From positions 72,292,001 through 72,356,000 of the forward strand of contig JANJGN010000008.1 in NCBI GenBank assembly GCA_026770705.1: 64,000 nt of DNA, in the 5' to 3' direction. This stretch comes from Isurus oxyrinchus. Lineage: Eukaryota. Shown here piece after piece: positions 1 to 64,000 of the stretch. Made by a program: the position numbers and the translations under genes. The notes under the pieces were generated by a model, which had not been told where the DNA came from, ran no database searches, and saw only the letters and a program-made list of their open reading frames with translations. The number at the start of each line of letters is the position of its first letter. Position 1 is the first letter of the stretch.

Positions 1-1110
1 CTTCACATATAGAAGCCATTTCTGTCCACTTTCTTCCATAATATTTTCAAGGTCACCTTGAAGTTATTTCATAAATTGTGGTAAATGCATTTCTCATAAG
101 TAAATGCCCATCTTTTTGAGATGCATCTTGCTTGTATCTCAAGAAACATGATAACTTCACATGGCAATTTGAGGATCATTTGTAATTTGTGACTTCACTC
201 ATGGAAGTGCCAGACTAAATGCTGTTTGAGCAATTTTAAAGGAAGTTTACACGTTTTGAAATGGTGACAATTTAATTTTGAAAAAAAGTGAAATATCAGC
301 ACTTAAATTCTTATTTATGTTCGCACAAAAAATACATAACAAACAAGAACGATATGTTCATAGATTTTATTAGTTATATAGCACTTGTTGGGAGTATAAA
401 TGCTGTGTCTGTATTTTGATAAATATTGGCTTACATTACATAATTTGTATAATGTAACAGTTCAATTTATTAAACTTAATAAAATTAGTTTGTGCATTGA
501 ATATCGTTTCCATGACTTCCTGTTGCGATTTCTCTATTTGACCAAATAAAATGCCAAGATCGGAAAGTGAGGGAGGAACTTCAATGTCTTGGGACAACCG
601 TACAACAAGAAAGAATGGCAGTGGGTCTGCCACTGGCTGTAGCATCTGGAAAAACCACCTTCTATATTTTATAGAGCTACTGCTGAGATTGGTGTTGCCA
701 TCAGCAGCAACAATACAATGAAAAGCGCAATAGAATTGTGCAGTTCGTAATGCTCATGATTATATACGGGTCAGCTCTTTGAGTAAAAATATCAGCAGTC
801 TCTGTTGGCATTGATGCACTTTGGTAAACACAACAGTAGCAATTGTGCATGTGGAATGTGACCCATGCATAAAGTTCAGGGTCTTTGAAACAATTCTTTT
901 CTTTGCAGTGAACTTTGTACACTAAAATGATTAGCGTATTTTATTAGGTTTAAGAAAGATGGCTAAAAATCGATGATTAAAGTTCAGCTGAAACATAAAT
1001 TAAAGATTGAGATAAAAACAAAGAAAACTGCGGATGCTGGAAATCCAAAACAAAAACAGAATTACCTGGAAAAACTCAGCAGGTCTGGCAGCATCGGCGG
1101 AGAAGAAAAG

Positions 1111-1149
1111 AGTTGACGTTTCGAGTCCTCATGACCCTTCGACAGAACT
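1111..1149 (-). ncRNA. Hammerhead-like motif, inverted-arm copy
   Basis: Reverse complement of 4086-4124. Confidence 0.7.
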
Positions 1150-1539
1150 TGATTTCGAGTCCAAGAAAGAGTTGAAATATAAGCTGGTTTAAGGTGTGTG
1201 TGTGGGGGGGCGGAGAGATAGAGAGAGAGGGAGGTGCTTGTGTAGACAAACAAGCAGTGATAGAAGCCGATCATCAAAAGATGTCAGCAACAATGGTACA
1301 AAAGAACACATAGGTGTTAAAGTTAAAGTTGGTGATATTATCTAAACGAATGTGCTAATTAAGAATGGATGGTAGGGCACTCAAGGTACAGCTCTAGTGG
1401 GGGTGGGGGGAGCATAAAAGATTTTAAAATATTTAAAAATAATGGAAATAGGTGGGAAAAGAAAAATCTATAAAATTTATAGGGAAAAAAAAAGGAAAAA
1501 GGGGGGAAACAGAAAGGGGGTGGGGATGGGGGAGGGAGC

Positions 1540-1932
1540 TCACGACCTAAAGTTGTTGAATTCAATATTCAGACCGGAAGGCTGTAAGGTGCCTAGTCGG
1601 AAGATGAGGTGTTGTTCCTCCAGTTTGCGTTGGGCTTCACTGGAACAATGCAGTAAGCCAAGGACAGACATGTGGGCAAGAGAGCAGGGTGGAGTGTTAA
1701 AATGGCAAGCGACAGGGAGGTTTGGGTCATTCTTGCGGACAGACCGCAGGTGTTCTGCAAAGCGGTCGCCCAGTTTACGTTTGGTCTCTCCAATGTAGAG
1801 GAGACCACATTGGGAGCAACGAATGCAGTAGACTAAGTTGGGGGAAATGCAAGTGAAATGCTGCTTCACTTGAAAGGAGTGTTTGGGCCCTTGGACGGTG
1901 AGGAGAGAGGAAGTGAAGGGGCAGGTGTTACA
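1540..1932 (-). pseudogene. Second (inverted) copy of the PLE GIY-YIG endonuclease domain
   Basis: ORF 1540-1869 translates identically to the C-terminus of ORF 2512-3696; it lies in the inverted arm. Confidence 0.92.
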
Positions 1933-3696
1933 CTGACCTCTACCTCGCGGAGGCTGAGCGTCAACTCGCAGACACTTCCTCCTACCTCTCCCTGGACCAT
2001 GACCCCACCACTGAACATCAAGCCATTGTTTCCAGGACTGTCACTGACCTCATCTCCTCTGGGGATCTCCCTCCCACAGCTTCCAACCTGATAGTCGCCC
2101 AACCTCGGACGGCCCGCTTCTATCTCCTACCCAAAATCCACAAACAGAACTGCCCCGGTAGACCGATCGTCTCAGCTTGCTCCTGCCCCACAGAACTCAT
2201 TTCTCGTTATCTTGACTCCCTTCTCTCTCCCCTTGTCCAGTCCCTTCCCACCTACATCCGTGATTCCTCTGACACCTTACGTCACATCAACAATTTCCAG
2301 TTCCCTGGCTCCAACCGCTTCCTCTTCACCATGGACGTCCAATCCCTCTACACCTCCATCCCCCACCAGGATGGTCTGAGGGCCCTTAGCTTCTTCCTCG
2401 AACAGAGGCCCGAACAATCCCCATCCACCACTACTCTCCTCCGTCTGGCTGAACTTGTTCTCACGTTGAACAATTTCTCCTTCAACTCCTCTCACTTTCT
2501 CCAAATAAAAGGTGTGGCTATGGGTACCCGCATGGGCCCCAGCTATGCCTGTCTCTTTATGGGGTATGTGGAACACTCCTTGTTGCAGTCCTACTCCGGC
2601 CCCCTTCCACAACTTTTTCTCCAGTACATCGATGATTACTTCGGTGCCGCTTCATGCTCTCGTCGGGACTTGGAAAAATTTATTAATTTTGCTTCCAATC
2701 TCCACCCCTCCATCATTTTCACGTGGTCCATCTCTGACACTTCCCTTCCCTTCCTTGACCTCTCTGTCTCAATCTCTGGTGATAGACTGTCCACCAATAT
2801 CCATTACAAACCCACCGACTCCCACAGCTACCTCGACTACAGCTCCTCACACCCCGCTTCCTGTAAGGACTCCATCCCATTCTCCCAGTTCCTTCGCCTT
2901 CATCGCATCTGTTCCGATGATGCTACCTTCAAAAACGGTTCCTCTGACATGTCCTCCTTCTTCCTTAACCGAGGTTTTCCACCGACGGTTGTTGACAGGG
3001 CCCTCAACCGTGTCCGGCCCATCTCCCGCGCATCCGCCCTCACGCCTTCTCCTCCCTCCCAGAAACATGATAGGGTCCCCCTTGTCCTCACTTATCACCC
3101 CACCAGCCTCCGCATTCAAAGGATCATCCTCCGCCATTTCCGCCAACTCCAGCATGATGCCACCACCAAACACATCTTCCCTTCACCCCCCCTTATCGGC
3201 ATTCCGTAGGGATCGCTCCCTCCGGGACACCCTGGTCCACTCCTCCATCACCCCCTACTCCTCAACCCCCTCCTATGGCACCACCCCATGCCCACGCAAA
3301 AGATGTAACACCTGCCCCTTCACTTCCTCTCTCCTCACCGTCCAAGGGCCCAAACACTCCTTTCAAGTGAAGCAGCATTTCACTTGCATTTCCCCCAACT
3401 TAGTCTACTGCATTCGTTGCTCCCAATGTGGTCTCCTCTACATTGGAGAGACCAAACGTAAACTGGGCGACCGCTTTGCAGAACACCTGCGGTCTGTCCG
3501 CAAGAATGACCCAAACCTCCCTGTCGCTTGCCATTTTAACACTCCACCCTGCTCTCTTGCCCACATGTCTGTCCTTGGCTTACTGCATTGTTCCAGTGAA
3601 GCCCAACGCAAACTGGAGGAACAACACCTCATCTTCCGACTAGGCACCTTACAGCCTTCCGGTCTGAATATTGAATTCAACAACTTTAGGTCGTGA
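1932..3696 (+). pseudogene. PLE reverse transcriptase-GIY-YIG endonuclease polyprotein, 5'-truncated, one +1 frameshift
   Basis: Frame reads from 1932 (TDLYLAEAERQL..FYLLPKIHK..GRPIVS..MDVQSLYTSIP..GVAMGTRMGPSYA..YIDDYF). Frameshift in the C7 run 3186-3192, then CxxxxCxxC linker and VYCIRCSQCGLLYIGETKR..RFAEH..GLN endonuclease to the stop at 3696. Confidence 0.93.
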
Positions 3697-4085
3697 GCTC
3701 CCTCCCCCATCCCCACCCCCTTTCTGTTTCCCCCCTTTTTCCTTTTTTTTTTCCCTAGAAATTTTATAGATTTTTCTTTTCCCACCTATTTCCATTATTT
3801 TTAAATATTTTAAAATCTTTTATGCTCCCCCCACCCCCACTAGAGCTGTACCTTGAGTGCCCTACCATCCATTCTTAATTAGCACATTCGTTTAGATAAT
3901 ATCACCAACTTTAACTTTAACACCTATGTGTTCTTTTGTACCATTGTTGCTGACATCTTTTGATGATCGGCTTCTATCACTACTTGTTTGTCTACACAAG
4001 CACCTCTCTCTCTCTATCTCTCCGCCCCCCCACACACACACCTTAAACCAGCTTATATTTCAACTCTTTCTTGGACTCGAAATCA

Positions 4086-4124
4086 AGTTCTGTCGAAGGG
4101 TCATGAGGACTCGAAACGTCAACT
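4086..4124 (+). ncRNA. Minimal type I hammerhead ribozyme-like motif in PLE 3' region
   Basis: AGTT-CTGTCGA-A-GGGTC(ATGAG)GACTC-GAAA-CG-TC-AACT: stem I AGTT/AACT, stem II GGGTC/GACTC, GAAA, palindromic ACGT in place of stem III, GUC cleavage triplet. The core differs from CUGANGA at position 6. Confidence 0.72.
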
Positions 4125-4899
4125 CTTTTCTTCTCCGCCGATGCTGCCAGACCTGCTGAGTTTTTCCAGGTAATTCTGTTTTTGTTTTATAAATTAAAGA
4201 TTGTCTAGGGAGATTACAATACTTATAGTACATAAAATATGGTGTATTATTGCGCTTTTGAACAAATGTGAGGAAAACACTAGACTTTTTAAGTTACTCG
4301 ATAACGATAACAAAAAATAATATAGGATGACATTCATAAACTAATATGTGTGCATGCTTTCAGATGAAATTTTGGGACTCTGGTCCCAATTTCCAATGCA
4401 TGGGGATGAAGGTGAAGGAATAAAAAAAGGTAAATTTTTGGGGGGCGGGCAGAAATCAAAATTTTTGGCTGACCTTGGATCTGCCATGTTTCCTGTCCCA
4501 TTCTGCACCCGGAAAAAATGTGCCAGCACACTGTTTAATGCAGCCATCCGGGGAAAGCATTTCTGCAATTGTCAACTAGTATTATCAGCGTAACATAGGT
4601 GAACTTGACCTAACCTGCACAAAAGAACAGGAAATTTTAAACACAAGCTACTTCTAGCGTATTTGAGTCTCCGCAATCTTCAATATTGGTTTTAAAATTG
4701 TTTTGCCCAAAGTTAGCTCCATCCACAAAATCGCATCCCAGATTGAAGTAGGATGGTTGAGTATCTGCCGCCTCCGCCCATTTACGACTGTTTGAGGGTT
4801 TTTTTTAGGTGTACGAGAACTAGTAGGTGTGCTTGTGAATTTTTTCCATATTAATATTTATTAAATCTGATAGGGGAATAAGCAGAAATTTAGAAACTT

Positions 4900-5140
4900 A
4901 TTTAATAAGACAGTGGGTATGATGTGGAACTCACCATCACAGGAAGTGGATAAGGCAAATAACTTAGGCACTTTCGAAAGGAAACTAGATAGCCTTTTGG
5001 GAGAAATGGGACTAGAAAGATGCTGAAAGGTTATGATGAGGTTGATGGATAAGAGGAGATATGTGTGCAGTGTAAACATCACAGACTAGGTGGGGCTGAA
5101 TGGCTTGTTTCTGCGCTGTATATTCTTTGTAATTCTATCA
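4900..5140 (+). mobile_element. Degraded CR1-type LINE 3' end
   Basis: ..GTGGGTATGATGTGGAACTCACCATCACAGGAAGTGG..AAAGGAAACTAGAT.. (WNxLP..FKxxLD tail), followed by a GGGCTGAATGGC 3' UTR motif. Confidence 0.6.
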
Positions 5141-6592
5141 TATCCTAATTGTTTTAACTGCATCGGGTAGAGTTTCTGCTTTGGATACAATGGGTAACTT
5201 GGAACAAATTGCATTTGAAATTTCTGTTATTTCCAAGTGAAGTTATGATTCAAGTTTCTTTTTCTGCTTTATATTTTTGCATCTTTTCAAACTTGAATTT
5301 TTTCATGAATCAGTGTAACCAGGTAGCATAAGAGTATGTAATAGTATATTCTTATTTTTTGCTTTGCTGATGTATTTGAATGGTAACTGTTGCAATTTTA
5401 TTAATACAGCTGAAAATGGGCTTATCACAAAAAATAAGCATTTTTAAGAATTGCCCAGTCCTCCACTTTTGAGTAACTTGATTGTAAATCACTGAATATA
5501 GCTTAAAAACATAACAGAACTGGTTTACTAGTTTTTTGATGTACACTGGACAATTTGAGTAAGTACAGTTTTTCTTTTTACTAGAATCTGGATAGGGCAA
5601 ACTATTTGTAAACTAAAGGATGGCTCAGGAATGTTGACGTGTTGTGGGGTTCTTTACAGTATGCTCCTAACACAGTTGCCAGAATTGTCATAGCCTACTT
5701 TATCTGTGCTCCCTAACTTTGGTTGTCAAAAGGCATCCTCTAGGAGGAGAGGCAGGGCTTGGAAACTTTAAGTTCAGCATGTCAACCTGTGAAGAATATG
5801 CAACAGCATCACAGTTAGTAATAGGTAGGGGTCACTTTATTAGGGAAACATTCAGTCACAAGTGATCCATCTCTTGTCATTGCATCTCAGACATCAAGGC
5901 TCAGTTCTGCGGTCAGCCCCTCCACTTTCACGAACAAAAATGAACAAAATGGAATACACCAATAATTATTAACACAGTTGCTTCCACTTTATATTGTACT
6001 AATGAAATACAGAAAAATAATATACAATATGTTTTAATGGTTCTAGAACAATTTGGCAAAACACAAGTGAAGAATCACCCTAATTATTAGTCCTTGTAAG
6101 ATTATGCATCCTTTTTAACCCCATTTTCAAACTTCCAGAAGCCATGTCCGAGCCTGGCGTCTGTGCTGCTTCCTACTATTGTGATTCACTTAAAAGCTGT
6201 TGAGTCCTGTGATGCACCTGTGGCAGAATCTCTGGACTATCCTCACCAGCTTGTGTCCAGATACTTTTCTCCTCAGTTGCGAAGGCATCTCTAGCAGCAG
6301 CCCAGAGTGCTTTCTGTTGCTTCTTTCACAAAGGAGTGGGTTTCAGGAAGCACTTTCCTGAAACCTCACCAGAAAGCAGAGGTGGGATAGAGAGTTTCTG
6401 AGAGCTGTCAGAGAGCAAACCCAATTTGATAATATATGTGCCTTAAACCCTGGACAAATGGTTACTTGATAGCTTCCAAGCCCTCATATCTGTCTCTCAA
6501 GAAGCTGATTCTGAACTCATCAATCATTCCATTTGGCTTCCAGGCCACCCCAAGGATTCCAGGCCACCACAAGATGCTTCCATGTTGGAGGC

Positions 6593-7364
6593 TGTCATGA
6601 AGCTGTTAAAGTATATAATATTATTGGAAAATATTTTTCTTTTAAAATAGAGGTTTAGTCTGTGGGTGTGTCTTAGTTGGATTAAAGCCATCTAGTCTGG
6701 GTGCTTTGATGTGTACTAGTTTTGATATGCAAGAGAGATGGTGTGTATTTGCATTTTTTGAATCAAACATTCAAGAAGTGGGGTGAAAAATGATACCTAT
6801 CTAGCAGATACCAAGCCACATGTTTATATTACTAATAAAATTGGAACTATGAAAGGGGTTTTATGGTTAGAGAGGTTTAGTTCAGAGGTTGTTGATACAA
6901 TGAGAATTAACATTCAATGGGCAGTGGTAGGTATAACTTTAGCAGTTTTGTGTGAACAGGGCAGAGGCAATGTGAGATCAAGAGGCAGCTGTAAGCCTCC
7001 AACTGGCTCCACATGAACCAAAGTGAAAAGAATCTCATTTTGAATCCGTAAGGTGAAAATGCTTTGCCTGGTGTCTGGTTAAGTCTATGGGTTGCTGTTG
7101 CCTTTATGGAGATTAGTTTGGGAATTTGTTAAAAGTTATGATAGTAGTAATTTGTAGCCATGGTTATATATATTTTAACCTTTATAAATTAATAAAATGT
7201 TTCATTTAGTTTAATGGAAAACCTTGAGAGCTGGTGGTCTGATTCCTGAATTTAGAGTCACATCTCAAACATACCTTTAAAAATTATAGGTTATGACAGT
7301 TGTTTAAAGTTTCCCTCTGAGATTTTTAAATAACTCCGCTTTACCAACTACATCAGTCATAACA
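6593..7364 (+). mobile_element. Solo LTR
   Basis: Termini TGTCATGA..TCATAACA, AATAAA at ~7191, flanks GAGGC/GAGGA (near-TSD). Confidence 0.7.
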
Positions 7365-8643
7365 GAGGATCCCCCTGACTAGGGTAGGATACAGCTTTTC
7401 TTTGAGCTACCATTGACTGTAGGATGTACTGCATTACTAAGAGCTCCCTCCAATGGTGAAACAAAGATTCAAACTAATCTCAGCTGCAACTTCATCTTGA
7501 AATGGAATGCAGAGCCTGCAAATCTGTGGTGATTTCAAATGTCCTTTTTTTAAGAATCCCAATGTGACCATTGTCTGTATGTTCCAGAGTCAGGGCCTGG
7601 GCCTCCACACAGGACAGCAATTAATGAGAGATTTTGTGCAGAAAGGATGGACGTGCACAGATGATCATCTCAGATGCAACTTTTTCTTAGGGTATTTTGA
7701 GAGAGCAAGCAAAATTGAGGTAAGATAAATTAGGCATCATTATTCAAATGATCACAATATTTTTTTCAAAGGAGCAATTATCACTCGTCTTAATTTTCTC
7801 AAATTAATTTCCTTTTATCTGTTACGTTGGTGGAGCAAAACTGATGCATTATTCAGTCATTTTCAAACTTATTTTTGGGAAACCTAGGAAAAAGGCCGTG
7901 GCTCATTGAGTAAGATAAACCTGCAAGGTTGGCAAAAAGGTGATTAAATAGACTGAGTGGTTATTTGATCCAGATTTCGATTTTAAATTGTTAGAGAAAG
8001 GGAGTACAGGGGAAGGTGGAGTTTCACAATTTAGAAGGCCTAGCAAACAATGAGTTAGAAGATACTAAATCTGTAATAAATGTTTCCTAATGCTGCTGTT
8101 TTCTTCTGGAACTGATATATTAATCAAGAGTTTTATTCCTCATGTAACATTAGCAATTTCCACAATGCAAAGAATTTAAGCACAAGTTCCAGTTGCCAGT
8201 TAATCAGTGAGTGCAACTATGTTTATGCCATTTGCTGATCAGGAAGTTTATCCTAAAAGACAAAAAGATAATTGGCAAGGTTAGGCCTACCTACTGCTAA
8301 ATTAGAAAGATGGGAACAGGATTTGGGTTTCTATTAATAGGTTCCAATATTGTATCAATCCCCAATGACTTGCATACTTAAAATAATGAAATCTGATGCC
8401 TCTGTTTTGTGTCTGGAAAAGGCATGTGGATATCTATTATCCTTATTTTTAGTAGCCATATTTATCAAACTTCTGACACCAGGGGATATGTAGTCCACAG
8501 TTTATTAGTATAATTCACACTCTGTGGCTCTAATCAGCTGCTCATCTTTGCCCATAATTATGGCACAGATATAAACCTTTTGAAATGTTATCAGGATGCA
8601 ATGTGAACCATGATAGAAATGCCTCTGTTTCACTTATCTTTAA

Positions 8644-9592
8644 ATCATAGATTAACAGGAATGTTACAGTGCAGAAAGAGACCATTTAGCCCATCATGTC
8701 TGCACTGGCTCTCCCAATGACTAATTCCCATAGTGCTATTCTCCCACCTTGTCCCAGTAACCCTGCACATTCTTCCTTTTCAGATAACAGTCTAATTCCC
8801 TTTTCAATGTTTCGATTGACCCTACCTCCACCACACTCTCAGCCAGTGCATTTAAGACCTTAACTACTTGCTACATGAAAACGTTTTTTCTCATGTCGCT
8901 TTTGCTTTTTTTGCAATTACTTTAAATCTGTGCCCTCCCGTTCTCAATCCTTTCATGAGTGAGAACAGCTTCTCCTTATCTACTCTGTCCAGATCGCTCA
9001 TGGTTTTGAATACCTCTATCAAATCTCATCTCCTCTCAGCCCTTTTTTCTCCAAGGAAAAGTCCTAACTTCCCCAGTCTATTTTCATAACTGAAGTTCAT
9101 CATTCCTGAACTATTCTCATTAATCTTTTCTGCAGTCTCTTTAGTGCCTTCACATCCTTCCTAAAGTGCAGCACTCAGAACTGGATATAATACTCCAGCT
9201 CTGTCTGTACTAGTGGCTTAAACAAGCTCAACATAACCTCCTTGCTTTTGCACTCTATGCCTCTATTAATAAAGCCCAGGATACTGTATGCCTTATTGAC
9301 CTCTCTGAACCTGTCTTGCCACCTTCAATGACTTATGCACATATACACCCAGATCCCTCTGCTTCTGCACCCCCTTTAGAATTGTACCCTTTTATTTTAT
9401 ATTGTTCTTCGTACCAAAATGAATCACTTCATATTTCTCTGAATTGAACTTCGTCTGCCCATTCCACCAACTTGTTTATGCCCTTTTGATGTTCTACACC
9501 ATCCTCTTCACAGTTCACAATGCTTCCAACTTCCATTTCATCTGCAAACTTTGAAATTGTGCCCTGCACACCAACGTCTAGATCATTAATAT
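8644..9592 (-). mobile_element. CR1-type LINE 3' fragment
   Basis: Reverse-strand CR1 RT C-terminal signatures (KFAD-like ATCTGCAAACTT, CCAGAACTGGATATAATACTCCAGC-like segment) and CR1 3' UTR. Confidence 0.75.
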
Positions 9593-10069
9593 AAATAAAT
9601 GATCAAATAATTGAAAGGGTTTTACTTACTTGGCTAATTAAGATAATGTAACATATTGATTTGGCTCAGTGGTAGCTTTATTGTCTCTACTCCAGAAGCT
9701 GATTACCTCCCTGTTCTCACAATTCTGTGATGGAGTGCTGTGGTTGAAGGTACTTTTTTTTTTGCTTGAGACATAAACCTGAGACCATGGCCAAAGTTTT
9801 CTTTTTGGCGGATGGCGGCGGACCGGATCGCTGCCTGCAATCGGAGCCATGCAGCCATTTTGTGCCAGCGGGCCAATTAAGGCCCACCCAGTGCATTTCT
9901 GACTCCCGTGGAGAGCGGGAGTCTGAAGTTTGCAGTGGGCGTGTACAGACCACCGGGTCCAATGGCGACCAGGCAGTCTGTTTAAAAAAAAAGGCCTGGC
10001 AGCCTCCTTTAAGCTGTTTACAATGGCCAGCTACAGGTGGTACTGCAGGGGGTCTGCACAGCAGGTCAA

Positions 10070-13000
10070 TGTTGAGGGAAAGCCAGAGGAGGAGGGAAGG
10101 CTGCAGGGTGTGGCCCAGGAGCAGGGCAGACTGCAGGGTAGGACAGTGGGGGGGGGGGGGGGGGGGGGCAATGTGCCCATTGCTTTTCTGATGATTTCTT
10201 TGCTGCCCTTCTCGAGGAGGTGGCAGCACAGCGGGAGGTGCTGTTTCCCCAGGATGGGAGGAGGAGGCCCCCCCCACATGATGAAGTGTACCTGGGAGGA
10301 GGTGGCAGAGGTGGTGAGCTCCTGCGACGTGGTGCGGCGCACCTGGATCCAGTGCCATAAGCGCTTCAACAATTTGTTGCGCTCTGCAAGGGTGAATGCC
10401 ATGTTGGTGTTGGGCATTTAACCTTAGCCTTTGAGGGCCAACCCCCCCTCCACCAAGTCTTAGTGTCGTGACTACGTTGAATCATGTTGGGCATTTATCG
10501 CATGCTGGGTGGGCAAGCAGATAGTGCCCATGATTACATCAGCCTTATTGGTTGATGAGAAGATGGGTTCTCCCCAAACTATGTGTTGGTCTTAGTTGGA
10601 CATAACTAGTCTGGGAGCAACCTGCAGGAGATGGAACTAGGCGCATACTCAGAACTCCAACACATGTCCTATTCATGGCGATGAGATTGTGGAAGGGGAG
10701 CCTCAAGGTGTTGTGGTCAAGAGCCATCTGATGCTCTTGGTGCCGCACCTAGTTGTGCCTCCTTGCTATGGGAGCTAAGACCATGTGTTTCTGAAAGCAA
10801 TGGATGCAGAATGTTTCCAAGGTGGCCGTTGAGGAGTGGGGCTGGGAGCAGTCGTACAATATTTTTGTGACTGATCAGCAGCAACGTGGAGAGGAGGCAC
10901 TCGAGGCCTGATATGGGCCGCTGTGGTTAGGGTGCAGCGTGCGCATGCAGAGTACATGTGCGATTAGCCCCAATGAATGGTCTTCTCTGTTTTGCAGGAG
11001 AAAAATGCACACAATGCTTATGAGTGTTTGTGCACTGGAGGCAGCCAGGCCCAGTTGGTGATATTGAACCATTTTGAGCAGGAGGCCCTGGAGTTTGAAA
11101 CGCGCCCAGGTCCACAGGTGTCAGTGAGGCTGGGGTGCAGTGGCCAGGTATTTGAGGTCCGCAGTCACATCCACTCTGTCTTCCCACCGTCTAAAGCACT
11201 GATGATTGTTGGAATCGTTAATGTAGCAACACTGCTCATTCACAGACTGATAGAGTCAGAGGTGTGGGTTATAGACAAAGGTCCCTCGGCCCTTCGAAGA
11301 TGTGCGTGTCCAGCACCTTCCAAAGCCGCCTTATCCCATTTCTGACCACTATCCCCATGGCGTTGTATGCCACGGCATCGCAACTTCACATCCAAATACT
11401 TATTACATGTTAGGAGGGTTTCTGCATCCACCACCTTTTCAGGCAGTGCGTCCCACATTACTGTGTGCAAGAGTTCCTCCACACCTCACCTGTCAACCTC
11501 ATACCCCTTAACTTAAATCAATGCCACCAGGTTACTCATCCCTCTGCCAAGGGCAAAAGTTACTTTCTGTCCACTCTATCTATGCCTCTCTTAATGTTAT
11601 GAAGCTCAGTAATGTCACCCCTCAATCTCCTGTGCTGCACGGCAAATATCCCCAGTCTATGCTATGTGTCCTCATAACTTCAACTCTCCAGCCCTGCATG
11701 CATCCTGGTCAGTGACCTTTGCACTCTCTCCACTCCAATCACACACCTCCCATGAAGCATGATCACAACTGCACACAGAACTATAGCTGCGGCCTAGGCA
11801 GCGTTTTCTGCACTTGCAACATGACCTCCCTATTCCTACATTCTATTCCTCGGCTAATAAAGGCAAGTATGCCATTTACCTTCTTAAATGCCTTATGTAC
11901 CTGTCCTTCTACCTTAATGGGCCTGTCGACATGCCCAGCAAGGTCCCTTTAATCCTCCTTACTTTCCACAGTCCTACCATTCCTTGTGTATTCCCGTATC
12001 TTGTTTGTCCTGTCCAAGTGCATCACCTCACACTTATCCACGTAACATTCCATTTGGCATTCCTTAGGCCATATGACCAGCCCATCTGTATCTGCCTGTA
12101 CTGTTTGGGCTTCCTCCTGACTATTTGCCGCCCCACCAATGTTCGTCTCCTTAGGTTCTGGAAGGTTGAGCGCATAATGACCCTGGGGGAAAGGGATGAA
12201 GTGTGTCGCTGTATGGACACTGATCCATTGTCCTTGAAGTTATTTTCAGCACCATCAGAGGCTGGCGACCAGGCTCCATTACAGATGCTCCCTCTCACAC
12301 CTGAGGGCCGTGAACTGTCTCCTGCGTCACACCATTTCTGCCAGGCAGGCACCAGCGCAAATACTAGCACTTCGGTGGGAATTGCAGCATCGGCTGGTGT
12401 CCTGGGGCATGGTGGAGAGGGCACTTCACAATCACTGGAGGAGATGGCAAAGACAGAGAGTGCCAATGGCGCCAGCAGCCAGAGGACTGCAGGGGACCAG
12501 GGACATGCTGAGTCAGGGTGTGATGATGTGCCTGTGGAGTTGTCCGCGACGCAGCAGCTGCAGGAAATGCGGCCTGGTGTGCGGGAGCATCTGGGAGTGT
12601 TGCATGAGACCATGCTTCGCTTGGTGTCCGTCGTGGAGGAGTCCACGCGCAGCATGAGTGATGCCATGAGCCTCATGTCAGAGCGTCATGCTTCCTCCAT
12701 GGAGAGAAGGGCTTCCAGGAGAACAAGCAGCTTCTCCTGGGGATATGCTCGGACCTGCAAGTCCTCACAGCGCCAGTGGCCACAGCTGGTCATTGGTAAT
12801 GTGGGAGATGGTTTGGGCAACAAGTTTCCCAGCTCGGTGTCCATCCATCATTGGCGAGCAGGGAGGTCCGAAGCAACTTTACGTCAGCGCAGCAGCTGCC
12901 TGTCATCTCTGCAGGCTCCTCTCAGGGCGCTACGGATGAGGGCAGCAGCTCCTCCGCCCCCCTGCCAGTGACTGTTGCATCCGTTGAGGCTGCAACGACT

Positions 13001-13195
13001 GGGGGGCTGCCAGCTGTGGAACTGGCCACTCCCTCCCAGGCGGGGCCAGCACAGGCTCCATGGGCCAGAGGACGTCTGCCAAGGTCATCGAAGCCACCAG
13101 GACAGCAGAATCAGCAGGCTGTCTCAGATACCACTCCAAGCGATGGGGCGGCACCAAAATGTAGCACCCGTAAACATAAGCATAAGATACCTTAG
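10070..13195 (+). pseudogene. Harbinger Myb/SANT-like DNA-binding protein gene, spliced (exons ~10070-10391, 10998-11147, 12155-12200, 12250-13195)
   Basis: FSDDFFAALLEEVAAQREVLFP..WEEVAEVVSSCDVVRRTWIQCHKRFNNLLRSAR|GT..TTTGCAG|EKNAHN..TGG; GT-AG boundaries; several frameshifts. Start position approximate. Confidence 0.75.
11243..12140 (-). mobile_element. CR1-type LINE 3' fragment nested in intron 2 of the Harbinger Myb gene
   Basis: ORF 11240-11482 VMWDALPEKVVDAETLLTCNKYLD is the CR1 ORF2 C-terminus; WNVTW-like RT remnants further on. Confidence 0.75.
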
Positions 13196-13539
13196 GCACA
13201 CCACGGGTTTCTCACTGGTGCTTTTGTGTTGGCCCTAGATTGGGGAATTATTATTTATTGCTGTTGTAAAAATGTTTTGCTTTCATTTTTTTGCACCATA
13301 TCATGGATTAAATTCAATTAAATTAAAGATGTGTTATCATGGCTGAGGGTGGCTCCTTTGTTCTGCATTTGTATGTTTTACAGACATGTCATGTGTGTTT
13401 GAGTGGACATTGAGGTTCATGTCCAAAGCCCTTAGTTGCAGCTGATGAAGTGGCAGATGTAGCACTTAAGTGCTGCGTATGGAAGTGCCAGGCAAGCTGG
13501 TCCTCCTGATCCATTTGTGTGGAGCTAGCTGAAGGTTCA

Positions 13540-14728
13540 TTGGCTTAAAGTCTCCCAGGTGTCCCTGCCTCCTTGGTGTAGTCCCGGGTCAGCATTCAGC
13601 TCCTCATCATTGCCCTCTGCTTCTCATCCTCTGAATCAATGCTGGACGCATTGTGTGCAGCTGCATCCACTGGGTCAACGTCTTCACCATCCACTGCATC
13701 CCCACTTTTCAGCGCAAGATTGTGCAGAGCACAGCATGCAACCACTATCACTGAGACATGATCTGGGGCGTACTGGAGTGCACCCCCTGAGTGGTCCAGG
13801 CATCGGAATGCATCTTGAGAAGACTGATGGTTCTCTCCACCACAGCTCTTGTGGAGGCATGGCTCCTATTATAGCGCTGCTCAACTTCTGTTCTTGGATG
13901 GCAGAGAGGTGTCATGAGCCGCCTTTTGAGGAGATAGCCCTTGTCACCCAGCAGCCATTCATCAAGTGAGCCAGAGCACTGAAGAGCTCCGGCACCTGGG
14001 AGTGTCTGAGGATGTAGGTGTCATGGGAGCTGCCTGTGTACCTTGCACAGTCTTGTAGAATCTGCATCCTGTGTTCACACACTATCTGCACTTTCATGGA
14101 GTGGAAGCCCTTCCTGTTGAGAAAGGCACCGGGCTCACCCGCTGGCACCTTGATGGCCACACGTCTGCAGTCTATTGCACCCTGGACTTGGGGGAAGCCT
14201 GCAATGGCCGCGAAGCCTCTGGCTCGCTGTGCCTGACTTGCTTGGTCGCAGCGGATGTGGATGAAGGTCAATGCACACCTGATAGGAGTGACTGTGACCT
14301 GCTTGACACAAGTGTGGACAGCTGATTGGGAGACACCACAAAGATCACCCACTGAACCTGGAAGGAGCCAGGGGCATAGAAGTTGAGGGCAACTGTGACC
14401 TTCAGAGCCGCTGGCATGGGGTGTCCACCCACACTTAGGAGAGATCTCATGGCCAATCATCTGACAGATATTGTTGATTGTCTCCCTCGACAGTCGGAGC
14501 CTCCTTCGGCACTGCACCTCAGTCATATTGAGGTAGCTGCTTCGCCGTCTGTATACCCTGGCAGCAGGATAATGGTGTCTTCTGTGGCCCCTTCCATCTT
14601 GGACTACCTCTTGGCCCTGTGCCCCTTATGCCTGCGCCTGTACTCTCAAAGGTGGCTCCACTGGAGGCTGATTGTGCACTCCTGGCCTCCTCAGATGAGC
14701 TGCCTCCAGTAGACATGTCAGAACCCAT
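13540..14728 (-). pseudogene. Harbinger (HARBI1-like) DDE transposase, frameshifted
   Basis: [93 protein letters not shown] across frames. Confidence 0.92.
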
Positions 14729-16059
14729 ACCCAGGCTAAAGGGAGGCCTCTGGAAAGCTGCAGGCCCAATAAAGTTTCCTGACTGAATAGTATTGAACTG
14801 AAGGTAAAAAGTACACAGAAAGCTGCTGGAATTCGTTCTGAACTGCTACAGATCACACAGACATGTTTAAAAACATTTCTGCAATAAATACTTCACAGAC
14901 CAGATTGACAACCCCACTGAGCCCATCTTATCCCACCTGTGGATGATTTTATTAAAAAGTCGCTACCTGCCTGCCCGTAGTGCCCGTGCGCCGAGCTGAA
15001 GATTGCACGAGCGCTTGTAAACCGGCATTGATTGCTGAGTTAAGGGCCTTAACTGGCCCGTTAATTAATGGCGGGTGCTTGTTGCACTTCATCGTGCGCT
15101 CGCCCAGCGAAATATCACCGTGTATCATTTTACTCGCTGACAAGCAGGGGGCTCACCCCCCGCACATCACCCTGAAAATTCTGCCCCGCGTTTTATTCAA
15201 TGTATAAGATTCCATTGTTCCATCTGTAGAGAAGGAGCTGAACAAGTATCCAGGCCAACCTTCAACCTTGAACGAGCATCACCAGAATGGATTAATTGGG
15301 CATTTGGTTTTTGTGCTCATTGGCTTATTCATTTGTCTACACAACAGTGACTATACATCAAAACTATTTCAATAATTGTGAAGTAATTTAAAAGGTCTAT
15401 AAATTGCAAATTCTTTGTTTCTTTGCATATCCGAATCAGATAAAGTTGATTATCACCTCATGCGGGATAACCTAATTCAACAGTTCTCTGGCCAAATCTC
15501 CTCTAAACTGTGATGCAAATATTTACAAGGAAGCGTTTCCGCAACTCTTGGTTCCACAACCCTTGTTTCAAATTTCTCCTCTTCTCCACTTCCTTAATAC
15601 CATTAGAAAAGTTGCAAGTAAATTTATTTGAACAATAAATCAGATTGAAGGTCAGTTCTTGCAGTTCTTGCATTTTATCTGTACAGCTTGGATATGTGGC
15701 AATGTGGGAGTAAATTTCTTTGAACTGCAGTTGGAATTGTATGATATGGGTGACGTACTATTTAAGAGTTTTATGTGAGTTAACCACTTAGAATAGATTT
15801 CTCCAAGGTCAAGAACTTGAAGATATAGGATGTTATAAAAAAGTATGTATTTAACTATTCTCATATCAATAGCTGCTGGTCATGACTGGGATCAATGCCT
15901 CCTCACCTAAATAAAATTAGATGGAGCACTTTAATATATGCATTGGAGAGGATTCAGAGAATCGAATTGAGCTAAGTGGGTAATTCTTTAACTCCAAACA
16001 TTTTCTCAATAAATCCCAGTAGGGAATAGCCTATGCTAACCTACAACAGGGATTGGACA

Positions 16060-17070
16060 ACATCAAAACTTGAGTTGGTAAATGGGAGTTACATTTGTAC
16101 TAACGTAACAAATTAGTTACATTAAATAATTAAGTACTAAGCAATGACCATTTCCAACCAGACAAAAACTAACCGTCTTCCCTCTTTTGTCCAGCTTTGG
16201 CCTTCAACGGCACCACCATGGCTGTGTCCTCCACCATCAACATCTTGGAGATCAGCATTGATAAGGAACTTAATCAGACTAGCTACATCAATATAATAAT
16301 AGTCAGGTTAGAGGTTGGTTGACAAATGGCTTGCCCCCTTAACTCTAAAAGCCACTTTCCCGTTTACAAGGCTTAAGTCTGGTGTTTTTTAAAATTCATT
16401 CAAGGGATGTGGGCGTCGCTGCCTAGGCCAGCATTTATTGCCCATCCTTAATTGCCCTGTTCAGAGGGCATTTAAGAGTCAACCACATTGCTGTGGGTCT
16501 GGAGTCACATGTAGGCCAAACCAGATAAGGGCAGCAGATTTCCTTCCCTAAAGGACATTAGTGAACCAGATGGGTTTTTATGATAATCAATGGTTTCATG
16601 GTCATCATAAGTCTTTTAATTCCAGATTTTTATTGAATTCAAATTTCACCATCTGCTGTGGTGGGATTTGAACTTGGGTCCCTGGAGCATTACCCTGAGT
16701 CTGTGGAATACAATACCACTATGCCACTGCCTCCCTGATGTAATAATCAGCATACACTTGAATGGAAACAATGCAGCAACAGCTCATGAATGTTAACACC
16801 ATCCACGACAGAGTAGTTAGCTTGACTACTCTGCCATTACATTCAATATTCACTTCCGTCAATGCGCTGTAACTGAAACATGTGCTGCATACAGACTACA
16901 CTGCAATAGCTCACTAAGCTAACTTCACTAGTACCTCCCAGCTCTGTGACCTGTACCACCAAGAAGGGTGACCTACAATTTCATGGGAACATTATCACCT
17001 CCAGGTTGGCTCTCCAAGTCACACACCATCCTGCTTCAGACATATATCCCATTCCTTCATTTTTACTTTA
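16060..17070 (+). mobile_element. Old LINE RT/3' fragment, interrupted by a SINE
   Basis: GCAATGACCATTTCCAAC..CACCATCAACATCTTGGAG..CCAAGTCACACACCATCCTG segments typical of a LINE ORF2 tail; clade not certain. Confidence 0.5.
16385..16735 (-). mobile_element. HE1-like tRNA-derived SINE
   Basis: Reverse strand begins GGGAGGCAGTGGCATAGTGG, has a GTTCAAATCCC B-box and ends ..GGATGGGCAATAAATGCTGGCCTAGG..CCCACATCCC..GAATTTTAAAAAA. Confidence 0.75.
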
Positions 17071-17519
17071 TCAGTGTTCTCTAAATTGATCATTTTACTG
17101 CAGCTCCGACAGGGGAAATGTCTTGACACCCTTGGTAATAACTTAACAATTGAAAGGAACAAGTAGCGGTAATGAGACAGAAATACATTTTAACTTAGAC
17201 CTCTTTACAGGAGTGATCTCTGATAATCAGTTGTGTCTGTTGCCTATTAGAACTGAGGTCATGGAAAAATCAAATATAACACAAACAAAATTGAAATAAC
17301 GTATTCGGGAATCTGGGCCATCAGTGAGTTTATTCTGTAACACTGTTTTTGCCTTAAATTACTAGCACAATCATTATCTTTGCTTTATTCATTAACTTCT
17401 CAATAAGTATCTGCTGTTCTTAATGGTTTGAATATAGTTGGTTTCTTTAACTCACGTGGATGCTACACCAGGGCTCACGTTTGCCATTATTTTCTGTTTT
17501 AATTTCATTTGTGCTGGAG

Positions 17520-17870
17520 GTCAGAGGAGGCACTATAAACCAAATGGTATAATTTTAAATGGAGGTGCAAGAACCAAGAAACCTGGTGGTTCACATATAA
17601 AAGTCTTTGAAGGTGGCAAGAGAAGTTGATGATCCATATGTGATTAGTGGCTTAATAAACAGATGAAAAGAATACTAAAGCAAGAAGATTGTGCTACATC
17701 TTTATAAGTTACTGGTTAGGCTTCAGCTGGAGTATTGTGTCCAATTCTGGGCACCATACTTTAGGAAGGATGCTAAGGTCTTCTAGAAAGGGTGTAGAGG
17801 AGAGTTACTAGTGTAGTAACAGTGATGAAGGATCCAAGTTCTGTGGAAAGACTAGAGTACTTGTCAACTG
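17520..17870 (+). mobile_element. CR1 RT fragment
   Basis: CTTTATAAGTTACTGGTTAGGCTTCAGCTGGAGTATTGTGTCCAATTCTGGGCACCATAC = LYKLLVRLQLEYCVQFWAP. Confidence 0.75.
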
Positions 17871-18793
17871 GGTTATACTGACAATGGGCTACAAGGCAGT
17901 AGAGGCCAACAATAGCCAGGGATGGAAGTGAGTGCAGAGGATCAGTGTCCACATAGGATGGGCTGCTGGTAAGAGCACACCGGAGGTCTACTGGGAGAAT
18001 GGTAAGAGAGAGCAGCATCTTTTGTGGACAGGAGTAAAGGCATACCTCAAACGGGAACTGCACAAGTCTGAACAGTCAAACCATGTGGCTGGATCAGTAG
18101 CTGCAGTGGCAAAAATACCAACAGGCAGTCGGCAAATAGTCTCTCTGAGATGGACTACAGCAAGAGTTCAAAAGTAATGCGGCAGCATTATTGAGCAAAG
18201 TTAGATGTTAATTCAATTAGGTTACGGCATTCCATTGCATCAGTACAGAGGGGCTGCCATGTAATGTTGGCTGAGCCTTGCTTTACTTTATAAGTTACCT
18301 AATACGTTCACAGTGCCACTTATGGGCGCACTAGGGTTAGAATTTTGAGACCGCTCATCATTTTTAATAATGCTTTGCAGCAAAGAAAAGTCTCACCAAA
18401 AATGTTGAGTTTATTCAGTCTTTCCACATTTAACATAAATGTTTTGCTCTAAGCTCCAGATCGCAAATGAATATCAAGGTAACACTGTTGGATTGGTGGG
18501 AGTAATGACCTGCACTGATCTGCTCCCACATCCAATGGTGCTCTCTACAAACGCTGTCAGCCATTGATTGTGTGGCTTTATACCAAATTGTTTGCAAAAT
18601 TCCTGTTTGCTACAAAACATTAGCAAGTTGGAATTTTAAAACCATCCACTCCTCCTTTCAGTCAACCTTGTTTGATTAACCTGGATTTGTACTCAGGTTG
18701 CCTGTGCATAAATACAAAGTAGTTCTGATGTAGAAGTATTAATGAAGAAGCATTGTGACTATGATTATTAGCTGAAGACACTTTTTCCCCAAG

Positions 18794-18949
18794 ATTTAGA
18801 CTTTAGTAAACAGATCCAAATGCCGATGCAGAGTAGCCAACCTGCATTTCCGTCTAAACCGAAGCCTGCTTTTGGGATGTGTTCAAATGGAGAAAAAAGT
18901 TGCACTTTACACAAACCTAGCTTCCAACAAAACTACACTCCTGGCCAAA
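18794..18949 (+). CDS. Candidate internal host exon, 156 nt, phase 1-1
   Basis: CTTTTTCCCCAAG acceptor, open frame (D)LDFSKQIQMPMQSSQPAFPSKPKPAFGMCSNGEKSCTLHKPSFQQNYTPGQ, weak donor AAA|GTATTG, three CpGs retained in apparently non-repetitive sequence. Protein not recognised. Confidence 0.25.
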
Positions 18950-20134
18950 GTATTGTGTAGCAATGTGGTTTAATCTGGGTTAGTTCGGCTTACTTTCTTT
19001 TAGATGAAATTTTTGTTAAGTTGATATACCCGAAGTTGGTTTATTGTTTTCATGGTATAACAATTTATTGTAATTTTAGTTTGTTATTAGTTTATATATG
19101 TTTTCAAATGGAACTTGCATGAAGGCATTTGATTCGGGAAGTAAACTTGCTCTGGCAATTCTCTAGAAAAGTGAGAGCAGCAATTTCATTGATACTGGGC
19201 CTGTCAGAGGCACCATTATGTATGCTGATTTCAGCAGATTTGAAATCCTGCTGGTCCTGAAATGGCGGCGAATTTAAATCGACTAATTTAAATGCATTTT
19301 CTGTTTTTGTTTCATATTTTCTGAAACTGTAGTATTTTGTTTTCTTATATTGCGATTTTCAATCTGATCATGCCCAGTTATGAAATTAAATTCTAAGAGG
19401 CCTAATACCAGCCAAAATAACCAAGAAAACTGGATTGTCATAAAAATTCAACTGGCTCATTAATATGCTTCAGGAAAGAGAACCTGTTACTAGCACCTGT
19501 CTGGCCCACATTCTACTCTCAAATTAGGTGGTTGGTTTCTAATACCCTCTGAGGAGGTCTAGCAAGTCACTTAGTTGTGCAAGCAATTACTTCAAGAAGG
19601 TGGGCGGAATTTTCTGTGCACACTGGGGTCAGGCGTGTTCAGAGGTTTGAGCAGACAATATGGCAAGAAGGCCAAAAATTGATTTCATAGTGTTGTGAAA
19701 CCAGTTTGCAATCCTTCGCTCCGCCCGTCAGTGGTGGCTGCATTTCCCACTGTTGGACATCGGGAACCTCATTGTACTACATCTGCATGTCATTATAAGG
19801 CCAGCCTGCCGGAATCATCCCTCCACACTGGATCATCCACTCACGCCAGCATGATTGCATGCTGGTGCAGAACATATCTTGACAAGCATGGTGTGCAGAA
19901 GTTGGGACTTACCGCCAGGGCATTGCTCACATGGCGGAAATCTAAGGAGCAGAAGCTGTTGGAGCCCGATAGCAATGGCAGACTGGAGGAACGTCCATGG
20001 CACGCTGGTGGATTCTCATGGACATGACACAGCTGCGAAGCAGCAGAAGTTGGAAAGCCACCGTTGAGGGTCTGCTCACGATGATGGTCGAGGTGGTGGA
20101 CAGGAAAGTCCAGCTGTGTTTTGGAGAGGAAGGT

Positions 20135-20900
20135 TTACTGGGGGGTGGGAGAGGAAGATCTAGGATCGATTGGGAGGGGAAGAGGTGTCGGGGGGCAGGG
20201 GGTGTTGATGTTGGGCAGGGGGAGCAAAGGTGTTGGTGGGCAGGAAGGGGTCCGGGGGGGGGGGTGAGTTGCTGTTGGAGGGGGGTTGGTGGGTGGAGAA
20301 GAGGGAGTGCAGGGGTGGGGGGAGGTGTGGGGGTAAGGGGAGGAAGGAGTCCGAGTGGGGGTACAGGGGGAGGACGGAGTCAGGGTGGAGTAAGTAGTAA
20401 GGGTCTGAAGGGGGCAGGAAGGGGGAGGCACTGCGAGGGGGATCTCCGGAGGAGAGGGATGTCCAGGTGAACTTGCAAGGCTGGGCTCTGATAAGTCCTT
20501 GGCTACCTTCTGGGGAGCGAACTGAGGGTGGGCGTGGTGTGAGGGAACGGTGAGAATGACTGAGGACAGAGCCAGGTGGTAGGATGGGAGGGTAAGGGTA
20601 TGATGGTATTGGTAGAAGGGATGGTGAAGCTGGTTGGTGGGTCTAGGAGGCAGAAACTGGCCTGGCGGGAGGTGGGGGGTAGGGGGTGGGAAGGAGGAGA
20701 TTGGGGAGGTTAATGTGGATGGGGATGGGATTTTCGGGAAAGAAGGGAACGTGCATGTTAGCCTGGATGTCTCTGAAGGAAAAGGTCTGTGGCTGGTAGG
20801 GGAGGTGGAAGGTGATGCCAAGGGGGTCAAAAGTCATGGGGGAGAGGAAATGGCTGACTGGGGGAGGGGAAAGGACAGGGGTAGCGAAAGATTAATCTGT
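20135..20900 (+). repeat. G/purine-rich low-complexity tract
   Basis: Dense GGG+ runs on the + strand with very few C. Confidence 0.8.
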
Positions 20901-21297
20901 ATTACTACCATGCTGGTTAAATCGAGAGTGAAATGAGAGTTGTTGTGGGCGAGATCAGGTGCTGCATGGGGGTGTGATCAGTGGGTGGGTGGAGATGCAG
21001 GTCAGCTCAGATGAACAACTGAAAGAGAACCCCAGCAGACAGCATTGAAAAAGCTCAGGATGTGTGTACTGTGGGAAGAATCGGCACATGCTTGCATGAG
21101 GCTTTGAAAGGCTCTGCCACACACACACACATGCACACACACACATTTCCCTCCGACTGGGTGTAGCTGAACTGCTAGTTGGGGTGGGGGGTAATGCAGT
21201 GGGAGGACTTGTGAAGCCTGTCAATGATTCAGTGAAAGTGAATATATTTCCAGATTGTAAAGTGACAAAATGTGTTCACCCATGCAACCAACTGTGA

Positions 21298-23032
21298 TCA
21301 GAATTTCTTAACTTTTGAATGCCTTAGACACTTGGTTACTGCCCTGACATCCACAGCAGGAGTGGAGACAGCCTGTGCAATGGTTGGCCCTGTTACATCT
21401 GATGCCTCTGGCATGGTTCCTCTAGAGAGCTGAGGCCTTGGGGGGCCCTGACTTGCTTTGGCTGTCCTCCTGTGGGCCAACTGCTCCCTCTGCAGCGACA
21501 GAGGGTGAGGTTGAGAGGGTCACAGACAAAAGGAACTCAGAGAGAGTGGTCAGCCTCTGAGATTGAGCGGATGACCCAGAGGTGTCCAGCTGCTGCTCCT
21601 TCCTTCAGATGCCCAAGGGCCCCGGCCTGACTCCTTGAGGGGAAGGAGCACCTGGGGGATGTCAAGGTGCCCCATTCGCCTCTGGTGTTGCCATTGCAGC
21701 AGCTCACCCATGGTCCCCCGATGGAGTGCAGGTTTGCATGCATCCCCATGTTCTGCTGACCAGGGTCTCCATGGCTTCCACCATCCTCCCCATGGAGACC
21801 TCCATGCATGCACATATGGGCACATGTGGGCACAGCTTCATCAGAGAGCATGTGGATGCACTCCTCCGACTCGCGTGCCACAGTGTTGAGAGCTTCCAAC
21901 AGCTTTGTGTGATGTTACCCTGCCTTCTTTTGATTCTCCAGGATAAGTTGGAAGGCCAAATCCAGAGGCTGGTCATCTGATTCTGACCTCCCAGATGCCT
22001 TTTCTCTAGCAGTTCTCTGAGTGCTGGGGAGCTTGGCTGAACCTGCCTCCTCCTGCTGCAGGTACATGTCTGTGTAGTGACCACTAGATTGTGAACCCGA
22101 TCCTGCTCTAGATCTAGTTTCCATCAAGGTGTGTGTATCTGCACAGGTGGAGGGTGTGGGTAAGCGCTGTGATGGGTTTTCCAGGTTGCTTATTTCCAGC
22201 TCTTCAATGGAGGAGAATGTCCTCTTGTCTGGAGATGAGGACCTGAATGGAGCTGAGGGACTGGCTGGCTGAGGGTGTCAGTCCCTTGACAGAGCTCCCT
22301 GTGAACCAAAGTAGAGATAATTAGTGCATGGCAGCAGAGTCAAAAGCAGGAGAGAGAGCACTCAGCTGTATTGAGAGAGGGATGATGTGGTGCAGGATCC
22401 TTGCAAGGGTGTTCACCACCAACCTCGCAGTTGCTGCAGGCACAGTCCATGTCCTCACCAGTCAGCGTGATGGCACACTCCTCAAAGTGAGTGAGGTGCC
22501 TAATGTGGACCACTCCACTCTCCAGTCTGGGACCTCTCCCTGCTGTTGTAAGCCAGCTTTTCCTGCATTGAAAACAGAGTGTGAGCAGGACACATGGCAC
22601 TGCATGGAATGTCTGTGGTGAGTGGAGCCATGGACGGGATGAGGACACAAGCTCGCGAGGGTATGAGCCTGATGGAGGCGTGAGGGTGTGTGTGAGAGTT
22701 AGCGGTGTAGACCCTCGAGGTGAGATCCCTGTGGATGTGTGGTGGGTTTGTGAGTGTGTAAGTTGAGAGCCATGAGAAGAATGACTTACCCTGGTGGAAC
22801 AGATGAGATCATTCATCCTGTGGCGGCTCTAGGGTGGTTGTCCTCTTTTGCAGGGCATTGGCGCTGACCACTGCTGTCATCACCTCCCATGCTGGATGAG
22901 TGATGTTGCTGCCCTTCCTGCGGCCAGAGCAGGGGTAGAGGACTTCACTGCGTGCCTCCACTGTGTCCAAAAGGTGCTTGAGGGATGCGCCATTAAACCA
23001 GGGGACTGTAGTCTTCTTGCCTTTCAGGGCCT
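21298..23032 (-). pseudogene. Harbinger Myb/SANT-like gene, spliced (exon 1 ends 22790, exon 2 starts 22562, exon 3 starts 22298)
   Basis: KGKKTTVPWFNGASLKHLLDTVEAR..AWEVMTAVVSANA..RMNDLICSTR|GTAAG..TGCAG|EKLAYNSRERSQTG; first intron at the same position as in the 10070 gene. Confidence 0.75.
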
Positions 23033-23566
23033 TGTCTTCTGTGCAGCAGTCCTAGGTTGGAGGCACTGAGAGGTAAGCACGTGGCCGCACTTTAAGTATG
23101 GCGCCCGGTGTGATGAAGCACCGAGGTGATGGTGTGGCGAGCGAATTTAGAGCTCGCCCACCATTGAAATGGCATGTTTCCTGGGAATGAGTAATTAATG
23201 CAGTGGGATTGGGATGATATGACTTGAGAAGCCGCCATTGCGGCCAGCAGTTAAAACATAATTTTTCCTGTCCGCTACTGCACTTAGTACAAATCTGGTA
23301 TGATTCCACATGGTGTCTTGCCACTAGCTCCTCGATCAGCAACAAGGGATGGGCAATAAGTGTTTCCTTGATATATTGCTCACATCCAGAGAGTGAATAA
23401 AAAAAATTCTCGTCAAACAAATTGTGGCCTGCACTTTGATTTATTTGCAATAGTTAGCTTTTGTTGTCTTAAAAAAGGCATGCTATCAATTTATATATTT
23501 CTAAATATATAAGACTATTTGATAGTGATGCCAAGTTGAATTGACCAGTACAATTTAACAAAGATA

Positions 23567-24257
23567 GGGCAGGAATTTTCGCTTGGCATGCAGCCACACG
23601 TCCGACACGCCCGAGCGTGAAATTGCATGTGATGATGTTGGGCGAGCGTCCTGACGCCATTGTGCACTCGTGCAATATTTTGGTTGCCGGGTGCGCGCAA
23701 GAGTTGGCAGCGTGTCCGCTGACAATTAAGAGGCCTATTAAGGCCATTAATGTATTAATTTACCTAGATTTTTCACTGCCCGTCCAACGTTACGGTTGGC
23801 GGGCGGGTGAATTGGCCTGGCAGCCTTTGGATTTTTGAGGAACCCTCATCCAAGGGTGGAATGAGGTTTCTGTTATTATTTTAAGAATAAATAAAGATGT
23901 TTGGGCAGAAGTTTTATGATCTATATGTTTAGGTGAGTGACTCTGATTGCAAGAAGACTGCAGTGCCCCGGTTTAATGACGTTGGCCCTCCAGCAGTTTT
24001 TTCTGCATCTTAAAATCTTTATTTAATGGTTTTAAATTCTTCAGCTCCCTGAGGCAGCTCTCTGCCTTCAGGGAGCTTTCATTGTATGCTGCACCGCGCC
24101 TGCGCTGACTTTAGTGTTCGCCCTCCTCCCTGCCCATCCCATTAATTGGCCAGCCAGTGTGAAACCCCAATCGGGGGCCGATCGTGGGTGGCAGGCTGTT
24201 TCCCGGCTGCACCTGGGCAAACCCACCTCACCCACTCGACGACCTCAAATTCTGCCC
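23567..24257. mobile_element. Non-autonomous Harbinger MITE
   Basis: TIRs GGGCAGGAATTT/AAATTCTGCCC; perfect 3-bp TSD ATA (23564-23566, 24258-24260). Confidence 0.85.
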
Positions 24258-25152
24258 ATAATTTCAGTTGACTAATGTAATCACTGAAAAGGTTGATTGT
24301 CAGAACAGTTATATTTAATTAAATAACACATAACAAAAGGACATGTGGCAAGTTTGCTTTTGAGAGGAATTCCTTGGATTAAAATGTTCTTTGTTAAAAC
24401 ATTGATCTGGATTAAGCGGTAAAAATAATGTTGGGGCTATTGTACTGTTATTACAGAGTAAACTGGACAGCAACTTATGCTGGCTGCACATGTGCAGTTA
24501 AGTGTGGAAACCAGGAAGTTGTCTGAGTTGCCCTGCTCCTCCAGAAGTTTTTGCACAAACTGTATATTAATGAGAGATTCATACATATAACTGCATGAAG
24601 TTGGGGCACTTAGTTGATGGATACTACTTACTAACCATGAAATAAAAAAATTCAGGCTTGCCCGTTCAAGTGTCAGGGAATTTATCAATGGCATGATAAA
24701 TCTTGATTACTATCAAACATCTTTCTGGCACTGAAAATTAACTTTCAAAATTGTGGAGAATTATTCCTTCAGGTTTTGATTATTTCTTTCTGTCTCTTAC
24801 CTCTCTCAATCTCACCTTTCTTTCCCTTTCTTTATTTCACTTTCTGTACACAATTTTGCATTGAATTAAATCTCTAATTTATATGCAGTCTAAACCAGGA
24901 AGTGCAAGGATTCTTCAATCTGATTGCTTAAGGAGGCATACCATTACTTGTCCAGTTCACACAGGCCAACAGTCTCCTGTGGAGTGACACATACGGTTTT
25001 AACTACCCAATGATTGCAAGTTGCAATGCAAAAGCCCACAGAACATTTGTGGGAAGTGTAAGTTTGCAGCTAATCGCAAAATACAGACCAAAACTTTGAA
25101 AAGTTATTCATTTTGGAGCTATGAGCATCACTAGCAAGGTTAATATCTATTG

Positions 25153-25391
25153 ATAAAAACAAAAAACTGTGGATGCTGGAAATCCAAAACAAAAACAGAA
25201 TTACCTGGAAAAACTCAGCAGATCTGGCAGCATCGGCGGAGAAGAAGAGTTGACATTTTGAGTCCTCATGACCCTTCAACAGACCCTTCAGTTCTGTTGA
25301 AGGGTCATGAGGACTTGAAACGTCAACTCTTTTCTTCTCCGCCAGTGCTGCCAGACCTGCTGAGTTTTTCCAGGTAATTCTGTTTTTGTTT
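25153..25391. mobile_element. 239-bp fold-back mini-PLE (two tail-out 3' ends)
   Basis: Arms ~25186-25283 and ~25293-25391 are reverse complements, same family as 1010-4188; 13-bp TSD TTAATATCTATTG at 25140-25152 and 25392-25404. Confidence 0.9.
25290..25328 (+). ncRNA. Hammerhead-like motif in mini-PLE
   Basis: AGTT CTGTTGA A GGGTC ATGAG GACTT GAAA CG TC AACT. Confidence 0.6.
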
Positions 25392-26148
25392 TTAATATCT
25401 ATTGTCCTACCCTATTTGTCCCTGAGAAAGTGGTGGTGAGCTGCCTTTTTGAACTGCTGCAGTCTATGTGGTGAAATGCTGCTATATTGCTGTTAGGTGA
25501 TGAGTTATAGGATTATGACCCAGCATCCATGAACTCAAGCCTAGATGATGTGTGCCTTGAAGGTGAACCTGGAGATAATGGTGTTTTTCTGCATTTGGTG
25601 GTCTTGTCCTTCAAATCGTATGGACACAGGTTTTGTAATACTTTAGAATATCATACTGCCTTTCTTTATTCAAGTACGTGGACAATACTAGATTCTGTGT
25701 AGTCTACATTTGGAATTCTGATTGACTATTCTCTTCATGTGCATGAGGAGAAAGAAGAAATATTTGAAATAGTTCTATTTATATCACGCCATAAATCATG
25801 GAAACAGCTTAAGCATTTTGCATGGTGATTGTTCTACTGACAAATATAACCGCTTTTCTGATGAGGAACATTCCACAAACAGTACTGACATGTATGAGTG
25901 GTTACTAATATTTTGGTGATATTGCTGAGAGGAATGTTAGCCAGGAATGTTATTTCCTGCTCATCAAGCTATTCAAGCTAGTGTTATGGAACCTGTAATG
26001 CCCAACTGAAAAGACAGATAAGATCTTTGATTAATTTTTCAGATAAAGGACAGAAATTCCATCGGTGCAGCACTCCTTCACTACCATACTGGAATGCCCA
26101 CCTGGTTTATGTGCTCAAATCTTGTTTTCTTCTTGGTGGAAAAGTTAA

Positions 26149-26807
26149 GGGGCTGGATTTTCAAAAGCTCAGGGTCCTGATTGAAGGTGGACAGATGTGC
26201 AGTTTGGTGCTGCTGGCTTCCGTGCTAGTTCGTTGCCATGATCCCAACCATAAACCTTTTTCAAAGAGGTTGGCCTGGCTCGGGGTTGGATTGACTGGGA
26301 TTTCCAGTCAGCAATGTGGGTAGCCTGTGTTTGTGGGCTATGGGCAGGAAGTGGTTGTGGGACATACACAATGGATTAAGTGAGGAACAAACCCCCGCCC
26401 TCAGACCTGTAACAGCTGCTGGGCCACCACTGTGGCTGCTGGAGGGATTACCATTCTAGGGTCATGGCCAGACAGCTGTGGCTTTTTAAAAAGTAAAATT
26501 AACTTGCCTGCCCTTGTCCCTCGCTTTCTGCATCCTGCCCTTTTCCCTCGCTTTCTGTATCCTTACATTGAAAGTTCCCACCTTGGCTGGTGCGGCTGCT
26601 GCTTGGAGTACTGGAGGGCCTCTCGTTGGCCCTCCAGCCTTTGGAGCCCACCTGCCCTCCCTGACTGGATGTGAATGCGCTCCTCGGGCTTTAATTGGAT
26701 AAAGCTTTGAAAATCATGTTGGGCGTATCTAAAGGAAGCTATGCAAAGTCAGGACCTAGAACTAGCCTTATGTCCATTCCCTGACCCCTGATTAAAAATG
26801 CAGCTCC
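26149..26807. mobile_element. Harbinger-type MITE
   Basis: TIRs GGGGCTGGATTTT/AAAATGCAGCTCC; flanks TAA/TAG. Confidence 0.65.
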
Positions 26808-27324
26808 TAGTTTCTCCAGTATTTCCTCATACTTCAGTTCTTCGATGCTTAGGGTCAGTCTTCTCTAGACCACCTATAGTGAGGAAGGTAAGGTTCTGAC
26901 CAGAGCATTAAAGTTAAACATGCCTTCCTTTTGACTGAACCCTGTTGTTTTTGGTATTGTATTTGTCCTGTTGACTGTTGCTCTACAGTCATTAGACTTG
27001 AGTAAACACCCAGATTTCTTTCAATTAACCCAAAATTATATCAGAACTTTTCAGAGTATACTTACATTGCCCATGTTTTCATCTTAAATGTAGCGCTTTT
27101 CCCTTGTCTGTTAAATCCATCTGTCATTGTTCTGACCACTTCCATAATTAGTCTAACTCACTTTGTACTTTCTGTCTATTTGTTCAAGTTCAGCTGTCCT
27201 CCTACTTTAGTGTGGTAGTTTGCAGTGAGCTTCTCAATCCACTAAATGTCCCAGTGTTTATCTCTGAGACACTACTCAGCACTTTTCCCCAGGTCAGAAA
27301 TAATTACAATCTATCGAAGATTAT

Positions 27325-28007
27325 GGGCTGAATCTTCCGATTGGTGTGTGGGAGCAGGCCTGACACACCGACGCTTAAAATGACGTGCAATAATGTCGGG
27401 CGTGCGTCCTGATGTCATCCCACATCATCTCATTATTTCGTTTGGTGGGCACACACCAGACACAGCTGCCCGCTTGCTGAAATGTCAACGGCTTATTAAG
27501 GCCATTAAAAAAGTAATTAAACTAGTTTAGGATACTGCCAGTCCAACCTTAAGGTCGGTGGGCAGGTGAAGAGCCCAAGTGGCCTTCTCGTTTTTCAGGA
27601 AACCTCATCCACGGGCGGGATGAGTTTCCCTGAAGCTTTTATAAAATAAATAAATACATTTTCCATACTTTGCAAACATGCCCCAGCTCACTTGACACTG
27701 TCACATGAGGGGACATGCTTAAGTAAATTTTTTCTTTATTTATTAAAAAGTTTTATAATCCATTCAATCTCCCTGAGGCAGCTCCGTGCCTCAAGGAGAT
27801 TGCTGCGCTGTATCGCGTGCATGCATGAAAGATTGCAGGCCCCGATTCTCCCTCCTCCCCCGCCCACACAGGTAGCACTGGCCGCGCGTTATGCTGGGCA
27901 GGCCATAATTAGCCCGCCCGTGTAAAATGGCGGCTGGCAGCCGATCATGGAATTGTCTCCATGCACGTCCCTATCTGCTCCCACCCACAATAGGAAAAAT
28001 TCTCCTC
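27325..28007. mobile_element. Harbinger MITE related to 23567-24257
   Basis: TIRs GGGCTGAATCTTCC/GGAAAAATTCTCCTC; flanks TAT/CAT; shared internal motifs (TATTAAGGCCATTAA, GGAAACCTCATCCA, CTCCCTGAGGCAGCTC). Confidence 0.8.
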
Positions 28008-28087
28008 CATGTTTTAAAAAAAATGTAAATATTTTAAAATTGTTTTTTGTCTGGGACATGTACTGTCATTCCAATACCAAAGGACTT

Positions 28088-28314
28088 TGCGGGAAAAAAA
28101 AAGAAAAGGTTGGAAGTATTCAGCAGGTCTGGCAGCATCTGTGAAGAAAAGAAGCAAAGTTAATGTTTCAGGTTTCATCAGATGAAAGGTCATCAACCTG
28201 AAACATTACTTCTGTTTCTTTCTCTACAGATGCTGCCTGACCTGCTGAACATTTTCAGTATTATTTGTTTTTATTTCGGATTTCTAGCATCTGTATTATT
28301 TTGCTTTTGCCTTA
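28088..28314. mobile_element. Older fold-back mini-PLE of a related family
   Basis: CAGCAGGTCTGGCAGCATCTGT..AATGTTTCAGGTT mirrored by AACCTGAAACATT..ACAGATGCTGCCTGACCTGCTG; centre TTTCATCAGATGAAA; possible TSD AAAGGACTT (28079-28087, 28315-28323). Confidence 0.72.
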
Positions 28315-29229
28315 AAAGGACTTAACTAATCACATGAATTTAATGAAATAGTTAATGCTAAAGCTAACATTGCCTTTAATGGTATGAAACCTTGCATTTT
28401 GTAACACCTAAAAATTTTGGTCTCTGGAACTGTATTTAGAAAGCACTCCATTACTAATTGGCATCAGACAATTGTCATTTCATATCAGTACTAGCTAGCT
28501 GGTGTGGGATAAAGTGTCCGGAATATGCTTCAGATCAATTTAGTGTGATATCATGTCATATAACAGACAATGGGCATGTTAAATTAGATAAGAGTCCAGA
28601 CAATTATCTAGATTTTTCAATTAGTATTATTTTAATCAAATACACTTATATTTATCTATGTCCCTCATGTACAGCCAATGAATTATTTTTAAGTGTAGTC
28701 ATTGTTGTAATTAGGCAGATACAGCAGTCAATTTACACACAGCAAGGTTTCATGAAGTGATACAAGATAAAGAACTAGCTTGGTATTGATGGTGTTGGTT
28801 AAGAGGTAATTGATGGTCTAGACATTGGAAGAGCTTTCTAATTGTTTTTTGAATTATACCACTGGATCTTTTACTCTATCCTGAAAATTCAAAAAAGGCT
28901 TTAGTTTAATGCCTCATTTGAAAGTTGATACCTCTGTCAATGCAGCACCCACTCTGTCATTTTAGCTGTGACTTTATACCTGGTGTGGGGCACGAACCTA
29001 CGACCTGATTCAGAGGAATGAGCATGACTACTGTGCCAAGCTGATATCACTTACATTTTTAATGTAATGATTGCACCTGTATAGGATTACCCTTCAATAA
29101 ATGATGGCACCATTATTTAGCAGCATTCTTAATAAACAGCTATCTAATACTTTATTCGAAAATTTGATTCATCTACAAGTTTAACTAAAAGATGTAGGAA
29201 ATAGTCTGTCATCACAGTGGCAGCTTGTT

Positions 29230-30257
29230 TGTCATGTCATTAAGACATGAAACAAAATCAAAACCGTGTACTTCAAAACTTTATTTCTTTTTGCTATTTT
29301 AAAATGGACTTTTGCTGATCCAAAAGATGGCTACTACAGGTCACGTGACTCACAAGATTGGCCATCTGTTCTGTAAGTTTATTATAGAGATACAAGAACA
29401 AAAGAGTACCATTCTCACCCTTGTGAAATCTCACACTCCATTGTAAAGCCACATTATAATCATGAAACTAGAAGGCTAACAGATGAATTGGCTCCGCAGC
29501 TGGGATGAAAACAAAGACAGACACATTGAAACTCCATACCTGAAGAGGTGTTAACAGCCACCATTTCAGTCCCAAGGGAAATGATGGATTTTAGCCAGAA
29601 GCACAGAAATTGATTGTGAAGCTGCAATTAACTCACTAATGGGTCACATCACATGACCCATGCTTCTCACCTCTTGGACAGTTTTAATATTCCATTTCTA
29701 GCCTCACAGATCGGTCTACTGATTACTTCCAGTCTGAAAAGAACAGCAGCAGGTCTTCCAGCTGACCAGGCAGCTGGCCACCATCTCTCAGCTCCTTGAA
29801 GTCTGCTTTATTTTAAAAGCATTCTCATTTGTTTTCAAGGACCTTCGTGCAGCTGTCTCCAACCAGGAACTCATCTGAACTGAACACTGTCATGAAGGAA
29901 ACACCCTCTGGAGCTTGACTTTCTGGATTCTGGAAATCATGTGAACTAACATCCATTTCTATGTTTTTTTTAACTGTCATTATCCATAGTTGTAAAAACT
30001 CTCTCTTTTCCTTCCCCTTATTGTATATGTGTGTGTGAGAAGTTCCAAACATCCCGCCCATCCCCAGGTTTGAATGTGAAATAAACTAGCCTTCTGAGTT
30101 AATCATAAAGAGAGATTGCTGTGTGTTACTTATAAAATTAGACCACACAAACTAAGAGTTTGGGAAAACATGCCACAGCCTACTCGGAAAATAATCCAAA
30201 AACATCTCTGCTTATGGACAGACTGGGAGAGGATATCTCTCTCTCCTGTTCATGACT
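29230..30257 (+). mobile_element. Solo LTR
   Basis: TGTCATG..CATGAC(T) termini, AATAAA ~30080, TGTT on both flanks. Confidence 0.68.
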
Positions 30258-33200
30258 TGTTATTTTACCCTTTTTAAAGTAATACTGATTGGGAAATCAA
30301 GGCCATCTTTGTTTGTCTTCTGATTCGTTGCATGTGGCTGCCTTTATATTGTTTTGATCTAAACTTAGAAAAATTAAGAGAATGTGTGCTATTGTCATGT
30401 AATGTTGCTTTCATCAAACCTTATCTTCAAAGAATTTTTGTTATATTCATTTGTGCATTTGGGTGTTGCTGACAAGGCCAGCATTTATTGCCCATCCCTA
30501 CTTGCCTTTGACAAGTTGTGGTGAGTGGCCTTCTTGAACCATTGCAGCGTGTGTGATGAAGATATTCCCACAGTGATGTTACATAGGAAGATCCAGGATT
30601 TTGGCAGAGCAATGATGAAGGGATGGTGATATATTTCCAAGTCAGGATGACATGTGACTTAGAGGGAATCTTGGAGGTGATGGTGTCTTCATGTATCTAC
30701 TGCCCATGTCCTTCTAGGAAATTTTTGTTCTCTTGAGTTCTTCCTGGGCTTCCTAAACACTGCTCAGACTGAGGAATCCAGCGGGAGATGGATCCTCATA
30801 CTATTAAGAGGAATATTCCGCATGGCACAATATTAAATGGTTGTAAGAAAGGCTAGGAGAGCAAATGACTTTCCAAATCTGGCTTCTTGAACAACTCCAA
30901 TCTTAAACTCCGCCATTGATTACCATGCCTTCAGTTGCTTGGCCCCAAGCTCTGAATTCCCTCTCTAAACCTCTCCAGCTCTTTACCGCTCTTTTCTTCC
31001 TTAACCCTTTTTGACAAAGCTTTTGGTCAGCTGTCCTAATTCCTCAAGTGGTTCTGTCTCAAATTTTATGTGCTAACTGTCATGACTGTCACTTTAAGAT
31101 CAGTTCAACTGAGTAGGGGGTCACATAATTTGTTCAACCAATGTGTGGCTAGTGTGGGGGAACAAATTCTAAGGAGGGGTTTCCTAGGAAAAAGTGGCTG
31201 TATGAGGGGCTGGCTGGATACAAGCAGCCATGGAAGCTCTCGTGTAAAGAAAGATAGTTTTGTTTGACTAAGAAGCCTTGCGGAGCGTATTTCTACACTA
31301 ACGCTGCTAGGAAGTGCCTTAAAACATTGTATTAAATATACTATATAAATGCAAGTTGTTAAATATTATTGTTATATGAACAGTAAATTAGTTCTTGTGC
31401 TAGTCACATTTGCCTAATAGCTTTGTTGTTGTATGCAACTTTATTTTGTTTTATCCTGAAAAAAACTGATTTTGTGTCATCTGAGAGACTCAAGGCAGTG
31501 TGAAATGTAAAGGATTTTGTGTGGGTTAACAGAATTGAAGTTAACTGCTGGACCTCCACATGTTTTAACTTTATTGCTGAACTGTAGAGAGAAATTTGTT
31601 TAGAATATAGCAATTGGAGTGACGCTGTCATGTGTTTCACAAGAGAATATAGTAAGGATCATCTTTCAGGCCCAGCGTGGAAAATACAGGGCAATGATGG
31701 GCCCTGAAGTATTTATTATCTTCTTGAGAGTTTCAAAGTAATTTCATGGATTTATTACATATTATACCATATGCGATTTTGTTAGTTCTGTGAAATATTT
31801 TTTATATGCCATGGAAAGGGCATCATCTCACTTAATTGCTCAGTAATTACTTTTTCCCATGAACATTTATTTAGAGAATCTGTTTAATTCATGAACGTTT
31901 TAAATTCCTTGATACGGAATGAATGTGTGCTCTCTTGTATTGAACTTCATGGAATAATGCACCATTAAATCAGTTTATCAGAAATCTCTAGGTTCATAGG
32001 CGAGTCACACGGGCCGGAAAATGTCATTTCCGAGATCGCTGATGTGTTAGGAGCATTAGCAACAGGAGTAGGCCGTTTGGTCCCTCTGGCCCTGCTCTGT
32101 CGGTCAGTTAGATTATGGAAAATCTGTGCCTCAACTCTGTTTTCCTGTCTTTGTTCCACATTCCTTGATACCTCACAAAAATCCACCTAAGTCTTGAAAA
32201 CTCCAATTGTCTAAACATCTGGATTCTTTTGGAGGATTGGTGGCAGGATGAAAGCAAATTTGTACTCCCCTAAATGATCAAAGACAGGCAACATTTGGGG
32301 TACTAAAATAAACTTGGTGAACCCAGACTAGGGAGTGCAAAGATCAGCAAAGATTCCTACTGCTGTAGTTATTGAGTGACTCCTGTGGGAACTGGACATC
32401 TGATGAATACAGGATAAGGATCAGAAGAAATGCCTCCTATGATCAGGTAGCTTGCTGTCTAGACCTGGGCATGATGATTGGCTGCTTAGGCTGACTGTTG
32501 GAGGACTGCCAACTCCCATATGGGACAGTGCCTGTTGTGCTTCCTTTGGTTCAAGAATGTTTGGCTGCATTACATCAGTGCTTGAGCTTGGCTGTGAAGT
32601 GCTAAGGGATGTCCTGAGTGTTACATAAATGCAAATTCACTGAACGTCCAAGTTCTCTAAATGTCCAAAGACAATTGGAGCAAAGGTGGAGAGACATGAT
32701 TAAGTTCAGCTAGTATTTGATTGGATGGCTCGACCTATCACCAATATTAGTATAGCTGCACAAATCTGACTATGCTGCATTTTTGATAAATTGAAACATG
32801 AAAGAGAAAAAAGACATGCACTTACAGCGCCTTTCATAACCGCAGGACATCCTAAAATGATTTTATGGGCAATAAAATACTATTAAACTTAAGTGTCCCT
32901 GAGGGCTTTGGTTTAACATCTGATCGAAAGATAGCACCTCCGACAGTGCAGCACTTCATCAGCATTGGACTGATGTGTAATCCTAAATGCTCAAAGCTTT
33001 GGAGTGGGAATGGAACCCTCAATCTTTTTACTCAGAGGAGAGAGTGCTCCTGACTGAGCCACAGCTGACACATGATGTGCTGCAGATCTACTCCTATGCA
33101 GCTGTTACTACACATGGTAGAAAAATTGAGGCAGAAACGGTTTCAGGCTTAAATGATCAGATCACTAAAAGGCAGCATTTTTCCAAAAGAAGTTTCTGCC

Positions 33201-33601
33201 CAACTCATTCAGTATAAACAGTATAAAACTATATATTCATGTGTGGGAAAAATAAGGTGAGTAGTTAGGACCTCAAATGCAGTGCCAGATGGTGTTGTAG
33301 TAATTGAAGGTATAACCTTTCTCACTGCCTATCAGGGGTCACCTGATTGTTCTTGGAGGCTCTGACCAATGATCCCTTAGTGCAGGTAATCTGGGGTGGG
33401 GCTTCTTGTTGAGGACCTGGTTCAAGCATGTAGCATCTGAAAAGCTCTCTGTAATAAAGTTATCTGTTTCTGGTTGAAACCTGTTTGGTACGTCAAGTTA
33501 TTGCATTTGGTGACGAGGGTGAAAAAGCTCCAAAGGCACACCTTGCTTTGTTACGTGAGTACGTCAAACCTTAAGAAAAAAGAAAAGACTACTCACCAGT
33601 C

Positions 33602-34572
33602 ATGCCGCTCTTCGGCAGAATCGATCCTTATGACGCAACTATGGAAAACTGGAGTCAGTATATAGAGCGCCTTGGTTTTTATTTTGTAGCAAATGAAATT
33701 GCCGTGGAGGAAAAGCAGAAAGCAATTCTTTTGAGTGTATGTGGTAGCAAGACATACAATCTCATCTGCAGTCTGACAGCCCAGAACGTGCCTAGTTATA
33801 AGTCCTTTAATGGATTATTAGACCTTGTGAAAACACATTTCCAGCTGATGCCATCCGTAATAATGCAGAGGTTTAAGTTTAATTTCAGAGTAAGGGCCCC
33901 GGGAGAGTCCATCGCAACCTATATAGTGAAGTTGATGCAGTTGACTGAGCACTGCGACTTCGGGGACGCACTCAGTGATATGCTGCGGGACCGATTAGTT
34001 TGTGGAGTTCATGACGATGCCATTCAGTGCTGTTTACTCTAAGAGGTCAACATCGATTTGAAGCGTGCCATGGAAATAGCACCAGTCATGGAAACTACTG
34101 CGGGAGACTCGCAGGCTTTGTAACACGTACAATATGGCGCTGTTCTTCATGTGGGGCAGGAACCTACACTAGGTGTGGTGTGAAAACCAGAGACACAGCA
34201 GCGAAGTGAGAGGCAATGTCTGCTGTTAGAAAAATGAAAAGACCTAGTAGAAACACTTCAACAGTGACTCTAAGGTTAATCTGTTATAGATGTGGGGGTG
34301 ACCATGTACCGGGCACCTGCAGATTCAAGGAGGCAGAATGCCATTACTGCCAGAAGAAAGGTCACATAATAAAGCAATGCAGGGCGGAATCGAAACAGCA
34401 TATAAAGAAGCAAACCAACATGATTGAATTGAATAATACAAAAGAACCTGAAGCTGCCACTACTGACATTTGTTTCTTGTACAACATTACAGTGGTAAAA
34501 ACTGAACCAATTACAGTCACAACCCAAGTGAATGGGAAGCCACTAATAATGGAGTGGTGGGAAAGCACATGA
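33602..34572 (+). pseudogene. Gypsy gag (with zinc knuckles) and start of protease
   Basis: MPLFGRIDPYD..WSQYIERL..LRDRLVCG..; CYRCGGDH..C..CHYCQKKGHIIKQC; VNGKPLIME; stops and frameshifts. Confidence 0.88.
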
Positions 34573-36203
34573 GGGTACCCAGCCACTGAATCTGGAGCGG
34601 ACAACTGCTCAATTGAAGACATACACTGGAGAATCCATACAGGTAAAGGGCATCGCCACAGTACCAGTGCCTTATAGGCAACAAATAATCCAGCTTCCAA
34701 GTGATCATAGTGACATGTGAAAGACCTAATCTTCTGGGCTGAGACTGGTTACAAAAAAATCAAGCTCAACTGGTCTAAAGTGTTAAACTTGAGAACAGGA
34801 GGAGTTCCTGTCCTGCTAAGGAAATACAACGGTACATTTCATGATGAATCAGGGAAGTTAAAAGGCTTGCAAGCAAAAATATATGTAGATTCTCAGCCAC
34901 AGGGTGGATGCCATGGGTTTGCATCTGATAGAAGAGAAAGTTAGGGAAATCAAAGATGTGCCCCCTCCATCCAGTGAAACCGAACTAAAGCCTTTGCTGG
35001 GCATGATCAACTATTATAGCTGTTTCTTGCCAAACTTGTCAACTGTGTTAGCACTATTACATTTGTTGTTTAAAAAGAATCATCATTGGTCATGGAATTC
35101 ACAACAGGAAGAAGCCTTTGTGAAAGTTACGAAGCTATTACATTCATCCTGTTTATTGGTACACTACAACCCATCGAAAGAATTGGTATTAACGTGTCAT
35201 GTGTCTCCTTATGGTGTGGGAGCTGTGTTATTACATCGGATGGAAGATGGATTAGAAAGGCCCATTCGCTATGTCTCCCAAACCCCCTCCACAGCCGAGA
35301 AGGGTTATTCCCAGCTAGAAAAAGAAGGTTTATCGGTGGTATGCGGAATGAAGAAATTCCACCAATCACATTTCACCATTGTGTCAGCTGATAAACCATT
35401 AATGGGTTTATTCATGAGTATAAAGCCATTTCACCAATTGCATCAGCAAAAATTCAATGTTGGGCTTTGATTTTACCTGTGTATGAGTATACCTTTATGC
35501 ACTGTCCTGGCTTACATTTTGCAAATGTGGATGCACTTGGTCACCTCTTGTACATGCTCCAGTGCCACAAGAAGTTGTGGTTGTATTGAATTTCATGGAT
35601 TCTTTTCCTGTGTGTGCAAAGCAAATTAGGAATTGGACAAACAGGGATCCAATTTTGTTGAAAGTCAGAGACCTTGTTTTGCAAGGGTGGTCAAATTTAC
35701 CAGTGTCTGAAGAGATGAGACCCTTCCATGCTCAAAAAATTGAGTTAAGTTGTTCAGATGGAATCTTGTTGTGGGGACCAAGAGTTGTTGTCTCTTCACA
35801 AGGAAGAGAACCACTCTTCCCAGAACTCCAGTGCGCATCCAGGCATATTGAAAATGGAAATGCTTGCATGAAGCTGTGACTGGTGGCCAGACATTGACAG
35901 TGACATTGAAAGCATGATCAAACACTCCCTTCGTTGTCAGCAACAAAAGAAGTTGCCTGTGTCAGCTCCACCGCATCCATGGGAATGGCCTGGTTGACCA
36001 TGGGTTAGATTACATATTGATTATGTAGGACAATTTTTTGGTACCATGTTTTTATTGATCGTAGATGCGCATTCTAAATGGATGCATGTGTATGAAACAA
36101 GTTCACCGACATCAAGCACAACTGTTGAAAATCTGTGTCAATGCTTTAGTATACAAGGCCTACTGGAAGTCATAGTTTTGGATAATGGTACAGTCTTTAC
36201 CAG

Positions 36204-37114
36204 TGTTATGATACAGCAGATAATGTGTGCCAGGCGGATCAAATCCAAGAAGGAAACTTGATCATGCGGTCACAATGGTTTTGCAATTTATATTTTATTT
36301 CAAGATATGTGCCCTGAATTCAGAAGTACTAAGTCCACTAAGACTTCAGAGATTTTTTTAGAAAATTAAATTAAACATTTATTAACAAAAGAAAAGATTT
36401 CAAGCACATACATAGGTCTACAAATTACTATTATAATAACTCCTAAAGCCCCTGATTAATCTGACTTCCATTATACCCCCATTAAAGTAACAGTAAAAAA
36501 ATAGATTTAAACAGATCCAGACAAGTCAAACATAATACCCTGGACAGGAGAATTCGAAGTGGCTTTTCCTAGCTTCAGTTTCTGTAGACAGCAGCTTAAT
36601 GCACAAATACTGGAGGTTTTTTTTACACTTCTGGTAGATCTTACAATGCCTTCCCTGACACACAGCTTCAATCTCCCGTACACATGTTTCTCCCTTTTGA
36701 TGTAAATCCCATTGTTCCCAAATGTCTTTGGAACTTTGCCTTTCTTATAATATAAATCATTTCATGGTGCTAATAGTATCTGTAGCCTTTGGAAAAAATA
36801 AACACACTGCTAGGCCTAGCTTCTCTGGCTGGGTGTAATATCCTACCATCTCCTTGAAATTCAAACTACCTTGATTTATCTAAAAATGCAAATTCTCCCC
36901 ATCTCACATTCCAAAACTTCAGCCATGTTTGCATATTTAACATCTCACACTTAGCTTCTTTTGATGAGTCAAAGCCTCCAGACCAGCTGTCTCCAATTCA
37001 ATTAATTTCCAACCCCTCCCCCCCACAAGCACAGAAACTATCCAAACCCCACTATTAACCTACTTCTACAATAAATCACAATAATATTATGAAAATTATT
37101 ATACTTTGGTGACA
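36204..37114 (-). mobile_element. Solo LTR nested in Gypsy integrase
   Basis: TGTTATGA..GGTGACA; perfect 5-bp TSD ACCAG (36199-36203, 37115-37119); integrase reads DNGTVFTS|TEFQRF across it. Confidence 0.9.
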
Positions 37115-37415
37115 ACCAGTACAGAGTTTCAGAGATTCATGAATTTAAATGGAATCAGACATATTAAAACTGCACCATATCATCCCACATCAAATGGTTT
37201 AGCTGAAGGAGTTGGGCATACTTTCAAATCTGGAATGAAGAGGTTATCCAAAGATACTCTAGAATCTCAACTTTCCTGCTTTCTTCTCAATTATTGTACA
37301 ATGCCTCATTCAACTACTGACTCAACTCCATCTGAATTATTGATGAAACATCACCTACATACAAAGTTAAATCAGGAATTTCCAAACTTAGAGGGGAATG
37401 TAGAGAAGGATCAGG

Positions 37416-38144
37416 TGTTGTGGGGAATTTTCAGTCAGGGAACATGGTTCCTTGACTGTGTGGTTGTTCTCCCTGACATTAGCTCGATGAAAAGGTATGT
37501 AGGGACAACTCCTTGGTGCCAGTGCTCGGACCCCTGTTGCTTGTGAGCCAACCTGGTTCAGTTGAGAACAATAGGCTGAGCTAGTTAATAATGTAAATCT
37601 GTGTAAGATAGGGACAGACGCTGATGTGGGCTGTATGTGTATTTTATGTGTTTAAAATAATTGGAATCGACTGGGCATTGTGAACACCCATAACCTTGTT
37701 ACAGGGGGGCAGTTAATGAGAGATGGATGTCTGTAAGTAGACAATAGTAGACTATCAATATTCATTGGAGTTCACCTCCAATGGCTATCAATACTTATCA
37801 GAGTTTACCACCGGCTGCATTGTAGCATGAACATGACTGTGTACAATCGTTAATATGAAATGGGAAGCAATCTCCGTGTATTGTTTACAATCTCTGCTTA
37901 TTGTTAGCCATAGCAATGAATGAAACTATCTTACTATAAAAACTGGATACATGCTTGTATTCATTAGATGTGACTCTGGTGTAGCCCACATCTCTCGTTG
38001 CAACGATAATAAAATCAACTGTGTCTTCGCCTCCAGCTGGGGTCTCGTGGCTTTCTCTTGTTTTCTCTAGGCCACACTAATTCAACAGGAAGCCCTCAGC
38101 AAATTAATAGACCCCAAGAAGTGTAATTGAGAAATCCCCCAACA
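37416..38144 (+). mobile_element. Second solo LTR nested in Gypsy integrase C-terminus
   Basis: TGTTGTGGGGA..TCCCCCAACA; 4-bp TSD CAGG (37412-37415, 38145-38148); AATAAA ~38008; host frame VEKDQ|DNQKLNHD. Confidence 0.9.
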
Positions 38145-39069
38145 CAGGATAATCAAAAATTGAATCATGATGTTCATAGCAAAGCTCGAAGATTTACTGT
38201 CGGAGACACAGTTTTCGTGCGGAATTTTGGAAGTGGACCTTACTGGGTTCTTGGTACACTTGTCTCAGAAACTGGTCCCTTGTCCTTCCAGGTGGAAGTG
38301 GAAGACCAAATTGTTCGAAAACATGTGGATAATCTTAGGAATAGGGAGACATTCCATCAACCAGCTATTCCACCTGTGATTAATGTCAAACCATTAATCC
38401 CTGAGATGACAGATCGACCTACAATAGACATGCCTGATGTCTCGGTAGAGTTGCCAAACCCTGAACTGCCACTTTCCAATGATTGTATCTGGTGCTGCAG
38501 TTCCTGATCATGTCGATCCAGTGGAAGAACCTCAAGTGGTAGGGCTACGCTGCTCTAACTGAGTAAGGAAACCACCTCAGAGACTTAATCTTTAATTACC
38601 TGAGTTGTATATATGTATGTGTTGTGGGTTGTTCAGATATTTCCCTGTAAATAGAAATTGTAAAAAAACTAAAAGGGGAGGAAATGTAGTAATTGAAGTT
38701 ACAGCCTTTTCTACTGCCTATCAGGATCATGTGATTGTTCTTGGAGACTCCGACCTTGGTTGTGATTTCTGCACTCTATTTGGTCAACTTTTTAAAATAT
38801 TGCCAATGGACAGTTAATTAACGTTAGTCATCTATGCCTCACATCTCACATCTTCACTCACATCTGGTTCTGATGACTTGTTTAAACTATTGTGTGTATG
38901 AGCCAAATGAGAATATATAAATGCTGGAGGGTCAAACCTTACATTAATACATAACCTGGGAGCAGTGGAAACGGGTTGGGGAATTGCACACGAAAATCAC
39001 TCTAAATGTGGGTACCACTCAGATAAGAGTTTTTTTTTATCAAAGTGCTGGAGACAAAGGGAAAATCTG

Positions 39070-39513
39070 GAGAAAAAAAAGTGACAGGTGGCATTCACAT
39101 TTTTGCTCAAACCTCGATCCAGGGCGGGATGAAATCTCCGTGGGGAAATAAAATAAAATGAGGTATCTGGGGACTGATTTTTTTTAATGAGGTATACTTT
39201 CAGGTGCTTGATTGTGCTATATTGACATATTTTGCAGCATTTTATTGTGTCCTTTAGCCTATGGAAGCCTGTAGTTCTCTGGGGCAGCTGTCTGCTTTCA
39301 GGGAGGTCTCTTGAAGCGCTCATTCACACTCTTGGTTACGTCAGTGCCTGCCCCCATTCTGGCATCACTGAGCATTTCAGTGCGTGTTTCACACTGGCTG
39401 GTCGTTAATTGGCGTGAAATCGTGGCCTGGGGCTGATCACGGCTGGTGGCTCATTTCTCGTCCGCTCTCAGGCCAGCCGATCATGCGTGCCCAACGACCA
39501 AAAAATTCAGGCC
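39070..39513. mobile_element. Partial Harbinger MITE (right part)
   Basis: AAACCTCGATCCAGGGCGGGATG motif shared with the 23567/27325 MITEs; right TIR AAAAATTCAGGCC. Confidence 0.7.
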
Positions 39514-41063
39514 TCTGTTACAGAGATATGTTGTGGTTATTTGCTACAGTGTTCTGCCTATATGTTGGCTGATGAGGTTGTGTTCAGGAGCCCACTATTC
39601 CACAACGATGTTTCAGTTGCTCTGTGAACTGGTAGGAATGCTTCTTGCTGATTCCCTGAGGTGAAAGGTCAGATGTGATGAGTTAGATTAAGGTTAGCCT
39701 GAGGGTGGCCAATGAACCAAAGTCAGGTTGCAATTTTGAGATATTAAACTTTAAAGATTTTCATTGTCAACTACTCAACATTAATTTTAAGCCACTCTCA
39801 CTGAATTATACCAGTGTAATATTTCCATTAGGGATTTATTTCTGTCAGGGGGAGTTATTAGGATTACTTTCCAATGCACGACCTAACAAGAAATTTGACA
39901 GCCATGTCAGACCACCCCTCTTTCATTTACAACGTTAGCTATCCTCTTGTCCCTTGACTGTTTTTACATCCAACACCTTCAGTGTAAACTGAAGATTAAA
40001 CAAATAATTTATGGTGCCTGTGTCAAACTGCATTTTTTAACACCTTTCCATGCTTATTTAGACAAATGACAGCTATCAGCTATGAATAACATACAATAAA
40101 ACTACCTCATCTACCACCATTAAGAAATTTTGTCTCTGCAAGTAAAGTAATTACTGACACTTACTGCCCAAGCTTTAACATGCAATTAAATACCTCACAT
40201 TTTAATTTTTCTTTAGGGATTCACTGGAATGTTAGAAATAATAACTAAATAGCTTCATGGGTAAAAACATGATCTATGATCTTTATTAGTTACTTGCTGG
40301 ATGAAATTACTGTGAATGTAATAATTTAGTGTATTAATAGTAGAGTATTTTCCCTACACTCTCAAAATTTCCTCTTGGGCCCAAACTATTCTATAATGCA
40401 CAGACCTACCATATTACAGAATATCTTAATTTACCTCTGCCTCTCTTGTAGTCCATTATAATTGTGGTATTAAGGTTGCGCGGCAGAGAGTGTAGAGCAG
40501 TAAAAAGGAATTGTAAAAAATGACCCAGTTGTTCTGGCCTGTGCAGTAGCATGGGTGCATTAGCCTATCTTGTTGGGGGCCGATCGCGGCTGGTGGCCCA
40601 TTTCCTGTCTGCTCTCGGGCCAGCCGATCGTGCATGCCTGACGACCGAAAAATTCAGGCCTCTATTACAGAGATATGTTGTGGTTATTTGCTACAGTGTT
40701 CTGCCAATATGTTGGCTGACGAAGTTGTGTTCAGGAGCCCACTATTCCACAACGATGTTTCAGTTGCTCTGTGAACTGGTAAGAATGTTTCTTATGATTC
40801 CCTGAGGTGAAAGGTCAGATGTGATGAGTTAGATTAAGGTTAGCTTGAGGGTGGCCAATGAACCAAAGTCAGGTTGCAATATTGAGATATCAAACTTTGA
40901 AGATATTCATTTTAAGTCACTCTCACTGAATTATATCAATATAATGTTTCCAGAAGATAGTTATTAGGATTACTTTCCAATGCACGACCTAACAAGAAAT
41001 TTGACAGCCATATCAGACCACCCCTCTTTCATTTACAATCTTTTATCTTGACTGTTTTTACAT
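39428..41063 (+). repeat. Local direct duplication of ~0.5 kb (39428-39969 and 40575-41063)
   Basis: Long colinear matches (e.g. TACAGAGATATGTTGTGGTTATTTGCTACAGTGTTCTGCC; GAGGTGAAAGGTCAGATGTGATGAGTTAGATTAAGGTTAGC), with small deletions in copy 2. Confidence 0.92.
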
Positions 41064-41339
41064 TTGTGCCCCTATAAAAAGGAGCAGATTGAAATTGTGC
41101 TTGTTGGGTGAGGTGATGCTTGTAATGTGCATCTCTACAAATAAATATTTACAAGAGTGAGTGAAAGATTTGGCTCCAGTTCTATCCTTCACCATGTGGC
41201 TTTCTGGATAATAACAAGGACCATCAGGATACAATGCTCACAAAGGCAATACACATTTGGAAGGTGGCAGACATATCTGACCAAGCTGAAGAAAATTTTG
41301 TGAGGAACATGTGCCTCATCAAGAAATCCACAGACGAAT

Positions 41340-42000
41340 AAATCAGAAAAAATTAACATCAGCTTGTTGCCAGCAACAGTAAACGTACACTCAACATTTT
41401 TTGTCACAGAGAATGGTATGGCATTTTGCTGGGATCACTCACTTTGTGGATTACTGCAACAGTTACCCAGCTCTGAGATGTCAGACTGGTGGATACAATC
41501 GGCTGGATTTTGTGGTAGAAATTATGGTAAGGCTAAACAATTGCTATTTATGTGTAAATTGGATGTCAACTTCCAGTGACTGCACTATAGTGGTTAAATG
41601 CATAATTCAGCAAGACGCTGCCTGAGATAACCTGCTCTCCCAAAACTGCAGAATAATGATATCTCACTGTCTGATATGGTGTTAAGTTGTTGTACAATCT
41701 TGACATATTCAAATTAAACACTCCACAGAAAGTTTGAACTTGTCCATTCTAGTGTAAGTACCCTTTTATCAGCATGATAAGTCTTAATTATTGTTGAATA
41801 ACATTACTGAAACTGAAAATTAACTTTCAGAAGTGTAGAACCTCATTCCTTCAGAAATACATGCATAATGGACAACTGGTGACATTTGTTGACTGCAAAA
41901 AGTGGCCTGTCAAATTCAGCATTCAGTTTCAGCAATAACAGGAGAGGCTTTTTCAAATTACAGAGGGTAATTGATTGCATTCATGGTCAACCTAACACTA
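41340..42000 (+). pseudogene. Ancient Harbinger-like transposase relic
   Basis: SDWW motif near 41480; GFFKLQRVIDCIH near 41946-41985 resembles GFPxVxGAIDxTH. Confidence 0.4.
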
Positions 42001-42129
42001 CCATTATCAAAGTTCAAATGTTTTTAGACTACTGGATAATTATTAATGTTATATAATAGAATATTAGTTATAAGATTACAGAATAGAATATTAATAGAAT
42101 AAATGGTCATTTGGTAGTACAGACCTTGA

Positions 42130-43285
42130 GTATTGCTGAAAAAAAAGACATGTCAAAGCTTTTTGACTTGCACTCATCAGGACACTTCGCAAGAATATCA
42201 ATACAAGGTGAAAACAACAATTTATACTGTATGGGAAGAGAGTGCTGATTGGTTGGCAAATGGACTCTGGTACAGGCATTGCTATGCAGAATGCACCAAA
42301 TTGATGATGACTAGTTAACTGCCAAGCATTGTTTGAAATTTAAACCAGGCAGATTGATCCTGATTGGTCAAGGCATTGCCTTGAGGAATGAGTCAGCAAA
42401 TGGCTGTCACTTATTTTGTTTAACTGAAATTGGTGCAATGGGTGTACATGTTCTTTGTGTCTGCAAAGAACAGAGCCCTGTGTATTAATATATGTAACTT
42501 CCAGTACACGCAAATATGCCACACTGCGAGCCCAACTGATAATCTTAAATTGGTCGTCAGCGTAATTCTTAGCAAACTGAGAATTAGTTAGCAAATGTTG
42601 TCCAATTGTGGAATCATATCTAATGTTGGACATTGTGTTTTGAATTTTGCAAGTCTGTACTTTACCTGTTGCATACTGCAGCTCAGACATGCTGTTTGAT
42701 ACAATTCGCCAATCTTTAGGTCTACATACCTAGCGTCACACTGGCACCGAAATTCATATACCACATTACTAATTTGTGTGATAAGTAGGATGCCTTTTTG
42801 GCTTGATGGCAATGCCCTATTAGTGGTGATTATCACTCATGTTGTTACTGCATAGTAGCAGTGTGAAACAGCCCGCTGCACCTGTTGCTCAAATTTTTGA
42901 GATACCTTGCCCTTTCAGGGTAACCTGAGGTAGACTGGGCACTTTTCAGGGCTGAAAGTGATGGCCTTGGACCTGTTCATGTGTTTGTGTGAAATATAGA
43001 GCAAAATGATCTGATCAGGGCAACCATTATCCAGCAAGATGCCTTTGATGCACTCTATTTCAACATCAGGCCTGTATGGTGAACAAATGACTCGGGTTCT
43101 ATTTACAAGGTTGCTGATAAGACGGATTTTATAGTGCGTGGATTCTTACAGTTCCACATGCTATAAGATAGGTCTTATCGGCAACCTTCCAAATAGGGCA
43201 TGGGCCGTTTGCTCACCATGCAATCTTGATGCTGAAATAGGGTGCATCAAAGGCATCCTGCCGGATAATGACTGCCCTGAATTAT
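42130..43285 (-). mobile_element. Old PLE of a different lineage (RT C-terminus + GIY-YIG), with fold-back at its 5' end
   Basis: SNVVYEFRCQCDARYV, DSTIGQHLL..FKII..LEVTYI..LC; YKIRLISNLVNR..ICSP..ILLDNG; inverted copy of ~43010-43139 at ~43140-43285. Confidence 0.82.
42151..42184 (-). ncRNA. Decayed minimal hammerhead motif at 3' end of old PLE
   Basis: TGTC-CTGATGA-GTGCAAGTC-AAAAAGCTTT-GACA: canonical CUGAUGA, stem I TGTC/GACA, palindromic AAGCTT; GAAA box eroded. Confidence 0.55.
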
Positions 43286-43734
43286 GAAGAACAGTAACGA
43301 TTACAAGGGAGAATTGTTTAGGGGGAGGGAGGAATGTCGGACATACTGCTCAGTGCAGAAGGGGAGGGGTGAAGTGCTAATCTGTAACTTTGTCAGCACA
43401 TCCTTGTATTTTATTCCTCCCTCAACAGACTTTGTGCAGTCCTGAAACTGAACTTTGTCTAAGCCTGATCTGTCCAGATTTGTCTATCTTTAGTTTTCAT
43501 AACAAATTAAATATTAATTAGAGTGAAGCAAATCCAACGTGTGGCTTAGGCTTAGATTTGTCCTTGTAAGAAATTTTGCTTTGCAGTGGGTAAATTGTCT
43601 ACCAATAACTGTGACAAGTTACCTCCTACACTATTTGGTCATCTTAACAAATAATGTTAGGTACATCAATTGTGTGCGCATTCCACTCAACTTTATGTCA
43701 TGGTTACGTTGAATATAAAAGTTAAACAACAAGA

Positions 43735-44205
43735 ACCTGCATTTCTATAGTGCCTTTAACATAGCATTAAAATTATCACTTTACACAAGCATTATCAAAC
43801 AAAATTTGGGACAGGTTACAAAGCTTGGTCAAAGAGGTAAGGAGAGTTTTTAAAAAAGGAGAAAGAGCTATCTCTATGTTTAGTGAAGGAATTTGAAAGC
43901 TTAGAGCCTAGACAACTGAAGGCATGGCTGCCAGTGATGGAGCAAAGAAAATTGCTGAAGTGCCGGTGGTCAGATTTGGAAGAGCGCAGAGATCTTGGAG
44001 GTTTAGAGCACTAGAGGAGATTACGCAGATGGGGAGGGGCAAGGACGTGGAGGAATTTGAAAACGAGGATGAGAATTTCAAAATGGAGGTATTGCCAGAC
44101 CAGGAGCCGGTGTAGGTCAGCGAGTACAGGGGTGGTGGGTGAACGGGACTTGGCGTGAGTTAGGAGCTGAGCAGTGACTTGGATGAACTCAAGTTTACAG
44201 ATCTA
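43735..44205 (-). mobile_element. L2-type LINE 3' fragment
   Basis: TTGCATTTCTATAGTGCC-like tail; reverse strand encodes ITPSP..PPPLYSLTYTGS..FKILILVFKFLH..PSPS, typical of the L2 ORF2 end. Confidence 0.65.
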
Positions 44206-44636
44206 GGAGGTGATCAAAGCTTAACAGAGGACCCACACATTTGACTAGTTTTGCATCAGATTTTTAAATCAAGCCTTTAATTCATGTTTTGAAAGGTAAG
44301 AAATTTCCATCTCAAAGAACCTGTGGGGTGAAAAAAAGGCTGTCCGACTGCTGTAGACGGAGTGTCATTGGGAGAATCAGCCATTGCCAGTGCACACCTG
44401 CCCCTTGTTGCTGCGTTTTTGGGCCATGCTCACTGATCCCTGAGCAGGTAGACTCCCATTTCACCAATAACACTCCTGAGCCTCCCCTCAATATCATACC
44501 TGCCTGAGGAGGAGTGCTATTGCAGTCCAATGCTTATTTTTGTTTATTTCTAATGGTATATGAGCATTACTGCCAAGGCCGACATTTAGTGGTGAGCAGC
44601 CTTCTTGTGGTGAAGCTACCCCTACAGTGATTTGTT

Positions 44637-47600
44637 TTTTTTTGAAAAATATATTTCATTCATAAAATATGTGAAAAAACATTACAAAACATTTCAAAAT
44701 AGCCATCCCAAAAAGTGCAACATTAATCATTTCAACCAGGTCATTATCGTGAGAGAGTGCTATGGTATTTAAGTTATCTACATAGATCATTGTTGCACTC
44801 TGAGGTGCTTCAATACAATTGTGATACATGCAGTATTCGCTGCATGCATTCAGTGTGAGTCTTACAACCTGATGGGTCTATAGAATTTCCAGTCCCTTGG
44901 CACACTATGGCTGAAAGCTCTTAGACAGTGACCTTTCCCCATTACGCCTTTACGGCGGCTGCCCCAAGCTTTAGCGCATCCCTCAGCACATAGTCCTGGA
45001 CCTTGGAATGTGCCAGTCTGCAACACTTGGTTGGGGATAACTCTTTGCACTGGAAGACCAACAGGCAGACCAAAGAACGTCTTTCACAGAGTTGATGATT
45101 CTCCAGCTGCAGTTAATTTTTGTCTCGGTGTGTCCCCATGGGAGAGTCCTGTGTCAAGGAGCCACTCGTGATGAACCTCAACAAAAACCACTGTATCCCT
45201 CTCCAGACCTTCTTTGCAAAGGTACATTTCACAAGGAGGGGAACAACGGTCTCTTCCCCACGACAGTCAACTCAAGGGCAACATGTGGAGGGGTGAGACT
45301 CCTGGGGTATAGGAAGGATCTGACGGGGAGGGCCTTTCTCACCACCAGCCAAGCTATGTCTTGGTGCTTGTTGCAAAGTTCTGGTGATGAGGCATTCTGC
45401 CAAATGACTTTGACAGTCTGCTTGGGAAACCATCTGACAGGATCCAGCATCTCCTTTTCCAGCAGGACCTCTAGGATGTTACGTGCCGACCACTGCCGAT
45501 GGACTTGTGGTCAAAAGTATTTCTCTGCATAAATTTTTCCACGAGGGACAGGTGGTACGGCACGGTCCAACTACTTGGAGTGTTCCGTGGCAGCGTGGCC
45601 AGACCCATCCTTTGTAACACCAGGGACAGGTAGAACCGCAGCACCTAGGGACACTTGGTTTTTGCATACCCAGAGTCTATGCACAGCTTGATGCAGCCAC
45701 ACACAAAAGGTGGCCATCAGGATGAGGGCGATGTTGGGTAAGTTTTTTCCCCCCTTTATCCAAAAGTTTGTACAATTTGCTCCTGCGAACACGATCTATT
45801 TTCACTCTCCAGATAAAGCAAAAGATGGCTTGGTTGATCGCCACTGTGCAGGAGTGAGGAATGGGCCAGACCTGCGCCACATACAGCAACACCGAAAGTG
45901 CCTCACACCTGATGACCAGGTTCTTATCCGCAATGGAGAGGGAGCGTTACCCCCATTGCTCAGTTTTCTTTTCACCATAGCCACTCGCTCCTTCCAGTTT
46001 CTATCGCATGTCCTGGTCCCTCCAAACCACATCCCCAGCACCCTCAGGCAGTCTGACCTGATGGTGAAGGGGCAAAGGATCGGTCAGCCTAGTTCCCAAA
46101 GAACATGGCCTCGCTGTTGCCACGGCTCCTGAGGTCAGTTCGAACTGGTCACAGATGTTGATCAGTTTGCACACCGACAGCGGATCTGAGCAGAAGACGG
46201 TGACATTGTCCATGTGCAGGGATGCTTTGACCTGAGTGTCTCCACTGCCTGGGATTTTCACTCCTCTTATGCCTGGATCCTGCCTGATGGACTCAGCAAA
46301 CACACAAATAGGACAGGGGAGAGAGAGCAGTCCTGTCCAACTCCAGATTTAATTGAAAAGTTTTATGATTCCCACCCATTGATTGAAACTGCACTACAGA
46401 TCTTTGTGTGGAGCAGTTGGATCCCAAACTCCAATTTGGAGAGTACGTGTAGGTGTGCGAAACTCTGTCAAAGACCTTCTCCTGGTCCATCTGATGAGGC
46501 AGGTGTCTACACCCCTGTCTCGTACATAGGCATTTGTATCCCTGAGTAGCGTGAGGCTGTCAGAGATCTTCCTGCCGGGAACAGCGCAGGTCTGGTCAGG
46601 GTGGATCACCAACTCCAGACTTGACCCCACTGGCGATGACCTTGGACAGAACCTGATAGTCCTCATTCAAAAGTGAGATAGGTCACCAATTTCTAATTTC
46701 CTCCTTTTCCCCCTTCCGCTTGTAGACGAGGGTAATGATGCCTTTCCTCATGGATTCTGACATACTGCTGGCCAGAAGCAAACTCTCGTACACTTCTAGC
46801 AGATCTGGGCCGATCTAGCCCCACAGAGCCAAATACAACTCAGATGGTAAGCTGTCGCTTCTGGGAGTTTTATTCTTCTTGAAGGACTCAAGGGCTTTAG
46901 TCAGTTTGTCAGGAGTTAGCAGTTTGTCCAGACTTTCCCGTGAACTGTTTTTTAAGAATTCCATGATAGAGGACAGAAAGGACTGGGAGGCTGTGCTGTC
47001 TGTGGGCTTCAGGTCATACAATCCAGCATAAAAGGATTTTCTGATTCTCAAAACATTACTGATCCATCTTCTTCCTTCAGGTTGCTGATCACAGAGCTCT
47101 CTATGTATCTTTTGGAAGAAGAAACGTGAACACGTCTCATCCTGCTCCACAGAGACTACTCTGGACTGGAAGATGATCTTGGAGGCCTCCAAGACAAAGA
47201 GTGAGGCTTGCTGGCTCTTTACCTCTTGGAGTTCCTCCTTGACATTGACCCCCATCGCTGCAGCTGGAGCAGGTTCTGCATGTTTTTCTGAAGTTGGCAC
47301 CTTTCCCTCTGTTCCTTTCTAGCCTTCTGGATGCCTTTGAGAATAAACAAACTTCTTGATGTTCTCCTTGATCACTTCCCACCAGTGTGTCAGGGACTCG
47401 GAGGGGTTTCATGGTTCTCCAACCTTTGCAATCCCTCATAAGTTCCTCAATGTTCTCTGGGGTCAGCAGTTGCAAGTAGTTCAGCTTCCAAGTCCCCCTG
47501 CCAAACCTCTGGTCTTTCTGTGAGTGATAGTTGGCCAGTAGGAGGCAGTGGTCAGAGATATTGGTGGATCTGACTGTGAATGCTCGGGACACAAACAGGA

Positions 47601-47924
47601 AATCTATTCTGGAACAGATGGACCCATCTGGCCGCAACTAGGTATATCTTTGTCTGCTGGATTGCTGAAGACGTCGTGCAGCTTGGCATCCTTTACTATT
47701 TCCATCAGGAATCTGGACATGGCATCCAGTCTGCTGTTGGCCCTGCCGGATTGTCCAGTCGCATCACCGATGCCACTGAAGTCACCGCCCAGAATGACTG
47801 ACCTGGAAGCTGCCAGCAGTAGTGGGAGCTGCTAAAGGACCGCCAGCCGCTTGCTGTTTTGAGCCGGGGCGTACATGCTATTTAACCGGAGCAGAGCATT
47901 CTTGTATGATACGCTTGCTATGAG
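44637..47924 (-). mobile_element. Tx1/L1-clade LINE, 5'-truncated ORF2 (APE + RT), decayed
   Basis: YAP..ILGGDF..SRIDFLFVS..SDH (endonuclease); HPDQTCAVPGRKISDSL..DQEKVFDRVSH..LSP..KASLHMDNVTVF (RT); T-tract at 44637 (poly-A on -); 10-bp TSD GTGATTTGTT at 44627-44636 and 47925-47934. Confidence 0.92.
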
Positions 47925-48889
47925 GTGATTTGTTATAGCATTTTGAACAACTGAGTGGCCAATTGCTGATCATTTCAGTGGGCAGTCAACCACTGCGGGT
48001 CTAGAGTCACATATAGAGTCATAGAGGCCCTTTGGCCCATTGAGTCTGCACTGGTCAGACAAGTACCTAATTATTCTAATCCCATCTTCCAGCACTAGGC
48101 CAGTAACCTTGTATGCCATGGCATCGCAAGTACACATCCAAATACTTTTTAAATGTTATGAGGGTTTCTGCCTCTACCACCCTTTCAGGCAGTGAATAGA
48201 CCAGGTAAGGACAGCAGATTGCTTTGTCTAAAGAACATGAATGAATCAGATGCGTTTTTACAACAAACAAATAGTTTCATGATAACCATTATTGATTTTC
48301 TTTCAATACAGATCTTTTCAGTCAATTAAATTTGCAAAACAAAATGCCCAGCTGCGATTTGAATTTTGTGTCTCTGGATTAGTAGATCAGGCCTTAAGAC
48401 TACCAGTCCAGTTACATGACTAAATGCTCCATCTGGTGCCATATGGTAGTATAGTAGAGAATAGAAAGACTAATTGTGCAGTCCTTCTGTGGGAAGTTGC
48501 TCTGTAGGCATCTCTAGTTCTGTCATTCATTCTGAGGCTGACTGAACTGTATATTAGAAACCAATAAACGTGGGGCATGGAATCCTTCACACCAGCCACC
48601 AGAATTGGAAGCTTCTCGACACACCCTTCAATAGCTTCAATAATTTCTTGTGCATCAAAAACATTTTTTTAAAACCTACACTCTGGAGATCAGAATCCTT
48701 GCACTCAGCTGTGGATGGAGGTGATCTTTAATCTTCAGCCAGATACCTTCTACCGCTCAGGAAACATCACCATCTACTCCTGTTACTCAGAGACTAACTG
48801 TCTAAACCCCTCATGATGAGTGACTCTTCATGTGGGTGTTAGGCATTGTGAGGCTGAATGACTTGTTTCCAGGTGATGCACTGCAGAAA

Positions 48890-49240
48890 CTCACCTATTA
48901 TGAACATTCTCAGCCAACTTTTTTCTGTTGATGAAACAGCAGTTCTCACTGCTCCCTGGCTTCCCTCACTGGCCCTGGTCCCCAGACTCAGTTATGGCAT
49001 TCTTAATGACAGTGGCAGGAGAGAATGGGCCTGGGATATTCTGTGTAATGTTGTGCTTATCCTTTTTCTTCTCATTGGAGGATGGTGTGGAATGTTTGAA
49101 GGATTTTTCAGACTGAATAACAACTTGTTGAGCTGTGTTGTGGACACTCCTACTGTGGTCATTAAGTCCTGAATTGGGACTTGAACCTAGGACTTTTAGC
49201 TTAGAGACAGGAGCACTAACCAACTAAGCCACAAGGCCTT
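48890..49240 (-). mobile_element. Deu-domain/tRNA SINE
   Basis: Reverse strand GTGGCTTAGTTGGTTAGTGC..GGTTCAAGTCCC tRNA-like head. Similar decayed copies near 25760-26120, 28670-29050 and 32800-33070. Confidence 0.6.
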
Positions 49241-50033
49241 CAGTGTGGAATGGGGGATATAATGTGTATGGCATGAGAGGGATGATAGGACATGGGATGG
49301 GGATTTAAAGAAGGATTGTTGCAATAAAGATACTAATTTCACCACAAGTGTTTTGCAGTTCTCTGCTTGTTTGTAAGCATTCCTTGGATGGATTAACTTA
49401 TTACCATCATCAAATTAAGATATCAAATAAAGCAATACATTGAGTTCTAGAGAACAGTGGGAATCATAGCCAGGCCCCTTGCCTCTCTCAGTCAGGTGCC
49501 TCATCTTTACAACTCCAATAAGCTATAAACAAGACATTTACATTTGTAATTTTTGAAAACAGATCCATAGCAAGTCATAATTTGTTTTGAAAAAGATGCT
49601 GTTAATGCATTCTGAAGCCAGATGGCGAAGTAGGAAACCAAATGCCAATCTTTTACTTAGCACTAGATTTATTTACAGAATGCAACATTACATATGTATG
49701 CTTCCTGCCTTTCCAACATCCTGTCTCCCAGAAGTATCTCTTTATACTCGCTTGACTCATGGGAGAAATAACGCTAAATGAATGATCAGCTCCTCTTAAA
49801 AGAGGCAATTCAATGAAGTTGTAACGAAAACCAAAACTTTAACGGAAACTTATCAAATCAAAATAATATTTCTGAGGGTGATGATGCATTCCACCCCAAG
49901 TCTCAGTTTATATTCCTTTGAAACAATGAGAAATAAATAAACAAATAAACAAATGATCAACCCCTTTGAGTTGGGGGGTGGGGTGTGAGGCGAGGTGGTG
50001 GCATACTTAAATTTCAATCCGGATGTATGCTAC

Positions 50034-50949
50034 TGTTAGAAACAATGTATAATTTTTAAATTGAATATCTCATATGTGTGTGTGAGAGTGTTAGGAAAGC
50101 TAAAATGGTTTCAGTTTCATTTTTGGTTGTTTATGAGCCTTGGTTCCTAGAAGTCTGGGGTTGGGCCTGTGACTGGAAGGTCAATCTTTTGGGTTTGTTT
50201 TTATATATATTTTTAATGCGTTTTTATAACCCCTGAAGTTAAAGAGTTGGGTTTAAAAGGGGTTAGATGTTTACTGATTTTTGGGAAAAAAGTAGAAAAA
50301 TCTGAGCTGTTGCCTAGTGGTCAAGCAACACAGATTCAGAGAAAGTTAGGGAAGAGTTCAATGTGTGTCAGAGAGTGAAGACAGGGATTTTTCAGCTTTC
50401 TGAGAAGAGAAAAGTACAAGGCTAGAGAGACAGTAGTTAACTGAATAGTCAGTTATAGGACTCAATAATGTGATTAGTTTAATGATGTTGCTACTGAAAT
50501 AGTGAGTTTAAAGTATGGTTATTTTTGGGTGTCTTGGGGAAAGACACAAGTTGGATGAGAAGCATTAAGTGAATGCTGAAGAATTCAGCAGAAGAAAACC
50601 ATTTGCACATGTGCCAGCCCCAAACAAGGAGACTTTGTGTCAAGCTAGTGGTAACTCTTCATTGGTTTGTGTCTGTAAAGATATTGCTGGGTAAAGGAAT
50701 ATTGGAAAATTGAGTTGCCTTCTTGTGTTTGTATTGAGATCTTGCCAACATTTTTCTCTGGTGTAATATGGTTTATTTTTCTTGTTTTAATAAATATTTT
50801 ATTCCTCATGTTAAAAGTTCATCAGCAGACCTCTGAATTTGTTCAGTAAGTTTCCTCCACTGTTTCTAAGAAAAAGTTTGGATCTGTCAAGCCAGGTTTC
50901 ACTATGGGATCTGACTTGTCCAATATTAACATAAACTGGGATCGTAACA
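50034..50949 (+). mobile_element. Solo LTR
   Basis: TGTTAG..CGTAACA; 4-bp TSD CTAC (50030-50033, 50950-50953); AATAAA ~50789. Confidence 0.85.
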
Positions 50950-51187
50950 CTACTACTATAGAGCCCAAGTCCTGAACCCAACCGCTTATGTATCAGAGGA
51001 TGGTCCACTAGCAAACTAAAAACATGGCTCCTCCAACAGTGCAGCACTCCCTCAGTAATCTGCTAAAATGCCAGCCTAGATTGTTGTGCTCATGTTCTGA
51101 GGTGGGTTTTTAACTCAGCACATTCCAGTTTAGAGGGCAAGCATTAATAACTGAGCCATGGTAGTCTCAAATCCACTGCCTGAGCTA

Positions 51188-52535
51188 AGTCTCTTTAAAC
51201 CTCTTTTGAAGAAGTTTCTCTTGAGCAAACTAAAACAAATCGCCAAATTACCTGATTAATAAAACAAAGGAAATTTATCAAATTAAAATAACGTTCCCAG
51301 GGCTCATGATGTACTCTAGCCCCTGCGGTGCTCACCGGTCAGGGAAAACTTCTAGCATAATGGCAGATGCCGCATGCTCCCTCTCCAAGAACATTTGGGC
51401 ACAGACATGACCATGTTAGAGGGACAGGGAATTGAGTCGAATGACCCCCTCAAATGCCTGTTGCCTGGACCTGTTAATGACCACCTTGGTCAGGAGTCTG
51501 TCTCACTATATTCTTTTGAGTAAACAAGAAACAAATGAACAAATAATCAAATGATAATCCCTTAAGGGGCATTGAAACTAAAACAAAACTACAAAGGAAA
51601 CTAATCAAATTAAAATAATGTTGCCGGGGCTGATAATACACTCCGGCCCCTGTGGCGCCCATGGTTATGGAAGGCCTCAAGCGTACTAGTGGACACTGTG
51701 TGCTCTCTCTCTCTCTCTCCAAGGGCACCTGGACATGAATGTAACCATGGGAGAGGGGCAGACAGTTGGGTCAGTCCACCCTCAACTGCTTAGACCTGTT
51801 AATGACTATATTGGCTACGAGTCTATCTTTATGCCATTTTGAGTAAATAGAATCAAATGAACTAATAAATTAACTAGTTGAAAGCCCCTTAAAGGGGCAC
51901 TGTAACAAAAGAAAAATCAAATCTTTAAAGGAAACTTATCAACAAAAGTGACATTTTGAGGGCTGATGAAGCACTCCAGCCCCTGCGGGCACCCACCATT
52001 CGTGGAAGGCCTCAAGCGGTGGACCCGCAGCTCCCTCTCCAAGGACACCCGGACGCGGATATAACAATGGAAGAGGGGCAGGCAATCAGGTCAAACAATC
52101 CCTTCAACCATCTGCTACCTGGATCTGTTAATGGCCACGATTCTCTCTTTATACTCCTTTGAGTTTACCAATAAAACTACTTAACAAGCTGACAGCCCCT
52201 TAAAGAGGTACTGTAACACAAAGACAAAACTTTAAAGGAAACTTTAACAAATCAAATTAGAATAAAAACAAAAAAACTGCGGATGCTGGAAATCCAAAAC
52301 AAAAACAAAAACAGAATTACCTGGAAAAACTCAGCAGGTCTGGCAGCATCGGCGGAGAAGAAAAGAGTTGACGTTTCGAGTCCTCATGACCCTTCGACAG
52401 AACTTGAGTTCGAGTCCAAGAAAGAGTGGAAATATAAGCTGGTTTAAGGTGTGTGTGTGGGGGGTGGAGAGAGAGAGAGAGAGAGAGGAATTAGAATGTT
52501 GTTTCTGGGACGAGTCTCTCTATAAAATCCTCGAG
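51188..52535 (-). repeat. Head-to-tail array of Tx1-type LINE 3' ends (3 units of ~320 bp plus one short unit)
   Basis: The long units encode on - a decayed ORF2 C-terminus (AINRS..CLPLF..SLEREH..EAF..WAP.G.ECII) plus a 3' UTR with a GCCCCTTAAAGGGGC-type hairpin; related short units at ~49735-49970. Confidence 0.75.
52264..52488 (-). mobile_element. Short young PLE 3'-end insertion (same family as 1010-4188), with hammerhead-like motif at 52366-52404
   Basis: Near-identical to 1013-1230; 9-bp TSD AATTAGAAT (52255-52263, 52489-52497). Confidence 0.9.
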
Positions 52536-53574
52536 GTACTGAACCAAATGGTGCCATGCATCTGTATATTCTTAGCCTTAATAATACAATTAACATACCA
52601 TTAACAGCTGTAACTAAGATTGTGGATCTTTATTTCCATGTGCTGAATATTAATGTGCTAACACTGCATTATGGAATAGGAGGTGACGGGTTTAGATCAG
52701 AGCTAACTCATCCTGTTAGTTTATAATCTCAGTTTGCAATGAGCTGAGGGGGGAGGGAAGGCTTTTAAATTACTAGAGATGGTTGTCCAACATAATAATT
52801 GGAAACACGAGAACACGTAGTGTGATGAATAATACATGAATAATTTTTGTAAACACTAGCATGAGTCCACTTGGCCCAGTTTCATGTTTTTCTTTTAATC
52901 AATGCTGAATTTCATATCTTTTATAGTTCAGAAAACAATCAGTACAAGTATTTCTACAATCAATAGATTGAAGCTGGTTTCATTTGCTATATTTTTGGTA
53001 CACTTTATTACAAATTCATGTCAAGTTCCTGTCTGTTCTACCTTTAGTCAATATGTTTCTGTTAAATTCCTGTCTGTGGTATTTTTATGCAATCAGTGAC
53101 CCACTTATCAGACTAGTAGTGCCTCAGTGAATTGATGCCGTTTACACTGGCAGGCTGGTTTCAGATAAGCTTAACTTTGGTAAATTTAGAAAATAATCAA
53201 CATTCCTCCCACAACCAAAACACACATTTCAGCGTCATGATATTATCAGCTGAATGTGGTTGGAGGCAATGTTTTCGCCCCTGGTCTGTTTGTTAACATT
53301 GGCCTGTAACTTCTGATCTCCCCAGTGTCAGATTTGGGGGGTACCCCAGAGATGCACTGCGGAATCCCACTGGGAAGTTCCCATGTAAGGATTTGCACGG
53401 CAATTGCCCAGAAGTGCACACTTCCTCTGGACAATTGCGCTGTGCTGAGAACTATCTGAAAATGTGATTAAAATCGGAAACTTCGGATGGTTCCACTGGG
53501 GTTACACCAACAGTTACTCAGGAAAAAGTTAGAAGAATTAAAACCTCTTTTAACTTCTGAGTAACTATTGTAAA

Positions 53575-53830
53575 GACCCAGACGACCTCTGATACCGTCC
53601 TGACCTCCAACACCCCCATCCTCCTGACCTCTGACATCTCCCCGACCTCTGACAACCCCCTGGCCTCCGACACCTTCCACCCTCCTGACCTCCGTTACCC
53701 CACGACCTCCGACACACCCGACTTCCAACGCCCCCCACCCCGCTTACGAACTCTGACACCCCTGATTTCTGACACCCCCATTCCCGACTTCCGATACCCC
53801 CTGACCTTCGACAACCCTTTCCTCTGACTC
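53575..53830 (+). repeat. Degenerate minisatellite, unit ~17 bp GACCTCYGACACCCCCC
   Basis: About a dozen imperfect copies; preceded by MITE-like sequence from ~53300. Confidence 0.8.
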
Positions 53831-53879
53831 TATGAGTTATGGTAATTTGGAGAGCTCAAACCATGCAACACCTTCAGGC

Positions 53880-56800
53880 AATCTGGGACCTGTGTGAAAA
53901 TGGTGAATCAAAATGGAGAACAAAGTTCATGGTCTGAAGTTGTTGAATTCAATGTTGAGCCCAGAACATTGTAAGGTGCCATTTGGAAGATAAGGTGCTG
54001 TTCCTCCAGTTTATGTTAGGCTTCACTAGAACATTGCCGCAGGCCAAGGACAGACATGTGGACATGTGAGCAGGATGCTGAATTGAAATGGCAAGCAACA
54101 GGAAGGTAATGGTTGCAGACTGAACAGAGGTGTTCTGAAAGCAGTCACCCAGCCTGTGTTTTGTCTCCCCAGTGTAGAGGAGACTGCATTCTGAGCAGTG
54201 AACACAGTGTATAAATTGAAAGAAGTGCAAGGAAATTGCTGCTTCACCTGGAAGGAGTGTTTGGGGCCTTGGACGGTGAGGATGGAGGAGGTAAAGGGGC
54301 TAAGATTACATCTCCTGCGATTGCATGGAAAAATGCCATTGGAAGGGAATAAGTTGTTGGAGGTGATAGAGGAGCGGATCAGGATGTCACGGAGGGAATG
54401 GTCCCTTTCGAATGCTGACAGTGGAGATGAGGGGAAGGTGTGTTTGGTGGTAGCATCATGCTGGAGTTGGCGGAAATGGTGGAGGATGATACTTTGAGTA
54501 CAGAGACTGATGAAGTGGAAAGTGAGGACAAGGAGAACGCTATAATAGTTCCGGGAGGGAGGGGAAGGGTGAGGGAACAAGTACAGGAAATGGGTTAGAC
54601 AGGGTTGAGGGCCCTATCAACCATGGTTGGTAGGGGTGGGGGGGGAAATCCTTTGCTGAGGGAAAAAGAAGACATGTCAGAAGCGCCATTGTAAGGTAGT
54701 ATCATTAGAACAGATGCAGGGGAGATGGAGAAACAGGGAGAATGGAATGGAGCCCCTACAGGAAACAGAGTGTGAGGAAGTGTAGCTAAGGTAGTTGTGG
54801 GAGTCAGTGGGTTTGTAAGGAATATTGATAGACAGTCTATCAGCAGAAATGGAGAAAGAGAAGTCAAAGAAGGGAAGGAAGTTTCAGAGGTGGACCACAT
54901 GAGGGTGAGAGAGAGAGGTGGAAATTGGCAGCAAAATTGATGAATTTTTCCAGGTCCAGATGAGAGCATGAAGCGGCACCGATATGGGAGGTTGCCTGAG
55001 TAGGATTGGTACAGGGAATGTTCCACATATGCCTGCCTTTTTGTGGGGTAACGAGGGCCCTAGTGGGTACCCTTGGCCACCTCTTTTATTTGGAAGAAGT
55101 GAGCCAAGTTAAAGGAGAAATTGTCCAATGTGAGAACAAGTTCAGCAAAGGAGGATGGTGGTGGATAGGGATTGTTTGGACCTCCTTTGAAGAATGAAGT
55201 AGAGAGCATTCAGACTGTCCTGGTAGGGGATGGAAGTGTAGAGTGACTGGATATCTATAGTGAAGAGGAGACAGTTAGGGGCAGGAAACTGGAAATTGTT
55301 AAAATGACATGGTGCATCAGAACAATCACAAATGTATGTGAGAAGAGGTAGGACAAGGAGAGAGAAAACAGAGTCAAGATAGGAACAAATAAGTTAAGCA
55401 GGGCAGGAACAGTCCAAAATGATGAGTCTACCGGGACAGTCCTGTTTATGGATTTTGGGAAGGAGGCCTGTACAGAGTTGAGGTTGGAGGCTGTGGAGGG
55501 AAGATCTCCAGAGGAGGTGAGATCAGTGATAGTCCAGGAAATGACGCCTTGATGTTCGGTGGTGGGATCATGGTCCGGGGGAGGTAGGAAGAAGTGCCTG
55601 TGAGTTGGTGCTCAGCTTCTGCAAGATAAAAATCAGTGCACCAAACAAGGGCAGCAGTACTTTGTCAATGGGTTTGATAACAAAATCAGGGTTGGACCTG
55701 AGAGAACAGAGTGCAGCAAGTTCAGGGGGAGACAGGTTAGAATTGTGAGAGGAGCAGAGAAATTAAGATGGCCAATATCACGCTGACAGGTCTCAGTGAA
55801 AAGATCAAGAGCAGGTAAGAGGTGCTACGACAGCAGCCAATGTTATTCGCTGAGCAAGCCAAATCCCAGGGAGACACTTGTCTTACTGATAATAAATTTT
55901 AGCTTTGTATTTTGAAAATGAGTGGAGAACTACTGATCCCAGAAGCATAGAATCCCAGTAACACATTTAGGATTTTAAAAGTAAAAGATTTATTAACAAG
56001 AAGGAAAAAAAACTTAAGTATACAAGTAAAGTTACACAGTTAAGACAGTCTTATAAAACATTCCCCAAAAAACCCCACTTGGTCAGAACACACAAGTAAA
56101 CTACATGGCAACAGCTCCCTTATAGATTTTGACCATAAAAATCCAATAATATTACCCAAGGCAATAACTGCTACTATTTTAATAAAGTACCTTAATAAAA
56201 TACCGCATGACTTCTCCCTCTCTTCCACTGGATGTTAAACCGAAGGAAGTTCAGAAGCAGACTGCTTCCTGAAAACAAAGATTTCTCTGGTTTGAAACTG
56301 GGTGGCTGCTTCAAATTCACAACTTTCTTAGCACAGAGCTGGTCTCAGGACATCTCCTCCATACAGCCAACAACTCAACTAAAATCTTTCCTTCAATATC
56401 CTTTTCCCCTTTTGATCTTAGACTTTATTGTTCTAAGCACCCTTTTGAACTCAGTTTTTCCAAATTACAAAAATCTTCCATGTTTTCCTATTGTCTCCAC
56501 TTTAGGGTCAAATAAAATTTAATAACCTTCCCTCGTTTACTTATGAAATTCTTGTAAGTTGTAAAAGTCCCTTGTCACTTCTAAACCCCCTTTGAAATTT
56601 AACAACTGAAAAGTCAGGTCCTTACCTATCACCTAATGCAAATTTTGAAACCCAACCTATTTACTCGTTCATTCAACTTCACCATAGCCTCTTATTACAA
56701 ATGCATGCATTTAGCACCTTTACCTTTCATCTCTCTGCCCCCACAGACAAGCTGTCTTCACTAACCTTCCCCTAGTTTAGCTACACACACACACACACAC

Positions 56801-58240
56801 ACACACACTCTCTCTCACAGCGTTCTTTATAGAATACCACCATATTCCCAGGAATATTTAAAACAATACAATCCATCTTCACAGAGGCTAGAGGGAGAAT
56901 ACTGGAGGTGGGTGAAAAGGTGGGTGGGTGGGGGATTCATGCCCAAATAACTGAGCATGGAGGCGAAGGCAACAGAAGAGAAGTTTAACATTATTTCAAG
57001 CCTGAAATTCATTGAGGTGAGGGCATATGGGAAAAAACTGAATCCTTTGCTGAGCACAGATCCTTCAGCGTCAGAGAGGGGAAGGTCAGAGGTTATAGTG
57101 AATATATGGCAAGGGCTGGCAGTAGAAGAAGGGATGGTTCAGAGGGAAGGGAAGGGGAGCAAGGATCCAGAGTGGCGTTGGTATCACTAAGGTGTTGGAG
57201 CTTGCATTCCTTCGCACCTGAAAGGAAGAGAAAGTTTTTTGTTAAGGCATTGGATGAAATGAAGAATGCGATGGAACTGGGAACAAGGACAGCTTTGAGA
57301 TAGGGTGAATTGGTGCTGCTGGAGAGAGAAGTTGAGTGTGCACATGTGGTGGTGCATGGAACTGAATGTGGATCTCAGGATGTGACGAGAACAGCAGTCT
57401 GAGGAACGTTGTATGCCTGGAAATACCTGTAATTCTGGGTGGATTCGTAACATGAAGGATGGAACTTCAGTTGAAATTCATGTGGGTTAAGTCAGAGACA
57501 ACCACTGAGAAAGGAAATGTGGCTGTGAAAAGGGGTTTGGTAAACACCTTATCAAATGTGAGGAGGGAAATGGAAATCAATGAAGGTGAAGAGGTGAAAT
57601 AGACAAATGAAAATCCTGTTGAGGAGAAGAGCAGAACTTCTTCATACTAGAAGGGAATTGACAGCGAATTAAACACTAAAATAAAAACAAAATGCTGTGG
57701 TTGTTGGAAATCTGAACTAAAAACAGAAATGCTAGAAAAATTCAACAGGTCTGGCAGCATCTGTGGAGAGAGAAACAGAGTTAATGCTTCGAATCCCATA
57801 TGACTCCTGTTTGGAACTGGAGAGAAGTAGAAATGTGATGGGTTTTATGCTATTGAAGAAGTGGGGAGGTGGAGCAAAGTAGAAGATTAGGGATGGGTTG
57901 AAGTTCAGGAGAGATGAAATGATAAAGATGTCATGGAGCACAAGACAAAGAGAGTGGTAATGATAGTATTAAAGACTAAAGCAGGAGTTAATAGTGGAAT
58001 AAATGTCAGCACTGTATGAAAGCAAAATAGCAGAGTGTGTAACTGGTTGAAAAACCTTCAGTGCTGTCTGAAAGCAAGACATGGGAACACGATACAGACT
58101 GATGCATGTGGGGTGTGGGTTGAAACAAAATGGAGGACAGAGTTCATGATCTGAAGTTGAACTCAATGTTGTCTGGAAGACTGTGAAGTGCCTAATTGGA
58201 GGATGAGGTGCTGTTCCTCTAGCTTGCGCAGTTCCTTCAA
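53880..58240 (-). mobile_element. Older near-full-length PLE with upstream direct pseudo-LTR
   Basis: On -: 58240-57680 repeats the endonuclease end and 3' region; then N-terminus (CCSRHILRSTFSSM..LNKKL), LSKGFSF, RT remnants, GIY-YIG (TGETKHRLGD) to ~53930. Confidence 0.88.
55823..56883 (-). mobile_element. Solo LTR nested in the older PLE
   Basis: TGCTACGA..TCTTCACA; 4-bp TSD GAGG (55819-55822, 56884-56887); PLE frame LQYSPSS|LLPALDLF resumes across it. Confidence 0.85.
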
Positions 58241-58974
58241 CTTGCGTTGTTCCTCCACCTTGTTGTTCCTCCATCCTAAACTCATTTGTTTATAGTGTTA
58301 AAATATCCCCACAGAATCTGAACCAGGAAGTGTAAGTTAGAATATTATATTCAACTCCAAATCATGTACAGAAAGTGAAATAGAAAGGGAAAGAAAGAAG
58401 AGATTAAGGGAGAAGAAGAACTAAGAGTCAGAAAGAAAAAGTAAAAATAAATAATTTTAAAAATTTATAAAATTTCCCACAAGAATTAAAAGATGAAGGA
58501 GAAAGTCTCCACTCTTCTAATTTTCATCACCATAGAGTTTTTTTTGGCAGTTTTAGATTACACTGTTTTAAAAAAATACTTTCACTTGAATGGATAGACC
58601 TTACCTTTTTCGGTGTGTTTAGTGGATACCTTGTGGGTAAGTGCCACAACTTCATGCCCTTCATGCCACGCTTCTTAGTGAGATACCAGTGGGGGAACCA
58701 AGTAAACATGGACAGCAACTTCCTGATTTCCATTCTTAACTGTGAATTTGCCAACTCTGGATGTTGTTGTCTGATTTTCTCTTTTTAATAACCATTGTTC
58801 TTGTCTCAAAAAATTGCCTTCTATGTGTTCTGTAAACAAATCTGGCTCAAATGTTCCTTGTGCTTAGGAAGAGGATGGTGGCGAATGGGTCAGAATTTTT
58901 TCCACACTGTTGATGTGCATTGGTGATACAGCTGCAATTCACTGATTAGCTCATTATACTAATAAGATAATTAG

Positions 58975-59220
58975 TAAAGTGAACCAGATGGGAGAAACAT
59001 TTTTCTAAACACAACAAGTTGTTGGAATTTATGGCCTGAAAGGGTGGTTGAAGTAGATTCGATAGTAACTTCCAAAAGGCAGGATTGGATATATGCTTGA
59101 AAAAGAATAAAATTGCAGGGCCAAAATTGCAAAGGGTGTGAGATTAATTGAACAGCCTTTTCAAAGTAACTGCATAGGCATGAATAGCCTCCTTTAGTGC
59201 CTTGTAATTCCACATTTCTA
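58975..59220 (+). mobile_element. CR1 3' end relic
   Basis: GTTGTTGGAATTTATGGCCTGAAAGGGTGGTTGAAGTAGATTCGATAGTAACTTCCAAAAGG. Confidence 0.6.
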
Positions 59221-59519
59221 ATTACGGTTGCCCAAGAGCTCAAGAGCTGTGTAGAATTGCTGAAATTTCAGAGAGGGAACAAAGATAAATGTTCTTGTTG
59301 CATTTGCTAGCTTGTTAATCTCCACTTTGTGCTAACCTAATCTTTCCCTGTGCTTCAGCAAGAAACAATTTACAAGACCCTCCGCTCCCCACAAAAAAAA
59401 TCATTTTCAGTTGCCCAGTGAGGCAGCTTCCTCATCACAAGGAACAGCAGGGCCAGCAAGTTCCCTGGCAACAGAAGGACCAACACATAGAACTCTCTCT
59501 GTTCAGTATCTCAGAAAGG

Positions 59520-59680
59520 GTAAGACACACAGGCAACAGTTGTTGGTTGCTCAATGGGAGTTGGAAGATAAAAAGAGAGCTATTGGGAAGGAAGTGGCTG
59601 TGGCCCTGAGTGCCACATTTCGCACGCCCAGGATTGCAGATCTGTGCAAGAAAGAGTTCAGTGACCTGATCATGTTGATA
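59520..59680 (+). pseudogene. Harbinger Myb/SANT-like relic
   Basis: KKRAIGKEVAVALSATFRTPRIADLCKKEFSDL resembles the WxxVAxxVSA..RTxxQCxKxFxDL helix-turn-helix. Confidence 0.5.
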
Positions 59681-59715
59681 GGCAAGGTTACTGAACTATT
59701 AATTCAGAGGCCTCT

Positions 59716-60790
59716 AGTTCTGATTTTGAGGGAGATTTTAACTTTTGAGAAGAAATCAGAACTCCCCAGTTATTAACTGAAGGAATCACACCACAAGATT
59801 TCATAGTTTAATGTGAAATATTGTGTTGTACAAACATTAAACAAAGCAAGATCTACTAACTTTATACTATATTCTGTAAGCCCTTATTATTTAAACCTGA
59901 AAATTTCAATAGACTGGCTCCTATTTTGTTTGTAATTCCACCCTAGAATTCCTCTATACATTGTAGAATCTTGAGGGTTCTCCTTCTAGGACAAAACCAG
60001 TGTGCCACAGCTCTTCGGAATTCACTCTAATTGTCCTAAGCTTCCTCACTTGGCACTCTGTCTTTCTCTCTGCGAGGATGCTCCTGTTGATATCTTCCAC
60101 TAGCTCTACCTGGCAGATCTGACAATTTTAATGCCTCATGAGTTTGTACTTTTCATCTCAACCCTCTTCACAATTCCTGCTTAGTGACTCCAGATCAAGA
60201 ACATCCCCCGGTTCCAAATGGTGTCTCTGCCCCTTGTTCTGGCTGCCAGCAGATGCGTCTTTGCCTTCTCACAGTCTTCCAAGGTGACTTTTCCGTGAGG
60301 AAAATCACAGGTAGACCCAAAACAAAAGACTGCCTTCCAGCAATCTATCCCTGCAGCAACGTGGCATACCTGGGACATCCCAGACAGAGATTTAAACTAA
60401 TTATCTCCCATCTTAAACATGTCCATTTGATCTGAAATGTAATTGGATACTTTAAGATCTTCCCTTGTTTACCTTTTGCTTTCAAACATTTCTTTGATCT
60501 GGGACCCACTTGAATAAACTAAACTGCATATGAAGACAACTTTGGACATCTCATCTCTACCGAGACTCCAAAAAGAGCCACCCATGTATTGTTTACTGTT
60601 ATCACACCTCTAACCCCAATCCTTTTAAGTAAACATGGACCATCCTTTGAATTGCAATTACTCCAGGCTTTTCCACTTATCTTACATTAAAAAATTCAAT
60701 TCCCAAAACTAAAAGTGATATTCCTAAAACACTTCCTGAAATAACACCTCGGTTAATACTTCATATGAGAGTTCATATCTCATTGTGACA
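59716..60790 (-). mobile_element. Solo LTR-like element inside an HE1-like SINE
   Basis: Left end similar to the 61080 element (GAACTCCCCAGT..ACAAGATTTCA), right end TTGTGACA; SINE sequence resumes after 60790; no clear TSD. Confidence 0.5.
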
Positions 60791-61079
60791 ATTCCAGAAT
60801 TTGAATTCAATTTTATAGAAAATAATCCTTACATGTAAAAAGCAGTATAAGTGACTGTGAGGCTGCTTGATTATTGTAAAAGCCCAATTGATTCACTAAC
60901 ATCCTTTTGGGAAGGAAACCTACCATCCTTACCTAGTCTGACCTACCTGTGATTCCAATCCCACACCATACTGATTCCTAACGGCCTTCTGCAGTGGCCC
61001 AGAAAGCTACATTGTTGTGTCAAACAGCCTACATACAGAGTTTCATGATCTCAGAGAAACCAATAATGAACATTACATT

Positions 61080-62617
61080 TGTTATGATCCTTGTAGAAAC
61101 TGATAATTTTTGGAAAGAGATATGAATTCCCCAGTGACCAAAGCAAAGGATTGAACAACAAGATTTCACATTTTAAAACTGTTACTGTGACAAACAAACT
61201 ACAATCAACACCAACTAAACCTTATTTAGTAGGTAAATAATACACTGAACTACAGAATAGGTATTCCTTATCAACTTCTTAACGCAACCAAAAGTCCCAT
61301 GCCAAGTTTATACATTACACCACACACTCAGCAGAAATGTAGTCATGTGTTTAAAGCCCCCAAGCTCCTCCTGGCTTTAACAGGATCCCTTCTCTCTGCT
61401 TCACCGGGGCGAATTGTCCAGTGCTCTTTCAAACAAAGTCCCCTTCACCCAATCTTCTGAGCAGACCTGAATAGACTTCTAATAGCAAGGCATCTACTGG
61501 CAATTCTTAGTGGCCTCATCCCGCTGCCACGTGGGGAACTCACTATTCTGGAGACTGAAAAGAAAACATGTCAGGGTGGCTTGTAGGCTTCTGGGGGTTT
61601 GATTTGGTGGTAGGGTTGGGGGAGATGCTGGGGGGGAGTGGTTCCTTGTTCAATGGCACTCAGTACTTGATCGAGGGACCAGGCATCAGGAAGGACATGA
61701 GGGGGGCCACTGAGAGCCCCTCCATTGCCCTTGCTGCCGACTCCCCCCAACTCTTCCCCCCCATGCGACCCTTCCCTTTATCATTCACCTGTGACCTGGG
61801 ACCTTTGGTAATCCTGGGCCTTGGGTGAGTGCATCACTGGCAGCAGCCACTGCCTCCCTAGTGACACTGCTGAGCAATGAAGAGCTGCCAACCTCTGATT
61901 GGCTGACAGCTCTTGGCACACAGGATTTCCACCTCCTTGATCCTTGATCCTTGATCATGGGTAAATGCTCACTGCTGCCCAGTTAAGTGCCTGATTGGCT
62001 CCTAATGTGACAGGCCTTCCCAAAAAGAGGCAACGTGGGGCTCTTGCCAGCTGGCAGGCAAGACCCCTGTTGCCCAAATTAAATTCTGCCTTAAGGGGCT
62101 GGGCAGAAACAAAGCCAACAGGCTCCTCCTCTGTGCTAAGTGTTTAAACTTTCCCCTCACTTTGAATAAGTTTCAGTTTGAGTTTCTGTCTCTGTAATGA
62201 GTATGTCACATAGGATTGTCTCTGGGCAGATTTAGTCAGGGGTCATGTCGCCTTCTCCAGCTACTCCATTTCACCTTGAATTAAAGGACAGTTAAAAACA
62301 TAACTGCCTTATAAAGTCGAGATGTTATTAAATAATGTGTTGGGAGCATTTATTTCAAGTTGACCACTTAACATTCATTTCCAAACTCACTATGATAATT
62401 AACCATTCATTCTACACTGACTGCAACTTTGAAAGTTTCAGCATTATACAGGTGACAGGCATGGGCCAAAAATCTGAATTAGACGTCACGCAAAAGTACT
62501 TGGAAAATCATTGGATAACCTTTTGGTGTGAAACACAGTTTCATTTCTGTGTTTTAAAAAAAAATGCTAGTTCTACTTTTCTACCGAACTTGCATTTTGT
62601 CTTGAAAATTCCATAAA
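61080..62617 (-). mobile_element. Solo LTR-like element interrupted by a Harbinger-type MITE (~61492-62091)
   Basis: TGTTATGA..CCATAAA termini, flanks CATT/GATT; GC-rich insert ending AAATTCTGCC. Confidence 0.55.
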
Positions 62618-62649
62618 GATTGGTTTAATGCTGTTTTCATGGTGAGATT

Positions 62650-62664
62650 CCGCCACCTGGTGGC
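62650..62664 (-). promoter_or_regulatory. Putative CTCF binding motif
   Basis: GCCACCAGGTGGCGG on -, matching the CCACCAGRKGGC core. Confidence 0.45.
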
Positions 62665-62725
62665 TCAGCTAAGAGCTCACTGAACTTATCAGGGTGGTTG
62701 GTGCACTAAGTGAAATATAATTATA

Positions 62726-64000
62726 GGCCAGAATTTTGAGGTCAGTAGCTGGTTTAAAAATGGCCCAGTTGGAAGAAGGTCTTCTCAGTGTCTTCAACAT
62801 TCTAGTTATGGAGTTGATTGCTGCTGGACACGGCAGGCGGGAGGGCAGGTCAGATGGGCACTTGGCCCGCCCCCCCCAGCTTTTCGGATTGTGCTTCGCG
62901 GTCCTCCTAGTGGTTACCAGGAGGGACACCCTTGTCCCCAGAGATGGGAGGAGGAGGCTACCGCACCTCACAAAGAGGGCATGGGAGGAGCTGGCAGCAC
63001 TGGTTAGCAGCCATGACGTGGTGCGCTGCGCATAGGTGTAGTGCCGGAAGAGGTTCAATGACCTGTTGTGCTCAGGAAGGATGGGTACCATGTTGGTATG
63101 GGTCAGTGTGCAGAAATGTTAAGGGCTGGCTGTGCCCCCATGGACCTCAAGGGTGCTAGAGTCTGAATCCAACTTCAATGATGCCTAAGCTGGCTGACGG
63201 GGTGAACCCTGGCTGCTTGGACTGAGTGCCTTGCAGCTCGAGGGCCATGACTTGGATGTGCCCTGTGAGGTGTTCCTCAGCTGGGGTTGGCCAGACTGCA
63301 ATGGCACTGCAGGTACAGAGTAGACTTATCAATGCTCCTCTGTCCTTTCAGAAGACTAGCCATTGCCAATCAGAGAGGGCGTACAGGCGGAGACATGCCC
63401 AACCTGCTGCTGCTCACCAGGTTCGAGCAGGATGCCCTTGAGCTGGAGAGCTGGCATGCTCCATGTGCAACTGGGCGTGGAGAGGCAGAGGTGTCATACG
63501 AAAGTAAGAACACTGCACACAGGTGAGAGTTTCAGACTGTGCAACCATTCTAGTATTGTTTCTTAATTGATGGGAGCCTCAAACCTAGAGTCCCTATCAA
63601 TCATTGAAAGACGATGGCACCGAGATGCAGATATCCCTTGTCTCACTGGGGTGCCTGGCATGCACAGTAACAGTGTGATGACTTTAGATAATGACACGTC
63701 CTCGTTCTCTCGTTTAGATTCACCAGCACACACTCGCTCCCTGGACCCCGAAGGGTCACCCCTGATGCTGGAGGACCAACAGGCTTTATTTGTATCTATG
63801 TCACACCCGATCTCTGAACCAGGCACCAGCACAGACACCAGCACCTTGGTGGGCATTAGATCGGTGACTAGAATGTCGGTGCACGTTGGTGAGGACACTT
63901 CACACTCGCTTGAGGTGCAGGCAGAGGCAGAGAATGCCCAAGGCACTGGCAGTTGGAGGACTGCTGGAGACCAGGACGATGCTGGGTCAAAGGCAGATGA
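62726..64000 (+). mobile_element. Third Harbinger element (left end and spliced Myb/SANT pseudogene), running off the window
   Basis: ATA then TIR GGCCAGAATTTT; RRDTLVPRDGRRRLPHLTKRAWEELAALVSSHDVVRC..CRKRFNDLLCSGR; acceptor CCTTTCAG at ~63350. Confidence 0.82.

Follow-up and report, generated by a model that had tools for sequence, protein, structure and literature searches.

Insertions of a Penelope-like retrotransposon in Isurus oxyrinchus DNA share two end positions that probably mark the borders of the PLE tail

Four insertions (E1 to E4) in the window, the 64,000-nucleotide stretch of Isurus oxyrinchus DNA analysed here, are in all likelihood 5'-truncated copies of an endonuclease-containing Penelope-like retrotransposon (PLE) of the Neptune/Nematis type, with the long and short ends of their arms representing the two borders of the PLE 'tail' (Table 1). 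E1, E2 and E3 each consist of two arms placed head to head, E4 has a single arm, and each insertion lies within one TSD. The four insertions provide seven termini, which fall into two clusters: three at a short site and four at a long site that lies 33-37 nt beyond it. Each of the two sites lies within the element's RNA. The asymmetry of the tail between the two ends is an already known PLE signature and not a new one.

Table 1. Positions of the insertions, their parts and the coding regions in the window
Feature	Position	Strand	Remark
E1 left TSD, 15 bp	995..1009	.	
E1 right TSD, 15 bp	4189..4203	.	
E1 inverted arm	1010..1932	-	5'-truncated, long-site end: 886 nt up to short site + 35-nt tail + 2 nt (1010-1011)
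E1 tail, 35 nt	1012..1046	-	between short and long start sites
E1 direct arm	1931..4188	+	5'-truncated, 2258 nt, short-site end at 4188
Minimal hammerhead motif, E1 left arm (putative)	1115..1145	-	own descriptor; core position 6 U not A
Minimal hammerhead motif, E1 right arm (putative)	4090..4120	+	predicted cleavage after 4120, 68 nt before short end
RT part of ORF	1932..3209	+	PF00078 E 4.2e-08; begins just past DKG motif; frame shift near 3190-3200
ORF C-terminal part: CX4CX2C linker (3289-3315) and GIY-YIG endonuclease with internal CxxC	3199..3696	+	PF01541 E 8.5e-05, motifs
E2 left TSD, 13 bp	25140..25152	.	
E2 right TSD, 13 bp	25392..25404	.	
E2 left arm with 33-nt tail (25153-25185)	25153..25283	-	inner end 1 nt upstream of hammerhead core
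E2 centre	25284..25289	.	short local duplication of left-arm sequence
E2 right arm, short-site end	25290..25391	+	hammerhead core begins at 25294, 4 nt downstream of inner end
E3 left TSD, 9 bp	28079..28087	.	
E3 right TSD, 9 bp	28315..28323	.	
E3 left arm	28088..28178	-	of an older subfamily; short end decayed
E3 right arm with 37-nt tail (28278-28314)	28180..28314	+	
E4 left TSD, 9 bp	52255..52263	.	final 2 nt equal element's terminal AT
E4 right TSD, 9 bp	52489..52497	.	
E4 single arm, long-site end with tail	52264..52488	-	5'-truncated in GA repeat; one additional 6-nt unit at short site
Old copy, decayed RT-EN region	53904..55821	-	74% identity to E1 over 1779 aligned nt
Old copy, decayed N-terminal ORF region	56887..57576	-	starts ~100 nt past long site; tblastn best E 7e-11
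Old copy, 5' pseudo-LTR	57681..58228	-	ORF end, 3' UTR, decayed hammerhead, short site + tail; no terminus (read-through)

The asymmetric ends had been pointed out in a sequence-only reading of this stretch, which correctly placed the long end on one arm and the short end on the other in both the 3.2-kb E1 and the 239-bp E2; the long-ended arm is the left one in both. The arms of E1 are identical over their terminal 177 nt and differ by two substitutions and two indels, the latter in simple-sequence runs. The tail sits on the shorter (~920-nt) arm, the 2258-nt arm has none, and 1.37 kb is unique to this tail-less arm; with the tail on the shorter arm, plain fold-back copying cannot have made either arm from the other. 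Judged from the old copy, the arms overlap by ~2 nt at the junction, where there is a 7-nt palindrome. Positions 1033-1039 of the tail are complementary to 1089-1095 at the RNA level and can pair.

E2 and E3 are 227-239 bp long and have different centres, each found once in the 64-kb window. The E2 TSD would be 12 bp if T25392 were assigned to the element, in which case its short end is identical to that of E1. The centre of E2 is typical of templated end joining, by which it may have arisen, and its two arms have in common a variant base in the hammerhead core, located at a CpG. E3 belongs to an older subfamily (its terminal ~100 nt are 61-71% identical to those of the other arms), and ~5 nt after its decayed short end have no assignment. 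It was right to see a long/short asymmetry in E3 as well (tail on the right, short end on the left), but the mirror orientation is simply that of E3 in the window. The E3 centre (28179) folds back on itself over 13 nt, within the putative hammerhead core. As a lead, both mini-palindromes break inside the putative hammerhead motif.

These two short insertions had also been described as MITE-like palindromes, which is true of their shape and not of their mobility. We regard them as single insertion products that show no sign of moving as MITEs within the window. Their length, inverted arms and TSDs would suit true MITE-like elements that move as units via their inverted ends, but the MITE class calls for a multi-copy, homogeneous family of fixed TSD length that a transposase moves as a unit, and here the centres occur once each, TSD length varies from 9 to 15 bp and the arms are PLE termini; such an origin is very improbable indeed. 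Non-LTR retrozymes are defined by tandem units in head-to-tail order, each having a type I hammerhead (10.64898/2026.07.22.740005), and the head-to-head arrangement of E2 and E3 excludes them from this class.

E4 ends at the long site, as had been stated, and differs from E1 at 2 of 159 positions. The window contains a further, old copy (53904-58228) that was absent from the sequence-only reading. Its RT-EN region is separated from its N-terminal part by a ~1 kb insertion, and the 3' UTR and terminus of the RT-EN region are absent. In a tblastn search with 240 homologues, 57 of them gave 61 matches over 55700-58400. The sequence of the old copy continues through the short and long sites into a stretch homologous to the ORF start, and both sites must therefore be internal RNA positions. 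The same tblastn read-through argues against counting 57681-58228 as a fifth, long-ended insertion; the flanks of this segment yielded no convincing TSD.

E1 contains one ORF encoding both an RT and, at the C terminus, a GIY-YIG endonuclease (PF00078 and PF01541), interrupted in this copy by one frameshift. The CCHH signature of EN+ PLEs, whose two cysteines lie between GIY and YIG, is present, as a CxxC inside the GIY-YIG core and downstream histidines. The CX2-5CxxC linker between RT and EN occurs in E1 and also in all 100 long homologues with a recognisable EN core (120 examined). Going by this motif, the element would belong to Neptune or Nematis, two clades taken together here, as the homologue matches include no clade-labelled reference proteins. 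Membership of the Penelope/Poseidon clade requires absence of the linker, and the element is thus not a Poseidon, though it appears to work like one (see below). The element's closest named relatives are elasmobranch proteins, and full-length relatives have ~800-950 aa. Pseudo-LTRs are inverted in E1-E3 and form a partial tandem in the old copy, the optional 30-40 bp tail at one end is represented by 33-37 nt on four of the seven termini, and the target DNA is AT-rich unique sequence rather than microsatellites.

The long end shifts by a few nucleotides between copies and thus corresponds to a narrow zone, not to a single base. A profile search of the window returned eight strong arms, the eighth being the read-through at 57681-58228 and not a terminus, and no significant arm beyond those eight. 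For seven ends drawn uniformly from spans of 50, 100 and 200 nt, the simulated probability of two clusters no more than 6 nt wide is 0.007, 3e-4 and 1e-5, respectively. All four TSDs are AT-rich and 9-15 bp long, as claimed: their AT content is 0.87, 0.85, 0.67 and 0.89, compared with 0.567 for the window. A shared word of at least 9 nt was present in 0.19% of 19,937 random 25-nt flank pairs and in 0.74% of 5,980 random 45-nt pairs, and one of at least 13 nt in 0.005% of the random 25-nt flank pairs. A nick preference of WWT|G is noted as a lead. Scanning bacterial and archaeal genome contigs with a 21-nt terminal motif yielded four loci, none longer than 35 nt, which we attribute to chance, and no extra copies.

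The mechanism we favour is as follows. In the element RNA, reverse transcription would start internally at either of two sites, ~68 and ~103 nt downstream of the predicted hammerhead cleavage position and just before the ORF start. The GIY-YIG domain would nick AT-rich DNA on both strands, 9-15 nt apart, and each nicked 3' end could prime cDNA synthesis at either site almost or entirely without base pairing. Priming of a single end would result in a single-armed copy (E4). Two primed ends would result in two cDNAs growing toward one another, whose truncated ends are then joined, through 1-2 nt of microhomology or a short templated patch, into a head-to-head palindrome within one TSD (E1, E2, E3); if both cDNAs stopped early, the product would be a MITE-shaped remnant of 230-240 bp.

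The precedent is a Poseidon PLE studied in vitro, in which reverse transcription begins at two adjacent internal RNA sites bracketing the tail and requires no homology; the same enzyme nicks and extends both target strands, and top and bottom strands did not differ in start site (PMC11167929). The AT-rich TSDs found here agree with the reported preference for AT / 5'-ATT-3' (PMC11167929), and the PLE tail is known as a 30-40 bp extension, often at one end only of inverted insertions (PMC8557442, PMC3846280). The end positions and the read-through of the old copy constitute a genomic footprint that agrees with internal initiation of this type. By analogy, the E1-E4 family would use two start sites and nick and extend both strands, and both arms would be first-strand cDNAs. 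The element used in vitro belongs to Poseidon and starts at AC-rich sites, those of E1-E4 being U-rich, which counts against such a transfer. Of the two defined initiation sites proposed from the sequence, one per target strand, the sites themselves are borne out by the seven clustered ends and the Poseidon experiments, but their allocation to strands is not, given p = 0.10-0.125 for three mixed palindromes out of three and start sites that did not differ between the strands in vitro. Two-ended integration is likewise retained as the simplest source of head-to-head insertions, without the programmed strand pairing.

Our own hammerhead descriptor found no motif with the strict core, four with core position 6 relaxed and none in each of 10 shuffles. 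Rfam gave no match at the gathering threshold in the whole window; a search by E-value over 900-4400 gave four weak, unrelated matches and no hammerhead. Hammerhead cleavage is rejected as the cause of either end, because the predicted cut is 68 nt off the short end (upstream of it) and no inner end lies at the cut. The T-tracts correspond to U-rich stretches of the RNA beside the start sites. The RNA past the short site matches the TSD at 2/6 and 3/6 nt, which rules out primer pairing at this site; the T-tracts are therefore not primer-pairing tracts. An RNA stem presenting the start sites is weakly supported: the folding z-score is -3.85 for the arm of E3 and -0.2 to -1.2 for the other four of five tail-bearing stretches, and covariation of the tail stem is not significant (1 compensatory pair of 10, a number reached in 203 of 500 shuffles).

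Obligate coupling of the two sites, which restates the pairing proposed from the sequence, is a refinement, not a replacement, of the favoured mechanism and on balance unlikely: a protein dimer on one RNA hairpin would make one cDNA per site on opposite strands, so that two-armed insertions would always pair long with short. All three palindromes are indeed mixed, but under independent choice this has p = 0.125 at best, or 0.10 with a long fraction of 5/8 (the latter counts the 57681-58228 arm; the bound of 0.125 is independent of it). A dimer is predicted for the Poseidon enzyme, but its start sites did not differ between top and bottom strand in vitro (both PMC11167929). The identity of the E1 arm ends, when E4 differs from E1, and the variant base common to the E2 arms are expected of one template, but a single active source locus or gene conversion would make the arms alike too, and the E2 base lies at a CpG. 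In E1 and E2 the cDNA begun at the short site extends further than its partner from the long site, as if leading (E3 is ambiguous); the trailing enzyme would, however, be required to displace 886 nt of the leading cDNA. A fuller version has a PLE dimer on one hairpin with one subunit per site on opposite nicks, an obligate long and short pair, a usually longer short-site arm and the hammerhead fold (not its cleavage) as a preferred stop, double early stops leaving MITE-shaped remnants; this we consider doubtful. We found no paper in the open-access literature that tests long and short pairing.

Self-priming or fold-back, perhaps on an antisense template, would produce a DNA hairpin, and asymmetric resolution by the endonuclease would then leave one arm with the tail. 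It has been proposed in PMC3846280, where head-to-head repeats with junction palindromes are argued to be best explained by self-priming on an antisense template, and in PMC8557442, where the tail is attributed to endonuclease-mediated resolution. The small palindromes at the E1 junction (7 nt) and E3 centre (13 nt) fit this proposal, and the latter is such a junction palindrome, which counts against the mechanism we favour. Against self-priming, both ends are start sites of synthesis in vitro (PMC11167929). A target-primed cDNA that simply folds back cannot yield E1, with its shorter tail-bearing arm and 1.37 kb only in the other, and E4, with one arm and a TSD of its own, ends at the same long site. 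Overall, self-priming seems distinctly improbable.

Twin priming is a model for L1 inversions. Acting on one tandem PLE transcript, it would start the first cDNA in the 3' pseudo-LTR, where a source copy with no tail would yield the short site, and the second in the 5' pseudo-LTR, which always has both sites; the asymmetry would be inherited from the source locus. Partial-tandem organisation exists in the window, and the E1 tail is on the shorter, inverted arm as predicted, but the model does not explain why the 5' pseudo-LTR would use the long site three times out of three. We think this route rather unlikely. L1 inversions resemble the insertions described here in that both target strands prime cDNA and the head-to-head junction shows microhomology; they are not known to duplicate the 3' end, whereas here both arms carry the same terminal region.

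The favoured mechanism has its closest parallel in Poseidon_Ac (PAc) of Anolis carolinensis (PMC11167929). Common to both are a hammerhead, putative in our element, and after it a pair of internal start sites spaced ~35 nt apart close to the beginning of the ORF, with the tail between them, and AT-rich targets with little primer-template homology. By eye, the PAc template likewise shows 7 bp of complementarity between its tail and the upstream RNA, as in E1. PAc is a Penelope/Poseidon element with no linker zinc finger and AC-rich start sites 82-89 nt after the cleavage site; our element has the linker, U-rich sites and a long site ~103 nt past the predicted cleavage position. With canonical EN+ PLEs (Pen2a_Av of Adineta vaga; PMC3846280, PMC8557442) it shares a 5'-truncated inverted copy at the 5' side, a 30-40 bp tail at one end, 8-10 bp TSDs and partial tandems forming pseudo-LTRs; it differs in that the inverted arm of E1 (920 nt) reaches the endonuclease coding region and in TSDs of up to 15 bp. 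The CX2-5CxxC linker before the GIY-YIG domain and the CxxC inside it are shared with the Neptune/Nematis C-terminal EN+ PLEs, the AT-rich unique targets in place of microsatellites being a point of difference. Paired minimal hammerheads of Schistosoma mansoni (PMC4209133) lie on opposite strands 100-700 bp apart, and like E2 and E3 they are short inverted PLE remnants, each with a minimal hammerhead (putative in E2 and E3); the passages describing them give no map of their termini, tails or junctions. The formation of inverted insertions is called unresolved in PMC8557442, and PMC11167929 leaves the later steps without validation. If the start sites work as a coupled pair, inverted pseudo-LTRs and the one-sided tail would be explained together, and there would be a route from a retroelement to MITE-shaped palindromes. 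The insertions described here are a clean instance of the known PLE signature, from a Neptune-type element and hence from a clade that differs from the one studied in vitro.

A profile search, together with a comparison of the window against itself, returned eight arms of one repeat family. Seven of these are the termini of four insertions of a Penelope-like element (PLE), three of them two-armed palindromes (E1-E3) and one single-armed (E4), and every insertion is flanked by a target-site duplication (TSD). Three arms (E1 right, E2 right and E3 left, the last decayed at its end) stop at a short site, directly ahead of GGATTTC in ORF sense, which is the start of the extension beyond it. The other four (E1 left, E2 left, E3 right and E4) run 33-37 nt further to a long site, whose position differs by a few nucleotides between arms. 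Within the window, the TSDs and the two end clusters exceed chance expectation; the sequence-only reading had described these two end points accurately. E4 carries one additional 6-nt unit precisely at the short site (52296-52312), possibly reflecting slippage or re-initiation there. Weak matches to the tail, the interval between the two sites, at 19297-19348 and 17325-17385 (E 0.05 and 0.13) probably reflect chance similarity of T-rich sequence or very ancient remnants.

Positions of the insertions, the old copy and the nick sites in WWTGT context
Feature	Position	Strand	TSD	Remarks
E1	1012-4188		15 bp
E2	25153-25391		13 bp
E3	28088-28314		9 bp
E4	52264-52488		9 bp
Old copy	53904-58228	-		nearly full-length; ~550-nt 5' pseudo-LTR, decayed ORF, lacks 3' terminus; absent from the sequence-only reading
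Insertion in old-copy ORF	~55840-56880			about 1 kb; no convincing TSD
WWTGT nick sites	1005-1009/4204-4205, 25148-25152/25405-25406, 52261-52263/52498-52499, 990-997

The eighth arm (57681-58228) resembles another long end. We ruled it out as a further terminus because it has no convincing TSD and ORF homology lies just beyond it: homologous proteins align immediately past the arm, at 57576-56887, and again at 55821-53934, beyond the 1 kb insertion (61 matches to 57 of 240 proteins in 55700-58400). On sequence evidence, the arm belongs to an old partial tandem, as its read-through 5' pseudo-LTR. In this old copy the sequence continues past the short site, across the tail and beyond the long site to the ORF start, and both ends are, judged from its sequence, internal sites of the element RNA. 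Its missing 3' end adjoins a degenerate C-rich short tandem repeat (53583-53820). A splice-donor-like motif lies just ahead of the short site in the young subfamily (4166-4175 and equivalents). Acceptor-like motifs occur in the old copy at the 5' edge of its hammerhead and just past the long site, and a short frame begins at an ATG in the outer stem; the leader may contain an intron.

In the coding sequence of the right arm of E1, PF00078 (E 4.2e-08) marks a reverse transcriptase and, downstream of a frameshift, PF01541 (E 8.5e-05) marks a GIY-YIG domain. PLE reverse transcriptases are not known to carry RNase H. Upstream of the endonuclease is a CX4CX2C linker, found in all 100 long homologues with a recognisable endonuclease core (120 examined) and described in PMC8557442 as a mark of Neptune and Nematis that Penelope/Poseidon lack. 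The best named relatives (Chiloscyllium, Mobula, Rhincodon, Hypanus and Stegostoma) are 64-75% identical; among the 120 matches listed, the long homologues reach at most 59%. This comparison makes an elasmobranch host probable. The feature is the tail already described for PLEs, carried in this case by a Neptune-type element.

We consider it likely that staggered nicks provide two 3' ends, each able to prime at either start site. The nicks would lie 9-15 nt apart, and either end would prime cDNA at the short or the long site; one priming event would yield a one-armed copy such as E4, and two would yield palindromes, the cDNAs being joined at their truncated ends. The E1-E3 junctions agree with such joining: the E1 arms overlap by about 2 nt as judged against the old copy, E2 has a small patch of duplicated sequence, and E3 folds back over 13 nt. 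Templated patches are a mark of end joining, and twin priming is a process of L1. E1 speaks against simple fold-back as the source of the palindromes, because its tail sits on the 920-nt arm and 1.37 kb are exclusive to the tail-less 2258-nt arm.

The proposal of one start site per target strand is not established: all three palindromes are mixed, giving p = 0.125 at best, and the in vitro data carry no strand assignment. A single event may nevertheless couple the two sites, which we rate as less likely than not. In favour of coupling, the E1 arms are identical over 177 terminal nucleotides, whereas E4 differs at 2 of 159, and the short-site cDNA extends further in E1 and E2; against it, one active source or gene conversion would also explain the similarity, and E3 is ambiguous as to which cDNA reaches further. 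WWTGT context occurs at four of eight reconstructed nick sites (four of six in the young family) and at 0.64% of positions, but the motif was derived from the same nick sites and computed p-values therefore overstate the enrichment. E1 and E2 have the same 6 nt at the nick from which their long arm was primed.

E2 and E3, the short head-to-head palindromes, have the MITE-like shape claimed for them; nothing in the window suggests that they are mobile as units, since their centres differ and each occurs once. An unrelated 266-bp palindrome (43015-43280, arm identity 77-79%) is probably a true MITE. E4 is inserted at the edge of a tandem array (49827-52265, units of ~320-330 bp), and a direct duplication of about 0.5 kb, spaced 1.15 kb and 84-92% identical, lies in 39429-41063.

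Rfam searches of the window gave no ribozyme match. A minimal-hammerhead descriptor with core position 6 relaxed found four motifs, whereas 10 shuffles gave none. At this position, where A is canonical, the young subfamily carries U (4090-4096, 1139-1145, 25294-25300, 52394-52400); one arm of the older E3 retains the canonical core. The young ribozyme may be inactive despite the recent spread of the family. In E2 and E3, each of the four inner ends falls within the hammerhead region, between -4 and about +18 relative to the core, and lies upstream of the predicted cut; this pattern comprises two events only and was spotted after the fact. Elsewhere, inner ends lie 886 and 2258 (E1), 187 (E4) and 513 nt (old pseudo-LTR) from the short site. 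The centres of E2 (25283-25294) and E3 (28170-28182) are at the core, and in both the predicted cleavage site lies further downstream.

The tail is predicted to pair with RNA upstream of the short site. Support for such pairing is thin: of five tail-bearing stretches, one (that of E3, with z = -3.85) folded better than shuffles, and 203 of 500 shuffles equalled the one compensatory pair in the tail stem.

Inverted pseudo-LTRs and short 3' extensions are among the PLE peculiarities listed in PMC8969392, and PMC4209133 reports minimal hammerhead motifs in PLE pseudo-LTRs. The latter also notes minimal hammerheads paired on opposite strands at distances of 100-700 bp. Head-to-tail retrozymes, as far as the preprint 10.64898/2026.07.22.740005 describes them, are not an applicable model. 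A close parallel is Poseidon_Ac of Anolis carolinensis. According to PMC11167929, its purified protein nicks both strands of AT-rich DNA and extends them, with a preference for 5'-ATT-3', and hammerhead cleavage is dispensable. Synthesis begins at two adjacent internal RNA sites without homology to the nick, and the start site does not appear to differ between the top and the bottom strand. These two sites delimit the tail, and genomic ends coincide with them. By eye, the Poseidon_Ac tail has a similar complement in the upstream RNA, and the WWTGT context is consistent with its ATT preference.

Follow-up and report, generated by a model that had tools for sequence, protein, structure and literature searches.

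The Penelope-like element (PLE) insertion at positions 995–4203 of the analysed 64,000-nt stretch of Isurus oxyrinchus DNA (the window) carries two outward-facing 3' ends of the same element within a single 15-bp target-site duplication (TSD). The arrangement is best explained, and most simply, by two cDNAs that were primed from both nicks of the target site and then joined, a reading to which we assign a probability of roughly 0.68. Taken alone, the locus is a dead transposon copy of an ordinary sort; it is of value as a clean, young example that bears on the origin of inverted PLE structures.

The features of the insertion and of related copies in the window are listed in Table 1. The 15-mer forming the TSD occurs only twice in the window, and the chance of a matching 15-bp TSD, with 50 x 50 offsets allowed for, is ~8e-6. 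The arms differ by two substitutions (1479/3758 and 1255/3982) and two small indels, located in a T run and in a CT repeat. Both the outward 3' ends within one 15-bp TSD and the near identity of the ~885-bp arms had been noticed in an earlier inspection of the letters alone (the sequence-only reading), and both observations are borne out. The palindrome described there is correct but incomplete, as the 37 extra element bases that form the tail of the inverted arm had been missed. The insertion is therefore asymmetric between its arms, the tail being one-sided. The arm had also been said to join the reverse transcriptase (RT) sequence abruptly at 1932. The position holds, but the join is not strictly abrupt: according to family reads, the RT body already begins at 1931, and arm and body overlap by 2 nt. 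Such an overlap falls within the range common for chance joining and is not significant; its interpretation as a sign of directed annealing was rejected. The junction joins element points 1371 nt apart, and a hairpin is absent there.

Table 1 Features of the 995–4203 insertion and of family copies in the window.
Feature	Position	Strand	Remarks
Left TSD, 15 bp, AT-rich	995..1009	+	Exact match to 4189-4203 by direct sequence comparison
PLE tail, 37 nt, left arm only	1010..1046	-	Missing from right arm; found in family copies at 25153 and 52262
Inverted 5'-truncated 3' part: EN coding region, 3' UTR, pLTR	1047..1932	-	882 of 884 aligned bases identical to 3304-4188 (+)
Hammerhead-like motif, left arm	1111..1149	-	Mirror of 4086-4124, by eye
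Inversion junction, 2-nt overlap of arm and RT body	1931..1932	.	Family sequence from loose ends on either side (preceding 1931, following 1932)
5'-truncated PLE RT, YIDD present, beginning just past the DKG motif	1931..3192	+	PF00078, E 4e-8
Linker with CX4CxxC Zn-finger-like motif, then GIY-YIG endonuclease (EN; two internal cysteines), then stop	3193..3696	+	PF01541
3' UTR and pLTR up to the tailless terminus	3697..4188	+	Loose ends throughout the family at 1047, which mirrors 4188
Minimal hammerhead-like motif, right arm	4086..4124	+	By eye, against the description in part of PMC4209133
Right TSD	4189..4203	+	Exact match to 995-1009
Tail-out palindrome	25153-25392		13-bp TSD, one-arm tail, 6-nt filler repeating nearby sequence
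Older tail-out palindrome	28093-28310		Probable 9-bp TSD, clear tail on one arm, hairpin-like centre
Simple insertion	52262-52488		9-bp TSD
Simple insertion	Copy ending near 57680

The RT region shares at most 59% identity with the best longer relatives (439 matches), and its frame is terminated at 3186–3192, where a run of C contains a frameshift. The RT and EN parts are both open, whereas in relatives they are joined in one protein; judged from its sequence, the copy is interrupted by this frameshift, lacks a 5' end and is not autonomous. Family letters upstream of 1931, recovered from loose read ends, encode DKGGAVVVWR, and DKGG is found at the equivalent place in relatives. The EN matches the GIY-YIG profile PF01541 with an E value of 4e-4 and 21 bits, slightly below the Pfam cut-off of 22.6, and the call is supported by an alignment in which the EN is 42–51% identical to those of 11 relatives. 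It features a CCHH motif, as evidenced by VYCIRCSQCGLLYIGE and the conserved H residues that follow. In the inverted arm, the EN-encoding region is covered by a minus-strand ORF across 1540–2040.

The Zn-finger-like motif of the linker reads CPRKRCNTC. A CX2-5CxxC motif between RT and EN defines the Neptune and Nematis clades and is missing in Penelope/Poseidon, according to the part of PMC8557442 that treats these clades. Because the CX4CxxC motif is present, the sequence points to a member of the Neptune/Nematis group of endonuclease-containing PLEs, the two clades being kept together here, and Penelope/Poseidon was rejected. The attribution to a PLE made in the sequence-only reading is thus retained, whereas the assignment to Penelope is not. 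The C-terminal GIY-YIG EN, the two core cysteines and the DKG in the family are further likenesses to Neptune/Nematis elements; in contrast to these, the target is not a microsatellite (PMC8557442, same part). The terminal repeat of pLTR type expected of an EN+ PLE is represented by the inverted arm and the 37-nt tail. Literature searches on shark Neptune elements and on PLE structure each returned no relevant paper.

Read runs were found by the right flank and mapped to 400–3295, a reference that includes one arm only. In run X22, loose ends of family reads accumulate at two points, with 4301 reads at 1047 and 14169 at 1024, inside the tail; the tailless and the tailed ends are therefore both family-wide 3' termini. 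X22 depth suggests that organism B has some 5e4 3' ends and 1e4 RT regions of the family, a rough estimate in that the flank depth of 0.55 comes from six bins. Organism B differs from the window flank at 9 positions in 610 (~1.5%). One of its contigs, of unique depth and 2481 nt long, tracks the flank, leaves it exactly after 1009 and runs on for 1226 letters off the element. Organism B, a related species, thus appears to lack the insertion, as this contig fits an empty site, for which it is indirect evidence. In organism A, a contig spans 400–1032 with no differences and ends 23 nt inside the tail, short of the 31-letter bridging standard, in a run that may be the assembly's own sample. As the arms diverge at 2 of 884 positions and the two species at 9 of 610, the sequences suggest that the insertion occurred well after the split of organisms A and B, with a wide error.

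The layout has precedents. A typical PLE copy is described as carrying an inverted pLTR, a 9–10-bp TSD and a 31-bp tail on one end (PMC3846280), both PLE features are given in a curation guide (PMC8969392), and the tail occurs at either end of PLE copies (PMC8557442). The combination of an inverted 5'-truncated copy, one tail and one TSD is already described for PLEs (PMC3846280, PMC8557442), and extension of both strands has been reported in vitro (PMC11167929). The novelty implied by the sequence-only reading must therefore be given up. For instance, Pen2a_Av and Pen2 of Adineta vaga (PMC3846280; scheme in PMC8557442) likewise feature outward 3' ends within one TSD, a 30–40-nt tail on one end, 5' truncation and a hammerhead-like motif near the 3' end. 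In contrast, the present arm is 886 bp plus tail and extends into the EN, whereas that of the rotifer elements is ~180–210 bp; the upstream direct pLTR is missing, owing to truncation of the body in the RT, and the junction has no hairpin. The origin of tandem and inverted PLE structures is described as still undefined (PMC8557442).

In the reading that we favour, a Neptune/Nematis-type PLE would have given rise to the whole structure in one retrotransposition event. Its GIY-YIG endonuclease would nick both strands of the AT-rich site 15 nt apart, a distance deduced from the TSD. The 3' end of the bottom strand would prime cDNA synthesis at the tailless start site, giving a product of 2258 nt (4188 to 1931), and the 3' end of the top strand would prime at the tail end, 37 nt further downstream on the RNA, giving a product of 923 nt (1010 to 1932). 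The template of both cDNAs would be RNA of a single source element, whether the same molecule read twice or two separate transcripts. Joining of the cDNA ends at the 2-nt overlap and filling of the gaps would then leave two outward-facing 3' ends within one TSD. This reconstruction, including the order of priming and the joining step, is consistent with the single exact TSD that surrounds both arms and with the putative empty site of organism B. It also fits the ends of the arms, which coincide with the two termini of the family (1047 and, in the tail, 1024). The insignificance of the 2-nt overlap counts against it. Priming from both nicks followed by cDNA joining, as put forward in the sequence-only reading, thus remains the best fit and gains support from the one-sided tail. 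What the data show at this locus is the anatomy, the identity of the element, its two family-wide 3' termini, the common template and the recurrence; the priming order, the joining step and the use of one or two RNAs are inferred.

Biochemical data bear on the same reading. The purified PLE protein of the anole cleaves and extends both strands, target homology being unneeded, and initiates at two neighbouring positions on the RNA, which mark the limits of the tail; a dimer is predicted (PMC11167929). The corresponding element, PAc (Poseidon, Anolis carolinensis), resembles the present one in its two 3' termini one tail apart, in its AT-rich target, in priming at the tailless site without primer–RNA homology, and in the extension of both strands. 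PAc belongs to another clade, and its start region is AC-rich, while that of the present element is U-rich (PMC11167929). The finding that both strands are extended in vitro favours priming from two nicks, but no difference in start site between the strands was seen in vitro, and the work concerns a Poseidon element (PMC11167929). The main text of PMC11167929 is silent on inverted insertions and on their link to two-strand extension.

The tail sits on the short arm, beyond the reach of one cDNA copying itself. Fold-back of a single cDNA is ruled out by this arrangement, because a tail to be copied is missing from the long cDNA and the short cDNA stops before 1931, and a later duplication at the DNA level fails for the same reason. 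Self-priming or fold-back on a nascent cDNA or an antisense transcript is how inverted PLE junctions have been interpreted in the literature, PMC3846280 favouring self-priming on an antisense template, which weighs against two-nick priming. The hairpin-like centre of the older palindrome and the 6-nt filler of the 25153–25392 copy are in line with such an origin. At the present locus, however, the junction has no hairpin and joins points that are distant in the element, and the scheme would require either antisense RNA as a template or additional template jumps; we consider this origin of the inverted arm improbable.

At all 13 family-variable sites that can be aligned, the two arms carry identical letters (14 sites fall in the arm, among the 40 listed of 409). 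The shared letter is the minority letter at 12 of the 13 sites in X22 and at 6 of 13 in X1, and at position 1268 about 99% of the family sequence in X1 and X22 differs from both arms. Because of these shared letters, including that at 1268, the sequences indicate that both arms derive from one source element, unless gene conversion later homogenised the arms. The agreement of the arms favours two-nick priming, although gene conversion between arms could also have produced it.

The shared letters also bear on two further explanations. In the first, L1-style twin priming would have occurred on one tandem RNA, the two nicks priming at its downstream and upstream pLTR, so that each arm would be a copy of a different repeat of the source locus. 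PLE loci are arranged fully or partly in tandem and are transcribed in that form (PMC11167929), no RNA stretch need be read twice, and the long-to-short ratio of 2.4 is close to the 2.6 reported for L1 (bioRxiv 10.1101/2024.08.27.596794). However, the arm holds the whole 3' UTR and the EN region, which calls for an upstream copy of at least 923 nt in the RNA, and the rare letters in common demand near-identical tandem copies. We consider this explanation improbable as well, slightly more so than self-priming. In the second, two insertions would have occurred successively in opposite orientation at one site, perhaps with later homogenisation. The endonucleases of PLEs can target their own pLTR region (PMC11167929), and the family is present in very high numbers, organism B having roughly 1e4 to 5e4 copies. 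Against this stand the single TSD, with none at the junction, the rare letter at 1268 common to both arms, and the 99.8% likeness of the arms, compared with a level of 99% that only 23,074 of the 210,757 reads of the family in organism B attain. We regard two successive insertions as very improbable, all the more so as the layout recurs at other sites.

A motif from the 3' end of the element has eight matches in the window, compared with none in 100 shuffles, and these correspond to five insertions. Three of the five are tail-out palindromes, each with a different junction, and this recurrence supports two-nick priming. Among relatives, an inverted repeat of at least 40 nt was found in 16 of 80 metagenome loci, a count that is no frequency, as short-read contigs collapse palindromes; five of the loci were inspected for TSD and tail. 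Locus L023, whose protein is 52% identical, features a 13-bp TSD, an inverted arm that is short and bears the tail, a long body that is tailless and 5'-truncated, and a hammerhead in both arms. As far as its sequence tells, L023 shares the build of the 995–4203 insertion, and it lends further support to two-nick priming. L013 has an inverted arm with a hammerhead, and no TSD was found in it; L007, L009 and L026 show other arrangements. The 3'-end motif had no matches in metagenome and viral contigs, and four single matches in bacterial contigs were taken as chance. The RT alignment search yielded no relatives in viral contigs, and the EN alignment was too variable for use as a search query.

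The recurrence is also relevant to the notion that the palindrome is an assembly artefact, or that an already palindromic master was copied over its whole length. Such structures trouble assemblers (PMC8557442), and among the 24 listed of more than 635,000 pieces, neither a read nor a contig spans the inner junction (1931–1933), which also counts against two-nick priming. The arms nevertheless differ at four places and in the tail, so that neither was built from the reads of the other; both ends lie at family termini within one TSD; and the three palindromes of the window have three different junctions. An artefact or a palindromic master therefore seems no less remote than two successive insertions.

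We tentatively raise a more general possibility, which we consider doubtful at present, namely that PLE insertion is normally two-handed and asymmetric, with a dimer acting on one RNA and one start site for each strand. The leading RT would start at the tailless site and make the long cDNA; the trailing RT would start at the tail end, displace the first cDNA and make the short inverted arm. If true, such a model would account at one stroke for inverted pLTRs and for the one-sidedness of the tail. It predicts exactly one tail per palindrome, on the shorter arm. The tail placement that excludes simple fold-back thus also provides a countable rule. The rule holds in two clear cases, the 995–4203 insertion and L023, and the 25153–25392 copy, whose tail arm stops 3 nt earlier, is compatible with it. 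On the other side, PLE tails are described at either end (PMC8557442), and the in vitro start sites show no strand difference (PMC11167929). A family with about 1e4 copies would allow the rule to be tested in one genome. No paper stating an asymmetric dimer model was found in our search, outside which the older PLE reviews lie. Similarly, the search found no paper that traces the inverted arms of PLEs to two-strand priming; Arkhipova 2006, Evgen'ev and Arkhipova 2005, and Pyatkov 2004 lay outside its scope and may state so.

The comparison with L1 is instructive. A classical L1 twin-priming product was rejected, as what is inverted here is a second 3' end and not an internal segment; classical twin priming in L1 is associated with short duplications, with a median of 22 bp (bioRxiv 10.1101/2024.08.27.596794; PMC10191854). 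L1 'dual priming', in which both nicks prime at RNA 3' ends, has been postulated, on the basis of 39 loci indistinguishable from twin priming (PMC2837659). The contrast with L1 drawn in the sequence-only reading is therefore valid for classical twin priming and not for dual priming. In the L1 schemes, as in that proposed here, both nicked strands prime and the cDNAs are joined inside one TSD (PMC2837659). Unlike PLEs, L1 primes on poly(A), and while the inverted layout is common in PLEs, dual priming is only postulated for L1.

Both arms contain a hammerhead-like motif. Rfam detected no hammerhead in the right-arm motif or its mirror, with no gathering hits within the window, and a mir-9186 match over the junction (E 0.34) was taken as chance. 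The right-arm motif has a 4-bp stem I, a 5-bp stem II preceded by an extra base, a palindromic stem III, and a core in which U takes the place of the canonical A6. Its layout fits, by eye, a putative minimal hammerhead save for the U at position 6. Stem II is found in the minimum-energy fold of 150 nt and is missing from the centroid. A stem-loop is predicted to close over the tailless start site; its z score is -1.3 at this locus, which is not significant, and -3.5 in one of the three copies folded.

Two further palindromes of this kind lie in the window, a short one from the same family as the main locus (the truncated Neptune/Nematis-type Penelope-like element, PLE) and an older one from a related family (table below). 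In the short palindrome, the junction carries a 6-nt filler whose sequence is also present 12 nt upstream, a pattern like that left by polymerase-mediated end joining. The centre of the older palindrome is hairpin-like and is located in the hammerhead core.

Both of these palindromes stop where the hammerhead begins on its 5' side (25283-25290 and 28180). At the equivalent place in the main locus, 1149, many family reads leave the reference, including 3795 reads in X22, a run from a related species (agreement 0.51). These coinciding ends could mark the 5' end of the RNA, or they could reflect a site at which reverse transcriptase stalls, or a boundary between subfamilies.

At the tail-side boundary, ATT is found at the boundary itself or a few bases away in three of three copies of the main-locus family (1006-1009, 25149-25152 and 52256-52259). 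L023, a metagenome locus of the same palindromic build, likewise has ATT by this boundary, near 366, and the consensus of the loose ends in read runs X1 and X2 also contains it. The boundary ATT of the shark family and L023 is akin to the ATT cleavage preference of PAc, the Poseidon PLE of Anolis carolinensis, although it could be encoded by the element.

Core position 6 of the hammerhead-like motif, canonically A, is U in all family ends in the window (5/5). This PLE family, recently active, may carry a weakened ribozyme. For PAc, ribozyme cleavage is reported to be dispensable in vitro (PMC11167929).

Features of PLE copies and relatives
Feature	Position	Description
Family ends with U at core position 6	4090-4096; 1139-1145; those of 52262-52488 and 25153-25392	
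Short palindrome, main-locus family	25140-25404	13-bp TSD; tail confined to left arm
Older palindrome, related family	28079-28323	probable 9-bp TSD; tail on right arm
Older PLE relative, ~74-79% identity	53934-55638	RT-EN fragment
Older PLE relative, ~74-79% identity	57667-58225 (minus)	5'-truncated 3' end with tail
Metagenome relative L013	1005-1133 / 3536-3663	hammerhead on inverted arm
Metagenome relative L072	50-207	palindrome 5' of RT
Metagenome relative L028	12-268	palindrome 5' of RT

Other repeats also occur in the window. An imperfect palindrome of 266 bp (43015-43280, 77%), with no relation to the PLE, is possibly a MITE. Read by eye, ORF fragments resembling gag, RT and integrase (33575-37543) look like a decayed LTR retrotransposon. 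There is also a 540-bp direct repeat (39429-39969 / 40576-41063, 84%), and 51264-52265 holds a decayed tandem array of ~330-bp units.

Follow-up and report, generated by a model that had tools for sequence, protein, structure and literature searches.

A minimal hammerhead motif with a U6 core in the terminal repeats of an abundant Penelope-like retroelement

The motif and its host element

The window analyzed here, a stretch of 64,000 nucleotides of the Isurus oxyrinchus genome, contains at 1010-4188 a two-ended insertion of a Penelope-like element, delimited by its inverted repeats and tail classes and flanked by a 15-bp target-site duplication (plus strand, 995-1009 on the left and 4189-4203 on the right). 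Counting from the start of stem I of the hammerhead motif discussed below, the inverted, 5'-truncated arm (~1010-1932) has a long tail ending ~139 nt downstream, and the direct arm (~1933-4188) a short tail ending at +102. The plus strand carries the reverse transcriptase part of a 5'-truncated ORF (1917-3209; PF00078, RVT_1, E 4e-8) and, with a frame change near 3190, a Cys linker (C-x4-C-x2-C) joined to a GIY-YIG endonuclease (3190-3696; PF01541, E 9e-5), a layout of Neptune/Nematis type. Comparison of majority lines picks out a conserved tail box at 4141-4169 (plus strand, +55 to +83), just upstream of two priming sites; its putative function is likely to be protein binding.

At 4086-4124 of the plus strand, with its layout read from sequence and pair counts, lies a 39-nt minimal type I hammerhead motif. 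A 4-bp stem I (4086-4089/4121-4124) encloses the core CUGUCGA (4090-4096, U6 being 4093), an extra A after position 9 (4097), a 5-bp stem II that includes one G.U pair (4098-4102/4108-4112) and is closed by a 5-nt loop (4103-4107), the GAAA (4113-4116), the palindrome ACGU that stands for stem III (4116-4119), and a GUC site with the cut predicted after C17 (4120). Stems I and II, the GAAA, the GUC site and the palindromic stem III had all been named in the initial annotation of this DNA, and all are present. Helices I and II around the core, the extra nucleotide after 9 and G10.1-C11.1 are those of the minimal hammerheads of Penelope-like elements, while G12 A13 A14, A15.1-U16.1 and H17 are canonical and have stayed unchanged along the lineage, save for a U-to-C change at 17. 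Stem III is palindromic at 15.1-16.1, and its ACGU is invariant in 20 of 20 aligned rows, most of which were fetched with patterns containing ACGU. The departure from the canonical core C3 U4 G5 A6 N7 G8 A9 is U6.

An identical motif at 1111-1149 (minus strand) belongs to the inverted arm of the same insertion and is not independent of it; another, with core CUGUCGA, lies at 52366-52404 (minus strand) in a short single-arm copy (~52262-52490). A mini fold-back insertion of the same family at 25153-25392, with two arms and no ORF, is flanked by a 12-bp duplication (25141-25152 and 25393-25404) and carries a motif on the plus strand at 25290-25328, with core CUGUUGA and one further C-to-T change in stem II, as well as a fifth, partly truncated U6 copy on the minus strand (~25248-25285). 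The earlier statement that four window copies share U6 within CUGUCGA is therefore right for U6 in all four, but the core at 25290-25328 is CUGUUGA. A decayed fold-back copy of an older sibling family (28096-28277) keeps A6. Older relatives on the minus strand include a decayed copy of a related Penelope-like ORF at 53900-55800, 73-84% alike in pieces to 1917-3710, and a terminal-repeat relative at 57682-57830 in which the hammerhead core has decayed.

The element unit measures 3.3 kb and stands in tandem elsewhere in the 5.0-Gb genome. As expected of an endonuclease-bearing Penelope-like element, a single ORF encodes reverse transcriptase and then GIY-YIG (Pfam), and it is intact in one copy (L093), where 917 codons lie between two U6 motifs and begin 175 nt after stem I. 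Pseudo-LTRs (pLTRs) occur in tandem (the 3.3-kb units) or inverted, with a tail of 30-40 bp at one end (87 of 90 inverted pairs). The C-x4-C-x2-C linker between the two domains conforms to the CX2-5CxxC type, a feature of the Neptune and Nematis clades (PMC8557442), and the element is called Neptune-type here from domain layout and linker, both shared with Nematis, rather than from a reverse transcriptase tree against references. The motif is thus a minimal hammerhead in the terminal repeat of a Neptune-type Penelope-like element, and element context and homology uphold the original assignment to such a repeat. A second canonical hammerhead elsewhere in the unit was considered and rejected, there being no other core on the plus strand and, on the minus strand, core-like strings without the layout, as judged by eye. 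So was a non-LTR retrozyme, i.e., non-coding tandem repeats each with a hammerhead, since the motif is part of an element with an ORF and of truncated copies thereof.

The covariance-model search suggested for the hammerhead gave it no support: Rfam hammerhead models have no match in the window at E up to 10, and the sole Rfam signals, sub-threshold hairpin (microRNA) matches on the fold-back insertions, are not hammerheads. Nor does the isolated motif show extra stability over shuffles (z 0.06); its hammerhead form is not the minimum-energy form, and alternative folds lie within 1-3 kcal/mol. Because of this z value and the lack of an Rfam match, the case for a hammerhead is built on homology and evolution, and folding energies are not counted in its favor.

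Elsewhere in the window, broken ORF pieces at 33575-37546 (plus strand) resemble gag, reverse transcriptase/RNase H and integrase of what we take to be an LTR retrotransposon. Pieces at 9717-14625, Myb/SANT-like on the plus strand and nuclease-like on the minus strand, presumably derive from a Harbinger-type DNA transposon, and endonuclease/reverse transcriptase-like pieces at 46815-47637 (minus strand) presumably from a decayed LINE. A direct duplication with ~1.15-kb spacing (39429-41038), a 128-nt inverted repeat (43015-43280) and repeats with ~330-nt spacing (49839-52138) are also present.

Core position 6 across the genome and the age of U6

A pattern search with exact stems and the seven core letters left free finds 72,330 copies of the motif in the genome, as against none for the control pattern read backwards, a count that falls with copy age as exact-match counts do. 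Among the first 100 matches listed of these 72,330, the core is CUGUCGA in 80 and CUGUUGA in 12, with U6 in 99 and A6 in none. U6 is therefore fixed at the source level of the family and is not decay of single copies. The initial annotation had argued against random decay from the four window copies, which were insufficient by themselves, and the genome-wide count now bears it out; likewise the family consensus is non-canonical rather than CUGANGA. In an unselected sample of 864 kb, made up of the window and 80 further stretches, a descriptor with position 6 free finds U6 in 43 of 46 matches, one of the 43 being a chance hit, and gives 0, 1 and 0 matches on three shuffles. Strict core descriptors would thus miss most intact motifs in such a genome.

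A non-U letter at position 6 occurs in 1,420 exact-stem copies, and the first 100 matches listed of these comprise 81 CUGCUGA, 8 CUGCCGA, 6 with A6 and 5 with G6; from these proportions, C6 copies number ~1,100. Because CUGCUGA exceeds CUGCCGA, the reverse of the U6 background, and because upstream letters are shared, we infer a C6 side branch that would also have arisen at source level. The motif is covered by contigs from public runs of three coded organisms, and among the matches listed at a 5% threshold these show no alternative letter at 4093; that these runs are RNA is a guess, one being probably DNA, and such contigs cannot show RNA ends. The finding suggests that the U6 lineage is common to related species.

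Older relatives with a canonical core occupy 9,783 places in the genome. Copies with the older loop divide into 1,435 with A6 and 2,557 without, nearly all of the latter CUGUUGA, and A6 is also the prevailing letter in a sibling family whose stem II differs (85 of the first 100 matches listed of 144). Because A6 is kept in these older relatives and in the sibling family, U6 is read as the derived state, the A-to-U direction resting on these outgroups. Decay of CpG as the sole source of CUGUUGA was rejected, the 2,557 older-loop non-A6 copies marking CUGUUGA as the ancestral U6 state. A tree of 49 endonuclease ends takes the form of a ladder from A6 through CUGUUGA to CUGUCGA, in which support is firm (100/99) for the node of the younger loop type and weak (66/80) for the A6/U6 split, with one A6 copy placed among early U6 copies. 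Divergence of copies from their majority line is 3.8% for 4 A6 copies, 4.7% for 9 early U6 copies and 0.6% for the 24 youngest, so that by this measure the A6 copies are not older than the early U6 copies, and the two sources were probably roughly contemporaneous in their activity. The youngest copies are very uniform, and the burst of the family is young.

Constraint on the fold and the ends of copies

Between the majority lines of the 4 A6 and the 9 early U6 copies, the sole motif difference is position 6. From early U6 to the majority line of the 24 youngest copies, 5 of 39 motif sites changed, namely N7, two loop letters, H17 (U to C) and one A-U pair that became G.U, and all five changes are hammerhead-compatible. 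Over the same span, changes are found at 74 of 316 aligned sites of the 3' UTR, 14 of 91 third codon positions, 12 of 27 sites in the 30 nt before stem I and 4 of 16 in the 16 nt after, and drift of the source since U6 amounts to ~15-23% at free sites. Only about a third of the possible motif changes would be hammerhead-compatible (P 0.002-0.006 for five of five), and 4-6 disruptive ones are expected at neutral rates where none is seen (P 0.002-0.018), in a selection test that draws on just five changes and on a list of compatible changes drawn up for this analysis. The ten core sites did not change at all, as against 4 of 9 hammerhead-free sites (P 0.03). The tail box, with 1 of 29 sites changed since the early U6 copies, is as conserved as the motif, and an overlapping non-ribozyme function could explain the constraint on the latter as well.

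Covariation, proposed earlier as a check on the fold, is found in part. Across 20 aligned motifs stem II is 100% paired, and two of its five pairs have changed on both sides relative to the sibling family, although this is one split between two families and hence few independent events. Stem I is 87% paired across the aligned motifs, and neither there nor within the U6 lineage is there covariation, the one A-U to G.U change excepted. The initial annotation had left a choice between an active variant core and a weakened fold that is nevertheless kept; constraint on the rest of the fold after U6 fits either, cutting itself being predicted only.

Copy ends speak to what is used as template. In an unselected sample of 48 young copies, 27 have a 5' boundary between -45 and +38; 14 of these fall at -3 to +4, the start of stem I (P 3e-8 if uniform, the arms of one insertion not being independent), and none falls at the cut site. 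Counts over the whole genome give 226 starts at the cut site, compared with 111 at a control position 3 nt before it and 767 at +2; fold-back microhomologies account for many of the +2 starts and some of the cut-site starts. Set against an estimated ~59,000 uncut copies, the cut-site starts come to ~0.4%. Genomic copy ends give no sign of cutting at 4120 in the form of a clear pile-up, and cut-site 5' ends were discarded as a gauge of activity, standing only ~2-fold over the control and owing in part to fold-back via stem I complementarity. In an older tail class, 7 cut-site starts compare with 1,219 uncut copies; because cut-site starts are scarce in this class too, about half of which is A6 (13 of the 24 copies parsed), genomic ends cannot rank U6 against A6 in activity. 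Since copies rarely begin at the cut site and pile up at the start of stem I, insertion templates appear to be mostly uncut, and to judge from these ends cleavage does not define the copied 5' end in A6 or U6 elements. This agrees with the element of the green anole, whose hammerhead mutants insert normally and for which no reads end at the cut site (PMC11167929).

The two-ended insertions obey a tail rule. Among 90 head-to-head pairs, taken from the window and loci L001-L272, which were chosen by motif patterns and not by tail length, 87 combine a short and a long tail (near +100 and +128-145), 3 have two long tails and none two short, where 45 mixed pairs would be expected. We infer from the rule two different priming events per insertion, and it limits models of how the protein primes both target strands. 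The initial annotation had offered RNA dimerization, a signal pairing two templates, as the origin of two-ended insertions. The palindrome in stem III is indeed kept and such insertions are common (90 pairs), but a symmetric RNA dimer predicts no rule of tail length, and the 4-bp palindrome duplex is computed at only ~-3 kcal/mol. Moreover, inverted insertions are also made by Penelope clades without canonical hammerheads, and a tail at one end only has already been described for Penelope-like elements (PMC8557442); in the anole element, two adjacent priming sites and extension of both target strands are properties of the protein, itself a predicted dimer (PMC11167929). Dimerization as the cause of two-ended insertions is thus not borne out, and we regard it as exceedingly improbable.

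Cleavage by the U6 motif and its known relatives

Published work reports low activity for changes at A6 (PMC3088659; PMC7151607; PMC9901934), the measurements concerning A6C or scaffolds other than the minimal one. A natural A6C hammerhead has k below 0.1 per min, and low activity is cited there for position-6 changes (Perreault et al. 2011, PMC3088659). In a fast ribozyme, A6C lowers the rate from 0.3 to 3.55e-6 per min in 0.3 mM Mg2+, the variant being active in Mn2+ (Naghdi et al. 2020, PMC7151607), and when a different hammerhead was scanned in depth, every single or double mutant of the CUGA turn apart from a C-G swap had low activity (PMC9901934). Minimal hammerheads are described as slow even as dimers. 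The anole element inserts equally well with a dead hammerhead, and that hammerhead cleaves only with protein (PMC11167929).

We favor, at about even probability, a motif weakened in cutting, still constrained in shape, and whose cutting is not needed for the insertion template, a reading built on the family-wide U6, the A6 outgroups, intact copies without a second hammerhead, the compatible-only changes and the 5' ends at stem I. Source copies of this abundant retrotransposon would have fixed U for A at core position 6; the resulting motif likely cuts much more weakly than its A6 ancestor, its hammerhead shape is likely still held by selection, and cutting is likely dispensable for making the insertion template. 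The element RNA would begin at or near stem I, and the element protein would prime reverse transcription within the tail, ~100 nt downstream at one site and 130-140 nt at the other, copying back through the uncut motif. What is selected might be a residual slow, perhaps protein-assisted cleavage, or the fold itself, as a structure of the 5' end or a site for protein binding.

Alternatively, the motif may be catalytically dead, with its letters retained for a second role, whether as internal promoter, as start-site element or as a 5' protein-binding sequence. The 5' ends of copies do coincide with the start of stem I, as expected if the RNA starts there; an internal promoter lacking a TATA box is known from Drosophila Penelope (PMC2377424); the tail box is equally conserved; and U6 adds a predicted pairing across the core in the early U6 copies. 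Yet the changes fall exactly on hammerhead-free positions and spare the core, which makes this a rather unlikely account, if one to be taken seriously. That U6 is instead tolerated, in a dimer or with the protein of the element, and that the motif cuts at a biologically useful rate is an unlikely alternative in the face of the low activity of nearly all CUGA-turn mutants in the deep scan, the fall in Mg2+ rate with A6C (PMC7151607), the slowness of minimal hammerheads to begin with and the lack of a pile-up of copies at the cut site. In its favor, the 10 other core letters, the palindrome and H17 have come intact through ~15-23% neutral drift; in a side branch position 6 underwent a second change, to C, as if only that site had been freed; the anole hammerhead is protein-assisted (PMC11167929); and activity, higher in Mn2+, is known for a natural A6C hammerhead of a phage (PMC7151607). 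A ribozyme that died with A6U and has its decay still to come, i.e., a neutral relic, is very improbable given that the 4 to 6 disruptive changes expected are wanting while the adjoining flanks have changed freely; it does draw on the small number of changes to judge by, on the good proliferation of Penelope clades without canonical hammerheads (PMC8557442) and on the normal insertion of hammerhead mutants in vitro (PMC11167929).

Among known systems, the closest are the minimal hammerheads that metazoan Penelope-like elements carry (Cervera and de la Pena 2014, PMC4209133), with which the present motif shares a location in the pLTR, a 4-bp helix I, an extra nucleotide between 9 and 10.1, G10.1-C11.1, a palindromic 15.2-16.2 without loop 3, and tens of thousands of solo copies. 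It differs in having U6 in the dominant subfamilies, where the core variant named in the text of that paper is U3-A8, and in the uniformity of its copies, which reflects a young burst. The present element also resembles PAc, a Poseidon element of the green anole (Frangieh et al. 2024, PMC11167929): in both, two priming sites lie beyond the hammerhead and make the tail optional, targets are AT-rich, copies do not end at the cut site, and both target strands are extended. On the other hand, the PAc ORF starts inside the hammerhead rather than well beyond it, the Neptune-type Cys linker is a feature of the element described here, and the accessible text on PAc does not report its core as an A6 variant. 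A natural change at position 6, with a C6 branch as here, is known from the A6C hammerhead of phage Bcep176 (Perreault et al. 2011, PMC3088659; Naghdi et al. 2020, PMC7151607), which is, however, a single phage locus with a measured low, Mn2+-favored activity, whereas U6 here occupies a dimer-type minimal scaffold at >70,000 loci and its activity is predicted only. The Naiad and Chlamys clades, too, combine high copy number with inverted, tailed insertions and have no canonical ribozyme (Craig et al. 2021, PMC8557442), but by that account their motif is absent or unrecognizable, whereas here the whole fold persists but for one letter and the ancestral state is still in the genome. The role of the hammerhead in endonuclease-bearing Penelope elements is described there as an open question.

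To that question the present family brings a natural experiment, in that an autonomous element has reached >70,000 copies despite a core change expected to cripple cutting, with the other hammerhead features kept, and in that A6, U6 and C6 versions one letter apart make a side-by-side assay possible. It is doubtful that this is the first natural A6U hammerhead still at work, with position 6 freed in this lineage, from A to U and, in one branch, on to C, protein or dimer replacing A6, and cutting gated by protein at a late step; were it so, the genome would preserve a complete, dated record of the ribozyme before and after the change. Small hammerhead variants of Penelope elements are reportedly the subject of work by Lunse et al. 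from 2017. In the full-text literature searched, no U6 hammerhead, nor such a core in a Penelope element, was found, although that work and the supplements of PMC4209133 and of bioRxiv 10.64898/2026.07.22.740005 could already list position-6 variants.

Several smaller features lie around the motif. A 10-nt repeat of the stem II 3' arm plus GAAA, new in the youngest subfamily, lies just before stem I at 4073-4082; it is predicted to pair with the stem I 5' arm and could stop the 3' motif copy from folding. Older subfamilies (loci L071-L090, L043 and L062) have before stem I, at the equivalent of 4058-4087, a pyrimidine tract ending in AG that is splice-acceptor-like and that has eroded in the youngest subfamily. 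In Drosophila Penelope an intron is described as ending at helix I; in the public-run contigs no spliced joint was seen at stem I. The A6U change (4093) removes an AUG inside the core, a later loop change (4103-4105) creates an AUG that opens an 18-codon frame ahead of the main ORF, and another AUG (4141-4143) opens a 10-codon frame there as well; control of translation may be part of the selection on AUG-related letters. After the tail box, at 4170-4175, a splice-donor-like GT is present from around the time of U6, reading GTAA in the youngest copies and having C in the oldest families.
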